Source of the DNA: Pontiella sp.
GTDB lineage: Bacteria > Verrucomicrobiota > Kiritimatiellia > Kiritimatiellales > Pontiellaceae
Length of the DNA: 64,000 nucleotides
Reading direction: 5' to 3'
Assembly (NCBI GenBank): GCA_050290185.1
Contig: JBNKHE010000003.1
Span: 32,001-96,000, forward strand
Part shown: positions 1 to 64,000 of the stretch, piece by piece
Layout of the letters: each line of letters opens with the position of its first letter
Numbering within the stretch: position 1 is the first letter of the stretch
Program-made: the position numbers and the translations under genes
Notes under the pieces: generated by a model
What the model was told of the DNA's origin: nothing
What the model saw: only the letters and a program-made list of their open reading frames with translations
Database searches by the model: none

Positions 1-1956
1 GTGCATGCGGTCAATGTCGCTTGTGTAGGCGACAGTATCACCTACGGCTACACGATTCCTAGTCAGAGCTATCCCACTCAATTGCAGGCCCTTTTCAATG
101 CACGTGACGGGGCGGGGGCGTACAGTGTCGGAAATTTCGGCATCAGCGCCCGTACACTGAGAGACGATGGCGATCGCCCTTATACGGCGGAAAACATCTA
201 CGCCGCATCCCTGGCCTCGAATCCGGATGTCGTAGTCATTATGCTGGGCGCGAACGATGCGAAAGTGGGCGTGAACTGGAACGTGGCGGCCAAGGACGGC
301 ACCAACACCTCGATCAATATCTACAACGACGATTATGCCGCTCTTATTGAAAGCTACCGGACACTTCCTTCAGCGCCTAAAATATTGATCTGCTCCCTCG
401 TTCCCGTGCGAACCGTGGGCTCGGGGACCGACTACGGCATTTCCGCGACGGTGATCGACAACGAAATGTGCCCGTCCATCCGCACGACCCTATCAGCTCC
501 GGCTGATGTCGGCATGATCGAGCTGAACGCGATCTTCCCGCATGATAATACGGCCTACTACATCTCCGACTTGATTCATCCGAGCGCAACGGGCTACGCT
601 TTTATCGCGGACAAGATTTACAATGCCATCCGCACCACGTTCGATCCGGACTGGAACACCTTTCCTCTGGATGGCGATCCCTACGTCGAGGAGCCGTCGA
701 TCAGCTGGTCGCCGAACCCGGAGGCGGTTGAATACAATGTATACTTCGGTACAAACGAGTCGGCCGTCGCGTCTGCCACGTCGGCTTCGCCCGAATACAG
801 ACAAACCACAACCTCACTTTCCTATGCGACCGGGATGGACAGCCAGTCCGACTATTTCTGGCGCATCGATACCGTTACGGTCCTGACAACCAACCAAGGG
901 CCGGTGCGGTCGTTTACCACCGGATTGCTTTCGGGATCGGGCCGCAGCATTTCGTTTAATTTTAGGAACGCCTCCGATGAAGGCTTTGCGGGCGGGCAGC
1001 TGATCGGTCCATTGGCGACGGACAGCGCAACCTGGAATGCCGGGACCGGCGCATCCGGCGTCCTGGCCGGTCTGATCGATGACCACGGCACGGCGACCGG
1101 GGCCTCGATACAGTGGGCGACCGACCACACCTGGGTCAACGGAGATGGCATTGCCGACGACGAGCATCGTTTGTCGACGGGCTATCTGGACGATAATCTG
1201 GGTGGTTATCCCATCGTAACCGTCAGCAATATTCCATACACCGCATATACCGTATACGGATTGTTTGCCTCGGATCAGGCACAACCCTGCGGCATGGTGA
1301 ACTATCAGGTGAACGGCACATGGACGCTGGGCGGCAGTGCTGTGACCGTGGCATCGGCCTGGGGCACCATTGACGAAAACCTTGCCGACCACGGCGAAAA
1401 TTGGACGAAAGTCGTTTCTGGTTCGGTCCAGGGAAACTATTGGAGTGTGGAAACCACCGGCAGCGTCTGCCACATCGAAGGCCAATCCAAAAACGGCGGC
1501 AACCGGGGATGCCTGACCGGCCTGATCATTGAGGAACTTCCCGATACGGATGGCGACGGCATCCCGAACAGGGATGATTCCGATGATGACGGCGACGGAA
1601 TGCCCGATCGGTGGGAGGCGACCCATGCCCTGAATCCGCTTATGAACGACGGCGCCGGAAATCCCGATTCCGATGCCTACGACAACCATGCTGAATATGT
1701 AGCCGATACCGATCCGCAGGACGGATATTCCTGGCAATCCTTTTCGATGGAAATGGATGCGGGTACCGCGGAGCGGATGTTGCATTTCAGCACATCATCC
1801 AACCGGCAGTATGCCGTGGAATACAGCAACGATCTGGTTTCAGGCAACTGGCAGCCCCTCGAACCAGCCGCCGAGGGAACGGGATCGGAAAGGACCATAA
1901 CCGATGCCACAACGTCCAGTAACCGTTATTACCGACTCTGGTTGGCGGTGCCATGA
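1..1956 (+). CDS. Secreted SGNH/GDSL esterase with accessory domains, Asp-rich (TSP3-like) repeats and C-terminal module; probably 5'-truncated by the window edge
   Basis: VACVGDSITYG (block I), MLGANDAK (block III), DLIHP (block V); DTDGDGIPN/DDDGDGMPD repeats; no signal peptide visible, so the start likely lies upstream. Confidence 0.8.
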   Translation: MHAVNVACVGDSITYGYTIPSQSYPTQLQALFNARDGAGAYSVGNFGISARTLRDDGDRPYTAENIYAASLASNPDVVVIMLGANDAKVGVNWNVAAKDGTNTSINIYNDDYAALIESYRTLPSAPKILICSLVPVRTVGSGTDYGISATVIDNEMCPSIRTTLSAPADVGMIELNAIFPHDNTAYYISDLIHPSATGYAFIADKIYNAIRTTFDPDWNTFPLDGDPYVEEPSISWSPNPEAVEYNVYFGTNESAVASATSASPEYRQTTTSLSYATGMDSQSDYFWRIDTVTVLTTNQGPVRSFTTGLLSGSGRSISFNFRNASDEGFAGGQLIGPLATDSATWNAGTGASGVLAGLIDDHGTATGASIQWATDHTWVNGDGIADDEHRLSTGYLDDNLGGYPIVTVSNIPYTAYTVYGLFASDQAQPCGMVNYQVNGTWTLGGSAVTVASAWGTIDENLADHGENWTKVVSGSVQGNYWSVETTGSVCHIEGQSKNGGNRGCLTGLIIEELPDTDGDGIPNRDDSDDDGDGMPDRWEATHALNPLMNDGAGNPDSDAYDNHAEYVADTDPQDGYSWQSFSMEMDAGTAERMLHFSTSSNRQYAVEYSNDLVSGNWQPLEPAAEGTGSERTITDATTSSNRYYRLWLAVP

Positions 1957-2335
1957 TGGAAGTGTGCGGTATCCGGTTCGATCCACCTGACGGGGGACGT
2001 CAGCAGCAGTACTGTTTTTTTGTTTGGTGGTTCCGGGTTCTACCGGGTGAACGGGGAGTAGCACGAGGGGGGGATACGCTGTAGATTTCGCGTTATTCAG
2101 GGAAGTGGTCCGGCCCTTTGGGTTATGTCTGCACAAGCATAATGGATGTGAAAGATGGTTTGAATCTCTTCTGGATGCCCATCCGCAAATATCAAGTAGG
2201 TTCAGATTTGTATATTTGTGGGCTGTTCTGCTTTATTGTTATATCATCATGGCTTGGTAAAGTGCCTGATCTTTAAGTCATGTTGTTGCGGTGGCAACCA
2301 TGAGTACGTGTGTGTCCGGAAAAGTGGGGATTTGT

Positions 2336-4477
2336 ATGTTATCAAAAATGTTCAGGCGCGGATTATTGTTTGCCGTGGTCCCGATGTGCGTGCTGGCCGG
2401 TGCTGCTAGTGGAGCCGAGACTGCGGGCGATTTTTTCAGGTTTTCAGCTGAACCTCCGGCGCTTGCAGAATACGAATCGGCCATTCAAAGCAAGGGGGTG
2501 GTTGAGGCGGCAGACCGCTCGTTTGTGGCCGGCGGGACCTATGGACCGAAGCTTTTCAGCCGGGATGCTGCCGATCCGGATGCTGCATGGGCCCCCTGTT
2601 CGGAGCCCCCGGCAAGCCTTGGCGAGTCCCCCGTCATTGCCGTTCAGGGGGGAAAGCTTTACGTCACAGGTGCGGGCACGGATGGTACGCTTTCCTTTGA
2701 GTACAATCCGCTGAATAACCGCTGGAAAACGATCATGCCGGCCGATCAGGACATGCGCGGTTATGTCGGAACGTCGTGTGGCAACGATCATATTCTCTAC
2801 TTTAACGGGAACAAGGCCGATGACCGGATTATTGCCTATCACCGGATCACCGATGAGTGGTTTGAAATCGGTCTTCTGCCCCGGGCCATTCAGGCAACGG
2901 GTGCCGTTTCGGAAGGGGATGCATTCATCGTCTTTTCACCGTCCACGGCGATAGCGGGCAAAGCGGTTTTGCAGCCCACGGCCTATCACTGGGTCAACCA
3001 TCTGGTCGTCGCGGCACTGCTGCTGGCCATTATCGGGATCGGAGCCGTGATGTCGCGCAGGGAAAAGTCGGCCGGCGACTATTTCCGCGCCGGCAACCGT
3101 ATTCCATGGTGGGCGGCCGGATTGAGTATGTTTGCGGCTCTGGCCAGTGCCATCAGCCTGATGTCGATGCCAGGGAAGGGATATTCGACCAACTGGATCT
3201 ATTTCTCGATCTCTATTTTTACCGTACTGATCCAACTGCCGATCCTCCTGATCTATTATGTGCCGTTGGCCCGGCGCCTGAAGGTTTCCACGGCCAATGA
3301 ATATCTGGAGCGCCGTTTTGGGCTGCCCGCCCGCATGCTCGGCTTTACCTTTTTCACGCTGAACCAGGTACTGATCCGTGTGGGGGCGATCCTCCTGCTT
3401 CCATCGATGGCGTTGAATTCGATTTTTGGTCTTCCGCTTTCGACCTGCATCCTGATCATGGGCGGAGTGACGATTCTGTTTGTGACCATGGGCGGGCTGG
3501 AAGCCGTGGTTTGGGCCGATGTGCTGCAGGCGGTGGTGATGGTCAGTGCCATTGTGATCTGTATGCTGTGGGCGCTCTTCTCGCTGCATCTGGTTCCCTC
3601 CGAAGCGATGGAAATTCTGCACCATCAGGACAAGTTGAAGTTGTTTGATTTCCGCATGGACTTCTCTTCTCCGGTGGCGGTGGTGCTGGCGGCCAACATC
3701 CTGGCATTTGCGCTGGGGATGATTGGAGACCAGAACTTTATCCAGCGCGTTCAGTGCACCCACAACGAAAACGATTCGCGCAAGGCCATGATCACCCAGC
3801 TGGCTATCGCTGTGCCCCTGAACCTGATCCTGTTCGTGTTGGGCACGCTGCTGTTCCTCTACTACAAAACCCGGCCGGAAGTGCTTAACCCGGCCCTTAA
3901 ACCGGAAGGGGTCTTCCCGCTCTTTGCTGCTCAGAATCTGCCGGTTGGACTGCCCGGCGTGGTCGTTGCCGCGCTGCTGGCGGCTACCATGTCGACGGTG
4001 GCCGGTGCGCTCAACAGCGTGGCCAATCTCGGTGTTGAAGATGTATACCGCCGGTTTAATCCCAATGCCAGCGATCACAAATGCCTGATTCTCGGCCGAA
4101 TTCTGACGGTTGGCTTCGGACTTATCGGCACCGGCTTTGCGTTATGGATCGGATCCACCAACCGGCTGGACTCGGTCTGGGACCTCTCCTTTATTCTGAT
4201 GGGATATGTGCTGGCTCCATTGACCGGAATCTATGTGCTGGGTGTTTTTACAAAACGCGCAAATTCAATGGGTGCATGGGTGGGTGCCTTCGCCGGTGTG
4301 GTTTCCTGTTTTCTGGCCAAGAAGTATCTGCACCTCAACTCGCTGGCCTATCTGCCGTTCGTCATGTTTACCTGCATTATCGTGGGATATCTGGCAAGTC
4401 TCGTGCTGCCGGGCCGCAAGGTCGATCTGACCGGTCTGACGGCGTTCACGTTGCTGGAAAAGGACAATGACGGTTAG
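2336..4477 (+). CDS. Sodium:solute symporter with N-terminal Kelch-like periplasmic domain
   Basis: DYFRAGNRIPWW, EYLERRF, GGLEAVVWAD, DQNFIQR, LLAATMST SSS motifs; N-terminal GGKLYVTG..YNP..NRW Kelch-like repeat; GGGGA RBS before ATG 2336. Confidence 0.85.
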   Translation: MLSKMFRRGLLFAVVPMCVLAGAASGAETAGDFFRFSAEPPALAEYESAIQSKGVVEAADRSFVAGGTYGPKLFSRDAADPDAAWAPCSEPPASLGESPVIAVQGGKLYVTGAGTDGTLSFEYNPLNNRWKTIMPADQDMRGYVGTSCGNDHILYFNGNKADDRIIAYHRITDEWFEIGLLPRAIQATGAVSEGDAFIVFSPSTAIAGKAVLQPTAYHWVNHLVVAALLLAIIGIGAVMSRREKSAGDYFRAGNRIPWWAAGLSMFAALASAISLMSMPGKGYSTNWIYFSISIFTVLIQLPILLIYYVPLARRLKVSTANEYLERRFGLPARMLGFTFFTLNQVLIRVGAILLLPSMALNSIFGLPLSTCILIMGGVTILFVTMGGLEAVVWADVLQAVVMVSAIVICMLWALFSLHLVPSEAMEILHHQDKLKLFDFRMDFSSPVAVVLAANILAFALGMIGDQNFIQRVQCTHNENDSRKAMITQLAIAVPLNLILFVLGTLLFLYYKTRPEVLNPALKPEGVFPLFAAQNLPVGLPGVVVAALLAATMSTVAGALNSVANLGVEDVYRRFNPNASDHKCLILGRILTVGFGLIGTGFALWIGSTNRLDSVWDLSFILMGYVLAPLTGIYVLGVFTKRANSMGAWVGAFAGVVSCFLAKKYLHLNSLAYLPFVMFTCIIVGYLASLVLPGRKVDLTGLTAFTLLEKDNDG

Positions 4478-6515
4478 CATGAAGCGCGCGGTTCGAGTGT
4501 TTTGTTCCTGGGTAGCCGTGTCGGCCGCCGTTGCCAATGCCACATCCTACTATGTGTCGACATCCGGATCCGATGCCAATGACGGGACCATCGACCGGCC
4601 ATTCGCGACGCTTCAGTACGCAAACGAGACCGTGGTGCCTGGCGATGCAGTCTATATCCGCGGCGGCACCTATCAGATTGCCGAAAAGCAGATCGGCCGG
4701 ATCGAAGGCGTTTTCGCTCGGGTGATCTGTCTCGACACAAGTGGAGAACCCGGCAGGCCCATCAACTACTTCGCCTATCAAGACGAACGCCCGGTATTCG
4801 ATTTTTCGGACGTAAAGCCCGACGGCTATCGCGTGTATGCCATTTCGGTTCCAGCGTCATGGATCCATCTCAAGGGGATCGATGTGGTGGGCGTGCAGGT
4901 GACGATCAAGGAGCACACGCAATCCATCTGCGTGGAGAATAACGGCAGTCACAATATCTTCGAGCAACTGCGCATGCACGACAGCCAGGCCATCGGTTTC
5001 TACAGCACGAAAGGGTCGGACAATCTCATCCTCAACTGCGATGCCTACAACAACTGGGACTACACCTCGGAAAACGGCCGCGGCGGGGACAGCGACGGAT
5101 TTGGCTACCATCCCGACAAAGGCGCCACGGGCAATGTGTTCCGGGGATGCCGGGCCTGGTTCAACAGCGACGACGGCCTTGATCTGATTCATTCCATGGA
5201 GCCCGTCGTGATCGAAAACTGCTGGGCGTTCGACAATGGCTATTCGACATCGTTTGAACGGCTCGGGGATGGCAACGGGTTCAAGGGCGGAGGATATGGA
5301 AGTACCCCGGTGGATCGGCTCCCTGATCCGGTTCCCCGCCACACGATTCGCAACTGCCTCGCCGTGAATAACCGCGCCAGCGGCTTCTACGCCAACCATC
5401 ATATCGGCGGCAACGACTGGATCGGAAACACCGCCTATGGAAACTCCAGGAATTTCAACATGCTTGGCCGCCCGTCGGACAATGGTGCCGACGTGCCGGG
5501 CTATGGACACAAGCTGCACAACAACCTGGCCTATGGACGTGGCCCGGCGATTTGCAACAGCGATAGCGAGCAATGCGACCTTGCCGGCAACATATTCGGC
5601 GATGGCCCGAACCTGACCGATGCGGATTTTCAAAGTCTGGATGAACAACAGCTTTTCCGACCGCGCCAGCCGAACGGCGATTTGCCTGTTATCACATTCA
5701 TGAAGCCGGTCAATGGCAGTGCTGCGGAGGGCCATGGCTACCGGCAGGAATTACCGCATCCGGCACAAGGGGAGAACGACATGCAGCAATTCCAACAAAT
5801 CAGTGAAGCCAGATGGCAAGAGGTCTTCAATGATCCCTGTACGGGCGACTGGACGGAACGCTGGATGTTGGACGGGCTCAAGGCTTCGGTCAAAAACGGG
5901 CCCACTGGAATGGAGCTTTCCGCCGGACTGGTGCAGGGCGACGACTCCTGCCATGCCGTGCTGTGGACGAAGCAACGCTTCGAGGGCGACATCCGCATCG
6001 ACTATGAATTCACCAAGCTCGACGACTCGATCCATAATGTGATTATTCTCTATGTGCTGGCCACTGGTAGCGGAGCTGAGGGATTCGACTCCGACATTAT
6101 GAAGTGGAACAATCTGCGTGAAATTCCGTCGATGCGCACCTATTTCAACCACATGAACACCTACCACATCAGCTACTCCGCGTTTGATCAGGACAACGCC
6201 GATCCCCAAGGCGACTATATCCGTGCCCGCCGCTACCTGCCCGAAACGGGGCAGGGGCTGGAAGGGACGGCACTCATTCCCGACTATTCACGGACCGGAC
6301 TGTTTGAAACGGGGGTGCCGTATCGGATCACGGTTATCAAGAAGGACGATGATCTCTTCATGCATATCCGCGGCAACGGAAAGGAAAAACTGTGCCACTG
6401 GAAAACCGATGACTTCCCGCCGATCACCGAAGGGCGCGTTGGCCTGCGGCACATGTATACCCGCAGCGCCCGCTACCGGGATTTTCGTATCTCTAGGCAT
6501 AACCAGTCTTTGTAG
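4467..6515 (+). CDS. PL9-like right-handed beta-helix lyase fused to a DUF1961/YesU-like domain
   Basis: Signal peptide; YYVS..GSD.N.GT..P, CRAWFNSDDGLDL, GDGNGFKGG; C-terminal HAVLWTKQRFEGDIRIDY and GRVGLRHM. Confidence 0.75.
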   Translation: MTVSMKRAVRVFCSWVAVSAAVANATSYYVSTSGSDANDGTIDRPFATLQYANETVVPGDAVYIRGGTYQIAEKQIGRIEGVFARVICLDTSGEPGRPINYFAYQDERPVFDFSDVKPDGYRVYAISVPASWIHLKGIDVVGVQVTIKEHTQSICVENNGSHNIFEQLRMHDSQAIGFYSTKGSDNLILNCDAYNNWDYTSENGRGGDSDGFGYHPDKGATGNVFRGCRAWFNSDDGLDLIHSMEPVVIENCWAFDNGYSTSFERLGDGNGFKGGGYGSTPVDRLPDPVPRHTIRNCLAVNNRASGFYANHHIGGNDWIGNTAYGNSRNFNMLGRPSDNGADVPGYGHKLHNNLAYGRGPAICNSDSEQCDLAGNIFGDGPNLTDADFQSLDEQQLFRPRQPNGDLPVITFMKPVNGSAAEGHGYRQELPHPAQGENDMQQFQQISEARWQEVFNDPCTGDWTERWMLDGLKASVKNGPTGMELSAGLVQGDDSCHAVLWTKQRFEGDIRIDYEFTKLDDSIHNVIILYVLATGSGAEGFDSDIMKWNNLREIPSMRTYFNHMNTYHISYSAFDQDNADPQGDYIRARRYLPETGQGLEGTALIPDYSRTGLFETGVPYRITVIKKDDDLFMHIRGNGKEKLCHWKTDDFPPITEGRVGLRHMYTRSARYRDFRISRHNQSL

Positions 6516-6520
6516 GTTTA

Positions 6521-6826
6521 ATGATTCTTCCATCTGGGAAGAATTTACTGGCAACATATGAAGCAAAGTTTTACATGTGGGACTGTTGGTTTTATAGCGC
6601 AATGATGCTATCACATGACGCTGTTCCCAAGAGTGGACCGATCATTAAAGAGGACTACTTTGTCTACCACTGCGGCATGGTGCAGTTCGACCAGCCTGCC
6701 GGAGAGGAGAAGAATGGGGGCGGTAGCTTTCTGCGTTCCGTCTGCATCGACTATCTATACTACAACGAAGAGGGAACGATAAAGCGCGTCGTGCAGATGT
6801 CCGAAGAAGTCGTTCCGGCGAAATAA
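6521..6826 (+). pseudogene. Fragment of a GH43-like glycoside hydrolase C-terminus
   Basis: YH.G....GGGSFLRSVCIDYLYYNEEGTIKRVVQ matches the end of GH43 beta-propellers; only ~100 codons and no catalytic N-terminal part. Confidence 0.65.
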
Positions 6827-6943
6827 CAAGCCATTGTTCTGAAATGGATTACAAAAAAGCATGTCTAATAGAAAAATCGGTGTATGTAGACTGAAGTTTG
6901 CAGGAATAAATGATTTCAATTGATCCGCCGGCAGGGAGAAGCA

Positions 6944-9900
6944 ATGAAAATGAGTTGGACCATGAACACAATAAGATGGGGTTTCGCGATCTCGCTGATT
7001 ACGGCTGTCTGGGGAATTCCATCGGCAACTATAGCCTCCACCTCGGCGACGGTGGAGATTCAGGTCAATCAGCCGGGGACGGTCATCAGTTCCAATCTGT
7101 TCGGGATTTTCTTCGAGGAGATCAATTTTGCCGGCGATGGCGGGATCTACGCCGAAATGGTCCGCAACCGATCGCTTCAGCAGTCATCGACCCCGGACGG
7201 ATGGACGGTGGTCACGGATGGTTCGGCCAACGGGTCCATTTCCGTGGATTATGCGGAGTCGTTGAATACGAACATCATCAGTTCCCTGCAACTGACGCAC
7301 ACGGGCGGCACCGGTAGCGTGGGAGCGGGCAATAGTGGATATTTCGGGGGCATGTCGATCGAGTCTGGCAGCAGCTACAATCTGAGTCTTTACGCCAAGG
7401 ATAATGGCAGTTTTTCCGGCTCGATCAGCGCCCGGTTGGAGAATTCCAACGGCAGTACGGTATATGATCAGGTGACGATGGGGAGTCCTTCTTCCGGATG
7501 GCAGAAGCTTACCAACACGCTGACGTCCAGCGTGACGGACACCAATGCCCGTCTGGTGGTGAGTATTGAACAGTCTGGCACGGTCTGGCTGTCGATGGTT
7601 TCTTTGTTTCCCGAAACCTTTGCGGGTCGTGCTAACGGGCTTCGCCTGGATCTGGCCAACAAGCTGAATGCGATGGAGCCCTCTTTCCTCCGGTTTCCCG
7701 GCGGTAACTTCATCGAGAGTCCGGACGTCGACCATGCGGTGCGCTGGAAGAAAAGCATTGGTCCAATCGAGGAGCGCCCCGGCCACCTGAACAATTCCTG
7801 GAACTGGAACAACGGGGGCCTGGATTACTGGTCGACCGATGGTCTGGGGGCGGACGAATTCTTCCGCTGGTGCGAAGACATGAACATGGAACCGCTCTAT
7901 GACATCAATGCCGGCTTGATGCTTGGATACAACGGCGATCCCAACAACACCGTGCCGCTTTCAGAAATGGGGCCGTGGGTGCAGGATGCGCTGGATCTGA
8001 TTGAATACGCCAACGGCGATACCAACACGACCTGGGGGGCGGTGCGCGCCGCCAACGGCCATCCCGAGCCGTTTAATATGAAGTACCTCGAGATCGGCAA
8101 CGAAAACGGTGGAACCTATCTCGATGAGCGCTATACGCTGTTCTACGATGCCATCAAACCCGTGTATCCCGATATCCACCTCATCACGCCCGGCAACTGG
8201 GCCGGTGGCCGGCCCTGGAGTCGTCCGGTGGAAATCATGGACGAACACTATTATGCCAATCCATCCACCTTCATTTCCTATGCGGATAAATACGACAACT
8301 ACGACCGCAACGGGCCGAAGGTCTTCGTGGGCGAATATGCCGTCACGTCCGGCTATGGAACCTACGGCAATCTGGCCGCCGCATTGGGAGAAGCCGCATT
8401 CATGACCGGTATCGAACGTAATTCCGATATTGTCGAGCTGGCTGCTTATGCCCCGCTGTTTGCCCATGTGGATGGCATCCAGTGGCATCCTGATTTGATC
8501 TACTACGACAATTCAAGCTGCTTTGGCACGCCGGCCTATTATGTGCAAAAGATGTTCTCGCGCAACCGCGGCGACTATGTGCTGCCCACGACCGTTGATG
8601 TGGTATCGACGGCAACCAATCCGCCTCCGCACGGATCTATCGGATTGGGATCGTGGAATACGGCGGTTGAGTACGACTTTGTCGGAGTGACCAGCAACGG
8701 AGTGACGCTCTATACCAATGATTTTTCCAGCTCGGCAACCGGATGGAACGTTTTTAACGGTACGTGGGGGTTGAGTGGCGGCACCTACCAGCAGACCTCC
8801 GACACGACCACTGATTGCCGCTCCACCACGGGCGATACCGCATGGGCCGATTACACCCTTTCTCTTCGCGCCCGCAAGCTCAGCGGCAGTGAAGGTTTCC
8901 TGATCCTGTTCAACTGGCAGGACGACAACAACTGGACCTGGCTGAACCTCGGCGGTTGGAACAATACGCAGCATGGTGTGGAGCAGAGCATTAACGGCGC
9001 TAAAATGGAACTTAGTCCGCGCACATCGGGGAGTATCAACACGGGGCAGTGGTACGATATCGATATCGTCATTAATGGATATCACGTCCAGTGCTTTCTT
9101 GACGGCAGTCTGGTTCAGGACTTCACCTATTCCAGCTCGTCTTCGGCCGGACTGCATGCGACAACCTCTTTCAACGAGGCGGCTGGTCAGATTGTGATCA
9201 AGGCGGTCAATCCATATGACACGGCAATTGATACAACCTTCAGCCTTTCCGGCGTCGGCGCCGTCTCCCCCGATGCAACCGTCATTCAATTGACTTCGGG
9301 CAGTCCGGCGGATGAAAACTCACTGGCATCACCGACCTATGTTTCGCCGGTCACCAACACGATTGCCAACGCCGACACCAACTTTACCATAACCCTGCCG
9401 GCCAATTCCTTCTCCATCCTTCGGTTGGATGCGAGCGCGATCGACAACTATACGGATTTGATGCTGGATATTCCTTCACCACTGATCAGCGGACAGCAGG
9501 TGGCCGGCACCCTCTGGGGGTTGCAGTCCAGCGGGTGGGTCAATTTGACCACAAACTCCGGCTATGCGATCACCTACGAGTCGCAAAATACGGGTATCGC
9601 AACCGTGGATCATAACGGAAACGTGACCGGTGTGGCGTCGGGCACGACCGGCATCATTGCTTCCTACGGTGCACTCGGCTTATCCGTTACCCAGTCGGTT
9701 CAGGTGGTCGCCGCCCCGGTCATTCTGACCCATCGATATAGTTTCGACGAAACGGGCGGAAGCACGGTTCACGATGTGGTAGGCGGTGCGTCATGGGATG
9801 GAACACTGCCCAATGGCGGTGGTTTCGGCGGCGGAGAGGTCGCCTTGTCCGCCGCGACGTCGGACTATGTCGAGTTGCCTCCTTATATCCTGGGTAGCTC

Positions 9901-10582
9901 CGACGCCGTCACCATCGAGGCCTGGGCGACCTTCCCCGCCCAGCTCCCGAACGCCTGCTTCCTGTTCGGTTTTGGAGATATCAGTGGTTCGTCGGGCTAT
10001 GACTATATATTCTGCCAGCCGCAGAATGGGCGGATCTCCATCACGGATGATAGCTATGGCAGCGAGGAAACCGCATACGGCTACACCGACTTCAGTTTCA
10101 GAACCAACCTGCATATTACCGCGGTATTCAATCCCCCTGGCGGCTATCTGGCCCTCTACATTGACGGCGAACAGGTCGGTATCAACAATGCCGTCACCAT
10201 CCCGATGAGTTCGGTGACCAATGCGTTCAGCTACATCGGACGCTCGCTGTTTTCTGGCGACTCGTATTTTGATTTCAGCCTGGACGAGTTCCGGATCTAC
10301 AGCGGCGCTTTGAGCGCCAGCGAAATCGCGGCGACCCAAGCGCTGGGACCCGATCAACTGTTGAGTACGAACAGTCCTGTTCTCAACGTTTCCGCATCCT
10401 CGAGCAATACCGTCATAAACTGGCCGGTGGGTTCGGCGGGCTATGCCGTGCAGTCACGGATCAATCTGGTTGACGGGCAATGGGTGGACGATCCCGATGC
10501 CGCACCTGCTGTGGTCGGGGATCAATGGGAAGCGACGCTTCCTGTCGTTGAAAGCAACAAGTTCTTTCGATTGCGGCGTTAA
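6944..10582 (+). CDS. Secreted GH51 alpha-L-arabinofuranosidase with Ig-like and LamG domains and C-terminal module
   Basis: FGIFFEEINFAGDGGIYAEMVRNR, LRFPGGN, EIGNEN, DEHYY, VFVGEYA, ERNSD..YAPLF; LamG (YIGRS..LDEFRIY); GGGAG RBS. Confidence 0.92.
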   Translation: MKMSWTMNTIRWGFAISLITAVWGIPSATIASTSATVEIQVNQPGTVISSNLFGIFFEEINFAGDGGIYAEMVRNRSLQQSSTPDGWTVVTDGSANGSISVDYAESLNTNIISSLQLTHTGGTGSVGAGNSGYFGGMSIESGSSYNLSLYAKDNGSFSGSISARLENSNGSTVYDQVTMGSPSSGWQKLTNTLTSSVTDTNARLVVSIEQSGTVWLSMVSLFPETFAGRANGLRLDLANKLNAMEPSFLRFPGGNFIESPDVDHAVRWKKSIGPIEERPGHLNNSWNWNNGGLDYWSTDGLGADEFFRWCEDMNMEPLYDINAGLMLGYNGDPNNTVPLSEMGPWVQDALDLIEYANGDTNTTWGAVRAANGHPEPFNMKYLEIGNENGGTYLDERYTLFYDAIKPVYPDIHLITPGNWAGGRPWSRPVEIMDEHYYANPSTFISYADKYDNYDRNGPKVFVGEYAVTSGYGTYGNLAAALGEAAFMTGIERNSDIVELAAYAPLFAHVDGIQWHPDLIYYDNSSCFGTPAYYVQKMFSRNRGDYVLPTTVDVVSTATNPPPHGSIGLGSWNTAVEYDFVGVTSNGVTLYTNDFSSSATGWNVFNGTWGLSGGTYQQTSDTTTDCRSTTGDTAWADYTLSLRARKLSGSEGFLILFNWQDDNNWTWLNLGGWNNTQHGVEQSINGAKMELSPRTSGSINTGQWYDIDIVINGYHVQCFLDGSLVQDFTYSSSSSAGLHATTSFNEAAGQIVIKAVNPYDTAIDTTFSLSGVGAVSPDATVIQLTSGSPADENSLASPTYVSPVTNTIANADTNFTITLPANSFSILRLDASAIDNYTDLMLDIPSPLISGQQVAGTLWGLQSSGWVNLTTNSGYAITYESQNTGIATVDHNGNVTGVASGTTGIIASYGALGLSVTQSVQVVAAPVILTHRYSFDETGGSTVHDVVGGASWDGTLPNGGGFGGGEVALSAATSDYVELPPYILGSSDAVTIEAWATFPAQLPNACFLFGFGDISGSSGYDYIFCQPQNGRISITDDSYGSEETAYGYTDFSFRTNLHITAVFNPPGGYLALYIDGEQVGINNAVTIPMSSVTNAFSYIGRSLFSGDSYFDFSLDEFRIYSGALSASEIAATQALGPDQLLSTNSPVLNVSASSSNTVINWPVGSAGYAVQSRINLVDGQWVDDPDAAPAVVGDQWEATLPVVESNKFFRLRR

Positions 10583-10931
10583 TCGTCTCGAATGATCCAA
10601 AGCGGCTGCATAGTAGAGATATGAACTGCGCAATTAGACGCAAGCGCGCCTTCTTGGCCCCAATGCGCAAAACTGATTCCCAAGGCCGGTTTCGTGTGTT
10701 TCATGGTTAAACACCGGGTGTCGTAGCGGTTTAAGCACAGGTTCCTAAAAACGCCGCGAAGCAGGGTTTCCGGAAGAAAATAGCCGGAAGCACGGTTTGA
10801 AAGGTGAGGACTGCCGGGAACTCAGTAGGTTCATTTCCCGTGTCGTTTGTATACGGGCCTCATTGCTTTCCCGTTGCCGCCGGCAAACCTTTTTGGTTTA
10901 GTCCTGCGGTTTTTTGGGATACCGTCTTTCG

Positions 10932-12248
10932 ATGCTTTGGTTTTTATACAATCTCCTGTTCCCGGTAGTGTTCATCTGCATGCTTCCTAAATTTATTTCC
11001 CGCATGCTCCGGCGCGGGGGATACGGACAGCATTTCGAACAGCGGATCGGGCATTTTGGCAGTAATACCAAGGCCCGTTTGCGCGAGCAACGCCGCGTTT
11101 GGGTACATGCTGTAAGTGTTGGCGAAATCTATGTGGCCTTACGTTTCATCAAAGCCTACCGAGCCGCATATCCCGACACGCTTTTCGCGTTGAGCACCAC
11201 GACTTCAACGGGGCATGCCATTGCGCTCAGGGAGATTGATTCTCGGGACGTGGTTTTCTATTTTCCCGTGGACCTCCCGATAATTATCCGAAAAGTGCTG
11301 CGGATCGTAAATCCGTTGAGAATTGTGCTGGTGGAAGGGGAGTTCTGGCCCAACCTGATCCGGCTGGCCGATGAGCAAGGGATTCCGATATCATTGATCA
11401 ACGGGCGCATGTCCGAGTCCTCGTATAAAGGCTATCGCAAACTCAAGCCGCTTACAGCTGATGTGCTTCGGCGAATCAATCCGATCTGTGTGCAGGGAAG
11501 GATCGATGCCGGGCGTCTGATCGGTATTGGCGCGCCGGAGGAAAACATCCACGAGATGGGTACAGTAAAATTCGATGTCGCGGAGCGTGATCCCGCCGGT
11601 GAAAAAACGGCGCGGGAGATCATGCGAAAAATACATGTTCCGAAGGATGCCGCTGTGTTGCTTGGCGGGTCTACCTGGCCGGGCGAAGAGTCGGAACTTT
11701 GCTCTATCTACCGTCAGCTTCGCGAGAGCAACCCCGATCTGTTTCTGGTCATGGTGCCGCGCCACGTCGAGCGTGCAGATGAGGTGGTGAGGGTTTTCGA
11801 GGAACAGGGATTGTCCTATGTGCGGCGAAGCCGGATCGATGCATTTGAGGAGGCCAGCCGTCCGGATGTATTGTTCATTGATACCACGGGGGAGCTGCGT
11901 AACTTTTACTCCGTTTCCGACATCATTTTTATTGGGAAAAGCCTGACGCAGCATGGCGGGCAGAATCCGATCGAGCCGGCCATGTATGGCAAGGCCATCG
12001 TCATGGGCCCCAACATGGAAAACTTTCCGGCGGTTATGGAGGCGTTCCTGCAAAAGCAGGCGGTTAAGCAGGTCGATTCGGCCTCCGCACTTGCTGCGGC
12101 CATTGCGCGATTGCTGGCCTCGCCGGCGGAACGGAAGGATCTCGGATTGCGCGCGGGGCAGGTCGTCGACGAAAACCGCGGAGTCATTGACCGGACCGTG
12201 GAACTATTGGGGGGAAATAGGGTTGTGCGCAACCCGGCCCTCGGCTAA
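10932..12248 (+). CDS. waaA: Kdo transferase
   Basis: WVHAVSVGE, STTTSTG, EFWPNL, PRHVER, DTTGEL, GGQNPIEPA. Confidence 0.95.
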   Translation: MLWFLYNLLFPVVFICMLPKFISRMLRRGGYGQHFEQRIGHFGSNTKARLREQRRVWVHAVSVGEIYVALRFIKAYRAAYPDTLFALSTTTSTGHAIALREIDSRDVVFYFPVDLPIIIRKVLRIVNPLRIVLVEGEFWPNLIRLADEQGIPISLINGRMSESSYKGYRKLKPLTADVLRRINPICVQGRIDAGRLIGIGAPEENIHEMGTVKFDVAERDPAGEKTAREIMRKIHVPKDAAVLLGGSTWPGEESELCSIYRQLRESNPDLFLVMVPRHVERADEVVRVFEEQGLSYVRRSRIDAFEEASRPDVLFIDTTGELRNFYSVSDIIFIGKSLTQHGGQNPIEPAMYGKAIVMGPNMENFPAVMEAFLQKQAVKQVDSASALAAAIARLLASPAERKDLGLRAGQVVDENRGVIDRTVELLGGNRVVRNPALG

Positions 12249-12273
12249 CTTATGGCATCTTTAGCAGAACGGA

Positions 12274-12633
12274 ATGCATATGTCTGACATTTACAAGCAG
12301 CGGGAGCCCATGCCTTACGGCAATCGCAGTCCCAAGCGCTCAGGCCGCCGCCGGCGCTCATCCGGGCCAAAACAACCTTTCGATGACCATTCACGCAAAC
12401 GCCGGAGCACGAATTCGGGCTTGCGACGCTTGCTTCATCTTTACCGGAAAAAGGAAAACGAAAAGGTTTTTTGGTGGAGTGTGCTGGGAACCGTCGTGGT
12501 GGTGGTTGGATTGCTGGCGATATGGCAGTTCGGGATCCGCGAATACCAGATTCGCAAGCAGAACAATCGGGACGACTATATCCAGCACCAGCAACCGATC
12601 GCAGGCGAGGGTCAATCCTCAGCGGCGGAATAG
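12274..12633 (+). CDS. Hypothetical protein with basic N-terminus and one TM helix
   Basis: 119 aa ORF filling the gap between waaA and the convergent M50 gene; VFWWSVLGTVVVVVGLLAIW helix. Confidence 0.6.
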   Translation: MHMSDIYKQREPMPYGNRSPKRSGRRRRSSGPKQPFDDHSRKRRSTNSGLRRLLHLYRKKENEKVFWWSVLGTVVVVVGLLAIWQFGIREYQIRKQNNRDDYIQHQQPIAGEGQSSAAE

Positions 12634-13407
12634 CTTGCGGAGTTTTTCCATCACCGTCCCGCTTTGGCCGCCGGTGGCATAGGGAGGCGGGCTCACTTCG
12701 ACGTTGATATTGCTATCACTGAACCCGCTGAAGGGTTGAGCCTGATGTTCCAGTAAAACCTGCCGATATTCAACCTGTCCTGCGCGATAGATGTAGAATC
12801 CGATGAAGGCCAGGATATAGTTATGTTCAAAGGGGCCGATCAGGCCCAAAATTCGGGTGCGCAGTCCGAAAATCCCGATCACTACAAACAGGATGCAGAA
12901 ATACTTTCCGACGGTTGCCGCGATGCGCGTCGCATTGACCCGCCCTTTTTTAATGGTTAAAGCGGCTCGAAGCACACGGCCTCCGTCCATGGGAAATACG
13001 GGAAGTATGTTGAACAGGAAAAGCATCATGTTGAGGTACCCAAGAAAGTAGAGCAGTTCGATCTGGCGAAATACCAGCGCCAGAAGCAGGCTGACGGCGG
13101 GGCCGGCCAGGGCCACCATGATTTCATCCCATGGACGCTTCGGGATGTTGGAAATCTTGGCCGCGCCGCCGAACGGGTAGAGCACGATCTCATGGATATA
13201 GCCCCCTTTTGCCCGGGCAACGACGGAGTGACCCAACTCATGCAATGCCACGCTACCGAAAACCCCTAGCGCGAGAATAAGCGCGATCAGCAGGTTGCTG
13301 CCCGGTAGCAGTGCAATAAAACCTATCGCGATCAGGAGCGAAAGATGCAGTCGGATCGGTATACCGAGCACCGAGCCGATTAATAATGCGTTTTTTTCAA
13401 ATTTCAT
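12619..13407 (-). CDS. Site-2 protease (M50 family)
   Basis: HELGH, ALAGP, FNILPVFPMDGGR. Confidence 0.93.
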   Translation of the reverse strand: MKFEKNALLIGSVLGIPIRLHLSLLIAIGFIALLPGSNLLIALILALGVFGSVALHELGHSVVARAKGGYIHEIVLYPFGGAAKISNIPKRPWDEIMVALAGPAVSLLLALVFRQIELLYFLGYLNMMLFLFNILPVFPMDGGRVLRAALTIKKGRVNATRIAATVGKYFCILFVVIGIFGLRTRILGLIGPFEHNYILAFIGFYIYRAGQVEYRQVLLEHQAQPFSGFSDSNINVEVSPPPYATGGQSGTVMEKLRKLFRR

Positions 13408-13497
13408 CGTAAATACTTTCTTCTGTGAAATTGAAGACACGTTCACTGCGGATGCATTCAAAAACAAGTGGAAATGGTCGTTTTTGTTCTATCTGCG

Positions 13498-13542
13498 TTG
13501 ACAGCAAAGGGTAAATGTCCTTTTATCCGGAAATTCGGATAT
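13498..13542 (+). promoter_or_regulatory. Sigma70-type promoter with overlapping palindromic operator (SahR-like)
   Basis: TTGACA at 13498, 17 bp spacer, TTTTAT at 13521; palindrome TATCCG-N6-CGGATA at 13524-13541 just before the regulator ATG. Confidence 0.65.
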
Positions 13543-13549
13543 ATGAATA

Positions 13550-14473
13550 ATGAGTGGGATTCTAGATATTTTCAAGGCGTTGGCGGATGAGGGTCGTCTC
13601 CGTATATTGCGCGCGGTCGACCAAATCGAGCTTTCCGTTGCCGAGTTGGTTCAAGCGCTGGAGATGCCGCAATCGACGGTGAGCCGTCATCTAAAACCGA
13701 TGCGGGAGGCGGGTTTGGTTGCATCGCGCCGCGATGGCACCTCGGTCTACTATAACCGCGGTCCGTTGTTTGATGATGCGGCCTTTGCGCAGATTCTGAC
13801 GGAGCGTTTGCAGGAGTTGTCGGTAGCTCATCGTGACGCGGCATCTGTGGAACGCGTGGTGGAACTTCGGCGAAAAAAGAGCCGTGAATTTTTCGACGAA
13901 ATCGCGGGACGCTACGGCACGCTTACGGAGCCGGGCGGCGGTTGGCAGGCGCTGGCCGCGGGGCTTGCGGCGGGGTTTGCCGGAAAGACCGTGGCTGATT
14001 TGGGGTGTGGCGAAGGGGTGTTAACCCTGCTGCTGGCACGCTTCGCCGATAAAGTGGTGGCGTTCGACCAGTCGGAAAAGATGCTGGCTCTGGTTGCGGA
14101 AAAGGCCCATGAACAAAAGGTGGGCGAGAGTCTCGACCTGCGGGTCGGCAATCTGGAGGATCTGGATCTGTCCGGCGAAGCATTCGATGCGTTGTTCCTG
14201 AGCCAGGCCTTGCACCATACATCCAATCCCGAGAAAGTGATCCGGTCTGCGGCACAGGGACTCAAGGCGGGGGGGCAGATGGTTATCCTCGATCTGGTTC
14301 GTCACGAACATGAATGGGCGCGGGAAGAGTGGGCGGACCAATGGCTCGGATTCGACCCGCTGGAAACCCGCGAATGGCTGGCCGGAGCCGGGTTGAAAAC
14401 GCTCATGCTCGATGCGCTTCCGGGGGCCACGCCTGACCTTGCGGTATTATTCGTTGTGGGCGTGAAGCAATAG
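13550..14473 (+). CDS. ArsR-HTH + SAM-binding methyltransferase-fold regulator (SahR-like)
   Basis: FKALADEGRLRIL, QSTVSRHL, DLGCGEG; lies directly upstream of ahcY. Confidence 0.88.
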   Translation: MSGILDIFKALADEGRLRILRAVDQIELSVAELVQALEMPQSTVSRHLKPMREAGLVASRRDGTSVYYNRGPLFDDAAFAQILTERLQELSVAHRDAASVERVVELRRKKSREFFDEIAGRYGTLTEPGGGWQALAAGLAAGFAGKTVADLGCGEGVLTLLLARFADKVVAFDQSEKMLALVAEKAHEQKVGESLDLRVGNLEDLDLSGEAFDALFLSQALHHTSNPEKVIRSAAQGLKAGGQMVILDLVRHEHEWAREEWADQWLGFDPLETREWLAGAGLKTLMLDALPGATPDLAVLFVVGVKQ

Positions 14474-14475
14474 GC

Positions 14476-14551
14476 ATTTAAACAGAAGGACGCAAGGGCC
14501 GCAGAGCTCGCGAATTTATTCTTCGCGATCTTTGCGCTCTGGGTGTTGAAA
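14476..14551. repeat. Imperfect inverted repeat of CGCAA(A)G/CTTTGCG-type units
   Basis: aacagaaggacgcaagggccgcagag ... cttcgcgatctttgcgctctgggtgtt. Confidence 0.6.
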
Positions 14552-14575
14552 ACTTAACTAAGCAGGAGAGAAGCA

Positions 14576-16000
14576 ATGGCTGCAAAGAAGAAAACAGCAA
14601 AGAAAAAAGCAGATTACGTAATTACCGATCTTTCACTGGCCGGATTTGGCCGCAAGGAAATGGAATTGGCGGAATATGAAATGCCGGGCCTGATGGCGTT
14701 GCGTGAAAAGTACGGCAATGAAAAGCCGCTCAAGGGCGCGCGCATTACCGGTTCGCTGCATATGACCATCCAGACCGCGATGTTGATTGAAACCCTGCAG
14801 GAACTGGGAGCCAAGGTACGTTGGGCCAGCTGCAATATTTTTTCCACGCAGGATCATGCCGCTGCGGCGATCGCGGCGACGGGGACCCCGGTATTTGCCA
14901 AGAAGGGCGAGTCGCTGGAGGAATATTGGGAATACACCGACCGGATTCTCGACTGGGGCAACGGCAAGGGGCCGAATGTGATTCTGGACGATGGCGGCGA
15001 CGCAACCATGTTTGTGCAGCTCGGATACAAGGCCGAAACCGATTCCTCAATTCTGGACAAGAAGCCGGGCAGTCCCGAGGAAGCCATTCTGTACGCCCAG
15101 CTTAAAAAGGCGCTCAAGAAGGATCCCAACCGCTTTTCACGTATCGCCAAGGATATCCTCGGGGTCTCCGAAGAAACCACCACAGGCGTACACCGCCTCT
15201 ACCAGCTGGCCGCCAAGGGCGAGTTGCTCTTCCCGGCGTTCAACGTGAACGACTCCGTAACCAAGTCCAAGTTCGACAACCTCTACGGCTGCCGCCACTC
15301 GCTCGTCGACAGCATCATGCGCGCGACCGATGTGATGCTCTCCGGCAAGATTGCCGTCGTGGCGGGCTATGGCGATGTGGGCAAGGGCTGTGCGCAGTCG
15401 TTGAAGGGGCAGGGGGCCCGTGTTGTGATCACCGAGATTGATCCGATCTGTGCGTTGCAGGCGGCCATGGAAGGCTTCGAAGTGATGAACATGAGCGAAG
15501 CGTGTTTGATCGGCGATGTGTTTGTGACGACCACCGGATGTTGCGACGTCATCACAGAACAGCACATGAAGAAAATGAAGGACATGGCGATTGTCTGCAA
15601 TATCGGCCACTTCGATTCCGAAATCCAGGTTGAGAAGATGAAGAAATACAAATGGACCAACATCAAGCCGCAGGTAGACAAGATCACCATGCCCAAGGGG
15701 CACAGCATCATTCTGCTGGCCGAAGGTCGTCTGGTGAACCTCGGTTGCGCCACCGGCCATCCGAGTTTTGTGATGAGCAACAGCTTTACCAACCAGGTGC
15801 TGGCCCAGATGGAGCTATACTGCAATCCGGGCAAATATCCGGTCGGGGTCTACACGTTGCCGAAGCTGCTCGACGAAGAGGTAGCGCGACTGCATCTGGA
15901 AAAGATCGGCGTCAAGCTCGATCACCTCACCCGAAATCAGGCTAAATATCTGGGCATACCGAAGGATGGGCCGTTCAAGCCGGACCATTATCGCTACTAG
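14576..16000 (+). CDS. ahcY: S-adenosylhomocysteine hydrolase
   Basis: [49 protein letters not shown]-terminal PDHYRY. Confidence 0.98.
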
Positions 16001-16056
16001 TGTTTGAATCGGCTGCTTAGGGGCGGCCGGTACCGGATCCCGATGGGATCGCCTGG

Positions 16057-16092
16057 GGAAGGGCTGTTGCCAAGCAGCCCTTCCTTTTTTTT
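16057..16092 (+). terminator. Intrinsic terminator after ahcY
   Basis: GGAAGGGCTG-loop-CAGCCCTTCC followed by T8. Confidence 0.9.
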
Positions 16093-16134
16093 GCTAGGCA
16101 AGAAACCCTGCTAAAGGGTTGTATTGGTCCGGTT

Positions 16135-16154
16135 TGTTCAGTATATTTTGAACA
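16135..16154. promoter_or_regulatory. Palindromic operator, probable autoregulatory site
   Basis: TGTTCA-N8-TGAACA ending 2 bp before ATG 16157. Confidence 0.55.
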
Positions 16155-16156
16155 TC

Positions 16157-16654
16157 ATGGAGAGTGCACCGGATAGAACAGGCTCGTTGAGCGAGCTGGA
16201 ACGCGAAGTTATTGCTTTGTTTGTGCGCATGGCCGATGTGCTGAACCTGCCGCGCTCCGTCGGGGAAATCTATGGTATTCTGTTCATTTCCATGAAACCG
16301 CTTTGTCTCGACGATTGCCGGTTGCGCCTGAATATCAGTAAAGGTTCCACCAGCCAGGGATTAAAGATTCTCAGGTCATTCGGGGCGATTCGCATTGTTT
16401 ACGTGCCGGGTGACCGCAAAGACTACTATGTTGCGGAAACCTCCTTGCGCAAAATTGCTTCGGGGTTTGCCAGCGAGCAAATCCAGCCGCATGTCGCCAG
16501 CGGGAAAGATCGGATAGAGCGCATTCGGGATCTGCTGGCGGAATATGAGGGCGACCATCGGGATGAGTTGCTGGACAAAATCGATTTGCTGGAGAATTGG
16601 CAAAAACGCGCGGGCAAGGCGCTTCCCTTGATCTTGAAGTTGATTGGAACCTGA
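16157..16654 (+). CDS. GbsR/MarR-family transcriptional regulator
   Basis: LPRSVGEIYGILF, ISKGSTSQGLKIL, PGDRKDYYVAE. Confidence 0.85.
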   Translation: MESAPDRTGSLSELEREVIALFVRMADVLNLPRSVGEIYGILFISMKPLCLDDCRLRLNISKGSTSQGLKILRSFGAIRIVYVPGDRKDYYVAETSLRKIASGFASEQIQPHVASGKDRIERIRDLLAEYEGDHRDELLDKIDLLENWQKRAGKALPLILKLIGT

Positions 16655-16657
16655 AAC

Positions 16658-17209
16658 GTGGTATCGCAGCGACAATTTGAATCGGGCGAGCATTGGTATT
16701 GTGTGCGGACCAAACCCAAAAAGGAGCGTGTGGCGGCCGCAAATGTAGCCTCCATGCTAGGGCTGGAGGTGTTCTGTCCCCAGATCCGTTTCCGCCGTAA
16801 AACGGTGCGCGGGCCGGTTTGGTTCCAGGAGGCTATGTTTCCCGGATACCTTTTTGTCCGCTTCGACATGTTTGAGATGATGCGCGCCGTTTCCCATGCT
16901 CCGGGTGTGATGAATATCCCGGTGTTCAATAATAGGTACGTATCCATTCCCAAAACGGTTATTGAGTCGCTCCGGAAGGATTTGGATGAAAACGGTTCGG
17001 TGGATGCCAGCCTGCCCCTTGAGGTTGGAGAGGAAACCACCGTTTTGGAAGGCTCGATGCGCGGGTTGAAGGTCAAGGTCATCAAGGTGATGCCGGCCGA
17101 GGGGCGGGTGGCCGTGCTGCTGGAAATGCTCGGCACGCTGGTCGAAGCGGAGTTTCCAATGGCTGTGCTGGAGCAACGCAACCGGCATCGCGCAGAGGCC
17201 GAAGACTGA
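16658..17209 (+). CDS. NusG paralog, RfaH-like antiterminator
   Basis: WYCVRTKPKKE, EAMFPGYLFVRF (NGN domain); KOW-like VGEETTVLEG; RVAVLLEMLG. Confidence 0.88.
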   Translation: MVSQRQFESGEHWYCVRTKPKKERVAAANVASMLGLEVFCPQIRFRRKTVRGPVWFQEAMFPGYLFVRFDMFEMMRAVSHAPGVMNIPVFNNRYVSIPKTVIESLRKDLDENGSVDASLPLEVGEETTVLEGSMRGLKVKVIKVMPAEGRVAVLLEMLGTLVEAEFPMAVLEQRNRHRAEAED

Positions 17210-17267
17210 TTTTCGCAATGCATTAATATCCATGATTGGGTATTTCGACAGTTTAGCAAAGAACGTA

Positions 17268-17308
17268 TGGTTTCCGCCAAAGGCAGAATAACCAAGGGCG
17301 GCAGCCTG
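17268..17308 (+). promoter_or_regulatory. JUMPStart/ops-like element, copy 1
   Basis: Hairpin TGGTT..AACCA then GGGCGGCAGCCTG, one mismatch to ops GGCGGTAGnnTG; 19 nt before glmS. Confidence 0.65.
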
Positions 17309-17327
17309 TAAAAACGAGGTAGAAACG

Positions 17328-19166
17328 ATGTGTGGTATTGTTGGATATTTTGGAAAACGCAAGGCGGCAGACATTCTGGTGGACGGCCTGCGGCGGATGG
17401 AATACCGCGGCTACGATTCGGCCGGAATCGCCTGTCTTTATGATCATCAGATCGGGGTGGTCAAGAATCCGGGAAAGATTCGTGCGCTGCGCGAAAAAGT
17501 GGATGCCTCGACACTCGTTTCATTACAGGCGTCGACCCTTGGGATCGGGCATACACGTTGGGCAACACACGGGCCGCCAACTGAAGTCAATGCCCATCCG
17601 CATCTCGATGCTTCCGGCCATTTTGCCATGGTGCACAACGGGATCATCGAAAATTACAAGTCCATCCGCAACGGTCTGGCTCAGCATGGAGTTGAATGTG
17701 TTTCCGACACAGACTCCGAGGTCCTGATCCAGTTGATCGCCTACTGCTACAAGGGGAATCTCGAAGAGGCTGTGAGCGAAGCGCTGAAGAAGGTCAAGGG
17801 AACCTACGGTATCGTGGTCATGACCGATAAAGAACCGGGCAAGCTGATTGCCGCGCGTTGCGGAAGCCCGATCGTGCTGGGGCTTGGCAAGGATGAAACC
17901 ATCATCGCCAGTGACGCGGCAGCGATCATTCCCCATACCCGCGATGCGGTCTACCTTGAAGATTTCGACATGGCGGTGATTACCGAATCCGGCATGCAGA
18001 TGTTCGATCTGCAGCGGGCACCGGTGAATCGCGAAATCACGGCGATGGACTGGGATGCCGGTGCGGCCGAAAAAGGCGAATTTGCCCATTTTATGCTCAA
18101 GGAAATGTTCGAACAGCCCGATGCCATCCGCAATGCCATCCGCGGACGGCTTGATTTTGAAATGGGTACGGCGGTGTTGTCCGGCCTTGACTTTTCTCCG
18201 CGCGACGCGGCCATGATCAACCGGGTGCTGGTGGTCGGATGCGGCACGTCCATGCATGCCGGGATGGTCGGCGAATATGCCATTGAGGAGATGGCGGGCA
18301 TTTTGGCCGAGGTGGAACAGGCGGCGGAATTCCGTTATCGAAATCCAATCATCACGCCATCCGATCTGGTGGTGGCGATCAGCCAGTCGGGGGAAACCGC
18401 CGATACGCTGGCGGCCGTGCGCGAGGCCAAGAACAAGGGGGCCGTGGTAGCCGGTATCTGCAATGTGGTCGGATCGACGATTGCGCGCGAAACCGGTCGC
18501 GGGGTTTATCTGCATGCCGGGCCGGAAATCGGCGTGGCCTCCACCAAGGCCTTCACCTGCCAGGTCTCGGTCATGTTGATGATGGCGCTCAAGCTTGCCC
18601 GGACCCGTCGCATGCCGCGAAACGAAGGCGAGGAAATGTGCCGCTGGATTGAACGCCTGCCGGAACTCGTGGAAAAGGTGCTGGAACAGAACGAAGCGAT
18701 CAAAGCCGTTGCGCAGAAATATGCCGGGTGCGAAAACGCCTTCTTCATTGGCCGCGGCTATCTCTATCCGGTGGCGTTGGAAGGGGCGCTGAAGCTCAAG
18801 GAAATCAGTTATGTGCATGCCGAGGGCTATCATGCCGCTGAACTCAAGCACGGTCCTATCGCGCTGTTGCAGGAAAATACGCCGATCGTGGCGTTGCTCA
18901 ACAATGTGCCCGGCAAGGACAAATCCCTGGGGAATGCCGAGGAGTGCAAGGCGCGCAAGGCTCCGGTGATTGCCGTGGTAAGCGAAGGGGATGAAGACGT
19001 CGCCGAAGGCTTTAACGATGTGATCGTGGTGCCCGATTGTCCTCCGTGCATTGCGGCGGTTCCGACTGCGGTTGCCCTGCAGTTGCTTGCCTATCACATT
19101 GCCGCTGCCCGCGGTTGTGAAATCGATCAACCCCGAAATCTCGCCAAGTCGGTTACCGTCGAGTAG
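17328..19166 (+). CDS. glmS: Glutamine-fructose-6-phosphate aminotransferase
   Basis: MCGIVG, EYRGYDSAG, GHTRWATHG, SQSGETADT, PRNLAKSVTVE. Confidence 0.98.
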   Translation: MCGIVGYFGKRKAADILVDGLRRMEYRGYDSAGIACLYDHQIGVVKNPGKIRALREKVDASTLVSLQASTLGIGHTRWATHGPPTEVNAHPHLDASGHFAMVHNGIIENYKSIRNGLAQHGVECVSDTDSEVLIQLIAYCYKGNLEEAVSEALKKVKGTYGIVVMTDKEPGKLIAARCGSPIVLGLGKDETIIASDAAAIIPHTRDAVYLEDFDMAVITESGMQMFDLQRAPVNREITAMDWDAGAAEKGEFAHFMLKEMFEQPDAIRNAIRGRLDFEMGTAVLSGLDFSPRDAAMINRVLVVGCGTSMHAGMVGEYAIEEMAGILAEVEQAAEFRYRNPIITPSDLVVAISQSGETADTLAAVREAKNKGAVVAGICNVVGSTIARETGRGVYLHAGPEIGVASTKAFTCQVSVMLMMALKLARTRRMPRNEGEEMCRWIERLPELVEKVLEQNEAIKAVAQKYAGCENAFFIGRGYLYPVALEGALKLKEISYVHAEGYHAAELKHGPIALLQENTPIVALLNNVPGKDKSLGNAEECKARKAPVIAVVSEGDEDVAEGFNDVIVVPDCPPCIAAVPTAVALQLLAYHIAAARGCEIDQPRNLAKSVTVE

Positions 19167-19207
19167 TTCCGTTGCGTGACGGGAAGACATTTTTTGCGGG
19201 TTAAAAT

Positions 19208-20992
19208 ATGGGGTTTGCTGAACTAGGGTGGGATGCCTGGCTGACGATCGGTGTCGTCATCGCGTTGCTGGCCTTGCTGGTGTTTACCCGGCTATCGGCC
19301 GACTTTGTTTTTGTGGGCGCTTTGACCGTCCTGCTGGTCAGCGGAGTGCTGGATGTAAGCGGCGCATTGTCCGGATTCAGTGCACCGGGCATGATTACGG
19401 TCGGCGTTCTTTATGTGGTGGTGGCCGGATTGCAGGAGACCGGTGGACTGGCATGGATTTCGCATCATGTGCTGGGTTTCCCGAAAGGGGCGCGTCGAGC
19501 CCAGTTGCGGATGCTTATGCCGGTGATTCCGCTGAGTGCATTTCTGAACAATACGCCGGTGGTGGCCATGTTCATTCCCGTAGTTTCCGAATGGTGCCGC
19601 CGCCTGCGGATCTCGCCGTCGCGAATGCTGATCCCGTTGAGTTATGCCTCCATCTTCGGCGGAACGTGCACCCTGATCGGCACCAGTACGAATCTGGTCG
19701 TCAACACGATGTACCAGACCCGCTATCACAATGACGGGTTGGGCATGTTTGAAATCACGAAGCTCGGCCTGCCGTGTGCGATCGTCGGGGTGGTGTATCT
19801 GATTCTCTTCAGCCATCGCCTGCTGCCCGGACGCAAGACGATGGAAGAGGTTTTTGAGAATCCCCGTGAATACACGCTGGAACTGGAAGTCTCTCCCAGA
19901 AGTCAGATGGCGGGAAGCTCGATCGAAAAGTCCGGTCTGCGCAATCTGCCGGGGGCGTATCTGGCCGAACTGATTCGCGACGGTCAGATTGTTTCCGCGG
20001 TTTCCCCGTCGGAGATTCTGGAGGAAGGGGATCGGCTGGTGTTCGTCGGCAACATCGATTCCATGCGATCGCTGTACAGCCAGCAGGGACTGCAGCCTGC
20101 GCCGGAGCAGCTCTTCAAACTCGATACGCCCCGGCATCAGCGCTGCCTGGTGGAAGCGGTGGTATCCCACACGTGCCCCTTGGTCGGGAAGACGATCCGC
20201 GAAGGCCGCTTTCGCAACGTCTACAATGCCGTGGTCATCGCCGTGGCGCGCAACGGAGAACGCCTGCATGGCAAACTCGGGGATGTACGAATCCGGGCCG
20301 GCGATCTGCTGCTGATCGAATCCCATGCCGGTTTCATCCCGCGGCAAAAGGATTCGCACGATTTCTATTTGGTCAGCGGCGTTGAAAATTCGACGCCGCG
20401 ACGCTTTGAAAAGGCACCGTGGGCCTTTGCGATTCTCGGGGGGATGGTGCTCACGGCGGCCATGGGCTGGCTGGGTATGCTGGAGGCCGCACTGCTTGCC
20501 GCCGGGGCGATGCTGATGTTGCGATGCTGTACCATGACTCAGGCCCGGCGCAGCATAGAATGGAATGTTCTGATCGTTATCGCCGCCGCCTTGGGATTGG
20601 GTGTTGCCCTGCAGCAAACCGGAGCGGCCTCCGCGATTGCGGGATTGATGCTTGGGATCGTGAAGGATCAGCCCCATCTGGCACTGGTCATGGTTTATCT
20701 CGCAACGACGTTTTTTACCGAGATCATTACGAACAACGCCGCCGCTGCGATCGTCTTTCCAATTGCCATGAGTTCGGCGGAACGGCTTGGGGTGAGTCCC
20801 TTGCCGTTTGTTACCTGCATTATGGTAGCCGCGTCGGCCAGCTTTGCCACGCCAATCGGATACCAGACCAATCTAATGGTGTATGGCCCTGGCGGATATC
20901 GTTTCAGCGATTATCTGCGTATCGGTATACCCCTCAATATTCTGTTCGGTGTGATTGCCATTCTACTCGCACCATTAATCTGGCCGTTCTGA
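19208..20992 (+). CDS. SLC13/DASS permease with two TrkA-C domains (sulfate import likely from context)
   Basis: SAFLNNTPVVA, IGTSTNL, TPIGYQTNLMVYGPGGY; adjacent to cysQ/D/NC. Confidence 0.88.
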   Translation: MGFAELGWDAWLTIGVVIALLALLVFTRLSADFVFVGALTVLLVSGVLDVSGALSGFSAPGMITVGVLYVVVAGLQETGGLAWISHHVLGFPKGARRAQLRMLMPVIPLSAFLNNTPVVAMFIPVVSEWCRRLRISPSRMLIPLSYASIFGGTCTLIGTSTNLVVNTMYQTRYHNDGLGMFEITKLGLPCAIVGVVYLILFSHRLLPGRKTMEEVFENPREYTLELEVSPRSQMAGSSIEKSGLRNLPGAYLAELIRDGQIVSAVSPSEILEEGDRLVFVGNIDSMRSLYSQQGLQPAPEQLFKLDTPRHQRCLVEAVVSHTCPLVGKTIREGRFRNVYNAVVIAVARNGERLHGKLGDVRIRAGDLLLIESHAGFIPRQKDSHDFYLVSGVENSTPRRFEKAPWAFAILGGMVLTAAMGWLGMLEAALLAAGAMLMLRCCTMTQARRSIEWNVLIVIAAALGLGVALQQTGAASAIAGLMLGIVKDQPHLALVMVYLATTFFTEIITNNAAAAIVFPIAMSSAERLGVSPLPFVTCIMVAASASFATPIGYQTNLMVYGPGGYRFSDYLRIGIPLNILFGVIAILLAPLIWPF

Positions 20993-21026
20993 TGGAACGG
21001 CTCACTTGGGAAAGGACATATAGACC

Positions 21027-21896
21027 ATGATTAGACTCGCCATTCAAGCCGCGCTGGACGCGGGGGAAGCCATTCTTGATATCTATGAACAGGATTTCGA
21101 AGTGGAATTCAAAGCCGATGAATCACCGCTGACGACAGCCGACAAGGCCGCGCACAACATCATCGTTCAGGTGCTGGAAAAGACACCGCATCCGGTGCTC
21201 TCCGAGGAAAGTGCGAAAGTCGCATACGGTGAACGTAAGGATTGGGGAACATACTGGCTGGTTGATCCGCTTGACGGAACCAAGGAGTTCATCAAGAAAA
21301 ACGGCGAATTCACGGTCAATATCGCCTTGATTGAAAATGGGCAACCGGTTGCCGGGGTGGTGTATGTGCCGGTAAGCCACACCCTCTACGTGGGTTCTGC
21401 GCAGAGCGCATGGGGTATGGAGCAGGGTGCCTGGAAGGCGGAGGAATGCGCTGGAAAATCCGTTGAAGAAATTTTGGCATCGGCCGGAAAATGCTCTGTG
21501 TCCGGTGCGCCCGGCACACCGCTTAAGATTGTGGCGTCGAAATCGCACTGCAACGATGAAACCCGGCAGTTTATTGCCGACTTGGAAGCCATGCATGGGA
21601 AGGCGGAACTGGTTTCAAAGGGCAGCTCCTTGAAGCTGTGCATGGTCGCCGAGGGCGTGGCCGACATCTATCCACGCATCGCGCCAACCATGGAGTGGGA
21701 TACCGCTGCGGCCCATGCGGTTGTGGTTGCGGCAGGAGGGGCGGTTTATCAATACGATAAAAACCTTGCGGTTTCGGCCTATAATGGTTGTGGCGAAAAT
21801 GACGATCCCGCCACGCGCCAGGCGCCAAGCCCATTGAGCTACAACAAGGAAAACCTACTAAACCCTTACTTTGTGGTAAGTGGATTGCATGAATAA
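21027..21896 (+). CDS. cysQ: 3'(2'),5'-bisphosphate nucleotidase
   Basis: KADESPLT.AD, WLVDPLDGTKEFI, GSSLKLC, EWDTAA. Confidence 0.95.
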   Translation: MIRLAIQAALDAGEAILDIYEQDFEVEFKADESPLTTADKAAHNIIVQVLEKTPHPVLSEESAKVAYGERKDWGTYWLVDPLDGTKEFIKKNGEFTVNIALIENGQPVAGVVYVPVSHTLYVGSAQSAWGMEQGAWKAEECAGKSVEEILASAGKCSVSGAPGTPLKIVASKSHCNDETRQFIADLEAMHGKAELVSKGSSLKLCMVAEGVADIYPRIAPTMEWDTAAAHAVVVAAGGAVYQYDKNLAVSAYNGCGENDDPATRQAPSPLSYNKENLLNPYFVVSGLHE

Positions 21897-21980
21897 ATGG
21901 TGTATATATTATAGACAATATAGCTGAGACGTTATAGGAATACTAACCTTTATCGAAATACGACGAATTCGGAGGGAAAT

Positions 21981-22883
21981 ATGAATAGTTACAATTTATC
22001 ACATTTGAAGCAGTTGGAGGCGGAAAGCATCCACATTATCCGGGAGGTGGCGGCCGAATTCGATAATCCGGTCATGCTCTATTCCATTGGCAAAGACTCT
22101 TCGGTAATGCTGCATCTGGCCCATAAGGCTTTTGCGCCCGGTAAGATTCCGTTTCCGCTGATGCACGTCGATACCCAGTGGAAGTTTCAGGAAATGTACA
22201 AGTTCCGTACGTTGATGGCTGAAAAGTACGAGGTGGATATCAAGGTCTGGATCAACCCGGAGGGCAAGGATCAGGTCGGTCCGTTTTCCCATGGATCTGA
22301 GAAGCACACCCAGATCATGAAGACCGATGCACTCAAGCAGGCGTTGGATCACTATAAGTTCGATGCCGCCTTCGGTGGTGCTCGCCGCGATGAGGAAAAG
22401 AGTCGCGCCAAGGAGCGCGTCTACAGCTTCCGCAACGAATATCATCAGTGGGATCCGAAAAACCAGCGCCCCGAGCTTTGGAACCTCTACAACGCCAAAA
22501 TAAACAAGGGCGAATCCATCCGCGTCTTTCCGCTCTCGAACTGGACCGAGCTCGACATCTGGCTCTATCTGCTGCGCGAAGATATTCCGATCGTTCCGCT
22601 GTACTATGCAGCCGAACGCCCGGTGGTGGAGCGCGATGGCGTGTTGATCATGCTCGACGACGACCGCATGCAGCTCAAGGAGGGGGAAACTCCCATGCAG
22701 AAAAAGGTGCGCTTCCGCACCTTGGGATGCTATCCGCTGACCGGCGCCGTCGAATCCAATGCCGAAACCGTCGAGGAAATCGTGCAGGAAATGTTGCTTA
22801 CCACCACCTCTGAACGCCAGGGCCGCGTGATCGATGGCGACAACTCCTCGATGGAAGATAAGAAGAAGGATGGCTACTTTTAG
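21981..22883 (+). CDS. cysD: Sulfate adenylyltransferase subunit 2
   Basis: [29 protein letters not shown]. Confidence 0.98.
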
Positions 22884-22904
22884 CCGCCGGCTAAAAAGTA
22901 GCCG

Positions 22905-22940
22905 CGTTGAAGCGTTTAAACCGTTAAAGGTTGAAGTCGT
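22905..22940. repeat. Left repeat arm of four-helix-bundle gene 1 (CGTTRAA-type units, ~9 bp period)
   Basis: CGTTGAAG CGTTTAAAC CGTTAAAG GTTGAAGT CGT. Confidence 0.75.
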
Positions 22941-22949
22941 GGGTTTGTC

Positions 22950-23375
22950 ATGAAAGTGGAGCGGTTTGAGGAATTGGATGCATGGAAGGTAGCGCGTGAA
23001 TTGTCCAACTTGGTTTATGCGCTTGGTGGGGACTCCGGAATTTCAAGAGACTATGGGTTCAAGGACCAGATTCAACGGGCAGCGGTTTCTGTAATGAACA
23101 ATATTTCCGAGGGATTTGAGCGCGGGAGTAACAAAGATTATGCAAAGTTTTTATTTATTGCCCGAGGTTCTGTCGGAGAGGTTCGAAGCATGCTTTACCT
23201 TGCTCTGGACCAGAAATATATAACCCATGAGCAATTCAATGAGGCTTATAATCTGTGTGTTCGGGAGTCGCAGCTTTGCTGGGGCTTGATCAAGCACCTG
23301 CAGAAAACGAGTAATTGGAAGACGGGGGCGCAAGTAGTACTCATGATGCTGGTTCCTCTCCTCATGCGGGTTTAA
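22950..23375 (+). CDS. Four helix bundle protein 1 (23S rRNA IVP family)
   Basis: FEELDAWK, KDQIQRAAVSVMNNISEGFER, FLFIARGSVGEVRSML. Confidence 0.92.
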   Translation: MKVERFEELDAWKVARELSNLVYALGGDSGISRDYGFKDQIQRAAVSVMNNISEGFERGSNKDYAKFLFIARGSVGEVRSMLYLALDQKYITHEQFNEAYNLCVRESQLCWGLIKHLQKTSNWKTGAQVVLMMLVPLLMRV

Positions 23376-23456
23376 CGCATTCAACGATTTCAACGACTTT
23401 AACGAGCAACGCGATTTAACGGTTTTAACGAGCAAAGCGATTTAACGATTTAAACG
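23371..23456. repeat. Right repeat arm of four-helix-bundle gene 1 (TTYAACG units), inverted relative to the left arm
   Basis: TTTAACGCA TTCAACGAT TTCAACGAC TTTAACGAG ... TTTAACGGT TTTAACGAG ... TTTAACGAT TTAAACG. Confidence 0.9.
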
Positions 23457-23467
23457 GAGCGAATAGA

Positions 23468-25435
23468 ATGAGTGACAACACCTACAAAATCCAAGAAGAA
23501 GAGCTGATCCGTTCGGATATCAGCGAATACCTCAATCGGCATGAAACGAAGGACCTGCTGCGGCTGTTGACCTGCGGTTCCGTGGACGATGGAAAGTCGA
23601 CCTTGATCGGTCGCCTGTTGTACGACACCCACATGATCTACGAAGATCAGCTGGAAAAAGTCGCCAAGGATTCCAAGGTCTATGGCACCACCGGCGAGGA
23701 TTTCGATCCGGCCCTTTTGACCGACGGTTTGAAGGCCGAACGCGAACAGGGCATCACCATTGATGTGGCCTACCGCTATTTCTCGACCGATAAGCGCAAG
23801 TTCATCATTGCCGACTGTCCCGGCCACGAGCAGTACACCCGCAATATGGCCACCGGCGCATCGACCTGCAATCTGGCGGTTATCCTGATCGACGCGCGCT
23901 ACGGCGTGATCACCCAGACCAAGCGGCACAGCTTCATCTGCTCACTGCTGGGGATCAAGCACGTGGTGGTGGCCGTCAACAAGATGGATCTGGTCGACTG
24001 GTCCGAAGAGGTCTACGACAAAATCAAGGAAGACTACAACGCGTTTGTCTCCCGACTGAACTTTTCCGACATCCACTTTATCCCGATGTCCGCCCTCAAG
24101 GGCGACAACGTGGTTACGCACAGCGAAAATCTGGCGTGGTACGATGGGCCGACCTTCCTCCACCATATGGAAAGCGTGAACATTTCCACTGATCGCAACC
24201 TGATCGATATGCGCCTGCCGGTGCAGTATGTCCTGCGCCCGAATCTAGATTTCCGCGGGTTCAGCGGAACGCTGGCCTCCGGTGTGATCCGCAAGGGCGA
24301 CGAGGTGGCCAGCCTGCCATCGCGCCAGCAGTCGAAAATCAAGGCGATTTATGGCCCCGACGGCGAAATCGAAGAGGCGTTCGCGCCGCAGGCGATCACC
24401 GTCACCCTCGAAGATGAAATCGATGTTTCGCGCGGCAACATGCTTGTGCCCGTAAATAACATTCCGCACATTGGCAACGAGTTTGAAGCCATGGTGGTCT
24501 GGATGCACGAAGACGCCGCGCAGTCGGGTAGAAGCTACCTCGTCAAGCACACCTCCTCGATGGTGCCGGGCGTGCTGACAGACGTTCGCTACCGCGTCGA
24601 TGTCAATACCATGAAGCGCGACAAGAATACGCTGGAAACGGAAAAGGTCGATGCCTTGCAGCTCAATGAAATCGGACGCTGCCACATTACGTTGCACCGG
24701 CCAATCGCCTTCGATCCCTACGAACGCAACCGCGCAACGGGAGCGTTCATTATCGTGGACCGGTTGAGCAATATTACGGTGGGCGCCGGCATGATCGTTG
24801 ACCGTATTGTTTCCAAGCCCGGACATAAAAAGGCTCCGGTGAGCCAGAATATTGTCAGGAGCGACAGTCTGGTCAGCGCCGAAGACCGGCAGAACCTTCT
24901 CGGACAGAAGGGGTCCACGATCTGGCTGACCGGGTTGAGTGGATCCGGCAAGTCAACCATTGCCCAGAAGCTGGAAAAAGAGCTGATCGCGCAGGGGCAT
25001 CTCTGCTACATCCTTGATGGCGATAATGTGCGCCACGGCTTGAACCGCGATCTCGGATTCTCCATGGAGGACCGCAAGGAAAACATCCGTCGAATCGCCG
25101 AAGTCGCGGCGCTGATGAATGACGCCGGTGTGATTGTGATCACGTCCTTTATTTCCCCCTATATCTCCGATCGTTCCGCGGCGCGTGAAGTCATTGGCGA
25201 TGATTCTTTCATCGAGGTGTTTGTCGATACGCCGATCGAGGTCTGCGAGCAGCGCGATCCGAAGGGGCTATACAAAAAAGCCCGTTCCGGCGAGATCCAG
25301 CAGTTTACCGGTGTGAGTGATCCGTACGAAGCGCCGCAGGATGCTGAAATCGTTCTCCAGACAGAAAATGTCGCACCGGAAGAGGCCGCCGGCATGATCA
25401 TCGACGACCTCAAGGACCGTGGCATTGTTTCTTAG
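23468..25435 (+). CDS. cysNC: Bifunctional sulfate adenylyltransferase subunit 1 / APS kinase
   Basis: GSVDDGKST, EREQGITIDVAY; C-terminal WLTGLSGSGKST, LDGDNVRHGL. Confidence 0.97.
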   Translation: MSDNTYKIQEEELIRSDISEYLNRHETKDLLRLLTCGSVDDGKSTLIGRLLYDTHMIYEDQLEKVAKDSKVYGTTGEDFDPALLTDGLKAEREQGITIDVAYRYFSTDKRKFIIADCPGHEQYTRNMATGASTCNLAVILIDARYGVITQTKRHSFICSLLGIKHVVVAVNKMDLVDWSEEVYDKIKEDYNAFVSRLNFSDIHFIPMSALKGDNVVTHSENLAWYDGPTFLHHMESVNISTDRNLIDMRLPVQYVLRPNLDFRGFSGTLASGVIRKGDEVASLPSRQQSKIKAIYGPDGEIEEAFAPQAITVTLEDEIDVSRGNMLVPVNNIPHIGNEFEAMVVWMHEDAAQSGRSYLVKHTSSMVPGVLTDVRYRVDVNTMKRDKNTLETEKVDALQLNEIGRCHITLHRPIAFDPYERNRATGAFIIVDRLSNITVGAGMIVDRIVSKPGHKKAPVSQNIVRSDSLVSAEDRQNLLGQKGSTIWLTGLSGSGKSTIAQKLEKELIAQGHLCYILDGDNVRHGLNRDLGFSMEDRKENIRRIAEVAALMNDAGVIVITSFISPYISDRSAAREVIGDDSFIEVFVDTPIEVCEQRDPKGLYKKARSGEIQQFTGVSDPYEAPQDAEIVLQTENVAPEEAAGMIIDDLKDRGIVS

Positions 25436-25647
25436 TGCCTAGGACCTGGGGCTAGTGCGTAGTCCTTTGTCCGTAGTTATATATCCAGTGCATGGAACCG
25501 GTGCTGGAATGCATGAAGATAGCGTGCTTCAAGGATATGGGAGGTTGGGAAACGGGGTGCGGACCTACTCGGCAGTATAGCTTATACACGCCGGGCCGAA
25601 TTCGTTAGGCACTCCGGATCAGGCACCAGGAACGAAACGCTAGGCAC
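25433..25647 (+). pseudogene. Decayed four-helix-bundle cassette: inverted TAGTGCC/TAGGCAC repeat arms around a 5' gene fragment
   Basis: Arms at 25433-25477 and 25606-25647; ATG 25513 reads MKIACFKDM, then EVGKRGADL after a 1-nt shift. Confidence 0.6.
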
Positions 25648-25652
25648 AGCAG

Positions 25653-26849
25653 ATGAAAAAGATCATCGTAACAGGCGGGGCCGGTTTTATCGGGACGGCG
25701 ATATGCCTTCATTTGGTGCGTACCCTTGAATATCAGGTACTGAATGTTGACAAGCTGACCTATGCCGGCGTGCCGGAGTCTTTGAAGGAAATCGAAGACA
25801 ACCCGCTTTATCGCTTTGAAAAGGCAGATGTGTGCGACAAAGCGACGATCGGTGAGCTGTTTTCCGATTTTAAGCCGGATGCTGTGATGCACCTTGCTGC
25901 GGAGTCGCACGTTGACCGGTCGATCGACGGCCCCGCCGCTTTCATCGAAACCAATATCGTCGGCACCTACACCCTGCTGGAATGTGCGCGACAGTATTGG
26001 AACAGCCTGCCGGGAAAAGTAGCAGACTCCAAACTCCAAACCCCAAACCGCGAAGACTTCCGCTTCCTCCACATCTCGACGGATGAGGTTTATGGTTCGC
26101 TCGGCGCCGAAGGATTATTCAAGGAAACTACGGCTTACGCTCCGCGTTCCCCTTATTCGGCGAGCAAGGCTGCGAGTGATCATCTGGTGATGGCATGGTA
26201 CCACACCTACGGTTTACCTGTAATTATCACGAACTGCTCGAATAACTATGGTCCGCGCCAGTTTCCGGAAAAACTGATTCCTCTCGTCATTCTGAATGCG
26301 CTGGACGGGAAGCCGCTGCCTGTTTACGGCAAGGGCGATAACATCCGCGACTGGCTCTATGTCGAAGATCACGCCCGTGCTCTGGTTGAGGTGATGGAAA
26401 AGGGGCGGCCGGGTGAGACCTACAACATCGGCGGCCGCAATGAACGCACCAATCTCGAAATCGTTGAAACCATCTGCGATGTATTGGACGAGCTCCGGCC
26501 GTTAACGCCCGGGAATGATGAGTGTGCGTTGTCAAATGATGGGAGAATACCAAATCAACCATCAACCAACAACCATCAACCAAAGAAACAGATCAAATCC
26601 TATAAGGATTTGATCTGTTTCGTCGCCGACCGCCCGGGACACGACAAGCGTTACGCCATCGACGCCACGAAAATTGAAACGGAACTGGGCTGGAAGGCTC
26701 ATGAAACATTTGACGCAGGTATACGCCGGACCATCGAGTGGTACCTGGAAAACGAATCATGGTGGAAGCCCATACGGGAAGGCCGGTCTGCCGGCGAACG
26801 GCTGGGATATGGAAAATGCCGCGGCGCATCATGCGGTGATGGAGCTTGA
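25653..26849 (+). CDS. rfbB: dTDP-glucose 4,6-dehydratase
   Basis: [47 protein letters not shown]. Confidence 0.96.
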
Positions 26850-26876
26850 ACTCTTAATCGGAATGAAGGAGCGACA

Positions 26877-27929
26877 ATGAAAAAAGCATTGATTACAGGC
26901 ATTACGGGACAGGACGGTTCCTATTTGACGGAATTGTTGTTGGAGAAGGGCTACGAAGTGCACGGCATTATCCGGCGTGCGAGTTCGTTCAACACGGATC
27001 GCATCGATCACCTCTACAAGGACCGGCACGAGAGCGGCGTCAAGATGTTCCTGCACTATGGAGACCTGACCGATTCGAGCAATCTGAATCGCCTGGTGGA
27101 AAAGATCCAGCCAGCGGAAATCTACAACCTGGCCGCGCAGTCGCATGTGCAGGTTTCTTTCGAGGTGCCGGAATACACCGCCGAAGCCGATGCCATCGGC
27201 GTGTTGCGTCTGCTCGATGCCATTCGGGAAACCGGCATTGACAGCCGCTTCTATCAGGCCTCCACCTCCGAACTGTACGGCAAGGTGATGGAAGTTCCGC
27301 AAACCGAAACCACGCCGTTCTATCCGCGCTCGCCCTATGCCGTCGCCAAGCAATACGGTTTCTGGATCGTCAAAAACTACCGCGAGTCCTACGGCCTTCA
27401 TGCCAGCAACGGCATTCTCTTCAACCACGAATCCCCGCGCCGCGGCGAAACCTTTGTAACCCGCAAGATTACCATGGCCGTCGCCCGTATTTCGCGCGGC
27501 CTGCAGCAATGTCTCTACATGGGTAACATCAACGCCCTGCGCGACTGGGGTTTCGCCCCGGACTATGTCGAAATGATGTGGATGATGCTTCAGCAGGACA
27601 CGCCCGACGACTATGTGGTCGCCACGAACGAAATGCATACCGTCCGCGAGTTCATCGAAAAATCCTTCGGACACGTCGGGATCGAAATCGCGTGGGAAGG
27701 AGAGGGCGTTGATGAGGTCGGAAAAAACAAGGCCACCGGCGATATTGTCGTTCGCATGGATGAACGCTACTACCGCCCCTGCGAAGTCGAACAGCTCCTC
27801 GGCAACCCCGCCAAAGCCAAGCGCCAACTCGGCTGGGAGCCCAAGGTCAAGTTCGAGCAGCTCGTCCAGATCATGACCGACGGCGATCTGCGCCTGCTGG
27901 ATGGCGAATCCTACGAGGTAGGATTCTAG
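26877..27929 (+). CDS. gmd: GDP-mannose 4,6-dehydratase
   Basis: [37 protein letters not shown]. Confidence 0.98.
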
Positions 27930-27967
27930 TTGCTCGTTGTTTTGTTGATAGTTGATAGGGGGTTGCT
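27927..27967. repeat. Left arm of four-helix-bundle gene 2 (NNGTTGN heptamers)
   Basis: TAGTTGC TCGTTGT T TTGTTGA TAGTTGA ... GGTTGC. Confidence 0.75.
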
Positions 27968-27969
27968 CC

Positions 27970-28350
27970 ATGAAAACCTTTGAAGAACTGGAGTGCTACA
28001 AGCAGGCAAGGCAACTCCGCAAGGATGTGTCTCGATTCTGCAAAACCCTTCCTCGCGCAGAGGAGTACCGCTTGAAGGACCAGATTGTCCGGTCATCCCG
28101 TTCAGTAAGCGCGAACATTGCAGAAGGTTATGGTCGCCATCACCATCAAGAAAACATTCAGTTCTGCAGAACAGCACGTGGTTCGCTGACTGAAACACTG
28201 GATCATCTGAATGCTGCGTTGGATGAGGATTATTTATCTCAGGATGAATACACGGAAATGAGGGGACTACTGGAGAATGTTTGGAAAGTTCTCAACGGCT
28301 ACATTGCCTATCTTAAACGTTGCGCTTCCGAAGGTGTGCCGAACGCATAA
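27970..28350 (+). CDS. Four helix bundle protein 2
   Basis: MKTFEELECYK, EEYRLKDQIVRSSRSVSANIAEGYGR, ARGSLTETLDHL. Confidence 0.92.
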   Translation: MKTFEELECYKQARQLRKDVSRFCKTLPRAEEYRLKDQIVRSSRSVSANIAEGYGRHHHQENIQFCRTARGSLTETLDHLNAALDEDYLSQDEYTEMRGLLENVWKVLNGYIAYLKRCASEGVPNA

Positions 28351-28352
28351 TC

Positions 28353-28431
28353 CCAACAACCAGCAACTTTCACCCTGACAACAAGGAGCTTTCAAGTGGA
28401 TTCAGCAACCAGCAATCAACAACCAACAACT
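28353..28431. repeat. Right arm of four-helix-bundle gene 2 (CARCAAC heptamers), running into fcl
   Basis: CAACAAC CAGCAAC ... CAGCAAC CAGCAAT CAACAAC CAACAAC. Confidence 0.85.
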
Positions 28432-29613
28432 CCAGGCGCTCCGCGCCTGCCGCGCAATGCGCGGATCTACATCGCTGGTCACCGGGGCTTGGTCGGGTCC
28501 GGCATCTGGCGCGCGCTCGAGCGGCATGGCTACACCAACCTGATCGGCCGGTCGCGTGACGAACTGGATCTGACCAACCAGCAGGCGGTTGATGATTTTT
28601 TCGCGGCCGAAAAGCCGGAATATGTCGTCCTCGTTGCAGCCAAGGTGGGGGGTATTGTGGCCAACAGCACCTACCGCGCGCAGTTTCTCTATGAAAACCT
28701 GATGATCGAGGCCAATGTGATCCACGCGGCCTACAAACACGGCGTAAAGAAACTGCTGTTCCTCGGCTCCAGTTGCATCTATCCCAAGCTGGCGCCGCAG
28801 CCGCTGAAGGAGGAGCACCTGCTTACCGGGCCGTTGGAGCCGACCAACGAGCCGTACGCCATCGCCAAGATTGCCGGCATCCGGCTCTGCGATGCCTACA
28901 ACCGCCAGTACGGTACCAACTTCATCTCCGCCATGCCCACCAACATGTACGGCCCCGGCGACAACTACCACCCCCGAAACTCCCACGTCCTGCCCGCCTT
29001 CATCCGCCGGATGCATCTGGCCAAGGCACTTGAACAAGCAGACTTCGCCGAGCTCGCCCGCATCTACAAGCGCGAGTTGTTGAATGGCAGTTGTCCGTTG
29101 TCGGGGGAGGAAGGATCGTCAATCCAGCAACCCGGCAATCAACAACTTATCGATTGGCTAATCCAATCGGGCGTGACCCAAACAATCATCAACCAGCACT
29201 TGTCCGCCGGAGCCTTGGCGAAGGAGGAACCATCAACGAATCTCACCTGCTGGGGCAGCGGTTCACCGCTTCGGGAATTCCTCTACAGCGACGACCTCGC
29301 CGAAGCCTGCGTCTTTTTGCTCGAAAGCGTGGACTATTCCGATATGGCCTTCGAGGATGAATCCGGCACGGTACAGGCGCACGTCAATGTGGGTTCCGGC
29401 AGGGAAATCACCATCAAGGAATTGGCTGAAACCGTTCAGGAGGTCGTTGGTTACGAGGGCGAAATCGAATGGGACGCCTCCAAGCCTGATGGCACGCCCC
29501 GCAAGCTGATGGACTCCTCCCGCCTGATGGCGATGGGCTGGAAGCCGCAGGTCGATATGCGCGAAGGGATTGCCCGTGCCTACCAGGATTTCCTCGCCCG
29601 CTACACGACATAA
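28396..29613 (+). CDS. fcl: GDP-L-fucose synthase with repeat-derived insertions
   Basis: [51 protein letters not shown] before GTG. Confidence 0.95.
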
Positions 29614-29640
29614 CGCCTCCATTATTGGAAATATGCAAAG

Positions 29641-29678
29641 GCTTCCCGATTAATCTCGGGAAGCTTTTTTTTTTTTTT
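29641..29678 (+). terminator. Intrinsic terminator after fcl
   Basis: GCTTCCCGA-loop-TCGGGAAGC followed by T14. Confidence 0.9.
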
Positions 29679-30087
29679 GATCATGGCGCATCTCAGGTGC
29701 GCCTTTAACGTAGACGCAAAACGACGCGCATTCCAGCCGGGGCCCTCGTCGCTTTATTCAGACGGAAAGGATTCTTTTACCATCGCTCCGCTTTGAGGGA
29801 CCGGCTTCGCAGCAGGAAGGAGATAGAGCGTTTTTGTTAAAGAATAAACGGTGCTGTTCATGAACAGCCGCCCTTGCTCTAAGGAAACTTTGCGACTGGT
29901 TGTGAAAATGATCGCCTCCTGCCTTATCGCTTTGTTGTCCTCGGGAGGTTAATGTATGTGAAAAAAGTAATCATATAATCAAAGCATGGTAAAAAATACT
30001 AAAATAAGAGTAAGTATGTAATAAAAAACACAAGAAGGCTCTGCTAACCTCTTTAATGTTTCACCAATAAAATATCAAGGGAGGTAG

Positions 30088-30978
30088 ATGATGAAAAAGG
30101 TGCGACATGTAGTGGGTTGTATGTTTGCCGCGGCAGGTCTGGCGGGCAATGTGGAGGGAGTGGTTGTGGCCGGTTGGGATGTGGCAGGTGTTGATGTAGC
30201 GGCGGGGATAGGCATTGAGACCAATGGGGCCCCGTACACCTTCAGCGCTACGACATCCGGCGTTTCCCATGTAGACGCCGCGCTCGCTCTGGGCCCCGGA
30301 GTGACTCCAAGCACGACTGTCGGGCAATACGGATTCAAGATTCCCGGAGCCGGGGAGACCAACTCCTTGGACGGAGCCCTGGCAGCAGAACACTATCTCG
30401 AATTTTCCATCACCGTTGACCGGGGTTATCAACTCAACCTGGAGTCGGTCGAGATGGTGGGGCAGGGAACCGCTGGCGGTTGCTCGAACATCGTCCTCAT
30501 GACCAGTCTCGATGGATTTTCAGCCGGCGAGGAAATTGCATCTGCATACCCGGCCAACGATACGGGCGGATTCGATACCGACGAAAGCGGTTTTGGAGGA
30601 CCCATTGACCTTTCGGCGTCAACGTATCAAAATCTGAGCGGCAGCATAACGTTCCGTATCTACGGCTGGAACAGCACCTCCGGCAGCAGTCCGACTTATA
30701 TTCGCAATCTGACCGGTGATGACCTGATGGTATATGGAAACGTTGTCGCCGTATCGGGAACAGGCATACCCGTGCTTTCGGTGGAACATACGAATGGGAT
30801 GGCTTCGCTTATGGTCGAATTCGATGGAGCATCAACCACCAACTATGTGTTGCAGCGTATTGGGAGTCTGGCCGATTCCAATGGCTGGGCCGCTATATCG
30901 TCGCCGTTTTCATCCAGTACAAACTGGACCGTTGAAATCACCAATGCCGCCGCGTTTTACCGCGTGGTGCCGGAGTAG
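30088..30978 (+). CDS. Secreted protein, paralog of the neighbouring PEP-CTERM protein, ending in the ..FYR.. module
   Basis: Signal peptide; shares AGWDV.GVDV, HY.EF, GG.DTD.SG.G.PIDLS, TFRIYGWNS, IRNL.G.DL with 30988-31722. Confidence 0.85.
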   Translation: MMKKVRHVVGCMFAAAGLAGNVEGVVVAGWDVAGVDVAAGIGIETNGAPYTFSATTSGVSHVDAALALGPGVTPSTTVGQYGFKIPGAGETNSLDGALAAEHYLEFSITVDRGYQLNLESVEMVGQGTAGGCSNIVLMTSLDGFSAGEEIASAYPANDTGGFDTDESGFGGPIDLSASTYQNLSGSITFRIYGWNSTSGSSPTYIRNLTGDDLMVYGNVVAVSGTGIPVLSVEHTNGMASLMVEFDGASTTNYVLQRIGSLADSNGWAAISSPFSSSTNWTVEITNAAAFYRVVPE

Positions 30979-30987
30979 GGGGTAGGA

Positions 30988-31722
30988 ATGCTTGGTAAAC
31001 GGATTTTTCTCGCTGTTATTCTGTTGGTGGCATTGCTTTCGTCACCGGTGCTGTATGCGGACCTCCTCGCGGGTTGGGACGTGAATGGAGTCGATGTGTC
31101 CGGCGGTTCCGGAATTGATGACGCGGCCTTTCCCTATACGAAAAATGCAACGGAGCTAGGCGTAAATATCTCGGGCGGTGCGCTGGCGCTGGGCTTCGAT
31201 GGGCCCTCATCCACGGCCAATACGTATGGATTCAGGTTTTTGGCAGGCACGCACCAGACCTCGCTCGGCGATGCCATTGTTTCCAGCCACTACATCGAAT
31301 TCACCGTTGCGGCTTCGGCCGGATACCAGTTCGATTTGGCCTCCATCGAAATGAACGGGGAATCGGGTGACAGCGGGCCGGACAACATTGCACTCATGTC
31401 CGACGTGGATGGATTTCTGGCGGGGAATGAGATTGCGTCTTTAACCGGTTTGCAGGGCGTCACGGGTGGATGGGATACCGATGCAAGCGGGTGGGGCGCT
31501 CCCATCGATTTGAGTGGATCGCAATACCAGGGTCTCGCGGCGGTCACCTTCCGGATCTATGGCTGGAACAGCAGCGGGGCGACATCCTCCGGCATCCGCA
31601 ATCTCTCGGGAAATGATTTGGTCGTCAACGGAACGGTGAAAGCCATCCCCGAACCCGCCGTCATCGCGCTTATCAGCATGTTCGGTGTCGGTGTTTTGAT
31701 TACTCGGAGGGTAAAGAAATAG
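30988..31722 (+). CDS. PEP-CTERM sorting domain protein
   Basis: Signal peptide; IPEP + TM helix + RRVKK tail. Confidence 0.92.
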   Translation: MLGKRIFLAVILLVALLSSPVLYADLLAGWDVNGVDVSGGSGIDDAAFPYTKNATELGVNISGGALALGFDGPSSTANTYGFRFLAGTHQTSLGDAIVSSHYIEFTVAASAGYQFDLASIEMNGESGDSGPDNIALMSDVDGFLAGNEIASLTGLQGVTGGWDTDASGWGAPIDLSGSQYQGLAAVTFRIYGWNSSGATSSGIRNLSGNDLVVNGTVKAIPEPAVIALISMFGVGVLITRRVKK

Positions 31723-31724
31723 AC

Positions 31725-31951
31725 ATCTCGCAGAGCCACCCGAGCCAGCCTCACTTCGTGTCTCTGTTTTCTCTCGTTCGAGTCTGAGCCTGATGGCTCT
31801 TCCCTCAGAGTCGAAGACTGTGTGAGATAAAAATACGGAAGAAAGGTTCACGCAGAGCCAGCAGAGTCAGCCGAGAAGAAGACCTCTGTTATCTCTGTTG
31901 ACTCTGTGTGAGATAAAAAACGGAAGAAGAGTTCACGCAGAGCCAGCAGAG
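31725..31951. repeat. Composite repeat region: alternating CAGAG/CTCTG arms, a ~49 bp direct repeat and a 40 bp palindromic unit
   Basis: ctgtgtgagataaaaa..cggaagaa..gttcacgcagagccagcagag at 31818-31866 and 31904-31951; unit 31779-31818 recurs inverted at 55748-55787. Confidence 0.8.
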
Positions 31952-31967
31952 AAGGGAAGTAACTAAA

Positions 31968-32189
31968 ATGATATGTCGAGAAATTGAAATTGAAGATGAA
32001 TTGCATAAACATCTTGAGCGTATGGCTGGTCAGCATTGCCGTAGTATAGAGAAGGAAGTTCAGGTTTTACTCAGCCTTCTCATCCAGGATTCGGATTATC
32101 TGGATCATCTGGAACGCAAGATTCACCGCCGGAGTGCCGGAGAAGAATGGCATGACTCAGATTATCAAGGGTTGTTGGTGCGTTTATAG
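31968..32189 (+). CDS. Small FitA/Arc-like ribbon-helix-helix protein
   Basis: IEIEDELHKHLERMAGQHCRSIEKEVQVLL resembles the RHH pattern. Confidence 0.55.
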   Translation: MICREIEIEDELHKHLERMAGQHCRSIEKEVQVLLSLLIQDSDYLDHLERKIHRRSAGEEWHDSDYQGLLVRL

Positions 32190-32210
32190 TTCGGAGATTC
32201 ATATATTAAA

Positions 32211-32282
32211 AGCGATTAGCGAATGGCTTTTGGCATATAGTTTTTAGCCAATAGCCAATAGCCAATAGCCAATAGCCAATAG
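32211..32282. repeat. Left arm of four-helix-bundle gene 3, including (TAGCCAA)x5
   Basis: Five perfect copies at 32245-32279, preceded by GATTAGC GAATGGC TTTTGGC. Confidence 0.92.
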
Positions 32283-32303
32283 ACATGAGCCAGCTGATTC
32301 ACA

Positions 32304-32669
32304 ATGCGTGACTATACAAAAATTAAAGCCTGGGCCTTGGCAGACGATTTTGCTGTCGAGGTGTATCGGCGTACAGCCAGTTTCCCGTCCGACGAAAAAT
32401 ATGCACTGACTTCACAGGTCCGCCGGGCTGCGTATTCTGTAGCTGCCAACTTAGCGGAGGGGGCAGGACGGAGGACAAAAAAGGATTTCGTTCGCTTTCT
32501 TGATATGGCGCTGGGGTCGGCCAATGAGGCGACATACTTTATTCATTTATCCCACCGGCTCGCATATCTTGATTCTGGCTCGTTTACTGTTTTAAGGGAT
32601 CAGGCCGCATCGGTTAGCAGATGCTTGTCATCCTATATTCGAGCTGTTGAGAAAGATGTTAACCAATAA
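32304..32669 (+). CDS. Four helix bundle protein 3
   Basis: DYTKIKAW, FPSDEKYALTSQVRRAAYSVAANLAEGAGR, FLDMALGSANE. Confidence 0.93.
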   Translation: MRDYTKIKAWALADDFAVEVYRRTASFPSDEKYALTSQVRRAAYSVAANLAEGAGRRTKKDFVRFLDMALGSANEATYFIHLSHRLAYLDSGSFTVLRDQAASVSRCLSSYIRAVEKDVNQ

Positions 32670-32774
32670 CTATTAACTAATAGCTCATAGCCTTTAGCCC
32701 GAAGCTAATAGCCACCAGCTAACAGCCATCAGCTAATTACCACCAGCTAACATCTAACAGCCACCGGCCCATAG
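32660..32774. repeat. Right arm of four-helix-bundle gene 3 (NNNYAGC heptamers, ~14 degenerate units)
   Basis: TAATAGC TCATAGC CTTTAGC CCGAAGC TAATAGC CACCAGC TAACAGC CATCAGC ... Confidence 0.88.
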
Positions 32775-32942
32775 TCAGAGTCTGTATTTTCCCTTGTAAA
32801 CCCTGCATTGTTCAAAATTTTCTGAACAAACTGGTTGGTTTTCGGGGCGGGGTTGTGGTTCCATCTTATTTGTACGCATTCGGACTGTCCGAAGGGTGCG
32901 CCAGTCATATGAAATCCGCGTGTTCCATGCACCAAACTGGGA

Positions 32943-32986
32943 CGGTTTTGCCGGAGAAACGGCAATCGACCGCGGGCGGCAGCCCG
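32943..32986 (+). promoter_or_regulatory. JUMPStart/ops-like element, copy 2
   Basis: Hairpin CGGT..TTGCCG-loop-CGGCAA..ACCG, 1 nt, then GGGCGGCAGCC; same geometry as 17268-17308. Confidence 0.55.
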
Positions 32987-33294
32987 CGCAAATGAAGCTA
33001 TCAGCCAACCACCGTTAGCTAACAGCTTCCGGTATCTCTGTGTGCGATCTTCGGTTCAGAAAACCCAACTGCTAAAGGCTATCAGCTAATGGCTATGCAT
33101 AACTCCTAAAACTTAACACTTAAAACCGCGAACTCCGCTCGCTTTCAACGGATTCAACGGTAATCAGTCCCGCTAATGGCTAAAAGCTAGGACTCTAAAA
33201 TATCATTTCATAGTAGCGTCTACTTTTTTATTGTCTCATTTTAAATATGTGGTAACCATTGTTAATGGAATCTACTGTTTAATCTAGAGATTTA

Positions 33295-34452
33295 ATGAAA
33301 AAGAATGCGCTGATCACATATTTAATATTTATGACTTTAACATTTGTGTTTGCGGTTAGGAGTGCTTGTGCTTCGATCTTCAACGAAAACATCCATGCCA
33401 TGGTTTTGGGGCAGTCCAATATAGATGCCTATGTCGGCCCGGATGGGGTATATCAAGTACCGTGGCCTTCCGAACTGATTTCCGGTGTTACGAATGTGTG
33501 GAATTCCTTCTATGATAACAATGTGATCCGAAACTCGGGTAAATTGCGACGAAGATGGCTGACCGCTCTCGGACCAGATCTGTTCGGTGGATATGGGCTC
33601 TCCAAGTTATATGGCACGGTATACATAACGAAGTTTTCCAAGGGCGGATCCCCCCTGTCCGAATTCCAAACGACAGGAGCCAACTGGCCGCACATGGTGG
33701 CTGCGTACACAAATATGCAAGCCATCACGACAAACGCGGCAGGTCCGGTCGATGTGTTCTGGTGGGGGCAGGGCGAAGCCGACAAAACAAACACGAACTA
33801 TTATAACGATATGACCAACCTGTTCGCCAGTCTGGTATCCACCTTCGGGACAACGAATTCGGTGTTTGTCATTCAGGGGCTTGGTCCGTCCTTCACCAAC
33901 AGTGTTCCGCATTTTGCTTTTATGCAATATGCATCCGAAAATCCCGAAAGAGTGATTTACACGGACAATTCGGATCTCTCTTACTGGGATACTGTGAAAG
34001 TTCACTTCACTGCCGCAAGTCAGGTTGCCAATGGCTACCGTATGGCTGAGGCGACACTGCGCGTGATGGAAAAAACGACATGCACCTCATCGGGAACTCC
34101 CTACATGTGGCTTATCCGTCACGGCATTACTTCCGATTTTGGAATCGGGGAGATGGCTGATCAGGATGGAGATGGGTATAGCACGGCAGATGAATATATT
34201 GCCGATACGGATCCGTTCGACGCATCGGATGTATTTTCTGTTGCACTGGTGCCCTCCTCCCCGGGGGAGGCTTGGTCCATGAAATCTGCTCTTGGCAGGG
34301 AATACGGGGTGGCTACATGTACGAATCTTACTCAAGGTAGTTGGGAAGAGCCATATGTTTGGATTCCTGGAAGCGGCAGTGAAATTACGTTCTCGATAAC
34401 ACCGACGAGCTATCCAAACTTTTTCCAATTCGAGGTCAGACTCGCAGAATGA
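33295..34452 (+). CDS. Secreted SGNH (sialate O-acetylesterase-like) protein with C-terminal module
   Basis: LGQSN, WWGQGEAD, D...VHF; DQDGDGYS..DEYIADTDP. Confidence 0.75.
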   Translation: MKKNALITYLIFMTLTFVFAVRSACASIFNENIHAMVLGQSNIDAYVGPDGVYQVPWPSELISGVTNVWNSFYDNNVIRNSGKLRRRWLTALGPDLFGGYGLSKLYGTVYITKFSKGGSPLSEFQTTGANWPHMVAAYTNMQAITTNAAGPVDVFWWGQGEADKTNTNYYNDMTNLFASLVSTFGTTNSVFVIQGLGPSFTNSVPHFAFMQYASENPERVIYTDNSDLSYWDTVKVHFTAASQVANGYRMAEATLRVMEKTTCTSSGTPYMWLIRHGITSDFGIGEMADQDGDGYSTADEYIADTDPFDASDVFSVALVPSSPGEAWSMKSALGREYGVATCTNLTQGSWEEPYVWIPGSGSEITFSITPTSYPNFFQFEVRLAE

Positions 34453-34794
34453 CTATGTCATCGTAGGTGTAGGTTTTCCGTTCAAGAAGCCATTCATATC
34501 ATGGCAACATGCAACAGGGTGCGCTAAAGGGAACCATTTCATCGATTGGTTGCGGTGAGTAACCGGTGCGTTCTGTGCAACGCCTTCTGTTCGGATTGCA
34601 TGGATCCTTTTCATTCCCGTCAACCCTTCGTCCAGTATTTCGTGCTCCGATTTAACTAGTAGTGGATGCCTAAGTTTAGAAATCAACTGTTTGCCGGTGG
34701 CTGCGGGGAAAAAACTTCCGACTTCGCAGTCAGCTTAACTTGGAAATCAATGAAACGACTGCCTTGATATCACCTTTAATTCCTTCTGGTCATA

Positions 34795-36093
34795 ATGAAA
34801 AAAGCTCTAGTTAGCCATGCATTGCTGTTCACGAGTGGACGCATGCTGAATCTCCTTCTTGCCTATATCACGGGATTACTTATCGCCAGGTACCTTGGTC
34901 CGGAGGATTACGGGTCATATAGTTTTATTATCAGTCTCGGCACTATATTTCTTGTATTTGTTTCTTTGGGTCTTCCTCAAGTTGTCTTGCGAGAGCTTGC
35001 AAAAGATACTTCGAAAGACAAACACATCTTGGGAGGCGGCATTGTACTGTCGTTTACGAGTGCCATCATTATTGTATTCGGATTGGTGCTGACAATTTGG
35101 CTAACCAATATTCTGTCGCAAACGGAGAAAGTGTTTCTATCCATCTATTGCCTGCGATTAATGACGACTGCATTTCGTAATTTCCACATTTTTAATCAGG
35201 CTAAGTTGCGTGGTGGAAGTGTTGCAATAATAGAAATTAGTCAGTCTCTTGTAACTTTATCTTTAACGATTGTATGTATAGCGCTTAATGGACCCATATG
35301 GTTGCTTCTGTTCATCAACGCCTGTGAACCGGTGTTTATTGCTGTCGGCAATGGATTTTTATTTCTTAAGAAGGGGTTTCCTCCAATAGATTTCCGTCCA
35401 CATTTTGTTTGGAAAACCCTTCTGAAGGATTCGTTGCCGTACATTTTAACCGGCTCTGTTGTAATTATTTACCAGCGGGTTGATCAGGTGATGCTTCGTT
35501 ACCTCTCGGAAACTATAAATGTAGGCTACTATGCCAGTTCTGCTAAGCTGACAGAGATGGCCAGCATGGTTCCAACAGTTATCGGCGTTGCACTTTTTCC
35601 TATCATGGTCAAAAAATGTGAGGCAGATCCTGATAGTCCTTTTGTTGGGAGATTCTTCGATATCGTTATTTGGACAGCCGTGCCAATTACGGTGTTCTTG
35701 CTGGTGTTTGCCAAGAAGATCGTGCTGGTTTTATATGGGGATGCTTACCTGCCTGCCGTAAGTGCATTGCAAATCATGGTATGGAAAGGGGTGGTCAGGG
35801 GGATTGATGCCTCGATTAGTCAATGGGCTCTACTTAAGAACCTTCAACGTTATCTGCCAATACGTCAGGTTTGGGGTGGAATAATCAATGTAATTTTGAA
35901 TTTTCTGCTCATTCCCCGCTACGGAATTTCAGGGGCCGCGTTGGCCACGATTGCTTCGGTGGTGCTCGTATTGGTGGCGACTGGCTTTGTAAAAGAATTG
36001 CGACCCAGTATCGGGTTGGCGGTGAAATCATTGCTTTTGGGGCCATATCGCTTGACTGGTGAATTGATTGGATTCGTCAAGAGCAAGATATGA
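34795..36093 (+). CDS. wzx: Wzx-type polysaccharide flippase
   Basis: ARYLGPEDYG, IYQRVDQVML, VGYY, LIPRYGISGAALAT; many TM helices. Confidence 0.9.
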   Translation: MKKALVSHALLFTSGRMLNLLLAYITGLLIARYLGPEDYGSYSFIISLGTIFLVFVSLGLPQVVLRELAKDTSKDKHILGGGIVLSFTSAIIIVFGLVLTIWLTNILSQTEKVFLSIYCLRLMTTAFRNFHIFNQAKLRGGSVAIIEISQSLVTLSLTIVCIALNGPIWLLLFINACEPVFIAVGNGFLFLKKGFPPIDFRPHFVWKTLLKDSLPYILTGSVVIIYQRVDQVMLRYLSETINVGYYASSAKLTEMASMVPTVIGVALFPIMVKKCEADPDSPFVGRFFDIVIWTAVPITVFLLVFAKKIVLVLYGDAYLPAVSALQIMVWKGVVRGIDASISQWALLKNLQRYLPIRQVWGGIINVILNFLLIPRYGISGAALATIASVVLVLVATGFVKELRPSIGLAVKSLLLGPYRLTGELIGFVKSKI

Positions 36094-36101
36094 TCCGCAA
36101 T

Positions 36102-36640
36102 CATTACTGTCCGGTAAAATTACAAAGCATGAAAACCATCTGGTCAGAGTAGTTCTGCATCATGCCTCTTTCATGCGCCGGGCAAAGACGGTCGGGCTCA
36201 GGGCGGTTTTGCTCATGAATTTGAGGTGCGAGATCGGTAGGTAGTAGATCATCGCCTCCCATATTTGCGTCGGGACGTTTTTTAGATCCCCGGAAGGGTT
36301 TTTATCATCAGGTTCTGTTTGACCAATTTGCAGACAGTTCCATCTGTTAGCGTTGCTTGTAGATGGAGGCGATTGTGGTGGCGGAAAGTCGGAAGTTGTT
36401 TGTGATGAAATAGTAGACCTTGCCGGTACCTTTATTCTTGGTCACGACCATCTGTTTTTGAGGAATATTTCCGGGAACAGGTCGGGTTGTTGAGCTTGAT
36501 GAGACGATCGGAAAGCACACCTTTTCTTCTGCCTTCGCAGTGCTTGCCGGTATTGGGGTAGTCCATGTTAGTTTTGGCGCGGGTCACGAAAAATACCTTC
36601 GTTTTATGAATCTAAAGGATCCATTCGTATTCTAGGCTCG
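36102..36640 (-). mobile_element. Degenerate IS4-family transposase remnant with a putative terminal repeat
   Basis: Minus strand reads, across stops and frameshifts, YEWIL*IHKTKVFFVTRAKTNMDY, GVLSDRLI, YYFITNNFRLSATTIASIYKQR*QMEL, VKQNLMIK, TQIWEAMIYYL; end motif CATTACTGTCCGGTAAA at 36102. Confidence 0.85.
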
Positions 36641-36999
36641 AAAGCTTCTTGTTTATCGTGCTTTGTGATGAGACTCAATGTGCAGGGTTTTTCCGATGCA
36701 TCTGTGATTTCAAATGTTTGCCGGTCGCCAGTGATCGCAATATTATTAATTGGACTTGACGTCACAAAGGCAATTAGAATGGGCAACTATTTTTGAATCA
36801 TTGGCTACTGAGTCACTGCATTGTGGAGGCTTTGTCTGCACAAGGTACATCCTGTACGGTGTGCAAGATTGAACGGTCCATCAAGCTAGCGACGATTTTT
36901 TGGGATGCTAATATTCTGGGGAAATTTATTAGTTCAAGGTCAGGCTAGCCAACTAATGTTACAATCCTGTATTCCTCATTTTTTGCAGGGAAAATTATT

Positions 37000-37767
37000 A
37001 TGAATCATGTCGTACAGTTATCTCGGAAGGAAAAATTGGTAGATGCGTGTGGTTACTACGCCAATTGGATTGGGAAGGTCATCCACGTAGTGGAGTATCC
37101 AAAGTGCGGGGGGACGTGGTTGCTTAAAATGTTGAAAACCGCTTTGGATATCAAACTAAGGGGTGATGATGAGTTGTTTCTCCCTTTCGGCAATGTGGTT
37201 AAACGGCATGTGCAATTTGATCGACGTTACCTTATGCCAGTTATGGTTGTACGCGATCCGCGTGATGTGCTTGTCTCATATTTCTTCCATGAAACAAGTC
37301 ATCGCCCATCAAAAGCTGTCATGGAAAACATTCATTATGATCCGGAACAACCCATCGCGCACAACATGTTCAACTACATCCGGCTGAAGACAGAGCAACC
37401 GACTTTGACTTATCCTTTTTTTTCCTATGACCAGTTTGTCGATGATTGGATGGGTAAGCGGAAGAGTATGACATGGGTGAGATATGAGGATTTGCACACT
37501 CGGCCCGTTCATGAGTTGAGGCGTATCTTTTCAACATTCGGGTTTTCCATTGCAGACTCAAGGTTGGAAGAAGCCGTGGCGGCAAATACGTTTAAGCAGA
37601 TGTCCGGGGGGCGCTCCCAAGGCGAAGAGGATACCTCTTCACACCGTCGCAAAGGTATTGTTGGTGACTGGCATTCCTATTTTACGGATGAAATGTGCGA
37701 GTATGTACAGCACTCTTATCATCAGTTTTTTTCAAGATTTGGATATCAATCCCTGTCCACAGATTAA
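37000..37767 (+). CDS. PAPS-dependent sulfotransferase
   Basis: YPKCGGTWL (5'-PSB loop), RDPRDVLVS, RYEDL, RKGIVGDW. Confidence 0.92.
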   Translation: MNHVVQLSRKEKLVDACGYYANWIGKVIHVVEYPKCGGTWLLKMLKTALDIKLRGDDELFLPFGNVVKRHVQFDRRYLMPVMVVRDPRDVLVSYFFHETSHRPSKAVMENIHYDPEQPIAHNMFNYIRLKTEQPTLTYPFFSYDQFVDDWMGKRKSMTWVRYEDLHTRPVHELRRIFSTFGFSIADSRLEEAVAANTFKQMSGGRSQGEEDTSSHRRKGIVGDWHSYFTDEMCEYVQHSYHQFFSRFGYQSLSTD

Positions 37768-37770
37768 GGA

Positions 37771-39249
37771 GTGCTTTTCTTGAACGAATCGCTTAGAAGT
37801 ATTTTTTTTGTATTCCTGTTCTTCCTCCTCTTCGTGATCGGAAGCATTGTCGCCAGCCCACTGCTCGCAGGAATAGTACTGTGTGGTGTCTTCGTTATGG
37901 TCGCCATGATCGGCGCTCCTTCGACCGCCTTATGGTTGTTCTGGTTGTCTGCAACCATCATGACGTATGTAAACATCCATATTAGCAACAATCTCTTGGT
38001 GCGTTATGGCGATGATGTGTTTGCCCTTATACTGGTCGCGCAGTTCATTGCCATGAACTACATCTTTGCACGGACTGATGTAAAGGGGATGTTTAACGAT
38101 GCTAAAATGATATGGTGGTTATGGCGGTGCCTGCTCATTGTCTTTGCTATGTCCTGGTTGATCAATCTTGCCAGACCGGTTTTGGCCATCAACTTTTTCA
38201 TGAGTTATCTCATTTTCTTCATTATATTCATGCATGCGTTGCGCATAGGGACGGAGTGGGATGTTTCCAAGGTGATCAAGTTTATTTCGGTGTTCTTCAT
38301 CATCAACTTCCTAGTTGACCTGACTCGATTTGCCGGTTTGCACATTTTTCCAAATGTTTTCATTCTACACGAAGACTTGGCTGTGGGGCTGATCGGCGAC
38401 CAAACCGTTATGGCATATCTTTATTGCGGGTTGATTCCCATGGCATTGTATCTATTCTTGGGATCAAGAAAACATGCTGACCGGGTCAAGTACCTGATAT
38501 TGTTGGTTTTGTTTGTTATCCATTTTGTCCTCACGTTTACAGTACATGCCTATGGGTTGCTTGCGATTTCCGTACTCATCAGTTTTTTCATGGCGCGACG
38601 GGTGGTTCTTGCCTCTTCGATTGTTGCAGCAATCGTTTTTGGTTTTATAGCGGTCCAGAATATAGATTTGCCCGAATCGTTAAGGGCCTTCGAGGCGTTG
38701 AAGCTGGATAATCTTGAGTTGCGTTATGAGCATTTCAAGGAAGGCACGACGGTTGAGGTCTACAAACGTGTAATTGTGGATGCTAGGGATGATATGCAGG
38801 TTCCGGCGATTGGCGCAGGGCCGGGCATGTTTTCCAGCTCCATTGGTTTTCAGCGGTGGGATAACTGGATGGCCGCCAAATATATTCACGATCTGTACCT
38901 GACCTTCAGTGGAGAGATGGCTATGAGGGGGCGTAGCATTACTCAATCCACTATTAATGGTGTTTGTGCGATATGGGGAGAACTCGGTTGGCTCGGTTTC
39001 CTTGTGTTTTATGGGCTTCACATTTATCCCTGTTTCCGGCTGGGACGGTTCCTTTTCCAAAAGCGCTACAAGACCTTTGAGAAGCAGGCACTAGCGATTT
39101 TGTTCATTTCCGGAATGGTCACCTATGTCTTGGTGGAAACATTGCGTGATCAGTTGTATAGGGATGTTTTCCTTGGCTATTGGATTGTCCTTGCCTTGGT
39201 CTGGTATCCCGATGATTTGGATACAAAGAAAGTCGCTAATGAAACGTAA
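37771..39249 (+). CDS. Wzy-like polysaccharide polymerase
   Basis: Multi-TM protein; GAGPGMF loop and WGELGWLGF; lies inside the wzx cluster. Confidence 0.65.
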   Translation: MLFLNESLRSIFFVFLFFLLFVIGSIVASPLLAGIVLCGVFVMVAMIGAPSTALWLFWLSATIMTYVNIHISNNLLVRYGDDVFALILVAQFIAMNYIFARTDVKGMFNDAKMIWWLWRCLLIVFAMSWLINLARPVLAINFFMSYLIFFIIFMHALRIGTEWDVSKVIKFISVFFIINFLVDLTRFAGLHIFPNVFILHEDLAVGLIGDQTVMAYLYCGLIPMALYLFLGSRKHADRVKYLILLVLFVIHFVLTFTVHAYGLLAISVLISFFMARRVVLASSIVAAIVFGFIAVQNIDLPESLRAFEALKLDNLELRYEHFKEGTTVEVYKRVIVDARDDMQVPAIGAGPGMFSSSIGFQRWDNWMAAKYIHDLYLTFSGEMAMRGRSITQSTINGVCAIWGELGWLGFLVFYGLHIYPCFRLGRFLFQKRYKTFEKQALAILFISGMVTYVLVETLRDQLYRDVFLGYWIVLALVWYPDDLDTKKVANET

Positions 39250-40438
39250 GATGCGAGTGGTTTGGTTGTCGCCGTTCCCGATCGGCCTGCTCAGCGTTCA
39301 TGGGATTGCAACAACCCGGCCTGTAAATGGACATCCCTGTAGCTGGATCGTGAACTGGGCGAGGGCGTTGGCGCAACGTCCCGACATTGATCTGCATGTA
39401 GTGACCTATTCTTCCCGGGTTCGAAGGTCACAGCAGGTTGTTTTCGAGGGCTACACTGTTCATGTAATCCGCGATGCCATACCATTTACGGATCGTGGAT
39501 GGGCGGCGCTGTGGGACATGGATGCAGCATCGCACTTTTGGTTGCGCCGGAAGAAGCTTACAAACTGTCTTCAGAGCATCAATCCCGACATTGTGCATGG
39601 TCATGGTACCGAGAATGCGTATGGCCTCACAGCTGTAACTTCGGGATATCCTTCGGTTGTATCCATTCAGGGCATCATCAGTGACTATCTGCGCACCAAT
39701 CCATGTAGACGTTATCGCCTAGTTGCCCCGATCGAAGTTGAAACGATCAGGACTGGACACAACTTCATGTGTCGCACGCACTATGACAAGGGATTCATTG
39801 GCAAGGTGAATCCCTCGGCCCGGATGTTCCACATGCCCGAGGCCATGAATCCTTGTTTCTTTGAGGTGGAACGTAGCCCTACTAATGATTTTTGCGTACT
39901 GCACGTAGGCGGGTACGATGAAAGAAAAGGACTCGAGGATCTCTTGAGAGCGGTGGCAATACTTAAGGAGACCATCCCTTCCATCGTTCTGGAAGTGGTG
40001 GGTAGTGGGTCGGAGAAACGAAGAATGCATCTGGTCGAGGTTGCTAGGTCGCTGGGTATTCTTGACTGCATCACCTTTCATGGGTTTCTTCCTGCTCCGG
40101 CCATAGCTGAATTGCATGCCAAGGCATCAGTGTTTGCCATGACGTCGCAGAATGAAAACAGCCCCAACACCTTGGCCGAAGCTTTGTGCGCAGGTACTCC
40201 ATGCGTTGCCTATGATATGGGAGGTGTTGCATCCATGTTTGAAGACGGGGAGTCGGGTTTGTTGGTCCCCTATGGTAATGTCGAGATATTGGCCGAGAAA
40301 ATCAAACGGATCTTGGATGATCGAAATTTGGCGATCCGTTTAGGGCTAACAGCCAAGGACCGCAGCAATGATAACCGGCCTGAGCGAGTGGCGGAACTGA
40401 GTGTGAAGGCATACAAGGATATTCTTGATGAGGGATAA
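39239..40438 (+). CDS. Glycosyltransferase family 4
   Basis: PDIVHGHGTE, RKGLEDLL, ENSPNTLAEAL. Confidence 0.9.
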   Translation: MKRKMRVVWLSPFPIGLLSVHGIATTRPVNGHPCSWIVNWARALAQRPDIDLHVVTYSSRVRRSQQVVFEGYTVHVIRDAIPFTDRGWAALWDMDAASHFWLRRKKLTNCLQSINPDIVHGHGTENAYGLTAVTSGYPSVVSIQGIISDYLRTNPCRRYRLVAPIEVETIRTGHNFMCRTHYDKGFIGKVNPSARMFHMPEAMNPCFFEVERSPTNDFCVLHVGGYDERKGLEDLLRAVAILKETIPSIVLEVVGSGSEKRRMHLVEVARSLGILDCITFHGFLPAPAIAELHAKASVFAMTSQNENSPNTLAEALCAGTPCVAYDMGGVASMFEDGESGLLVPYGNVEILAEKIKRILDDRNLAIRLGLTAKDRSNDNRPERVAELSVKAYKDILDEG

Positions 40439-41084
40439 GGCGCTGAAGCGGACTTGGCGAAACTGGATCGTTTCCGGGTGGGATCTGATAACCATTCGAA
40501 TAAACGGAATATGGTCAACCTATCTAACGAGAATGAGTTTGTGGTGGCAGGGTTGCCTTGTGGAGAGGGGATTCAAGGCCCAAGGTATTTGCAAGATACG
40601 TGCACGGCGTTCCGGTTCAATTTCCCTTGGAAGGCAAGTGACTTTGGTATCGGCCTTTAATTGTAATCTCGTCGGGCTTGGTCATCGTTGCATACTGCAA
40701 ACGATGGGGGATGGAATCATTGAGATCGGTGACTATTCTGGAGGATCAGGCGTTGTCATATCAGCCCGATCTCATATTCGTATCGGGAAACACGTTAAGT
40801 TGGGTGGAAATGTTCGAATCTACGACCATGATTTCCATTCAGTCGATCCAGATCATCGTCGTAGCGGCGGTATGGATCAGCAAAATGTCCGCTCGTTTCC
40901 GGTGTTGATTGGTGACGATGTGTTTATTGGAGCGAATGCAATCATTCTCAAAGGGGTCTCTATCGGTGATCGCGCAATTATCGGAGCAGCATCCGTGGTA
41001 GCAAAAGATGTTCCCGCAGATGAGGTGTGGGCTGGTAATCCTGCCCGATTAGTTAGAGCTTTACCTACTGTTGAGTTGCCATAA
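40428..41084 (+). CDS. Hexapeptide-repeat O-acyltransferase
   Basis: IYDHDFH, VLIGDDVFIGANAIILKGVSIG, GNPAR. Confidence 0.9.
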   Translation: MRDKALKRTWRNWIVSGWDLITIRINGIWSTYLTRMSLWWQGCLVERGFKAQGICKIRARRSGSISLGRQVTLVSAFNCNLVGLGHRCILQTMGDGIIEIGDYSGGSGVVISARSHIRIGKHVKLGGNVRIYDHDFHSVDPDHRRSGGMDQQNVRSFPVLIGDDVFIGANAIILKGVSIGDRAIIGAASVVAKDVPADEVWAGNPARLVRALPTVELP

Positions 41085-41247
41085 TTAGTTCGCACCTAAC
41101 TGCCTAACTCTTTTCGACTGTGTAAAGTTAGGTGGACTGAGTTAGATCATGATTTTCGTGGGCGCTAGGATAGGTGAAGATTTCCAAATGGACATGGTTT
41201 GAGAATGGAATATAGCTGTAGATATTGTTGGTAACTTGAGGGGTATT

Positions 41248-41937
41248 ATGAAGATAAGGGCGTGTCGGTTTTTATTGCGATCAGCTATTGGGCGAACTGC
41301 TTTCGGGTTTAAGTTGTTAAAACTATTTGTCCGTGGTGAAAAGCGCCGTTTGATCGTCGGGCCGGAAACAGATGTTTGTATTGAGGGATATCCACGCTGT
41401 GCAAATACTTTTGCGGTTCTTGCATTCGAAGAGGCACAGGGGAAATGCCTAAATATTGCCCATCACATGCATTTGGCCGGGCAGGTAATTCTTTCGGTAA
41501 AAAAGGGCATTCCGGTTATTGTCCTCATCCGGGATCCGTTAGATGCCGCAGCTTCGCTGTTGATGAGGGAGCCGGAGCTTGGGGCAGACACGTGTTTGAG
41601 GTTATATCTTGATTTTTACAAGCCCTTGGTACCCTTCCTTGATAGGATAGTGGTTGCACCCTTTAAAATCGCTACTACAGATTATGGTGCGATCATCGAA
41701 GATGTTAACCGACAATTTTCGACGGCCTTTCATGTCTATAGGAATAGTGAAAGTGCCGATAAAGACATTTTCAAAAAGATATCCAACTTACCGGCCCATA
41801 AAAATGAACTGACGGTATCTATACCAACGACTGAAAAGAAAGCATGTAAGGAGAAAACACTTGCGTTGTTTGATGTTGAAGATTGCAAAGTCCTATTGCA
41901 GGAATGTAATCAAATCTATGCAAAGGTCAGTCAATGA
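41248..41937 (+). CDS. Sulfotransferase-like protein
   Basis: EGYPRCANTF and LIRDPLDA..S resemble the PAPS-binding motifs. Confidence 0.6.
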   Translation: MKIRACRFLLRSAIGRTAFGFKLLKLFVRGEKRRLIVGPETDVCIEGYPRCANTFAVLAFEEAQGKCLNIAHHMHLAGQVILSVKKGIPVIVLIRDPLDAAASLLMREPELGADTCLRLYLDFYKPLVPFLDRIVVAPFKIATTDYGAIIEDVNRQFSTAFHVYRNSESADKDIFKKISNLPAHKNELTVSIPTTEKKACKEKTLALFDVEDCKVLLQECNQIYAKVSQ

Positions 41938-42296
41938 AACTTATGTATGTCCTGACATCGCTAATGATAAGATAGTAGTCGCGAAGATGCAGTCTTGTTG
42001 CATTATTGTCGGGGACCATTCGGTGGGTTTGATTGCTTTTGGCAGAGACAGGGTTGGCTATGGAGCTAGGTGCACGTCCCTTTATTCATAGTTGTACACG
42101 GTAACACATCCACATCGGGAAGCGGCTTGCATAGAAAATATATGCCAACGCTAGTGTTATCCGTTGATATTCGATACTAGAGCAGAAGGGTATGGGATCA
42201 CTTTGTTGAGTCTAGTCAATAGCGAGTGTTAGTTAGGTATAGGCGAATGCGTATGAGTGAGATTCTTGCAGATAAGGGAATTCTTGAGTCTTGATT

Positions 42297-43208
42297 ATGA
42301 AATTTTGGATTGTTACTCCCAGTTATAACCAACTGGAATGGCTTAAGTTGTGTGTCGCTTCCGTGGCCGATCAGGCGTCGGAAGATCGAGAGGGTGGAGC
42401 AGGGTGTATCGAGGTGCATCACCATATTCAGGACGCCCTGTCATCAGATGGCACTCCGGAATGGTTGGCAGAGCATGTTGCCCAAAAACCACCAACCATG
42501 AACTATCAATTGACCTTTGTTAGCGAAGCTGACGGAGGCATGTACGATGCTATCAACCGGGGTTGGAAGTGCGCACCGGAGGGGGTGGATGTGATTGCAC
42601 ATTTGAACTGCGATGAGCAGTATCTGCCTGGTGCTTTGCAAACCATCGCAACGTTCATGTCGAAGCATACCAAGGCAGATGTGGTGCTGGCCGATATGAT
42701 TGTGACCGATCGTGATGGGATGTATATATGCCATCGTCGTAGCCTTAAACCGTATCCGATCGTTTCAAAATATACCTGTGCGGGCTTCACTGCCGCCACC
42801 TTTCAGCGATCTTCGGTAACGAAATCCAAAAGAGTGTTTTTTGATACATCTTGGAAAAATGTTGGGGACATGGTTTGGTATAATTCATTACATAGCACTA
42901 ATTGTAGCTTTCGAGTCTGCAACGAAGTTGTCTCCCTGTTTACGGATACCGGAGATAACTTAAATTGGACGGATGACGGAGCTCGAGAGAAACAGCGGTA
43001 TATGAATGCTTTTCTAAGAGGAAGTCCCTTTGGGAGTATAGCCTTTTCAAAGCTGAATGGGTTTCGACGGTGGCTTAAGGAATTTTATACCCATGCGCCA
43101 TCCAGTTATTCAATATATGTTCAGGGAGTGGGCGAACGAGTATATAGAGAGATACTCCATCCTACAGGCCTATGGCATAAAAAACGAGCTAAGCTGGGTT
43201 CCGAATAG
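42297..43208 (+). CDS. Glycosyltransferase family 2
   Basis: IVTPSYNQ, DGGMYDAINRG, HLNCDEQYLPG. Confidence 0.88.
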   Translation: MKFWIVTPSYNQLEWLKLCVASVADQASEDREGGAGCIEVHHHIQDALSSDGTPEWLAEHVAQKPPTMNYQLTFVSEADGGMYDAINRGWKCAPEGVDVIAHLNCDEQYLPGALQTIATFMSKHTKADVVLADMIVTDRDGMYICHRRSLKPYPIVSKYTCAGFTAATFQRSSVTKSKRVFFDTSWKNVGDMVWYNSLHSTNCSFRVCNEVVSLFTDTGDNLNWTDDGAREKQRYMNAFLRGSPFGSIAFSKLNGFRRWLKEFYTHAPSSYSIYVQGVGERVYREILHPTGLWHKKRAKLGSE

Positions 43209-43300
43209 AATTCCAAGATTGTTGAGACGGAATGGAAGATATGGTTTTAGTTTCCCCAGTAGAATGCTTTATGTGGGATTTTCTGTAACGAGATATAAGC

Positions 43301-43993
43301 ATGAAAGAAAAGAATATCGAGTTGGGCTGCTTTTTCCCTCCTTACAATAGAAGAACCTGTTGTCCTCCTGGGAGGTTGAGGCCTCAACAGGAGAACTACA
43401 GACCCAATATTATCGTTGCGTCATTTCCGAGATCCGGAACCCATCTTTTAATAGATTTAATCCTTAATAATTTTAAGCCGTACAGGAGGAGTCCACTAAT
43501 CGTGGATGTTGATCATTTTATTAATGACAAGGACCGTGTCATGCGTGTGTTGGAATGCGGTGGTTATGTGTTAAAGACCCATTTTCCTGTGAATCCCGAC
43601 GTGGTGCTTTCGGCTTCGGCACAGGACAATATGAAGTTGTTGATTGAGCGTGCGATTATCTTTCGTCCTATACGCGACAAGCATTCAGTATTGAAGTCGG
43701 CGGGTAAAATGTGGCCGTCTCTCAAAGAAACCGAGATCTTAGGTCTTATGGATTCCTTTCAGTTGTTTTGGGAATCGCATAATACAATTGACTTTAAGTT
43801 CATCGACATTACGGGAAATTATTCAAGTGTTGTGGCCCGGATATCGCGATATCTTGGCATTCCAGCACCGAAGAGAATTACTGGTCCATATAGCAAGGAC
43901 AGAGTGTATTTCATCTTGCTAACAAAGCTCCTTACCCGTGTGTTAGGGCGCTTTTCTCCTCTTATAAACACAACTATCGGCTTTGGGAAATAG
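43301..43993 (+). CDS. Sulfotransferase-like protein
   Basis: IIVASFPRSGTHLL, LKTH. Confidence 0.65.
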   Translation: MKEKNIELGCFFPPYNRRTCCPPGRLRPQQENYRPNIIVASFPRSGTHLLIDLILNNFKPYRRSPLIVDVDHFINDKDRVMRVLECGGYVLKTHFPVNPDVVLSASAQDNMKLLIERAIIFRPIRDKHSVLKSAGKMWPSLKETEILGLMDSFQLFWESHNTIDFKFIDITGNYSSVVARISRYLGIPAPKRITGPYSKDRVYFILLTKLLTRVLGRFSPLINTTIGFGK

Positions 43994-44008
43994 TCTGGAA
44001 TTTGTCCT

Positions 44009-45319
44009 GTGAAAATCATTCAGGCTCACAACTATTACCTGCATGCTGGTGGCGAGGATGCGGTGGTTGCCGCGGAGCGGCAAATGCTTGAGATTCAAGG
44101 GAATATCGTTGTTCCTTACTATAAGAGTAATGAAGATATTGCGGCTTCTAGCAATAAGCTAATAGCTGTTGGCCAACTGCTAAAGGCTTCCCTTAGGACT
44201 ATCTGGAACCACCAGACGTACCGAGAGTTTCAGAAGCTACTTCAAAGTGAAAAGCCGGATGTGGTGCATTGCCACAACACCTTTCCGCTGATCTCTCCGT
44301 CGATCTACTGGGCCTGCGCGAAGGAAAAAGTTCCCGTTGTCCAAACTCTCCACAACTATAGACTCTTGTGCTTAAACGCTTTTTTGTTTCGAACCACGAA
44401 GAGTCACGAAAATAAGAACCTCTGCGACTCTGCGGCTTTGAGCGAGAATAAATCTGGTATATGCGAATTGTGCGTTAATAAATCCTTCAAGTGGCCCGGT
44501 ATCCGGTATCGCTGTTATCGCGGATCGTTGCCGGGGTCGCTCGTCGTTACGCTGATGCTTTTTGTCCACAAGCTGCGGGGAACTTGGACCAAAAAGGTAA
44601 CGGCCTACATTGCCCTGACCGAGTTTCAAAAACGGAAAATGGTGGAAGAGGGACTTCCGGGGGATAAAATTTTGGTGAAATCCAACTTCATCGACGATTC
44701 ATCGATGAAAGAGCCATTAGCCTCCAATGACTCTGTGCCCTCTGTGGTGGATAAACCGTACTGCATATTTGTGGGAAGGTTGAGCCCTGAAAAGGGGTGC
44801 GATGTACTGCTAAAAGCGTGGGCGCGTTTCGGGGAAATGCCAATAGCTAACGATCATCAGCCCCAGCTGCTTATCGCTGGAGACGGTCCCGAACGCGAAT
44901 CTCTCGAAAAGCTGTCTGCCGACCTCTGTCTGACGACCTCTGTCACATTTCTCGGCAAACAGTCAAAGGGAAGTGTACTTTCTTTAATGCGCAACGCGCA
45001 GTTTCTCGCGCTTCCCTCCGTTTGGTACGAAGGGTTTCCAATGACGATTGTGGAAGCATTTTCGTGCGGAACGCCTGTTGTTGCCTCCAATGACGGAGGA
45101 ATGCTGGATGTGATTGACGAAGGAAAAACCGGTTTGCTTTTTTCCATGGGCGATGTAAATGCGCTGGCGAACACGCTCCTATGGGCGTTTGAACATCTCG
45201 AAGAGATGGCATCAATGAGTGCTGCCGCTCACAAGGATTTTAGCGAGAAGTTTTCGTCGGACATCAACTATGGAGAGCTCATAGGGATCTATGAACGGGC
45301 GTTGGGCATCAGGTGTTAG
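44009..45319 (+). CDS. Glycosyltransferase family 4 with repeat-derived insertions
   Basis: HNYY..GGED, HNTFPLISPS, VGRLSPEKG, YEGFPMTIVEAF. Confidence 0.92.
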   Translation: MKIIQAHNYYLHAGGEDAVVAAERQMLEIQGNIVVPYYKSNEDIAASSNKLIAVGQLLKASLRTIWNHQTYREFQKLLQSEKPDVVHCHNTFPLISPSIYWACAKEKVPVVQTLHNYRLLCLNAFLFRTTKSHENKNLCDSAALSENKSGICELCVNKSFKWPGIRYRCYRGSLPGSLVVTLMLFVHKLRGTWTKKVTAYIALTEFQKRKMVEEGLPGDKILVKSNFIDDSSMKEPLASNDSVPSVVDKPYCIFVGRLSPEKGCDVLLKAWARFGEMPIANDHQPQLLIAGDGPERESLEKLSADLCLTTSVTFLGKQSKGSVLSLMRNAQFLALPSVWYEGFPMTIVEAFSCGTPVVASNDGGMLDVIDEGKTGLLFSMGDVNALANTLLWAFEHLEEMASMSAAAHKDFSEKFSSDINYGELIGIYERALGIRC

Positions 45320-45329
45320 GATTTCGGTC

Positions 45330-47753
45330 ATGACTGTACTTTTCTTGTATATCATCACATTGTGCTCATTCACCTTCTATGGCGTGGTGGGCGAGGACAA
45401 GACATGGTTGCTGGCGCCTTTGTTTCTTTTCAGCTATGCGGCAATTACGATTGCCTTGCTGAAAAGAGCATCCTCCTTCGCTCAAGCTTCAGCGGACAGA
45501 TTTGGCATGGGGCATGGCAATGAGAAGCTAAGAGCTAATAGCCAACAGCCAACAGCCGGAGCATTGCTTATCCTTTTTCTCCTATGGGGAATAGCAATGA
45601 TCCCCCAGGCAACGGTGCCTTTCGAGTCAAAGCTGGTGATGCTGTTCATCGGCGGGGTGGTGGGGGCTTATCTCGTATGGGGCGGGGAACTGACGACGTT
45701 CAAGGACAACCGGCTTCTGTTGGGCTTCCTGATCTTTGTCGTGATGGGACTGGCGCTGTATGGCCTGATCATCTATTTCCGTTGCCCGGACAGGATCCTA
45801 TGGACGGAACGGTATGCCGACTATCCCGGTCGCTTGGCGTCGACCTATATCTGCCCGAATCACTTTGCCCATTTGATGCAGATGCTGATGCCGTTCTGCG
45901 CGGCGTTGCTGTTCATTCCCCAGACGGGCATCTTTCTGCGCCTGCTGGCGGGATATAGTTTGCTGGTGTTTCTTCCGCCCTTGTTCCTGACCGAATCGCG
46001 CGCAGGGTGGCTGGGTTCGATTGTCGGGGTGGGGGTCGTAGCCTGCCTGATGGCGCTGCGCCGCAGCAAAAAGTTGTTCCTGCTCCTGGTGATCTTCGTC
46101 CCGTTGTGTTCAACGCTCATCCTGTTCGCGGGATGGCGGTTTTCCGAAACCTTCCACCGCCGGGTCACACCGGTCGTGGAATTCCTGAAGTATCAGGGTG
46201 AAGAGGGCGTTGGCAGCGAGTCGAAGGATTTCCGGCCGCAGACCTGGATGGATACGATCGATATGGTCAAGGAGGCCCCGCTGATCGGTTTCGGACCGGG
46301 GAACTACCGGTATACTTTTCCAGAGCACCGCAATCGCTTCAAAGGACGCCAGGTTGTTACCGGCCACCCGCACAATGAATATCTGGAACTGATCGCGGAT
46401 TATGGGCTGATTGGATTTGCCCTGTTTGCCCTGGCCTGGATCTATGGTTTGATCCGGATCCTGATTGCGTCGTTGAAGTCGGAGGAAGTGCGCCATGCCT
46501 TCATCGGCTTTGCCTTTGTCGGCACCGCCGCTGGAACGATGGTCCACTCCTTCTTCGACTTCGAGATGCATGTGTATCCCAACGCGCTTGTTTTCGCGTT
46601 GCTGGCCGCCTTGGCCTGGGGACCGTTGGCCGCGCAGAAGGCAAAAGGCGTCAGGCGTCGGGCCCGGGACTCCAGAGACCATGAACCGCAAACGGCCAAC
46701 TCCAAACTTCACGCTGCATTTTCACACAGAGATAGCAGAGATAACGGAGGGCAGAAGTCAGCAGCCAGCTCCGAACTGTTGGTTCAAAATGATTCCCCAA
46801 CAATCAGCAACGTTCAACGTTCAACATTTAACGTGCAGCGTTTAGCAACATGGCTCCTTGCCATCGGCTACCTGTCGTTAACCGTTCTCTGTCTTCAGAC
46901 CATGTCGTCCGCCTTCATCCGTGCTATGGCGGATAAGAAGGTGGAGACATTGGTCACTCGCCATGCACCCAGCTCCAAGCTCCATGCACAGCATCTTTAC
47001 GAGCTGTCAGCTCGGATAGATGCTGCGAACTGGCGGGCGTACAAGGGGATGGCGGATTTACTCTCTAATCAGCGTTACTATTCGCTCGATATGGAGGAGA
47101 AGGTCCAGCTGGCCGAGGAGGAGCGTGGTTGGTACGAGAAGACCTATGTGCAGAATCCGAAGGATCCGGAGCTCATCTCTGCCTACGGAAAATGTCTCAT
47201 TTTTCTCGGAAATGCCGAGAGCATGGGACATAGGGCAGGGAGTCGGGTGGAAGAAATATCACGCAGCGATAGCGGAGACAGCGGAGAGGATAATGCAAAA
47301 CAAACGCTCTCTGTTAACGCTGTGCGAGATAATGATTCATTTACACCTGCAGAACTAATCGATCATGGACTGGAGCTGCTCCGCGAAGCGTGCAGCTACC
47401 GCCCATTCAACGATGTCTACTGGTGGACGCTGGGCGTGGAGTTGCGTAAGCTGGGTCGCTACGAAGAAGCGTTGGACGTATTTAAAAAGGCGCAGTCGAT
47501 CCGCCGTACGCCAACGACGGTCGCCAATATAAAGTGGATCGAGAAGCAGATAGCCCTTCGGCTTCACTCAGGGCAGGCAGGGGACGGGAGAAAGGACGCA
47601 GGAGCCAGGGAGCAGGAATCTGAGCCGGCAGAAAGGGAACCTCAAACCGCAAACCCCAAACCGCAAACCTCAACGAACTTCGTCCTCCCCGACCCGACCA
47701 ACGCAGCGGCTGATCCGGGGTTGATGAAGCTGCTTGACCAAATGGAAGAATAG
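45330..47753 (+). CDS. O-antigen ligase family protein with C-terminal TPR-like region and repeat-derived insertions
   Basis: PNHFA, TESRAGW, GFGPGNY, HPHNEYLELIADYGLIG, HSFFDF. Confidence 0.88.
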   Translation: MTVLFLYIITLCSFTFYGVVGEDKTWLLAPLFLFSYAAITIALLKRASSFAQASADRFGMGHGNEKLRANSQQPTAGALLILFLLWGIAMIPQATVPFESKLVMLFIGGVVGAYLVWGGELTTFKDNRLLLGFLIFVVMGLALYGLIIYFRCPDRILWTERYADYPGRLASTYICPNHFAHLMQMLMPFCAALLFIPQTGIFLRLLAGYSLLVFLPPLFLTESRAGWLGSIVGVGVVACLMALRRSKKLFLLLVIFVPLCSTLILFAGWRFSETFHRRVTPVVEFLKYQGEEGVGSESKDFRPQTWMDTIDMVKEAPLIGFGPGNYRYTFPEHRNRFKGRQVVTGHPHNEYLELIADYGLIGFALFALAWIYGLIRILIASLKSEEVRHAFIGFAFVGTAAGTMVHSFFDFEMHVYPNALVFALLAALAWGPLAAQKAKGVRRRARDSRDHEPQTANSKLHAAFSHRDSRDNGGQKSAASSELLVQNDSPTISNVQRSTFNVQRLATWLLAIGYLSLTVLCLQTMSSAFIRAMADKKVETLVTRHAPSSKLHAQHLYELSARIDAANWRAYKGMADLLSNQRYYSLDMEEKVQLAEEERGWYEKTYVQNPKDPELISAYGKCLIFLGNAESMGHRAGSRVEEISRSDSGDSGEDNAKQTLSVNAVRDNDSFTPAELIDHGLELLREACSYRPFNDVYWWTLGVELRKLGRYEEALDVFKKAQSIRRTPTTVANIKWIEKQIALRLHSGQAGDGRKDAGAREQESEPAEREPQTANPKPQTSTNFVLPDPTNAAADPGLMKLLDQMEE

Positions 47754-47947
47754 GAAGCTTACCTCAGATCTTGCAGAACAACGTAGATAAGATCTCCCGC
47801 GGAGATAGCGGCTTCCGGCTCATGGAGGCTACACCCTAGAGGGAGCAAGCAACGACCTTTAAAGCGATACTAAGTACCATGTTTTTACTACCTCTTATCT
47901 TCATCGCTGACTCCGTTGACTTTGTGTGATATTTATCCGAAATGTTA

Positions 47948-49051
47948 ATGCACTTTACCATAATCACCCCATCCTTCAACCAGCTCGGCTATCTCAAACG
48001 GTGTGTGGCTTCAGTCGCTGATCAAGTGACTGAAAGCATGGAACATGGAGCGGGGCGCATAGAGGTGTGCCACCATGTTCAGGACGGTGGTTCGACGGAT
48101 GGTGCCCGCGAATGGCTGGAGTGTTATGCGAACGAAGTCCGCGAGCAAAATACAGAGGACACAGGACAGAGGACGGAGGACTGCTCCCCTAATGCCGAAT
48201 GTCTAGCGCCTGGTGCCTACACTTTCACGTATGCAAGTGCACCGGATAACGGGATGTATGATGCGATCAACAAAGGTGTGGCCTTTGCGTTAAATCGGTC
48301 TACGACCTCGTTGAATTCGTTAAAGCAGGCTTCGCCTTCGTTAAATCCGTGCCCGAACGATTTCAACGTCTTGAACCTTCAACATTCAACGAAACCTCGC
48401 GACAGCGTGATCGCCTGGCTGAACTGCGACGAACAGTATCTGCCAGGAACCCTGCATAAGGTGGCGGTTTTTTTTGAGCAGCATCCGGAGGTGGATATTG
48501 TGTTCGGTGGCATGCTGATGGTGGATGAGGCTGGAAAGCTGCTGGCTTGCCGCAAGGCCATGCCGATGCGGCGGTTGTTCCTTGAGGCGTCTTATTTATA
48601 TAACTATTCCTGTGCGATGTTTTTTCGTCGATCGGCGTGGGAGAAGTTGGGCGGATTCGATTCAGCCTATCGCAATGCCGGGGATGAAGAGCTGGTGCGA
48701 CGAGCGATGAAGCTGGGGATGAAGACTGCTGTAGTGGATGGTTATCTTTCGGTCTTTACCTATGCAGGGCACAACCTAAGTTCGGAGGGGACGTCCGCCG
48801 TTCAGGAGCATGAGCGACTGAAACAATCAGAATCCCGGGCAAGCCGGTGGCTCCGTTTACCGATCAATCTGGCCCGGCTGGCGGAAAAGTGGATGCGCGG
48901 AGGACTACATGAGCGCGGGGCTTTAGTCTTTGAAATCTACACGGACCCATTGGAAGCGCGCTCCCTTTTTGAAGAGGATAACCCAAGTTGCCACTGGCCT
49001 GGTGAGGTGAAGCCGTATCTGCTCAATCATAGATTGAGCGATAGGCGTTAG
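47948..49051 (+). CDS. Glycosyltransferase family 2 (paralog of 42297) with repeat-derived insertions
   Basis: IITPSFNQ, DGGSTDG, GMYDAINKG, WLNCDEQYLPG. Confidence 0.88.
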   Translation: MHFTIITPSFNQLGYLKRCVASVADQVTESMEHGAGRIEVCHHVQDGGSTDGAREWLECYANEVREQNTEDTGQRTEDCSPNAECLAPGAYTFTYASAPDNGMYDAINKGVAFALNRSTTSLNSLKQASPSLNPCPNDFNVLNLQHSTKPRDSVIAWLNCDEQYLPGTLHKVAVFFEQHPEVDIVFGGMLMVDEAGKLLACRKAMPMRRLFLEASYLYNYSCAMFFRRSAWEKLGGFDSAYRNAGDEELVRRAMKLGMKTAVVDGYLSVFTYAGHNLSSEGTSAVQEHERLKQSESRASRWLRLPINLARLAEKWMRGGLHERGALVFEIYTDPLEARSLFEEDNPSCHWPGEVKPYLLNHRLSDRR

Positions 49052-49067
49052 GTATAGGTGTTGGGTC
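49042..49067. repeat. Left arm of four-helix-bundle gene 4 (TRGGYRT heptamers)
   Basis: TAGGCGT TAGGTA TAGGTGT TGGGTC. Confidence 0.7.
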
Positions 49068-49128
49068 GCGGATGACAGATGGAAAACGTTGAGTCTTTAG
49101 AGTGATATTATCTTGAGCGGGATTTGTG

Positions 49129-49500
49129 ATGGGCGAGCAAGGTTTTAGGCAACTGCGTGTTTGGCAGGAGGCAAAGGCATTGGCTGTCGACGTATACTTG
49201 TTAATCCGAAAATCACTTGCCCTGGACAAGGATTGGGGCCTGAAGGATCAGATGCAGCGGTCTGCCGTATCTATTCCTTCCAATATCGCCGAGGGTGATG
49301 CCCGAAAATCCAACAAGGATTCTATTCGCTTCTTTCACATTGCTTTGGGATCTGCAGCAGAGCTAGCTACTCAGTTGGAGATAGCACTTGAACTTGGGTT
49401 CATCGATGAACTGCCATGCCATGGAATCATTAATCGACTAGATCAGTTGTCGAAAAGCCTTGGCGCTCTCGTCAAGGGGCGGCAACAGCCCAATACCTAA
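49129..49500 (+). CDS. Four helix bundle protein 4
   Basis: FRQLRVWQ, DWGLKDQMQRSAVSIPSNIAEG, IALGSAAELATQLEIA. Confidence 0.93.
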   Translation: MGEQGFRQLRVWQEAKALAVDVYLLIRKSLALDKDWGLKDQMQRSAVSIPSNIAEGDARKSNKDSIRFFHIALGSAAELATQLEIALELGFIDELPCHGIINRLDQLSKSLGALVKGRQQPNT

Positions 49501-49598
49501 AACCTACATATAATGTCAAAATCCAAACACCGAGCACCTCTTAATACCCAATACACTATGCCTGTATCCCAATACCCAATACCCAATACCCAATGTCC
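49489..49598. repeat. Right arm of four-helix-bundle gene 4 (CCCAATA heptamers), running into the next gene
   Basis: CCCAATA x3 perfect at 49568-49588 plus degenerate copies. Confidence 0.88.
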
Positions 49599-50826
49599 GA
49601 CGCGACACCGTCGCGTGGCTATCGATCTGGTTCCGATTCGTGTCGGCGAGGGCGGGACGGGGAGTGGGATCTGGACCTACGCCCGCGAGCTGCTCCTTGC
49701 GATGGATCGGTCGGAGGTCCATGAACTGGAAATCCTTGCGCTGGTCAATGAAGGCCAAGTGCCGTTTTTGTCGGATTTGAAACATATTCGGTTGGTGCGC
49801 TTTCGCGGGGGAGGAAAGAGCATCATCCGGCGATTGTTTTGGGTCCATCTGCAACTGCCGCTCCATTGCTTGTTCAGACGGGTGGATGTGCTCCATAAAC
49901 TGGCGACCGATACGCCGCTGTTTTGTCACTCCAAACGGGTGACCACCATCCACGATTTTTATTACGAGTTCTTGATGGAGCAGCGATCCAGGGAAAGCAT
50001 CCGGCTCTACGAACGTGTGGAGAGCGCTTATTTTTCGATGGTGACAAAAGCCTGCTTCAAGAAATCAAACGCCATTATTACCGTATCGAACGCCACCCGG
50101 GAAGAAGCGGTTCGACGCTATCCCGGTTCCAAAGATCGCATTGCCGTGATTCATCATGGGGCGCCGTACTTGCAGCCGATAGCCGATAGCCGACAGCCAA
50201 GAGCCAAAGAGTCATCCGCACTTCCGTCATCAACCATCAACCATCAATCATCAACGGATATTAAACGTGACGCGTTCAATATCCTCTGCGTCGCCAAGTT
50301 CATGGAACACAAGGGACAGCACCTTCTGCTCAAGGCGTTTGAGCGGTTGCTTGCAGAACACCCTGAGTGTGCGGACACGACCAGACTGACGCTCCGCGGT
50401 TTTCATAATGATTCTGACTATTACGAGGCGATTTGCCGAAAGATCAACGATAGCCGATATGCTTCGAATATTGATCTTGTGGCCTTCGATCCCAAGGACA
50501 CCATCGGGGACATATACCGTAATGCGGATCTGGTGGTTCTGCTTTCGGGTTATGAGGGATTTGGTCTGCCGGTTTTGGAGGCCCAGTCGATGGGCGTGCC
50601 CGTGTTGTGTTCCGACCTGCCGGTCTTGCGGGAGGTCGGTGGAGATGGAGCTGTATATGTAGCGAGGGACGATATAGAACGCGTGGCTAGAGCTATGCAT
50701 CGGTTTATTTTCGATGTCGATTATTATGATGCCCTGCGGAATGAAGCCTCTGGAAATATCCAGCGGTTTTCATGGAACTTAGCCGCCGAGAAGACCTTGA
50801 ATGCCTATGCAATCTGTTTCGCTTAG
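49513..50826 (+). CDS. Glycosyltransferase family 4; N-terminus is repeat-derived, so the exact start is uncertain
   Basis: VTTIHD, TVSNAT, HKGQ, YEGFGLPVLEA. Confidence 0.9.
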   Translation: MSKSKHRAPLNTQYTMPVSQYPIPNTQCPTRHRRVAIDLVPIRVGEGGTGSGIWTYARELLLAMDRSEVHELEILALVNEGQVPFLSDLKHIRLVRFRGGGKSIIRRLFWVHLQLPLHCLFRRVDVLHKLATDTPLFCHSKRVTTIHDFYYEFLMEQRSRESIRLYERVESAYFSMVTKACFKKSNAIITVSNATREEAVRRYPGSKDRIAVIHHGAPYLQPIADSRQPRAKESSALPSSTINHQSSTDIKRDAFNILCVAKFMEHKGQHLLLKAFERLLAEHPECADTTRLTLRGFHNDSDYYEAICRKINDSRYASNIDLVAFDPKDTIGDIYRNADLVVLLSGYEGFGLPVLEAQSMGVPVLCSDLPVLREVGGDGAVYVARDDIERVARAMHRFIFDVDYYDALRNEASGNIQRFSWNLAAEKTLNAYAICFA

Positions 50827-53161
50827 TTGGTTTATGTTCTGCCTGATCATTGCAGGGCTCCTTGTGGAACCTTCCGCAGCGGCCCGCACGGTCGGATTGG
50901 CTTCGATGCAGAATTTTGAGGATCTTCCAGTGATAGAAGAGGATGTCGATGTCTTTCAGGTTTCAAGTCATGACCGAACCGGCGCAAACGATGACGGGTT
51001 CAACGGGACTTATTCGAGCCTTTACCGGGATGAAGAGGGCGATTATGTGCTGTTCGACGAAATAGGCGCCGGATGCATTACGCGCATGTGGATGACTTTT
51101 TCGACGGCCAACCTCAATCCGACCAACCACATCCGATTCTATTTCGATGAGGATGCCGAACCGCGCATCGATGTCTCCCTTCAGGATTTCTTTCATGGGA
51201 CCACTGCTCCTTTTCTGAGTCCGCTGGTGGGGGATCGGTTGGTATCGAGTGGCGGTTATTATTGCTATCTGCCTTTCCCGTTCGCCCGTCGCTGCCGGAT
51301 CGAGATGGCGCACAAACCGTATTTCTACAACATCACCTGTCAGCGTTTTGCATCAACCAACGGCGTGGCTACCTGGACAGGGCTGGAGGAGAGTGCGGGT
51401 GTTCGCTCAATGTGGGAACACGTTGGCAGCGATCCAAAGCCGACGAACGGGAATGTTCAGGTCGATGGTATGTTATCGATTCCTGCCGGAACCACCGGCA
51501 CGGTGTTTTCCGTGCTGGGTGCCGGAGCGGTGGCTGGGCTGTTGCTGGATATCGAGCCGCACTCGGCAGAGGTGCTCACCAATGTCTGGATCGACATGGT
51601 GTGGGATGGCGAAGCAACGCCGCAGGTTTCGGCCCCGCTGGGCGAGTTTTTCGGATGTCGTTTCGGCGAGACCAATCTAACGGCACTTCCGGTTGGCATG
51701 AACACGAATACACCGTATTACTGCTGGTTTCCCATGCCGTTCTGGAGCTCCGCTCATATCGAGGTCGTGAATCATTCTTCGGTCGATATCACTAATCTGA
51801 CGTTTGAGGTCCAGTACCATAATCGGGCGTATGATGCATTGCGCACCGGTTGGTTCCATGCGGTGGCCCGCTCGAAGAATATCGTGCAGAGCGACGGAAA
51901 TGATTATGTTCTATTGGAGACCAATGGATGGGGCAAGGTGGTGGGTGTGGTGCTTTCAGTACGAAACAGGAGCACGGATCCATTGGGCTATTTGGAAGGC
52001 GATGAGCGTATCTATATTGATGGAAGCTCAACACCCCAGCTCTATGGAACGGGAACGGAGGATTTTTTCAACGGGGGATGGTACTTTAACCAGGGGCCAT
52101 TCTCTCTTCCCGTCCACGGGAACCCGATGCGTAAGCACGAGTGGAGACCGGATTGGAATGTGCCCCCCTACATCTCCAACAACTTTACCGCGGCGTATCG
52201 GTTCTTTCTTGCAGACTGCCTTTCTTTTCGCTCATCCATCCGGTTGGGGATGGAGCACGGCTATAATAATTCCCAGAAAGGAGAGTATTCCAGCGTGGTG
52301 TACTACTACCTGCTTCCATCACGCACAGGAATGGTTTTACGTACAGCACTGGATGTGGGGAATATATTCTCCGAGTCTGATGCAGACTATGTAAGCTCGG
52401 AAAGTATTCTGGTAACCAACAGCTGGCGATACGAAGGCGATGCTGACAACGATGTGGTTGTGGATGACGGTCGGATCATCTCGGATTCTTCAAGCTTTGC
52501 GGTGTCCCTATCGAGCACGAACATGGGACTGTTGATTCGCCGGCGGGCGGATGCGGTGCCTGGTCGTCAGCATGTGAAAGTATATGTGGATGAGGCGTTG
52601 GTCAGTGATTGGTATACTGCAGATTGTAATTTCACTAATTTAAACAGACGATGGTTTGATGCGGAATTGCAGATTCCGGCAGCGTACACCGCCGGAAAAA
52701 CATCGGTAACGGTCCGGTTGGAGAAGGATCTTTCATCTGCGGGACTTTGGAGTGAGTATCGATATTGGGTCTATAGTCTGGAGCCTTTGCTGCCCACAGG
52801 AGATCTGGATGCCGACGGCTTGCCGGATGAGTGGGAGATTTCATATTTCGACAATATTCTGGAGGCGGTTCCGGGGGAAGATGGCGACGGTGACGCAATG
52901 GGGAATTTGGCGGAGTATATAGCGGGAACCGATCCCTTGGATTCCGTATCGAACTTTCGCCTTCGAACCGATGCCGAAGCACTCTCTTTTCTTGCGCAAA
53001 CCGGACGGTCCTATACCCTATGGTATTCGTCTGATTTGCTTGCGGGTGAGTGGAGCGCGGCGGCGACCAACTTGCAAGGGAATGGAGTAATTGTTTTCTG
53101 GCCGTATCCCAAAAACGGAACAAACGGATTTTATCGAGCGGACGTACAGTTACAATGGTAG
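50807..53161 (+). CDS. Secreted DUF2961 (GH172-like) protein with C-terminal module
   Basis: SSHDRTGANDDG, GCITRMW, FPMPF, LEGDE, GTGTEDFFNGGWYF; DLDADGLPDEWE. Confidence 0.8.
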   Translation: MQSVSLSWFMFCLIIAGLLVEPSAAARTVGLASMQNFEDLPVIEEDVDVFQVSSHDRTGANDDGFNGTYSSLYRDEEGDYVLFDEIGAGCITRMWMTFSTANLNPTNHIRFYFDEDAEPRIDVSLQDFFHGTTAPFLSPLVGDRLVSSGGYYCYLPFPFARRCRIEMAHKPYFYNITCQRFASTNGVATWTGLEESAGVRSMWEHVGSDPKPTNGNVQVDGMLSIPAGTTGTVFSVLGAGAVAGLLLDIEPHSAEVLTNVWIDMVWDGEATPQVSAPLGEFFGCRFGETNLTALPVGMNTNTPYYCWFPMPFWSSAHIEVVNHSSVDITNLTFEVQYHNRAYDALRTGWFHAVARSKNIVQSDGNDYVLLETNGWGKVVGVVLSVRNRSTDPLGYLEGDERIYIDGSSTPQLYGTGTEDFFNGGWYFNQGPFSLPVHGNPMRKHEWRPDWNVPPYISNNFTAAYRFFLADCLSFRSSIRLGMEHGYNNSQKGEYSSVVYYYLLPSRTGMVLRTALDVGNIFSESDADYVSSESILVTNSWRYEGDADNDVVVDDGRIISDSSSFAVSLSSTNMGLLIRRRADAVPGRQHVKVYVDEALVSDWYTADCNFTNLNRRWFDAELQIPAAYTAGKTSVTVRLEKDLSSAGLWSEYRYWVYSLEPLLPTGDLDADGLPDEWEISYFDNILEAVPGEDGDGDAMGNLAEYIAGTDPLDSVSNFRLRTDAEALSFLAQTGRSYTLWYSSDLLAGEWSAAATNLQGNGVIVFWPYPKNGTNGFYRADVQLQW

Positions 53162-53231
53162 CGAGCTTGAATATTCGATTGGGTGTACGTTGATAATAGA
53201 TGGCTTGGCACCGTATTTTCTGGAGTGGTCA

Positions 53232-55706
53232 ATGGGTACTTTTTTAATCAAATGGGGAAAATGGTTTACACCGGTCCTGGGATGCATTGCGGTCTTCCTG
53301 CTGCTGCACTACCTGCAAAAGATGGGGGGCTACCAATTGCCCGCGTGGATAGTGGGTACAATGGGCGCGGTGAGTGGAATTACCCTGCTCGGGTATCTAC
53401 TGCAACTACATGTATTGAACCGGATCGGGGGGGTGTTTCTTCTGGTAGTGGCCGTGGTATGTTTGGTGGGTATGTTGCTGCCGGCCGAAACCATAGGCGA
53501 ATATCCGCACAAAGCATCCGCAGTGGTTGCCCATGATTTCGACGCAGCCTGGAAAACGGTCTATGGCCATGACCTATTCAAGGAGTTCAGCCTGCACCGG
53601 AACCTGATGCAGTATGCCAAGAGCTTGTCCAGTTTCGATATTCACCGGGCGGGTCAGATGGGGCTGTTCGGTATTTTTGGCCTTGCGATGGGAATCTGCT
53701 TTCTCTTTCCCATAGACCCCTCCTCCCTCCGATGGCGCTATTCCAGTCGGGTTCTACTGCTGTGTGTTGCGGGAGCGCTATGGTCCTTGCTGCTGGAACT
53801 GTTGCAGACGCTATCACCAACGCGTGAAGTCTCTTTTGGGGGTTTTCTTGAGAGCACAATCGGGGTCTTCGCGGGGACGCTGCTGTTTGCTCTATGCAAC
53901 ACGGTCTATGTCTCTCGAAAAAGGATGCTTGAGGATCGGCGCTTCAACGTGCTCGGCGTAGGTATTGATGCCGTGGATATGGAGGACTGTCTTCAATTAT
54001 TTCAGGAGATCATCGGCCAACAGGCACTAGGCAATGGGCATAAGGCATTAGGAGAGAGGGCTAACAGCCAAGAGCCAAGAGCTGACAGCTCATACTACTA
54101 TCCCTCACAGGAGGAAACCGGGGGGTTGGATCTCGGAAGCGCGGCGCAGACTCCTAAATCGGAAATCGGAAATCGGAAATCGGAAATTATTCTATCTTCC
54201 GGTCTCAAAACCCGACTGCCGGCCATGACCACTGCGATGGGCGTGGCGGGGATCGTGGAGTCGCGCCGCAACCAGAAGCTCCAGCGCATCCTGAACGAAT
54301 CGGTGTTGAACACGCCTGACGGCATGCCGTTGGTCTGGTTGGGCAAATTGTTCGGCTATCGAAATGTCGAGCGCGTATATGGTCCCGATCTGCTGCGAGA
54401 TGCCTGTGCCTATGGGGTAGATAAAGGATGGCGGCACTATTTCTGGGGGGCTGCGCCGGGGATTGTCGAGAAACTAAAAGTAGTGCTGGAAGAGAAACAT
54501 CCCCTGATCCAGATTTCAGGGATCTGCTGTCCACCGTTTCGTCCGTTGACTCAGGAGGAAGAGGATGCGCTGGTGGAGGAAGTGAATTCAGCCGATACCG
54601 ATATTTTCTGGATCGGGATCAGCACGCCGAAGCAACTTTATTTCATGGATCATATCCGCGATCGGCTGAACTGCAAAGTCATCTGTCCGGTGGGATATGC
54701 CTTCGATGTGAATGCCGGGGTGGAGAAGGATGCGCCGGACTGGATCAAGTATGCCGGGCTTCAATGGCTGCACCGCGGGATCAAGCAACCGCGCCTCTGG
54801 AAACGCTATCTGCCGGACAATCCCGCGTTTGTACTCAAGGTCTTTTCCCAACTGCTGCACCTGAAACGGTTTACCATGTTCGTGCATGAACGCCCGATTG
54901 CCCCCGTAACCGATGCCGAAGGGTTCCCTCGTTTTCCGGCCGGTGCAGTGGCGCTGTCGGCCATGAGCATGCGTGGAGCGCGTGATCGCGTCGCACACTG
55001 GATCGAATCGGGGAAAAAACACTACGTCAATATCTGTACGGCGGATACCGTTGTGCAGTGCTACGACCGGCCCGACCTGGCAAAGATTGTGATGAATGCC
55101 GGGATGGCTACAACCGACGGTATGCCACTGGTTTGGCTTGCCCATCATTTTGGTTACACGGATGCGACGCGGGTCTATGGGCCGGATCTCATGCTTGAGC
55201 TTTGTGCCTTGAGCGAAATGAAGGGCTATGCCCATTATTTCTACGGGGCGACTGATGAGGTGCTGGAGCAATTACGGATAAACCTGCTGGAAAAGTATCC
55301 GCAACTGAAGATTGCGGGCATGTATGCTCCGCCTTTCCGTCCGCTCACCGATGCCGAGAAGGAGGACGTGGCGGAACGGATCAATGCCGCGAAGCCGGAC
55401 ATCGTCTGGTGCGGGCTGGGAACGCCCAAGCAGGACTACTGGGTGGCGGAATTCCGCCCGCGCCTGAATGCAGCCGCCATTCTGGCCGTGGGTGCTGCCT
55501 TCAACTTTCACGCCGGGCATGTGACACAGGCCCCGCGCTGGATGATGAAGTCCGGTTTGGAATGGCTTTTCCGCCTATGCGTTGAACCGCGTCGTCTCTG
55601 GCGCCGGTACATCATTGGCAATCCTCGTTTCGTTTGCCAAACCCTAAAGCAGTGGATCCGTGCGCGCCGAATTCGGAAACGGCTTGCCGCGATCGAAACT
55701 CCATAG
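53232..55706 (+). CDS. VanZ-like membrane domain fused to two WecB/TagA/CpsF glycosyltransferase domains
   Basis: DGMPLVW, RVYGPDL, G(I/L)(S/G)TPKQ and PRLW.RY-type motifs each occur twice; N-terminal LELLQTLSPTR; GGAG RBS. Confidence 0.85.
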   Translation: MGTFLIKWGKWFTPVLGCIAVFLLLHYLQKMGGYQLPAWIVGTMGAVSGITLLGYLLQLHVLNRIGGVFLLVVAVVCLVGMLLPAETIGEYPHKASAVVAHDFDAAWKTVYGHDLFKEFSLHRNLMQYAKSLSSFDIHRAGQMGLFGIFGLAMGICFLFPIDPSSLRWRYSSRVLLLCVAGALWSLLLELLQTLSPTREVSFGGFLESTIGVFAGTLLFALCNTVYVSRKRMLEDRRFNVLGVGIDAVDMEDCLQLFQEIIGQQALGNGHKALGERANSQEPRADSSYYYPSQEETGGLDLGSAAQTPKSEIGNRKSEIILSSGLKTRLPAMTTAMGVAGIVESRRNQKLQRILNESVLNTPDGMPLVWLGKLFGYRNVERVYGPDLLRDACAYGVDKGWRHYFWGAAPGIVEKLKVVLEEKHPLIQISGICCPPFRPLTQEEEDALVEEVNSADTDIFWIGISTPKQLYFMDHIRDRLNCKVICPVGYAFDVNAGVEKDAPDWIKYAGLQWLHRGIKQPRLWKRYLPDNPAFVLKVFSQLLHLKRFTMFVHERPIAPVTDAEGFPRFPAGAVALSAMSMRGARDRVAHWIESGKKHYVNICTADTVVQCYDRPDLAKIVMNAGMATTDGMPLVWLAHHFGYTDATRVYGPDLMLELCALSEMKGYAHYFYGATDEVLEQLRINLLEKYPQLKIAGMYAPPFRPLTDAEKEDVAERINAAKPDIVWCGLGTPKQDYWVAEFRPRLNAAAILAVGAAFNFHAGHVTQAPRWMMKSGLEWLFRLCVEPRRLWRRYIIGNPRFVCQTLKQWIRARRIRKRLAAIETP

Positions 55707-55747
55707 CCCGCAGATGGTCGCAGAAGATCGCGGATACACTTTACACG

Positions 55748-55787
55748 GTCTCCGATTCTGAGGTAAGAGCCATCAGGCTCAGACTCG
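55748..55787. repeat. Palindromic REP-like unit, inverted copy of 31779-31818
   Basis: 37/40 identical to the reverse complement of 31779-31818 by manual comparison. Confidence 0.85.
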
Positions 55788-56048
55788 TACGGGAATCAAC
55801 GAAGCTGCCGGAGGGAAACCTTCCTTGATTCATCAACCTCTGATTGCTCGGCTAGCTCGGCGTGACCAAACCGATGGAATGGACATTATCACACAGAGAT
55901 AGCGGAGATAACGGAGGTTTGTTACTGCCCGTCTCTACTTGCTCCGTTCGCTCTGCTTGTGTATAGGCTGTTGCCGACTCGCCCTGAAATGCAGTATTTC
56001 AGGGCTTTTTTGTTTACATCTCCTCAGCGGACCAACTAGCGTTTAGAT

Positions 56049-57845
56049 GTGCCAGTTCGCCGTTCCATATTAGTCCCGGTCTTGACCGCCATGCTGTTGT
56101 TTGTCGTGTATTCGTTCACGGCTCCGCAGAACCATAGCGAAGCTGAGGATGTTTACGATTTTGCGCTGAAGGTGGAGCAGGGGCATTTTGCAGATCAGGC
56201 CGGCGTGAACCGCGTGCTGGCGCTCCCTGCATTGGGGGTGGCGTACAGGGCCGCACAGTTGTTGGGATATGATGGCCGTGCCTTTCCATTCATGATCATC
56301 ATCAACCGTTTCCTCGCCGTAGTCTGTGTGTTTCTGTTCTACCACCTGCTCACTCTGGCGTACCGCAGGCATCCTGCCTTCCCTGGATCCGCTTCCCTTT
56401 CGCCTAATACCTTCCCAAACCATCAACCATCAACCAGCAACCAACAACTAGTAACCGCTCTTCTGTTGGCCTTCTCCTACGGCTTCTGGCGCTACGCCAA
56501 CGAAGCGGAAACCTACATCCTGGCAAGTGTTCTAGTGCTTGGAGCCTGGTGTCTGGCCATTGGCCAGCAATCAGCAATCAGCGACCGGCAGTCAGCAAAA
56601 GACAACGGTTCTCCGACTTCCTCCCTCCCTCCGGAACGTAGGCTCCTCCGGGCCGGAGGCCGTCCTTGGTTTACCCTCCTCTGTCCTCTGGTTTCCGCTT
56701 TCGGCATTCTGGTGCATCTACTGAACCTGGTGCCGCTGCTGTTGATCATACCCCTGTACTATCTGTTTTCCGGGAAATGGAAGAACGCAGTGTTTCATGG
56801 CCTGATGACAGGGGGGCTGGTCGGATTGGGCTACGGACTCTGCTTCCACATGCTGGATTGGGGCAATCTGGGCGCACATGATCAACCGTTGGAAGCCGGC
56901 TTCAGCCTTTCGAATGTGCTGCGCGGGGGTATCGCCTCCGGCCAATGCCTGGTATCGGGCAACTTCCTGTTCGGGTTCGAGTCGTTTCGTGATGCCCTGA
57001 TCAACCTGTTCCCTTCGCGCATGCTGGGGGAAGAGTTTTACATGGCGTCGCACATGCCTGACTGGATCAAATGGGCGGGGTGCGTGACGATCACAGCGTT
57101 TTCGGTTTGCAGTTTGTGGTTTGCGTTTAAGTGCTGGCAGAGCCAAAAGGCATGTTGGAGCAGTAGCGAAATGCAGTCTTCTGCTAACTTCAAAACGAAA
57201 AATTCAAACATACGGCCATTAACCATTTCATCCGCCATCTGGTTGCTCCTGTATGCTCTAGCCGTGATCCACACGGAGGCGGGTAGCCCGGAATTATGGA
57301 TCATGGCATTGATTCCCTTTTGGCTTATCGTCGCTCCGCTCCAACAAAGAGCATGGGGCATGGGGCATGGAGGAAGCACAATCGCTATGGATAGAACGGG
57401 CAGGATTTGCTCTTGGGGATTGGTCCTTGCACTTTTTTTACATAATCTGGTAGCGGGGTTGCTCCCCGTTATGTCAAACGCGTCCGACTATCATGTGGCC
57501 AAGGGAAAATGGCTGGTGGAGCACTGTGGCCCGCAGGATCTGATATTGACCGACTACGAGCCGGTAATGGTTTTTTACCTGGACTATTATGTAGCCGGCG
57601 ATGTGGTCAGCAGTGGGGCCATGAATGCGCCGGATATCGAGCGAAAGCTTGGAACGCGAACGGGAAACGCGTACGCTTTGGCTTCTTTTTTCCGGCCCAT
57701 GGAATCGATGCGGGTGCGCAACCCGAAGCAATATGCTCGAATGGTGGCGACCGGAGAAGCGCTGCAATCCGGGTTTGTAAAAATTGAAGACGATGAATTT
57801 GGTGGCGTGTGGGAGTTTAAGGAGCAGTTGAATATTGATAAATGA
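56049..57845 (+). CDS. Multi-TM membrane protein, possibly a GT-C type transferase, with repeat-derived insertions
   Basis: SEAED in the first loop; LAFSYGFWRYANEAETY; many TM helices. Confidence 0.6.
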   Translation: MPVRRSILVPVLTAMLLFVVYSFTAPQNHSEAEDVYDFALKVEQGHFADQAGVNRVLALPALGVAYRAAQLLGYDGRAFPFMIIINRFLAVVCVFLFYHLLTLAYRRHPAFPGSASLSPNTFPNHQPSTSNQQLVTALLLAFSYGFWRYANEAETYILASVLVLGAWCLAIGQQSAISDRQSAKDNGSPTSSLPPERRLLRAGGRPWFTLLCPLVSAFGILVHLLNLVPLLLIIPLYYLFSGKWKNAVFHGLMTGGLVGLGYGLCFHMLDWGNLGAHDQPLEAGFSLSNVLRGGIASGQCLVSGNFLFGFESFRDALINLFPSRMLGEEFYMASHMPDWIKWAGCVTITAFSVCSLWFAFKCWQSQKACWSSSEMQSSANFKTKNSNIRPLTISSAIWLLLYALAVIHTEAGSPELWIMALIPFWLIVAPLQQRAWGMGHGGSTIAMDRTGRICSWGLVLALFLHNLVAGLLPVMSNASDYHVAKGKWLVEHCGPQDLILTDYEPVMVFYLDYYVAGDVVSSGAMNAPDIERKLGTRTGNAYALASFFRPMESMRVRNPKQYARMVATGEALQSGFVKIEDDEFGGVWEFKEQLNIDK

Positions 57846-57929
57846 TGATTGATGGGTTTTGCCGGGAATCGCTATTCCGAACAACAATCATTCAACAATT
57901 TAGCAACAAATTGAGCGGAGCGAAAGAAT

Positions 57930-58928
57930 ATGGGTAAGATGCTGGTCACAGGGGGGTGCGGTTTCGTGGGCCGCCATTTGATCGATCGACTGCTAACGGC
58001 CGGTCACGAAGTCCATTGCGTGGATATCATGGAGCCATTGAGCGGGGCGATTGCACCTGAAGCATGGCCGCTGTTCCGTCCGCTGGATTATGCCAACTTC
58101 CACTATTATGCCGAAGATTGCCGCGATTGGTTCAAGCGGATGCAGGCTTCGGAGTTTGACTATGCCTTCCATCTGGCCGCTATGGTGGGCGGCCGCGCCA
58201 TGATCGAAAACAATCCACTCGCCGTGGCCGACGATCTTTCCATCGATGCCGAATACTGGCAATGGGCCGTTAAGGCCAAGCCGGGCAAATCGATTGTCTT
58301 CAGTTCGAGCGCAGCCTATCCGATCCATCTGCAGCGTCCGGATCACTACATGTTGCTGAAGGAGGACATGATTTCCTTCGATGAAGGCCTGGGGATGCCT
58401 GATATGACCTATGGCTGGGCGAAGCTGACCCATGAATACTGTGCGCGGCTCGCCTATGAAAAGCATGGTCTCAAGTCCGTGACCTATCGGCCGTTTTCGG
58501 GATACGGCGAAGATCAGGACGATACCTATCCGTTCCCCAGTATCTGCAAGCGCGTACTGGCGAACCGCGGGGCCAGTGAAATCGGGGTCTGGGGCAGCGG
58601 GCGACAGATGCGCGACTTTATCCATATCGATGATTGCATAGAGGGCGTATTGCGCACCATGGATCAGATTGATGATGGATCCGCGATCAACCTTTCCACG
58701 GGCATCTTCACCAGCTTCATCGAGTTCGTACAGCTCGCTGCGGATATTCTTGGATTCCAACCCGAGGTCAAGGGAACATCCAATACCCCGGAGGGCGTAT
58801 TTGCGCGGGGAGGGGATACCGCCTTCCAGCAGCAACTCGGTTTCCGCTATTCGCGCTCCTTCCGCGACGGCATCCACCGTGCCTTGGATTATTTTCAGAT
58901 GACCTCCGTGCAGGATATGAAGAAATAG
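57930..58928 (+). CDS. NAD-dependent nucleotide-sugar epimerase/dehydratase
   Basis: VTGGCGFVG, HLAAMVGG, SSSAAYP, YGWAK, WGSG.Q.RDF. Confidence 0.92.
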   Translation: MGKMLVTGGCGFVGRHLIDRLLTAGHEVHCVDIMEPLSGAIAPEAWPLFRPLDYANFHYYAEDCRDWFKRMQASEFDYAFHLAAMVGGRAMIENNPLAVADDLSIDAEYWQWAVKAKPGKSIVFSSSAAYPIHLQRPDHYMLLKEDMISFDEGLGMPDMTYGWAKLTHEYCARLAYEKHGLKSVTYRPFSGYGEDQDDTYPFPSICKRVLANRGASEIGVWGSGRQMRDFIHIDDCIEGVLRTMDQIDDGSAINLSTGIFTSFIEFVQLAADILGFQPEVKGTSNTPEGVFARGGDTAFQQQLGFRYSRSFRDGIHRALDYFQMTSVQDMKK

Positions 58929-58964
58929 AACTAGTAAAACATACTAGTAGTACGTATTTTATGG

Positions 58965-60416
58965 ATGTTTTTGAGAAGGGGACGTTTGAGAAGAGACATC
59001 GTCAGTATTGATTCAAATGAGCGGCAACCGAAGTTCTATCGTCGGTTCGCGCTGAATGCCATGGCCATCGCGGTGGCGGATGCCATCGTATTGGCATGTG
59101 TGTTGTGCCTGGCGAACCTCATGTTGCTATGGATACGGGACATTCCTTTTTCCATTACATACGGATTCCTGATTATCCCGCTCTGGACGGTCGCATCGAT
59201 GATTGCGCGCCTTCTTCCGGGATGGGGCCTGGGCGTGGTGGATGAACTCAGGAAGACCCAGGGCACCCTGTTTGTCATGTTCGTTACCTTGCTGCTCGTA
59301 TCGTTCTTTACGAAAAAAACGGTGGCTGGAAGCAGTCGTATCATCTTCATTGCGACCTACCTGTTCAGTGCTGCCTTCATTCCTTTTGCCCGCGCATTCA
59401 CGCGGGGCACCCTCATTCGTCTGGGCCTGTGGGGGATTCCGGTTTCGATCTATGGCGATGCCGATTCCGTTTCCACCGTGATTGAGGCGTTGAGAGCGGA
59501 GAAGGGCCTTGGGTATATTCCGGCAGCGGTCTTTAGCAACGAGGTCCCGCAGGGCAATGTGATCAATGGCGTCTCGGTGCTTGGGCATTTGCGCAATACA
59601 ACCTATCGAACTCCGGTGGCCATCATGGCGTTGGCACAGGCATCGCGGCACCAGCTGATCGATACACTGGAAGGACCGTTGGAAGTCTATCGCAGAGTGA
59701 TACTGATTCCCGACCTGAAGGAAGCGCCCTCGCTGTGGGTGGTGCCGCGGGACCTGCAGGGCATCCTCGGACTGGAGATTACCAAGAACCTGCTCAATCC
59801 GTTTGCCCGGATCTTTAAGCGTACCATCGATCTGCTGCTGGTAGGTGTGACGGCTCCGCTCTGGGCGCCGTTGATGATTCTGCTCTATGTGATGATATGG
59901 ATGGAGGACCGTCATAATCCGATGTTCCTGCAGCCGCGGGTCGGGCGCGGGGGAGGGACCTTCCGTACCGCCAAGTTCCGCACCATGGTGCCCAATGCGG
60001 AAAAAGTTTTACAGCAGGCCTTGAAAAAAGATCCGGTTCTGCGTGCCGAGTGGGAGGCCAATTTCAAGTTGAGGAGGGATCCCCGCATTACCAAGGTCGG
60101 AAATCTCCTGCGCAAAACCTCGTTGGATGAAATTCCCCAGCTGTTGAACGTAATACGGGGGACCATGTCGCTGGTGGGACCGCGACCGTTGCCGGCCTAC
60201 CACTTCAACGACCTGCCCGAGCAGGTTCGATTCCTGCGGCACAAGGTCCAGCCGGGCATTACCGGATTGTGGCAGGTTTCCGGTCGTAGCGAGGCCGGTA
60301 CCGAAGGCATGGAAAAGTGGGATCCGTACTATGTTCGCAACTGGTCGATCTGGCTCGATATCGTGATCATTGCGCGAACGTTCAAGGCGGTCTGCCGCGC
60401 CCATGGGGCTTATTAG
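58965..60416 (+). CDS. wbaP: Initiating undecaprenyl-phosphate hexose-1-phosphate transferase (WbaP/WcaJ family)
   Basis: KRTID, KFRTM, DPRITKVG..LRKTSLDEIPQL, MSLVGPRP, PGITGLWQVSGR. Confidence 0.9.
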   Translation: MFLRRGRLRRDIVSIDSNERQPKFYRRFALNAMAIAVADAIVLACVLCLANLMLLWIRDIPFSITYGFLIIPLWTVASMIARLLPGWGLGVVDELRKTQGTLFVMFVTLLLVSFFTKKTVAGSSRIIFIATYLFSAAFIPFARAFTRGTLIRLGLWGIPVSIYGDADSVSTVIEALRAEKGLGYIPAAVFSNEVPQGNVINGVSVLGHLRNTTYRTPVAIMALAQASRHQLIDTLEGPLEVYRRVILIPDLKEAPSLWVVPRDLQGILGLEITKNLLNPFARIFKRTIDLLLVGVTAPLWAPLMILLYVMIWMEDRHNPMFLQPRVGRGGGTFRTAKFRTMVPNAEKVLQQALKKDPVLRAEWEANFKLRRDPRITKVGNLLRKTSLDEIPQLLNVIRGTMSLVGPRPLPAYHFNDLPEQVRFLRHKVQPGITGLWQVSGRSEAGTEGMEKWDPYYVRNWSIWLDIVIIARTFKAVCRAHGAY

Positions 60417-60570
60417 TTGTTCGTTGATTGTTGTTAGGTTTTCGCGAAGCTTTGCTTGCATTCTGCGCATTATCCGTGAAACCCGTCACTTGACAACGCC
60501 CAACAGATGCACGGACTTCCCAGCCCCGGCAACTATCATTCATCAATCAACAACCGATGCCCGTAGCACC

Positions 60571-62493
60571 TCACGTATTCGGATAGTCGATGATAGTTTG
60601 ACGGTAGGCCTGGGGCTGGCCGACGTCGAACCGCTTGCCCTTGACGCGACAACCGACAAATCCCTCTTCCTGTCTCAGTTTATCGAGGCATGACGTTAGC
60701 TGGAACTCGCCGCCTTCGCGCATGCTCCGGCTGATGTTTTCTTCCAGCAACTGGAAGATGCGCGGTGTGAGGATGTACTGACCGAAAATGGTCAGGTAGT
60801 GATCGTCCTTTACATCCTGCGTCATCAGATGCTCGCGCGCATAGTCCACTGACGGCTTTTCGGCAAATTCCGTAATGGAAAGGAGGCTTCCTCTCTCCTC
60901 CCACAGACCGGTAACGCAACCAAAGCGTTTTACTTCCTCCTCCGGTGTTTCCTGCACCCCGACAACGCTCCGTCCGGTCCGTTCGTAGATATCCATCAAC
61001 TGTTGGATGCACGAGGTATCGGTGTCCGAAGCGAACAGATGGTCGCCCAGTACGAGCATAAAGGGTTCGTTCCCGACCCAGTCTTTCGCGCAATGCACGG
61101 CGTGGCCGAAACCTTCCTGCGATTCCTGGATCAGGAAGGTCACCTTGCTCCCGATATCCATGATGTGCTGCATGTAGCGCTGGTCCTCTTTCGAGAGCTT
61201 GTTGACGTGCTCCACCGCCATCTGCCGGTGGAAGAATTCCTCGAACATTTCCCGGTCGGCCGGCTGGACGATGATGCCCACTTCCTCGATGCCGGTGTTG
61301 AGCACCTGTTCGACGATTGCCATGATGACGGGCTTGGCCCGGCCGTCGCGGTCGATAATCGGGAACATTTCCTTCTTGAGTGTTTTGGTTGCCGGGTAGA
61401 GCTGGTTGCCGAAGCCGGCGGCTGGAATCACGGCCTTGCGGAGGCGGTTGACCGATTCGATATCGAGTTTCATGCAGGGCATCTTCAGATCCCGTTCGAT
61501 GATTTCGATGACCCGGTCCTGCGCATCGCCGTCCTTTACGAGAAACTGGGCGGTACCGTCGCCCTGCGAGCCGACGCCCTTTCCTCCGAGAATGTAGGGT
61601 TGGATCGGTTCGTATGCCAGCAGCTTGTGCAATACGGGGGAGGTGAGCTGCGACGGGCAGGCGGGCTGCAGATGTTCATCGAATTTGGCCTGCGCTTCCG
61701 TCATCAGTTTACCGAGGGTTTCAGCGTCACCGTTTCGGACGGCAACCGAGGCCCGGGCGTTGAGGTCGGCGTTGATCGGTCCCAGATAGTCCTGCACCTT
61801 TTGCTGCAGTTCATTGTCCGCGAAAGGATAGCACTTGTTCAGCTTGGAGAGAATTTCCTTGGTGTCCTTGAAGGCCTTGAGGTCGACGATGACGTAATGG
61901 AGCGTTTTCGGGACATTTATTTCCTCGACGTCGAGCCGGTCGCCATCGAAGGTCATCATGACGGGGCGGTTGCCGTAGGCGCATCCCTGATCGAGCCGGC
62001 CGCAGCGCGAGGGGGTGGTGATCTCGCCGAGATAGGCATATTCCATTTCACCGCGCACCGTCATCTTCAGGTCGTAGACGCGGTTGAACGCACGTGCAAC
62101 CAGCACGCAGATGGCCGCAGAGGAAGAGAGCCCCTTCTGGACGGGCAGGTCGGTAAGATCGTTGTCGATCTCGAGGCCGCGCACGCGGTAGTGGGTAAGG
62201 ATCTGATAGGCGACGCCGGCGGCATAACTGGCAAAACCGCCTTTCATGGCCTCTTCCAGCAGGGCTTCGCGCTCCATCGGCAGTTCGATCGGTTCTTTCC
62301 GCGTTCCGTCTTCGAAGGCGGCTTTGAGGATCAGCTTGTCGGGGTGCGGTTTGACCTCGGCGTACAGCCCCTGGTTGGTGCCTACGATGAGCGCGCAGCC
62401 TTTCTCGATATCGGCGTTGATGCGGCGGTATCCTCCCGCCCAGTCTGAATGTTCCCCGAACAGACAGATTCGTCCCGGTACAAAAATCTTCAT
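60571..62493 (-). CDS. GHMP sugar kinase fused to a GalU-like nucleotidyltransferase
   Basis: PGRICLFGEHSD, LPVQKGLSSSAA, CGRLDQ; then KAVIPAAGFG, KEMFPI, GFGHAV, EKP, GEFQLT. Confidence 0.9.
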   Translation of the reverse strand: MKIFVPGRICLFGEHSDWAGGYRRINADIEKGCALIVGTNQGLYAEVKPHPDKLILKAAFEDGTRKEPIELPMEREALLEEAMKGGFASYAAGVAYQILTHYRVRGLEIDNDLTDLPVQKGLSSSAAICVLVARAFNRVYDLKMTVRGEMEYAYLGEITTPSRCGRLDQGCAYGNRPVMMTFDGDRLDVEEINVPKTLHYVIVDLKAFKDTKEILSKLNKCYPFADNELQQKVQDYLGPINADLNARASVAVRNGDAETLGKLMTEAQAKFDEHLQPACPSQLTSPVLHKLLAYEPIQPYILGGKGVGSQGDGTAQFLVKDGDAQDRVIEIIERDLKMPCMKLDIESVNRLRKAVIPAAGFGNQLYPATKTLKKEMFPIIDRDGRAKPVIMAIVEQVLNTGIEEVGIIVQPADREMFEEFFHRQMAVEHVNKLSKEDQRYMQHIMDIGSKVTFLIQESQEGFGHAVHCAKDWVGNEPFMLVLGDHLFASDTDTSCIQQLMDIYERTGRSVVGVQETPEEEVKRFGCVTGLWEERGSLLSITEFAEKPSVDYAREHLMTQDVKDDHYLTIFGQYILTPRIFQLLEENISRSMREGGEFQLTSCLDKLRQEEGFVGCRVKGKRFDVGQPQAYRQTIIDYPNT

Positions 62494-62597
62494 GTTATGA
62501 TCCCCTTGAGAAGATTATTTATTTGCATGGAATCCACGAACTTGGAAGCCTAAAATCCAAAACCAATTGACCGAGGTAAGTTTGCAGGAGTTGTGAA

Positions 62598-63851
62598 ATG
62601 GCACTATTGATTCAGAATGTACGACTGGGCGACGAAGAAACCGATGTGCTGATCGAAGGGAATCGGTTTGCATCCATTCAAAAGAACATCAACACCGGCG
62701 CTGAACAGGTGATTGACGGGCGGGGGAAGGCCCTGCTGCCGACCTTTGTAAACATGCATACGCATGCTGCGATGACTTTGCTGCGCAGCTATGCCGACGA
62801 TCTGGAACTGCACGATTGGCTGACGAACTATATCTGGCCGGTGGAATCGCAGTTGTCGGAAGAGGATATCTACCATGGTGCGCGTCTGGCCTGTTTGGAA
62901 ATGATCAAGTCAGGGACCACCTGTTTCAACGATATGTACTGGCACTTCCACGGGACCGCGCGGGCGGTCGAGGAGATGGGGCTGCGTGCGATGCTGTCGT
63001 CCGTATTTATTGATTTCAGTGACGAGGAAAAGGCCGCTGAACAACGCAAGTCGACGAAGATGTTGTTTTATAAGGAAGTGGACTCCTATTCCGACCGGAT
63101 CAGTTTTGCACTGGGCCCGCATGCCCTTTACTCGGTCTCTGAGGCATCGTTGCGCTGGATCCGCGATTTTGCCGGGGAAAATGATCTTTTGATCCATATC
63201 CATGTGTCGGAAACCGTGAAGGAAGTCGAGGACTGCCTTGCCCAGTACGGTTTGCGTCCGGTGCAATGGCTGGATAAAATCGGTCTGCTGGGGCCCAATG
63301 TGATTGCCGCTCACGTAGTGCACGTAAACCATGCGGAGATTGGCATCCTCGCCCAGCGCGGCGTGAAAGTGGTTCATAATCCGGTTTCCAACATGAAGCT
63401 GGCTTCGGGCAGTTTCCCGTACGGGAAAATGGTGGCCCGTGGTGTGGACGTGTTGCTGGGGACGGATGGTTGCTCTTCCAACAACAACCTCGACATGATG
63501 GAGGAGATGAAGGTGGCCACGCTTCATGCCAAGCTGTTGCTGGACGATCCGACTGCGCTACCCACGAAAACCGTGTTCGACATGGCGACGGTTAACGGAG
63601 CCAGGGCGCTGGGGCTGGATTGCGGCGAGATCGCCGAGGGCAAGCTGGCGGATTGCATGCTGGTTGATCTTTCAAACCACCGTCTGGTGCCCGGTTATCA
63701 CCTGATCGATGACATAGTCTACAGCGCCGACAGTTCCTGCATCGACACGGTCATATGCGATGGACGCATTCTCATGCAAAACGGACGCGTCGGGGGGGAA
63801 GCGGAAATTGTGGCCGAGGCCCGCCGCTATGCAGAACGTTTCAAACGGTAG
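62598..63851 (+). CDS. mtaD: 5-methylthioadenosine/SAH deaminase-type amidohydrolase
   Basis: NMHTHAAMTLLR, HIHVSET, HNPVSNMKLASG, GTDGCSSNNNLD. Confidence 0.85.
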   Translation: MALLIQNVRLGDEETDVLIEGNRFASIQKNINTGAEQVIDGRGKALLPTFVNMHTHAAMTLLRSYADDLELHDWLTNYIWPVESQLSEEDIYHGARLACLEMIKSGTTCFNDMYWHFHGTARAVEEMGLRAMLSSVFIDFSDEEKAAEQRKSTKMLFYKEVDSYSDRISFALGPHALYSVSEASLRWIRDFAGENDLLIHIHVSETVKEVEDCLAQYGLRPVQWLDKIGLLGPNVIAAHVVHVNHAEIGILAQRGVKVVHNPVSNMKLASGSFPYGKMVARGVDVLLGTDGCSSNNNLDMMEEMKVATLHAKLLLDDPTALPTKTVFDMATVNGARALGLDCGEIAEGKLADCMLVDLSNHRLVPGYHLIDDIVYSADSSCIDTVICDGRILMQNGRVGGEAEIVAEARRYAERFKR

Positions 63852-63852
63852 A

Positions 63853-63930
63853 ATCAGCTATGCACTGAAGCATCCCGAAATGAAGGCGTCGCTTCGCGCA
63901 TATTTGCAGGAGCGGGTGAAGACTTTTTAG
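63853..63930 (+). pseudogene. Possible orphan 3' fragment of galU
   Basis: Start-less frame ISYALKHPEMKASLRAYLQERVKTF* resembles the GalU C-terminal helix. Confidence 0.45.
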
Positions 63931-64000
63931 AGATTGGCGTGATGCCGTCGTCGTGACGGGCATCGGTCGACCGGGTTTTGCTTTCAGCCTGGATCAAAAG

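Follow-up and report, generated by a model that had tools for sequence, protein, structure and literature searches.

Period-7 repeats in protein loops of a marine Pontiella sugar-coat gene cluster and their correspondence with FHB cassette arms

Rickettsia palindromic elements (RPEs) are small repeats that lie in frame within unrelated enzymes, where they are predicted to be compatible with the protein fold; their families are about 150 bp long and encode a conserved peptide (PMC10969869). The 23S rRNA intervening sequence (IVS) of Coxiella carries an S23p/PF05635 ORF between complementary arms, with heptameric repeats beside the ORF (PMC4990558). Heptanucleotide repeats are known as long SSRs in which period 7 is dominant, inverted pairs occur and a minority is intragenic (Mrazek et al. 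via PMC4679880; PMC4692102), the Xanthomonas GGGAATC and Nostoc repeats being examples (PMC4692102). Multicopy heptanucleotide and octanucleotide elements of Geobacter metallireducens have been interpreted as putative regulatory sites (PMC2700814), and template-switch (quasi-palindrome) mutation homogenizes arms and thereby causes multi-nucleotide codon changes (PMC8604942).

The window analysed here is a stretch of 64,000 nucleotides from a marine Pontiella, a genus with type strains (PMC7356697). It holds a sugar-coat (polysaccharide/sulfation) gene cluster in which in-frame 7-base repeats occupy about 20 protein loops. Repeats whose unit is not a triplet should be purged from genes, yet they fill loops in nine or ten enzymes of this cluster and turn over between species. 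The first gene of the cluster is:

16658..17209, + strand, NusG/RfaH/UpxY-type paralogue

Its product scores below all equivalog cut-offs, and it is the second NusG-family gene of the genome. A promoter scan returned fewer sites than were found in shuffles, and a U-rich terminator-like hairpin lies at 29637-29668. Since many inserts are present and gap-free in contigs of three other DNA runs, two of them possibly the window's own source, an assembly artefact is excluded.

Period-7 arrays in the cluster and its genes

An earlier note on this DNA had described about 25 frame-preserving insertions of 7-9 bp tandem repeats in ten biosynthetic genes. Its ranges were split into 27 sites for testing, and the insert regions are delimited as follows:

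21399..21449, + strand, cysQ site 1: GCATGGG array that exceeds the empty allele between identical anchors by 21 nt
21789..21836, + strand, cysQ site 2: CGCCA(C/G)G array of 42 nt, the modal length being 18
26019..26054, + strand, rfbB site 1: CAAACTC array, 27 nt longer than the modal empty allele
26508..26600, + strand, rfbB site 2: G-rich arm, then a CAACCAT arm, 84 nt longer, in predicted coil
29029..29240, + strand, fcl: extra helical subdomain in which repeats fill two loops, at 29089-29118 and at 29185-29229, the latter containing a GCCTTGGCGAAG-type dispersed repeat
42381..42515, + strand, GT2 (42291-43208): weak site 42381-42414 and CAACCAT site 42486-42515
44132..44944, + strand, GT4 (44009-45319): inserts 44132-44188 (TAGC family), 44393-44449 (8-periodic) and 44696-44748 (a match to the arms of the GxxExxY gene in this genome), weak site 44846-44860, and 44912-44944, an overwrite of equal length
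45483..47720, + strand, O-antigen ligase/TPR gene (45291-47753): five filled loops, 45483-45557, 46665-46842, 46950-46995, 47217-47360 and 47574-47720, with a junction hairpin at 46989-47025
48034..48393, + strand, GT2 (47942-49051): overwrite 48034-48065 (GCATGG), insert 48140-48211 (ACAGAGG) and insert 48290-48382 (TTTAACG family, like the arms of cassette 1 below)
50172..50256, + strand, GT4 (49513-50826): AGCCGAT and CATCAAC arrays in an inter-domain loop
54021..54187, + strand, WecB/TagA fusion (53091-55706): block of AGCCAAG and AAATCGG arrays, 141 nt here against 0-12 nt in the shortest alleles
56352..57410, + strand, membrane protein (56049-57845, weak TMEM260-like match): four filled loops, 56352-56456, 56565-56672, 57096-57200 and 57345-57410

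The sites in the GT2 gene at 42291-43208, which has no orthologue set, correspond in position to filled loops in its paralogue at 47942.

Self-identity at lag 7 or lag 14 exceeded the 99th percentile of insert-free window genes at 21 of the 27 sites. Those below the cut-off were fcl 29160-29238, GT2 42381-42414 and 48290-48393, and GT4 44392-44447, 44715-44748 and 44839-44864. Lag-7 identity was 0.364 in the variable blocks of eight gene families, 0.254 in their conserved cores and 0.387 in the window inserts; two WecB N-terminal blocks that are alignment artefacts are kept in these autocorrelation figures and excluded from the folding, polarity, inverted-6-mer and junction-hairpin counts given below. 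The 7-9 bp unit reported earlier narrows to essentially 7, the 8-9-base cases belonging to other repeat families (the TTTAACG arms of the four-helix-bundle (FHB) gene at 22950 and a GxxExxY-type arm).

Period-7 arrays are strongly concentrated in the cluster. A scan at a threshold of 11 detected 15 arrays between 16.6 and 60.4 kb of the window (34 per 100 kb), compared with 42 genome-wide (1.2 per 100 kb), and none in the window at 1-16.6 kb or beyond 60.4 kb. Periods 5, 8, 10, 11 and 13 yielded no arrays within the cluster, and in the whole genome periods 5, 8, 10 and 11 yielded 1-3 against the 42 at period 7. Within ORFs there were 14 arrays per 36.8 kb of cluster genes versus 29 per 3.02 Mb of other genes, a density about 40-fold higher, and arrays were carried by 7 of 34 cluster genes versus 28 of 2,527 elsewhere (Fisher p = 2e-7). 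The possibility that such segments are equally common in all genes, which would have undone the original proposal, is contradicted by this genome-wide scan. The localization was overstated in one respect: the same families also occur within a few genes outside the cluster, which we take to be hemN-, miaA- and bioD-like. Arrays were absent from 145 kb of orthologues of eight other cluster genes. The orthologues of gmd (30 genomes), cysD (24), cysNC (6) and glmS (17) carried none, as the earlier list of insert-free genes had it for these four.

Turnover and reading frame of the inserts

Comparison with orthologues indicates that most of the sites are length polymorphisms of the presence/absence type. 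At least 15 nt was added over the shortest orthologue alleles at 22 of the 25 testable sites, so that the proposed insertions largely stand; GT4 44846-44860, GT4 44912-44935 (modal length) and GT2 48034-48065 add little or no length, and at the latter two host sequence has been replaced by repeats. The insert assigned to fcl 29073-29238 is likewise upheld for its two loops, the remainder being a conserved subdomain. This subdomain, of about 50-60 aa, recurs with conserved protein sequence in roughly half the fcl genes of the order and also in Bacteroidota, so that for fcl the refuting condition set for the original proposal, protein-level conservation in distant orthologues, holds in part.

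The contents of the loops vary widely among relatives. Up to six unit families were seen at one site in rfbB, six in fcl, seven in the ligase and in GT2, and nine in WecB, and insert blocks reach about 270 nt. Because the same loops in relatives are empty or hold other repeat families, the repeats were likely copied in repeatedly. Filled rfbB alleles are not monophyletic: on a quick tree, clades were rejected with AU p values of 7e-69 and 2e-43, as expected of the DNA-level process that had been proposed. We considered and discarded the idea that inserts are clean multiples of 21 nt, since filled-minus-empty lengths showed no enrichment (23 of 150); a pairwise tally of 28 of 151 is noisy, many pairs being forced alignments.

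None of 195 orthologous loci was broken at an insert, though these loci are top-scoring matches, which favours intact genes, and kin among them are not independent. ORFs thus stay open despite non-triplet units, and the accompanying idea of a filter that retains in-frame events in tolerant loops agrees with the unbroken loci, with the absence of inserts from interleaved genes such as gmd and with the predicted position of both rfbB inserts in coil between core elements (site 1 in the loop joining helix 94-118 to strand 137-143), for which an AlphaFold model (10 sequences, mean pLDDT 62) gives weak support. A tally of stop triplets in the three frames (0/276/536 over 9306 codons) was rejected as evidence, being circular for rows chosen as open frames.

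Arrays concentrated in a surface-glycan cluster, whose non-triplet units would shift the frame on any single-unit change, might serve as adaptive contingency switches, by which the surface-polysaccharide enzymes are phase-varied or tuned. We consider this very improbable, given that the intragenic arrays are short and degenerate, with 4-5 copies in the longest, that no frameshift occurs at an insert in the 195 top-match loci, that no indel is listed at any insert in the contigs of the three DNA runs, which drop rare variants, and that the presumed hemN-, miaA- and bioD-like genes hold the same families.

We give next to no weight to the notion that, in the manner of intervening sequences or introns, the inserts are taken out of the mRNA and go untranslated, although the arms resemble those around the rRNA IVS elements that RNase III cuts (PMC4990558). 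The frame is kept and in-frame stops are absent across the 195 loci, and removal would need neither. RNase III cleavage occurs without religation, and most inserts lack a stable hairpin, folding no better than shuffled sequence. A strong hairpin for every insert was rejected, z being below -2 in 17% of 150 inserts versus 8% of controls, and only 1 of 28 window sites had a fold of that stability. Strong hairpins at junctions are also rare, which counts against the patch-copying reading favoured below: they occur in 12 of 486 junction windows (some 10 of them distinct), compared with 1 in 744 controls and 3 in 263 empty sites. Nor was an overall surplus of intragenic hairpins retained for the cluster, two cases being too few.

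FHB cassettes and the origin of the repeats

The cluster holds four of the genome's five FHB genes, all four scoring over the PF05635/TIGR02436 cut-off. Their cassettes are located between protein-coding genes and none is in an rRNA gene:

22905..23456, + strand, FHB cassette 1 (PF05635/TIGR02436), gene 22950-23375, at the cysD-cysNC junction; inverted CGTTTAAA/TTTAACG arms at 22905-22928 and 23369-23456
27928..28429, + strand, FHB cassette 2, gene 27970-28350; inverted GTTGATA/CAACAAC arms, the 3' arm forming the N-terminal extension of fcl
32245..32763, + strand, FHB cassette 3, gene 32304-32669; flanked on either side by TAGCCAA/AGCTAAC arrays, most of them directly oriented
49042..49594, + strand, FHB cassette 4, gene 49126-49500; inverted TAGGT/ACCTA arms (49042-49058 and 49490-49506), with a CCCAATA array extending into the N-terminus of the following GT4

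Arms are inverted at three of the four cassettes, and whole-cassette folds have z scores of -0.2 to -1.7. The cassettes turn over at gene junctions: at the gmd-fcl junction four FHB/arm types occupy 23 of 30 loci and the other 7 have none. FHB clades in a FastTree phylogeny, among them the MKTFEELE, VSDYKEL and KVERFE types, track arm families, flank similarity being 0.26 for close FHBs and 0.06 for distant ones.

Insert units resemble cassette arms in sequence and in arrangement. Identity to an FHB-arm unit was found for 41 of 118 intragenic units, compared with 8.1 for shuffled units, and 54 of 224 hits obtained with the inserts fall on dispersed repeats within the cluster, compared with 0-3 of about 145 for control segments. 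One insert matches an intergenic element over 34 nt at 94%, and modules of 27-34 nt are common to loops and spacers kilobases apart. The G-rich to C-rich polarity of the cassette arms recurs in 110 of 150 inserts versus 76 of 150 controls, and an inverted 6-mer is common to both insert halves in 42% versus 29% after permutation. The simple seeding of repeats proposed earlier is therefore right as to the DNA level and needs amendment otherwise, since different families, which match FHB arms and other dispersed repeats, refill or overwrite the same loops. The transcription unit to which the seeding had been assigned is putative, with a terminator-like hairpin at 29637-29668 and arrays also lying outside the cluster.

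The link between array spread and the FHB protein is correlational. The family in a loop tracks the adjacent cassette weakly (p = 0.03, with no correction for kinship). In six genomes that have no FHB, array density in the homologous genes is 0.4 per 10 kb versus 5.8, a contrast confounded by gene clade, because an insert-free clade of 10 rows in the ligase tree mostly has FHBs (8 of the 10). Loss of FHB as the cause of missing inserts was rejected for this reason, the sole real contrast being the G020/G044 pair. A genome-wide signature of one active family was also set aside as weak (same-genome sharing 0.086 versus 0.069). In other phyla, an FHB gene lies within 3 kb at 1 of 11 loci bearing an fcl array.

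One junction carries a mutational footprint:

26585..26621, + strand, perfect 17-bp hairpin at the rfbB site 2 junction

The 3' end of this insert is an inverted copy of the rfbB codons that follow it in this genome; one of them is a unique Cys codon at a position that is Thr in 18 of 25 rows. We read the junction as a template-switch footprint specific to this genome. Pairing across the junction extends to 18, 18, 15, 12, 9, 7 and 5 of 20 positions in filled alleles, one of which (L005) pairs one base off register, and to 3-11 of 20 positions in 18 empty alleles; arms find their best match in their own genome (p = 0.012).

This fold-back is local, and it suits an explanation by local mutation alone, in which 7-base-biased polymerase slippage and fold-back generate arrays that persist in loops and spacers, with the FHB genes as bystanders. 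Heptamers are the commonest class of long SSRs, for which a polymerase origin has been proposed (Mrazek et al. via PMC4679880), steps of 21/24 nt are present in fcl loop 2, and arrays exist without a nearby FHB. We nevertheless judge this explanation rather unlikely: it does not lead one to expect units that converge on the FHB-arm repertoire, modules held in common by distant loops and spacers, a 40-fold clustering where four of the genome's five FHB genes sit, or the left/right arm polarity of the inserts.

In two rfbB alleles (L004 and L006) and one fcl allele (L035) the left arm and the right arm match and belong to a single family; this and the arm-like polarity could instead mean that whole FHB cassettes or MITE-like arm pairs enter genes and later lose their core, leaving in-frame two-armed remnants. 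None of 81 FHB genes tested lies inside a coding sequence (seven that were flagged are gene-junction artefacts, judged by coordinates), so a direct cassette-to-gene intermediate was not caught. Single arms and overwrites without length change are frequent among the inserts, whose ends and lengths vary. This origin is improbable in our estimation.

We lean, with limited confidence, towards the interpretation that heptamers of FHB-arm families were patch-copied into about 20 loops during replication or repair, are translated, and are kept where the loop is tolerant. FHB cassettes are gained and lost at gene junctions, each clade paired with a repeat family of its own. Template switching or short-patch ectopic recombination would carry other small repeats and patches of arm DNA, some 15-270 nt long and made up of one arm or of left plus right, into coding DNA in the vicinity, and a filled loop may later be overwritten by a different family. 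Arrays would lengthen and shorten by slippage, often in 21-nt steps, as part of the data suggest. Purifying selection may account for the observed pattern by purging frameshifts and in-frame stops and by barring genes without tolerant loops. The insert peptides are probably near-neutral passengers, and annotators should be warned that low-complexity peptides of this kind derive from DNA and are not functional motifs.

Relation to described systems

The separate pieces of this picture are already published, as Rickettsia RPEs, heptamer SSRs and IVS. A search of largely open-access literature found no paper that joins FHB genes, heptamer arms and in-frame inserts. The cluster therefore offers a comparative test case for why bacteria over-represent 7-base repeats and for the function of the widespread PF05635 proteins; the pairing of clades with repeats lends itself to a direct test of binding, and a mutational footprint is available at the rfbB junction.

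Three classes of element differ from what is seen here. SSR contingency loci undergo frame-shifting changes in copy number, and none was found in the 195 top-match loci. DGRs, whose Avd is a homologue, have a linked reverse transcriptase; none is present in the window or linked to the Avd-like gene, and a DGR connection was rejected because the genome, which is 95.5% complete, has reverse transcriptase fragments alone, on two contigs of 502 and 717 nt. MITEs have fixed terminal inverted repeats and constant length, whereas the inserts show variable ends, single arms and overwrites.

The inserts are like RPEs, as described in the portions of the source used here, in being in frame within unrelated protein-coding genes. 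They are unlike RPEs in consisting of many-family 7-base arrays with variable ends and up to nine families per site, in being concentrated in one cluster where one loop is refilled by different families, and in generally lacking a stable palindromic structure. The rfbB junction at 26585-26621 shares with quasi-palindrome mutation an arm homogenization that changes codons; it differs in that one arm was newly inserted beside a heptamer array, with no pre-existing inverted repeat. For the Geobacter metallireducens elements, the relevant sections (PMC2700814) do not compare frame, loops or a link to FHB.

The excess of period 7 over neighbouring non-triplet periods agrees with the heptanucleotide long SSRs. 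The sections of those papers bearing on this point (PMC4679880, PMC4692102) describe a single motif genome-wide, mostly intergenic, and make no link to FHB genes, recurrent protein loops or family turnover. The cassettes, as distinct from the intragenic inserts, resemble the 23S rRNA IVS in carrying a PF05635/TIGR02436 ORF; they differ in lying between protein genes of an operon, and the arm-type DNA in coding sequences is ORF-free. A tentative and rather unlikely extension is that PF05635 proteins act in trans for an as yet unrecognized family of selfish elements that write repeats, each clade recognizing its own heptamer and promoting copying nearby. If so, tolerant enzyme loops would record past cassettes and go on gaining new peptide sequence, and the unexplained bacterial heptamer excess, the rRNA intervening sequences and the Avd fold would be united.

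Repeat density in the cluster

From 16.6 to 60.4 kb the window holds a sulfation and polysaccharide cluster of co-oriented genes, similar in kind to the Pontiella sulfated-exopolymer cluster described in PMC7356697:

16.6-60.4 kb, cluster genes: NusG paralogue, glmS, cysQ/D/NC, rfbB, gmd, fcl, flippase, sulfotransferase, GT2/GT4 genes, O-antigen ligase, WecB, WbaP

The repeat inserts in the enzyme loops of this cluster are a genuine feature. The cluster has 15 period-7 arrays, a density of 34 per 100 kb; the genome has 42, or 1.2 per 100 kb, and a scan of the window flanks outside the cluster found none. Within ORFs, 14 arrays occur in 36.8 kb of cluster genes, compared with 29 in 3.02 Mb of other genes. 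The earlier note had described 7-9 bp repeats, and 21 of 27 sites are significantly 7- or 14-periodic. Many inserts are spanned gap-free by contigs of three DNA runs, two of which are possibly the source of the window.

Heptamer families of the cluster also lie within ORFs elsewhere in the source genome (G000:C1:803538, C1:418994, C5:11978, C5:163161, C8:79018, C6:269959 and C10:112787-121363). Array-bearing ORFs outside the cluster include what we take, by likeness, to be hemN-, miaA-, hypF- and bioD-like genes, together with large secreted proteins. A lower-GC gene block (0.43-0.51; 33295-43993) lacks strong intragenic heptamer arrays, weak sites in GT2 42291 excepted; its genes may be more recent arrivals. 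Located 3' of fcl, inside this NusG-paralogue-headed cluster, is a strong hairpin of terminator type together with a long T run (29637-29668), which antitermination might allow to be read through. Secreted-looking proteins with partial or no Pfam matches are scattered through it (30088-31722, 33295-34452, 50801-53161); the 30988-31722 product, without an NCBIfam match at 1e-8, carries what is presumably a PEP-CTERM-like C-terminal tail.

Length polymorphism and a probable reading-frame filter

The orthologue search covered 89 genomes of the order, or 41 in the case of rfbB; the best loci were aligned, with the window's own gene in every set: rfbB, 27 of 30 loci (three paralogues removed); fcl, 30 loci out of 58 genomes with a match; ligase, 30 of 72; cysQ, 30 of 46; membrane protein, 17 of 25 loci; WecB, 24 of 25 loci; GT2, 16 of 16; GT4 44009, 13 of 13; and GT4 49513, 8 of 9. 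Length-variable blocks coincide with the sites at which insertions had been proposed, and 22 of 25 testable sites stand at least 15 nt above the shortest alleles. Identity at lag 7 is 0.364 in variable blocks and 0.254 in cores; at lag 14 the values are 0.332 and 0.253. Of 24 rows, 7 have the second rfbB site (26508-26600) filled and 17 have it empty, and cysQ site 1 measures either 9 or 30 nt between identical anchors. The repeat family in a given loop changes from genome to genome, with as many as nine families in one loop. Filled rfbB alleles do not form clades, yet many have flanking residues in common, so that repeated gain and recombinational transfer are both possible. At three sites the gain in length is small or nil, and at two of these repeats have replaced host sequence.

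For fcl the original proposal stood in part: its loops do carry repeats, but the region regarded as an insert is itself a subdomain conserved into Bacteroidota. Outside this lineage 11 of 46 fcl loci have a heptamer array, eight, like the window's, in the loop preceding WG(S/T)G and three in another loop. A dispersed element encoding 'ALAKE' occurs in fcl loop 2 of the window (29200-29230), in a Bacteroidales fcl (locus L317) and, inverted, in ligase site 1. The fcl of locus L272, on a contig titled Sedimenticola, is 71% identical to the window's and similar to Pontiellaceae loci; it is either on a misbinned contig or a transferred gene.

The expectation that inserts keep frame held: no insert was the site of a break in any of the 195 loci, 9 of which had been flagged; the tally favours intact genes because the loci are top hits. 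Five flagged loci are alignment overruns beyond the natural start or stop, three are duplicated fcl C-termini, and one, in the ligase set, is a second match beyond the main one (L072). In loci L048, L053 and L058 the final 25-30 fcl codons recur, diverged, right behind the stop, with a short TGACAAC array between; this looks like the footprint of 3'-end replacement by recombination. Phase variation, under which the inserts would switch genes, is a weaker and very improbable reading.

Eight other cluster genes (gmd, cysD, cysNC, glmS, a transporter, the NusG paralogue, an epimerase and wbaP) had 0 arrays in 145 kb (5-30 genomes each); the first four had been named array-free in the window and are so across orthologues. 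Array-free gmd sits between rfbB and fcl. On the structure, both rfbB inserts lie opposite gaps in the alignment with E. coli 1BXK and fall in coil in a weak predicted model. We infer that the inserts are translated; their removal at the RNA level is weaker still as an explanation, and the least probable one weighed.

Cassette arms, other donors and junctions

We define a cassette as a four-helix-bundle gene (FHB; PF05635/TIGR02436) with flanking heptamer-repeat arms. Of 89 genomes, 80 carry FHB genes, and 58 of 81 distinct FHBs have an array in a flank, G-rich upstream (24/32) and C-rich downstream (38/45). The window's four PF05635 genes, all at gene junctions, are four of the five above cut-off genome-wide. 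A small ORF directly upstream of cassette 3 (31968-32189) has a weak FitA-like ribbon-helix-helix match.

FHB clades correspond to repeat families (AKFRFQDL with GCATGG, MYQSYE with GTGTTAG, MKTFEELE with CAACAAC, VSDYKEL with CAAACTT, RINSAK with CTGACCT), a match that is partly co-inheritance because many clade members share one site. Intragenic units identical to an arm unit number 41 of 118, versus 8.1 for shuffled units; agreement between loop families and adjacent-arm families is weak. Purely local mutation, which we think unlikely, is the main rival. The partner clades of several window families (GCATGG, ACAGAGG, CAAACTC) were not found in this genome, which suggests that these families record former cassettes. 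That the inserts are themselves cassette remnants is a weaker reading, and a doubtful one.

Not all donors are FHB arms. Both flanks of the genome's GxxExxY-type gene (PF13366) have a match in GT4 44696-44748, and ligase 46665-46842 contains a 34-nt copy (94%) of an intergenic element at 55884. Intergenic hairpins of the CACAGAG/CTCTGTG family (31720-31960, 47895-47934, 55880-55960) are related to the sequences on either side of the GxxExxY-type gene at G000:C2:323004-323348; there seems to be a second arm-plus-small-gene system alongside the FHB one.

At the second rfbB site the insert terminates in an inverted copy of the host codons downstream of it, with 17 of 17 bases pairing in the window's allele. 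Out of 20 positions, 5-18 pair in filled alleles and 3-11 in empty ones; the arms match best within their own genome (p=0.012, uncorrected, over 7 rows), and a Cys codon unique to the window (Thr in 18 of 25 rows) is mirrored in the arm. Template switching produces footprints of this type (PMC8604942). Junctions with such pairing are a minority (12/486 windows versus 1/744 controls).

The account we consider somewhat better than an even chance is that cassette-arm and other repeat DNA would be copied as patches into genes, the arrays afterwards being altered by slippage and overwritten, with selection retaining inserts by frame and loop tolerance.

The FHB protein and known systems

Several observations, the weak agreement of loop families with adjacent-arm families among them, speak against an active FHB role. 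No FHB was found inside a gene, and in other phyla an FHB lies within 3 kb at only 1 of 11 array-bearing fcl loci. Array density is 0.4 per 10 kb in six FHB-less genomes versus 5.8, a comparison reduced to one real contrast because insert load tracks gene clade in the ligase tree. PF05635 resembles the DGR protein Avd (PMC10053308); an intact reverse transcriptase was looked for and not found.

The component phenomena are published, and our literature search did not find their combination. What the present example contributes is the concentration of arrays in a single cluster, the turnover of families at loops that stay fixed, overwrites of unchanged length, negative genes for matched comparison and a clade-to-repeat table. 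The inserts work like Rickettsia RPEs but lack the defining features of RPEs; in their build the cassettes resemble ORF-bearing IVS, though they are situated outside rRNA.

Follow-up and report, generated by a model that had tools for sequence, protein, structure and literature searches.

Four-helix-bundle genes enclosed by clade-specific periodic repeat arms: a candidate gene-plus-repeat element

Heptamer repeats are known from bacterial genomes, the cyanobacterial STRR being one example. The GGGAATC repeat of Xanthomonas occurs genome-wide and forms 70 convergent pairs, and is treated as unexplained in PMC4692102. The 23S rRNA intervening sequences (IVS) of Coxiella and Leptospira carry an open reading frame of the same protein family as the genes described here (S23p/PF05635), enclosed by terminal inverted repeats (PMC4990558). 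As described in that paper, GACAGAT tandem heptamers lie just 5' of the start codon in the Coxiella IVS, and Xcc0516 is a homopentameric ring. In diversity-generating retroelements (DGRs), Avd reads flipped-out RNA bases in crevices between protomers, as reported for the complex in 10.1101/2023.10.23.563531.

We analysed a 64,000-nucleotide stretch of a Pontiella sp. genome (the window), for which the original prediction held that four divergent four-helix-bundle (FHB) genes, each with its own periodic arms, interrupt a polysaccharide operon. Profile scores and arm coordinates upheld the genes and their arms (Table 1): all four proteins passed the curated cut-offs of TIGR02436 and PF05635 in a profile search, FHB2 shared 26-31% identity with the other three, and PF05635 was the only profile matched by the proteins between the arms. 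Profile searches of the neighbours also verified that two of the genes are inserted between normally paired genes, cysD and cysNC in one case and gmd and fcl in the other. The polysaccharide setting is a local feature, sites elsewhere including gltB-gltD, ruvB, accB-accC and carA-carB. The neighbours of the window cassettes are protein-coding and none sits inside an rRNA gene. The genome has six FHB genes in total, and the FHB3 clade also occupies gmd-fcl in two relatives, with an identical motif there.

Table 1. Coordinates of FHB genes, arms and orphan arrays in the window.
Feature	Position	Strand	Details
Short hairpin over cysD stop codon	22872..22903	+	5' edge of cassette 1; sequence, fold
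Cassette 1 5' arm	22905..22940	+	CGTTRAA type, ~9-nt period; sequence, fold
FHB1 gene	22950..23375	+	141 aa, PF05635/TIGR02436; between cysD and cysNC
Cassette 1 3' arm	23371..23456	+	TTYAACG, period 9; overlaps FHB1 stop
Orphan in-frame array, rmlB loop	26014..26062	+	CCAAACT type
Orphan in-frame array, second rmlB loop	26542..26598	+	CAACCAT type
Cassette 2 5' arm	27929..27959	+	GTTGNTR, period 7; begins at gmd stop
FHB2 gene	27970..28350	+	126 aa; between gmd and fcl
Cassette 2 3' arm	28353..28431	+	CAACMAN, period 7; in frame into fcl N-terminus
Cassette 3 upstream hairpin	32212..32282	+	G-rich arm 32212-32234; TAGCCAA x5 at 32245-32282
FHB3 gene	32304..32669	+	121 aa; between two unnamed ORFs
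Cassette 3 3' arm	~32660..32765	+	GCTAAYA/GCCAYCA, period 7 and 14, C-rich type
Gene-less cluster of arm pieces	33000..33190	+	FHB3 type, TAAAACY type, TTCAACG type
Six orphan in-frame arrays, different motifs	45516..47686	+	O-antigen-ligase-like gene; 45516, 46629, 46794, 46948, 47575, 47624
Orphan in-frame array, GT2 gene	48138..48191	+	GACAGAG type
Cassette 4 5' arm	49041..49066	+	TRGGYRT; overlaps GT2 stop
FHB4 gene	49129..49500	+	123 aa; between GT2 and GT4 genes
Cassette 4 3' arm	49489..49598	+	CCCAATA, period 7; last FHB4 codons into GT4 N-terminus, in frame
Two orphan in-frame arrays, GT4 gene	50164..50265	+	FHB3 type then FHB2 type
Further orphan in-frame arrays	54011..57385	+	54011, 54142, 56408, 56532, 56673, 57094, 57338; genes 53091-55706, 56049-57845

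The arms were re-identified as periodic, with a different motif for each gene as had been claimed, at a period of ~9 nt for FHB1 and 7 nt for FHB2 and FHB4. In RNA MFE folds, the arms of FHB1, FHB2 and FHB4 paired across the gene (37, 18 and 54 expected long-range pairs, respectively), as the predicted complementarity of their 5' and 3' arms implied. These three cassettes thus have the closing stem that terminal inverted repeats form round the open reading frame of a 23S rRNA IVS, whereas the G-rich arm of FHB3 paired locally with the TAGCCAA run and left no closing stem round the gene. The FHB3 arms had been described as mostly direct with a near-palindromic core; the arms are not purely direct, since a G-rich arm lies upstream and a C-rich arm downstream. 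Compared with shuffled flanks, the arm duplexes had z values of -3.0, -1.3, -4.3 and -1.9 for FHB1 to FHB4, those of FHB2 and FHB4, taken singly, being only weakly beyond chance. A strict inverted-arm alignment score of at least 24 was reached by three of the four FHB genes vs 0/31 other genes of the window. A ribosome-binding-like GGAG lies between the 3' arm of cassette 1 and cysN, and hairpins comparable to the one over the cysD stop codon were found at cysD-cysN sites filled by other clades.

The expectation that arms would be commoner round FHB genes than round other genes was confirmed outside the window. At the same strict score, inverted arms flanked 65 of 81 FHB homologues from relatives (full-length, non-redundant genes with 100-nt flanks, drawn from 150 of ~300 matches) vs 1 of 217 control genes; 50 additional regions were inspected, outside the statistics. 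In a cross-phylum set the counts were 62/86 vs 3/194, this sample (the 80 best of 602 matches) favouring the S[IV]PSNIAE subfamily because the broad alignment yielded no usable search pattern, and a third comparison gave 20/25 vs 2/82; same-genus genomes are non-independent in these counts. A scan of 3454 non-FHB ORFs, from crude gene calls, gave nine candidates for other cargo with periodic flanks in inverted orientation; on inspection, none of the nine was clearly a G-arm/C-arm cassette.

The repeat motif tracked the protein clade rather than the site, as the original prediction had proposed. Motif similarity followed protein identity even across sites (Mantel r 0.43; top of 2000 permutations, 0.076). 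Pairs from different sites had a common motif in 21 of 47 cases above 70% identity and in ~1% below 40%, while pairs at the same site below 50% identity had one in none of 70; the trend was similar across all 188 genes. In a predictive check, all three of the inverted AATCGG pairs that were fetched, ~400 bp apart, enclosed an FHB gene, of a clade not encountered before. No convincing residue-to-motif code emerged among 164 convergent pairs (largest single-column excess, 0.13), and data relating the AAGCAC clade to array counts across 41 relatives were sparse.

Both empty and filled alleles, together with clade swaps and remnants, were found at gmd-fcl and cysD-cysN. The 28 orthologous gmd-fcl loci comprised 16 filled by four clades, 7 empty, 1 deletion remnant, 2 gene-less hairpins and 2 with other neighbours. 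At cysD-cysN, 8 of 21 loci were filled by two clades, 9 were empty with a TAATG stop-start overlap, 3 had a short spacer and 1 held a remnant with a third motif. Sites that are empty, filled or swapped, and a motif that follows protein identity, support the suggestion that the gene and its cognate arms form a unit. Cassettes enter stop-start junctions of host operons, mostly in host orientation, and their arms abut the stop and start codons of the flanking genes; on viral contigs, 13 of 20 scorable cassettes were oriented against both neighbours. Several viral-contig cassettes carried the word TAnnTTTG, which we take to be a promoter-like motif, after the 5' arm and ahead of the start codon. 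Five of 196 cassettes were nested, leaving the frame of the host gene open; they had 0 stops in the -1 frame vs a mean of 7.75, so the insert is translated through. Decay had produced deleted cassettes, gene-less hairpins and single arms, and hairpins and arms also occurred at new places, some in frame within genes; 9 of 101 FHB copies in relatives were broken. No recent transposition was found: the closest cassettes at different sites were 82% identical in DNA, with no fixed ends or target duplication seen in them. A reverse transcriptase (RT) as partner was rejected because it was missing in two of five genomes checked, the FHB-richest included, as was a RAYT as mover, heptamer arrays occurring at 0/12 Y1_Tnp loci.

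The genes neighbouring the cassettes also contain in-frame arrays, of many motifs, which the first reading overlooked. The window's genome had 128 period-7 (lag-7) arrays, 29 of them in the window, compared with 16-28 arrays at each of lags 4, 5, 8, 10, 11 and 13. A close inverted partner accompanied 11 of the 128 arrays (null, 3/640); single arms are dominant in this genome, unlike REPINs, and in Xanthomonas gene-less doublets were clear across the genome. AATCGG, TAAAACY and GAAACTT arrays were numerous in the window's genome, and the corresponding clades are missing among its six FHB genes. Orthologues of the rmlB loop with the CCAAACT array had other motif types or no array there. Runs of GAGGCGT and ATACGCA exceeding 10 units were perfect, recent expansions.

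An FHB gene was present in 38 of 41 Xanthomonas genomes, and a protein identical to Xcc0516 over the aligned residues is encoded at accB-accC, between GGGAATC arms. All four genomes seen with a second, GGGACC-armed clade had 86-162 GGGACC doublets, compared with 0-3 in 26 of 37 other genomes, and the four lowest GGGAWT counts belonged to genomes in which the accB-accC gene is absent, broken or partial. No FHB gene was present in two genomes with many GGGACC doublets, G056 (114) and G074 (112), and G056 also retained 548 GGGAWT doublets. At a site that was empty in 5/5 genomes compared, a whole GGGACC hairpin had added 99 nt without a change of frame, with no target-site duplication evident at the insertion, and at two further sites the arm motif varied between genomes round a similar spacer. 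At the fixed Xanthomonas site, dN/dS values of 0.11-0.12 showed that the FHB protein is under purifying selection.

The AlphaFold model of FHB2 (pLDDT 94.8) was all-helical and matched 2GSC with a Z of 21.3 and an rmsd of 0.9. Its best structural matches were Xcc0516, BT0352 and Avd only, with no catalytic fold among them; Avd (4DWL, 8UB7) matched at VIA Z ~15 and rmsd 1.5-2.0 over 106-112 residues, with ~10% identity. This match and the PF05635/TIGR02436 scores agree with the earlier statement that the family resembles Avd and the 23S IVS proteins. Seven polar residues are near-invariant (Q41, R44, S48, N52, E55, R59 and E78 in FHB4 numbering). 2GSC and 2RLD have five chains; we assumed a pentameric ring for the window proteins, and, given the Avd fold and the way Avd reads flipped-out bases, a ring protein that reads periodic sites is plausible.

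Of the three mechanisms originally offered, the mobile cassette fits best, since the motif follows the protein and sites are empty, filled or swapped. In this element an FHB gene is enclosed by two arms, one G-rich and the other its reverse complement, with 3-6 degenerate units per arm; the unit is a 7-nt motif (once, in the window, 9-nt) peculiar to a protein clade, and different clades replace one another at one site. A pentameric ring may bind the periodic arms cognate to it; the substrate would probably be single-stranded or a hairpin and be read, as by Avd, in crevices between subunits. The ring would then be a trans-acting factor for insertion or rewriting of cassettes and gene-less arm copies, with the chemistry supplied by a host enzyme, following a REPIN-RAYT logic in which a non-catalytic ring replaces the transposase. 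The arms also place the upstream stop beside the downstream start, and in many cases they provide a ribosome-binding site; this would account for the tolerance of insertions between coupled genes. With middling confidence, we propose a ring that recognises its own arms and in this manner promotes the spread of cassettes and arm pieces, although a catalytic fold is absent, no recent moves were seen (the closest different-site cassettes being those 82% identical), arrays lack a cognate gene in G056, G074 and the window's genome, and, with 11/128 arrays paired, singlets dominate as they do not in REPINs; co-inheritance alone could also tie motif to clade, there being no clear residue-to-motif code. 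More tentatively, FHB rings may be sequence-specific readers that also initiate the writing of 7-nt motifs, each clade recognising one motif and causing it to be inserted or rewritten across the genome, without a transposase or RT of their own.

A second mechanism offered was an mRNA intervening sequence, in which RNase III cleavage or splicing of the arm stem removes the gene as in 23S rRNA. The Coxiella IVS is cut by RNase III and combines terminal inverted repeats with GACAGAT heptamers (PMC4990558), and the arms of FHB1, FHB2 and FHB4 pair across the gene in folds. However, two raw RNA-seq runs covering accB-FHB-accC (depth 1530-2055 over FHB, 1245-2140 over accB and 1240-1350 at the accC start) revealed neither an end pile-up at either arm nor a splice product; apparent skips had a short side of no more than 29 letters in the raw reads and unrelated letters between, and were for these reasons assigned to other hairpin loci. 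These were fragmented short reads crossing short arms in one condition and concerned the Xanthomonas cassette only, whose RNA remained uncut within the operon transcript, and they lend mRNA excision no support. The proposed covariation check also failed: G-U vs A-C pairs numbered 107/113, 120/99 and 32/34 in three sets, with no G-U excess in loose or strict alignments. Sense and antisense arm duplexes were equally stable, and the G-rich-then-C-rich layout is alike on both strands. Because the five nested cassettes are, in addition, read through, we consider excision very improbable.

A domesticated RNA-binding regulator, whose ring binds a periodic mRNA site while the usual routes of horizontal transfer and recombination alone move the cassettes, is possible but doubtful. 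Arms round the gene would then serve autoregulation, the alternative G-C-[gene]-C pairings of FHB3 would be switches, and orphan arrays would be target sites tuning translational coupling or stability. TRAP, for instance, binds its repeats on mRNA. Against such a role, a sense-strand wobble bias is absent, clade and motif change freely at a site, arrays remain where the gene is missing, the different array motifs in one protein loop of orthologues look like tolerated insertion, and in several viral-contig cassettes the promoter-like word lies 3' of the 5' arm, which may place that arm outside the transcript of the gene. In its favour are purifying selection while stationary, the seven near-invariant polar residues, arms that abut stop and start codons, repeat units with conserved and variable positions, and strong transcription of other arm loci. 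The Avd fold also suits it, as does the way in which several Avd protomers read flipped-out RNA bases (10.1101/2023.10.23.563531), and so do TAACTGA repeats just 5' of start codons, interpreted as regulator sites in PMC4679880 and found here as an FHB arm (locus L087).

It is improbable that FHB genes are passengers of arms made heptameric by slippage and complementary by template switching, with co-inheritance producing the motif-clade link. Although PMC4692102 cites slippage as the explanation, and the perfect GAGGCGT and ATACGCA expansions, the arrays without cognate genes and the lack of a residue-to-motif code are consistent with it, arms occur on nearly all FHB genes and almost no others, a whole hairpin appeared at a site without a seed, and arrays of a given motif peak in number where the matching clade occurs. 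An orphan Avd retroelement, in which the ring and a host RT copy cassette or arm RNA into new sites, seems extremely improbable: there was no RVT_1 match in G029 (23 FHB matches, 97% complete) or G056, the window's genome has RT fragments only, on tiny contigs, none of the loci inspected had an adjacent RT, and the arms are strand-symmetric. These outweigh, in our judgement, the homology to Avd, which the DGR RT needs, and the overlap of the 3' arm with the gene end, reminiscent of the pairing of the avd end with the spacer in DGR RNA.

What the widespread IVP/S23p family does and where bacterial heptamer repeats come from are two questions that these findings join in one testable protein-motif pairing. 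Four such pairs lie together in the window and can act as internal controls for specificity, and the solved structure of Xcc0516 now has a named cognate motif. A ring that reads or spreads its motif would define a new element class shaping operon junctions and protein loops in many phyla. Were rings both readers and writers, the heptamer repeats of many bacterial phyla, many odd insertions within protein reading frames and the rRNA intervening sequences that carry an ORF would have their source in them, and they would amount to a natural collection of rings differing in nucleic-acid specificity. An RNA regulator, the weaker outcome, would still provide a very large family of orphan proteins with targets.

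Insertion sequences and MITEs have near-identical copies, fixed ends and target-site duplication, none of which was seen for FHB cassettes. DGR Avd shares with FHB proteins its fold, pentameric relatives and a precedent for RNA binding, but DGRs as described in 10.1101/2023.10.23.563531 lack periodic arms, and no RT, template repeat or variable repeat lies beside the window FHB genes, whose neighbours are housekeeping and polysaccharide genes. The GGGAATC (Xanthomonas) and GGGGA(C/T)T (Nostoc) repeats of PMC4692102 have period 7, intergenic and in-frame copies and convergent pairs, and TAACTGA of Beggiatoaceae (PMC4679880) is a period-7 repeat, as FHB arms are. GGGAATC and TAACTGA both occur as FHB arms in the loci we examined; the terms 'helix bundle' and 'S23' have 0 occurrences in the two papers, which do not link the repeats to an FHB gene and leave their origin open. 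In the literature searched (subscription journals and supplements being outside its scope), we did not find the PF05635 family linked to flanking periodic arms, the Coxiella remark aside. Unlike the 23S IVS, FHB cassettes lie in protein-coding operons and genes, belong to many clades each with its own motif, show no detectable excision in the one cassette tested, and have an ORF kept by purifying selection. The rRNA IVS seems to be just one of the places into which a wider FHB element inserts. In REPIN-RAYT systems (PMC3337134), too, a mostly stationary gene has cognate inverted repeats, which in our case co-vary with the FHB protein they flank, together with gene-less hairpin doublets elsewhere (for FHB clear in Xanthomonas, but with 11/128 arrays paired in the window's genome), several gene-repeat groups per genome and decay to singlets. 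FHB is, however, not a Y1/HUH transposase, its arms are tandem 7-9-nt units where REPs are imperfect palindromes with a fixed end tetramer, and its singlets and in-frame copies are common. These comparisons point to an undescribed kind of gene-plus-repeat element.

Inverted repeat arms, G-rich on the 5' side and C-rich on the 3' side, are specific to the four-helix-bundle (FHB) family. Our set comprised 196 full-length, non-redundant FHB genes and their flanking DNA, of which 81 came from relatives, 4 from the window's own genome, 86 from GTDB genomes of many phyla and 25 from viral contigs. For each gene, the reverse-complemented 3' flank was strictly aligned to the 5' flank. Against crude control gene calls, a score of at least 24 was reached by 65 of 81 FHB genes versus 1 of 217 other genes at the same loci in relatives, 62/86 versus 3/194 across phyla, 20/25 versus 2/82 on viral contigs and 3/4 versus 0/31 in the window, so the excess of arms around FHB genes that the original prediction turned on was present. 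The best period was 7 in 207 of 305 periodic flanks.

The four ORFs of the window lie where they had been placed, and each passes the TIGR02436 and PF05635 cut-offs. The AlphaFold model of FHB2 (pLDDT 94.8), a predicted structure, matched the solved FHB protein Xcc0516 (Z 21.3), BT0352 (16.2) and Avd (about 15), all of which outscored unrelated bundles. The repeat arms were likewise borne out, with a period of 9 nt at FHB1 and 7 nt at FHB2, FHB3 and FHB4, and in the predicted RNA fold the two arms of FHB1, FHB2 and FHB4 pair with each other around the gene, as proposed. The FHB3 arms had been called mostly direct; the TAGCCAA run is there, but an additional upstream G-rich arm folds with it, so the layout is G-C-gene-C. 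Four of the genome's six FHB family matches lie inside the window. The motif of the fifth gene ranks among the genome's commonest orphan arrays (arrays outside FHB cassettes), and the sixth carries a fused longer C-terminal part ending in a zinc-finger-like CxxC...C..C motif.

Coordinates of FHB genes and associated features (G000, own genome; L, loci fetched from other genomes or viral contigs)
Feature	Location	Strand	Remarks
FHB1	window 22950-23375	+	
FHB2	window 27970-28350	+	
FHB3	window 32304-32669	+	
FHB4	window 49129-49500	+	
Fifth FHB gene	G000:C1:93822-94283	+	clear arms, GCGTGAG/CTCACG type
Sixth FHB gene	G000:C6:232298-233029	-	short hairpin upstream; duplicated stretch in flank
Nested cassette	L171:655-1020		
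Nested cassette	L177:4000-4357		
Nested cassette	L193:4000-4366		
Nested cassette	L009:1480-1848		
Nested cassette	L188:3970-4380		
GGGACC hairpin insertion	L394:165-300 (Xanthomonas G056)		whole hairpin is 33 in-frame codons at gene N-terminus
cysD stop-codon hairpin	window 22872-22903		short
Insertion in fcl	window 28990-29250		about 80 aa, several arrays
Duplicated stretch	window 31720-31960		about 50 nt, GCAGAG/CTCTG-type words, hairpin potential
72-aa ORF	window 31971-32189		no Pfam match

On a tree of 83 FHB genes each clade has its motif, in line with the expectation that motif tracks clade, and further such clades came up among regions inspected outside the tree. Across different insertion sites, more similar proteins had more similar flanks (Mantel r 0.43, against at most 0.076 in 2000 permutations), and none of 70 pairs of different clades at one site shared a motif. 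Over all groups, a motif was shared by 72% of pairs above 70% identity, by 24% of those with 60-70% identity and by about 1% of those under 50%. As a test of prediction, three inverted AATCGG pairs with a spacing of about 400 bp were examined, and all three enclosed an FHB gene of a new clade. Co-inheritance could yield all of this agreement without binding, and comparison of FHB proteins with motifs found no residue-to-motif code. In a clade of 168-169 aa (L357, L364, L368 and L370), a clear arm is mostly on the 5' side only, and the downstream gene presumably begins like cas4.

Orthologous sites occur empty, filled and decayed, as the comparison of loci suggested earlier had envisaged. The 21 cysD-cysN loci comprise nine TAATG overlaps, eight filled by two clades, three short spacers and one deletion remnant bearing a third motif; the 28 gmd-fcl loci comprise 16 filled, seven empty, one remnant, two gene-less hairpins and two with another neighbour. 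The gmd-fcl fillers belong to four clades, including those of FHB1, FHB2 and FHB3, each with its own motif. Further cassettes lie at gltB-gltD, at the gene preceding ruvB and at rmlB/rmlA/rmlC junctions. Because the closest pair from different sites is only 82% identical in DNA, cassette moves are old or rare. The short hairpin over the cysD stop codon recurs at L234, L236, L238, L239, L243, L246, L247, L251 and L252, that is, at most cysD-cysN sites with a broken TAATG overlap, irrespective of the filling clade.

An FHB gene is present in 38 of 41 Xanthomonas genomes. The genus-wide copy sits at accB-accC with GGGAATC-type arms, and in one genome it matches Xcc0516; PMC4692102 describes the GGGAATC repeat as abundant, often convergent and unexplained. 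A second clade occupies carA-carB with GGGACC arms. GGGACC doublets number 86-162 in its four known carriers (the single FHB gene of six genomes was not classed); in the 37 other genomes they number 0-3 in 26, 6-43 in nine, and 112 and 114 in two that have no FHB gene at all. Genomes whose accB-accC FHB gene is missing, broken or partial account for the four lowest GGGAWT counts, with counterexamples in two other genomes that lack the gene and retain counts of 305 and 548. Since kin are not independent, these Xanthomonas findings, those below included, are patterns, not statistics. Gene-less GGGACC hairpins occupy accB-accC in four genomes, and one hairpin of this type adds 99 nt in frame directly after the start codon of what we take to be a D-Ala-D-Ala ligase gene; all five genomes compared (5/5) have nothing inserted there. 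Elsewhere the C-rich arm of a hairpin varies, with GATTCCC in five genomes, GGTCCCC in one and a partly similar spacer between the arms. Hairpins at L388-L399 (Xanthomonas genomes G056 and G058) often begin right after a stop codon and finish immediately ahead of an ATG that has no evident Shine-Dalgarno sequence.

The window's genome holds 128 lag-7 arrays, 29 of them in the window, versus 16-28 at other lags. Many run in frame inside rmlB, fcl, a ligase-like gene and glycosyltransferase genes, and among RmlB and Fcl orthologues corresponding loops carry differing motif types or no array. Only 11 of the 128 have a close inverted partner, and for several abundant motifs no cognate FHB gene was found in this assembly (95.5% complete). 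The Fcl insertion is present or absent among relatives independently of gmd-fcl filling. The duplicated stretch between the gene end at 31722 and the 72-aa ORF is possibly another repeat family.

Several observations bear on whether the cassettes act as RNA or DNA. The G-then-C layout is identical read from either strand, sense and antisense arm duplexes are equally stable, and the expected G-U covariation did not appear, G-U and A-C mismatches being equal (107/113, 120/99 and 32/34). On viral contigs, 13 of 20 scorable cassettes are opposite in strand to both neighbours. Antisense viral-contig cassettes (L174, L176, L179, L181, L182, L192 and L200, at about 3900-4000) have a promoter-like word, TAnnTTTG, in the stretch that leads from the 5' arm to the start codon. 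Five of the 196 cassettes are nested in host genes, namely three Eco57I-type methyltransferases (two next to pglZ), one N6/N4 methylase and one DnaE-type polymerase; since the host frame (-1) is free of stops across the entire FHB gene, versus a mean of 7.75, these inserts are translated through. The suggested excision was not seen in two raw RNA-seq runs over accB-FHB-accC, in which FHB depth equalled or exceeded that of its neighbours and, for this one short-armed cassette in fragmented libraries, neither an end pile-up at the arms nor a true splice product was found.

We consider it about an even chance that the cassettes follow a REPIN-RAYT-like logic, in which the FHB ring would recognise its own arms and would help both cassettes and copies of the arms to insert or to be rewritten, a host enzyme supplying the chemistry; binding and mobility are both what we infer. 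That the ring is instead an RNA regulator is a less probable but real contender, which fits the Avd precedent and the purifying selection on FHB (dN/dS 0.11-0.12 at the fixed Xanthomonas site). Three other readings fit less well than these two: that the gene is a passenger is improbable, that the cassette is an excised mRNA insert is more doubtful still, and that the ring is a reverse transcriptase partner is the least likely.

The cassette fails the defining tests of an rRNA intervening sequence, of REPIN-RAYT, of a DGR and of an IS/MITE. The FHB family, heptamer repeats and the rRNA intervening sequence have each been described (PMC4990558, PMC4692102, PMC4679880, PMC3337134, PMC10053308 and 10.1101/2023.10.23.563531). 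Among openly accessible papers, supplements aside, we found none linking the family to periodic arms beyond a Coxiella remark. This analysis adds the negative RNA tests, the orphan arrays in frame within genes, the pairing of Xcc0516 with the GGGAATC repeat and the four-clade swap at a single site, gmd-fcl.
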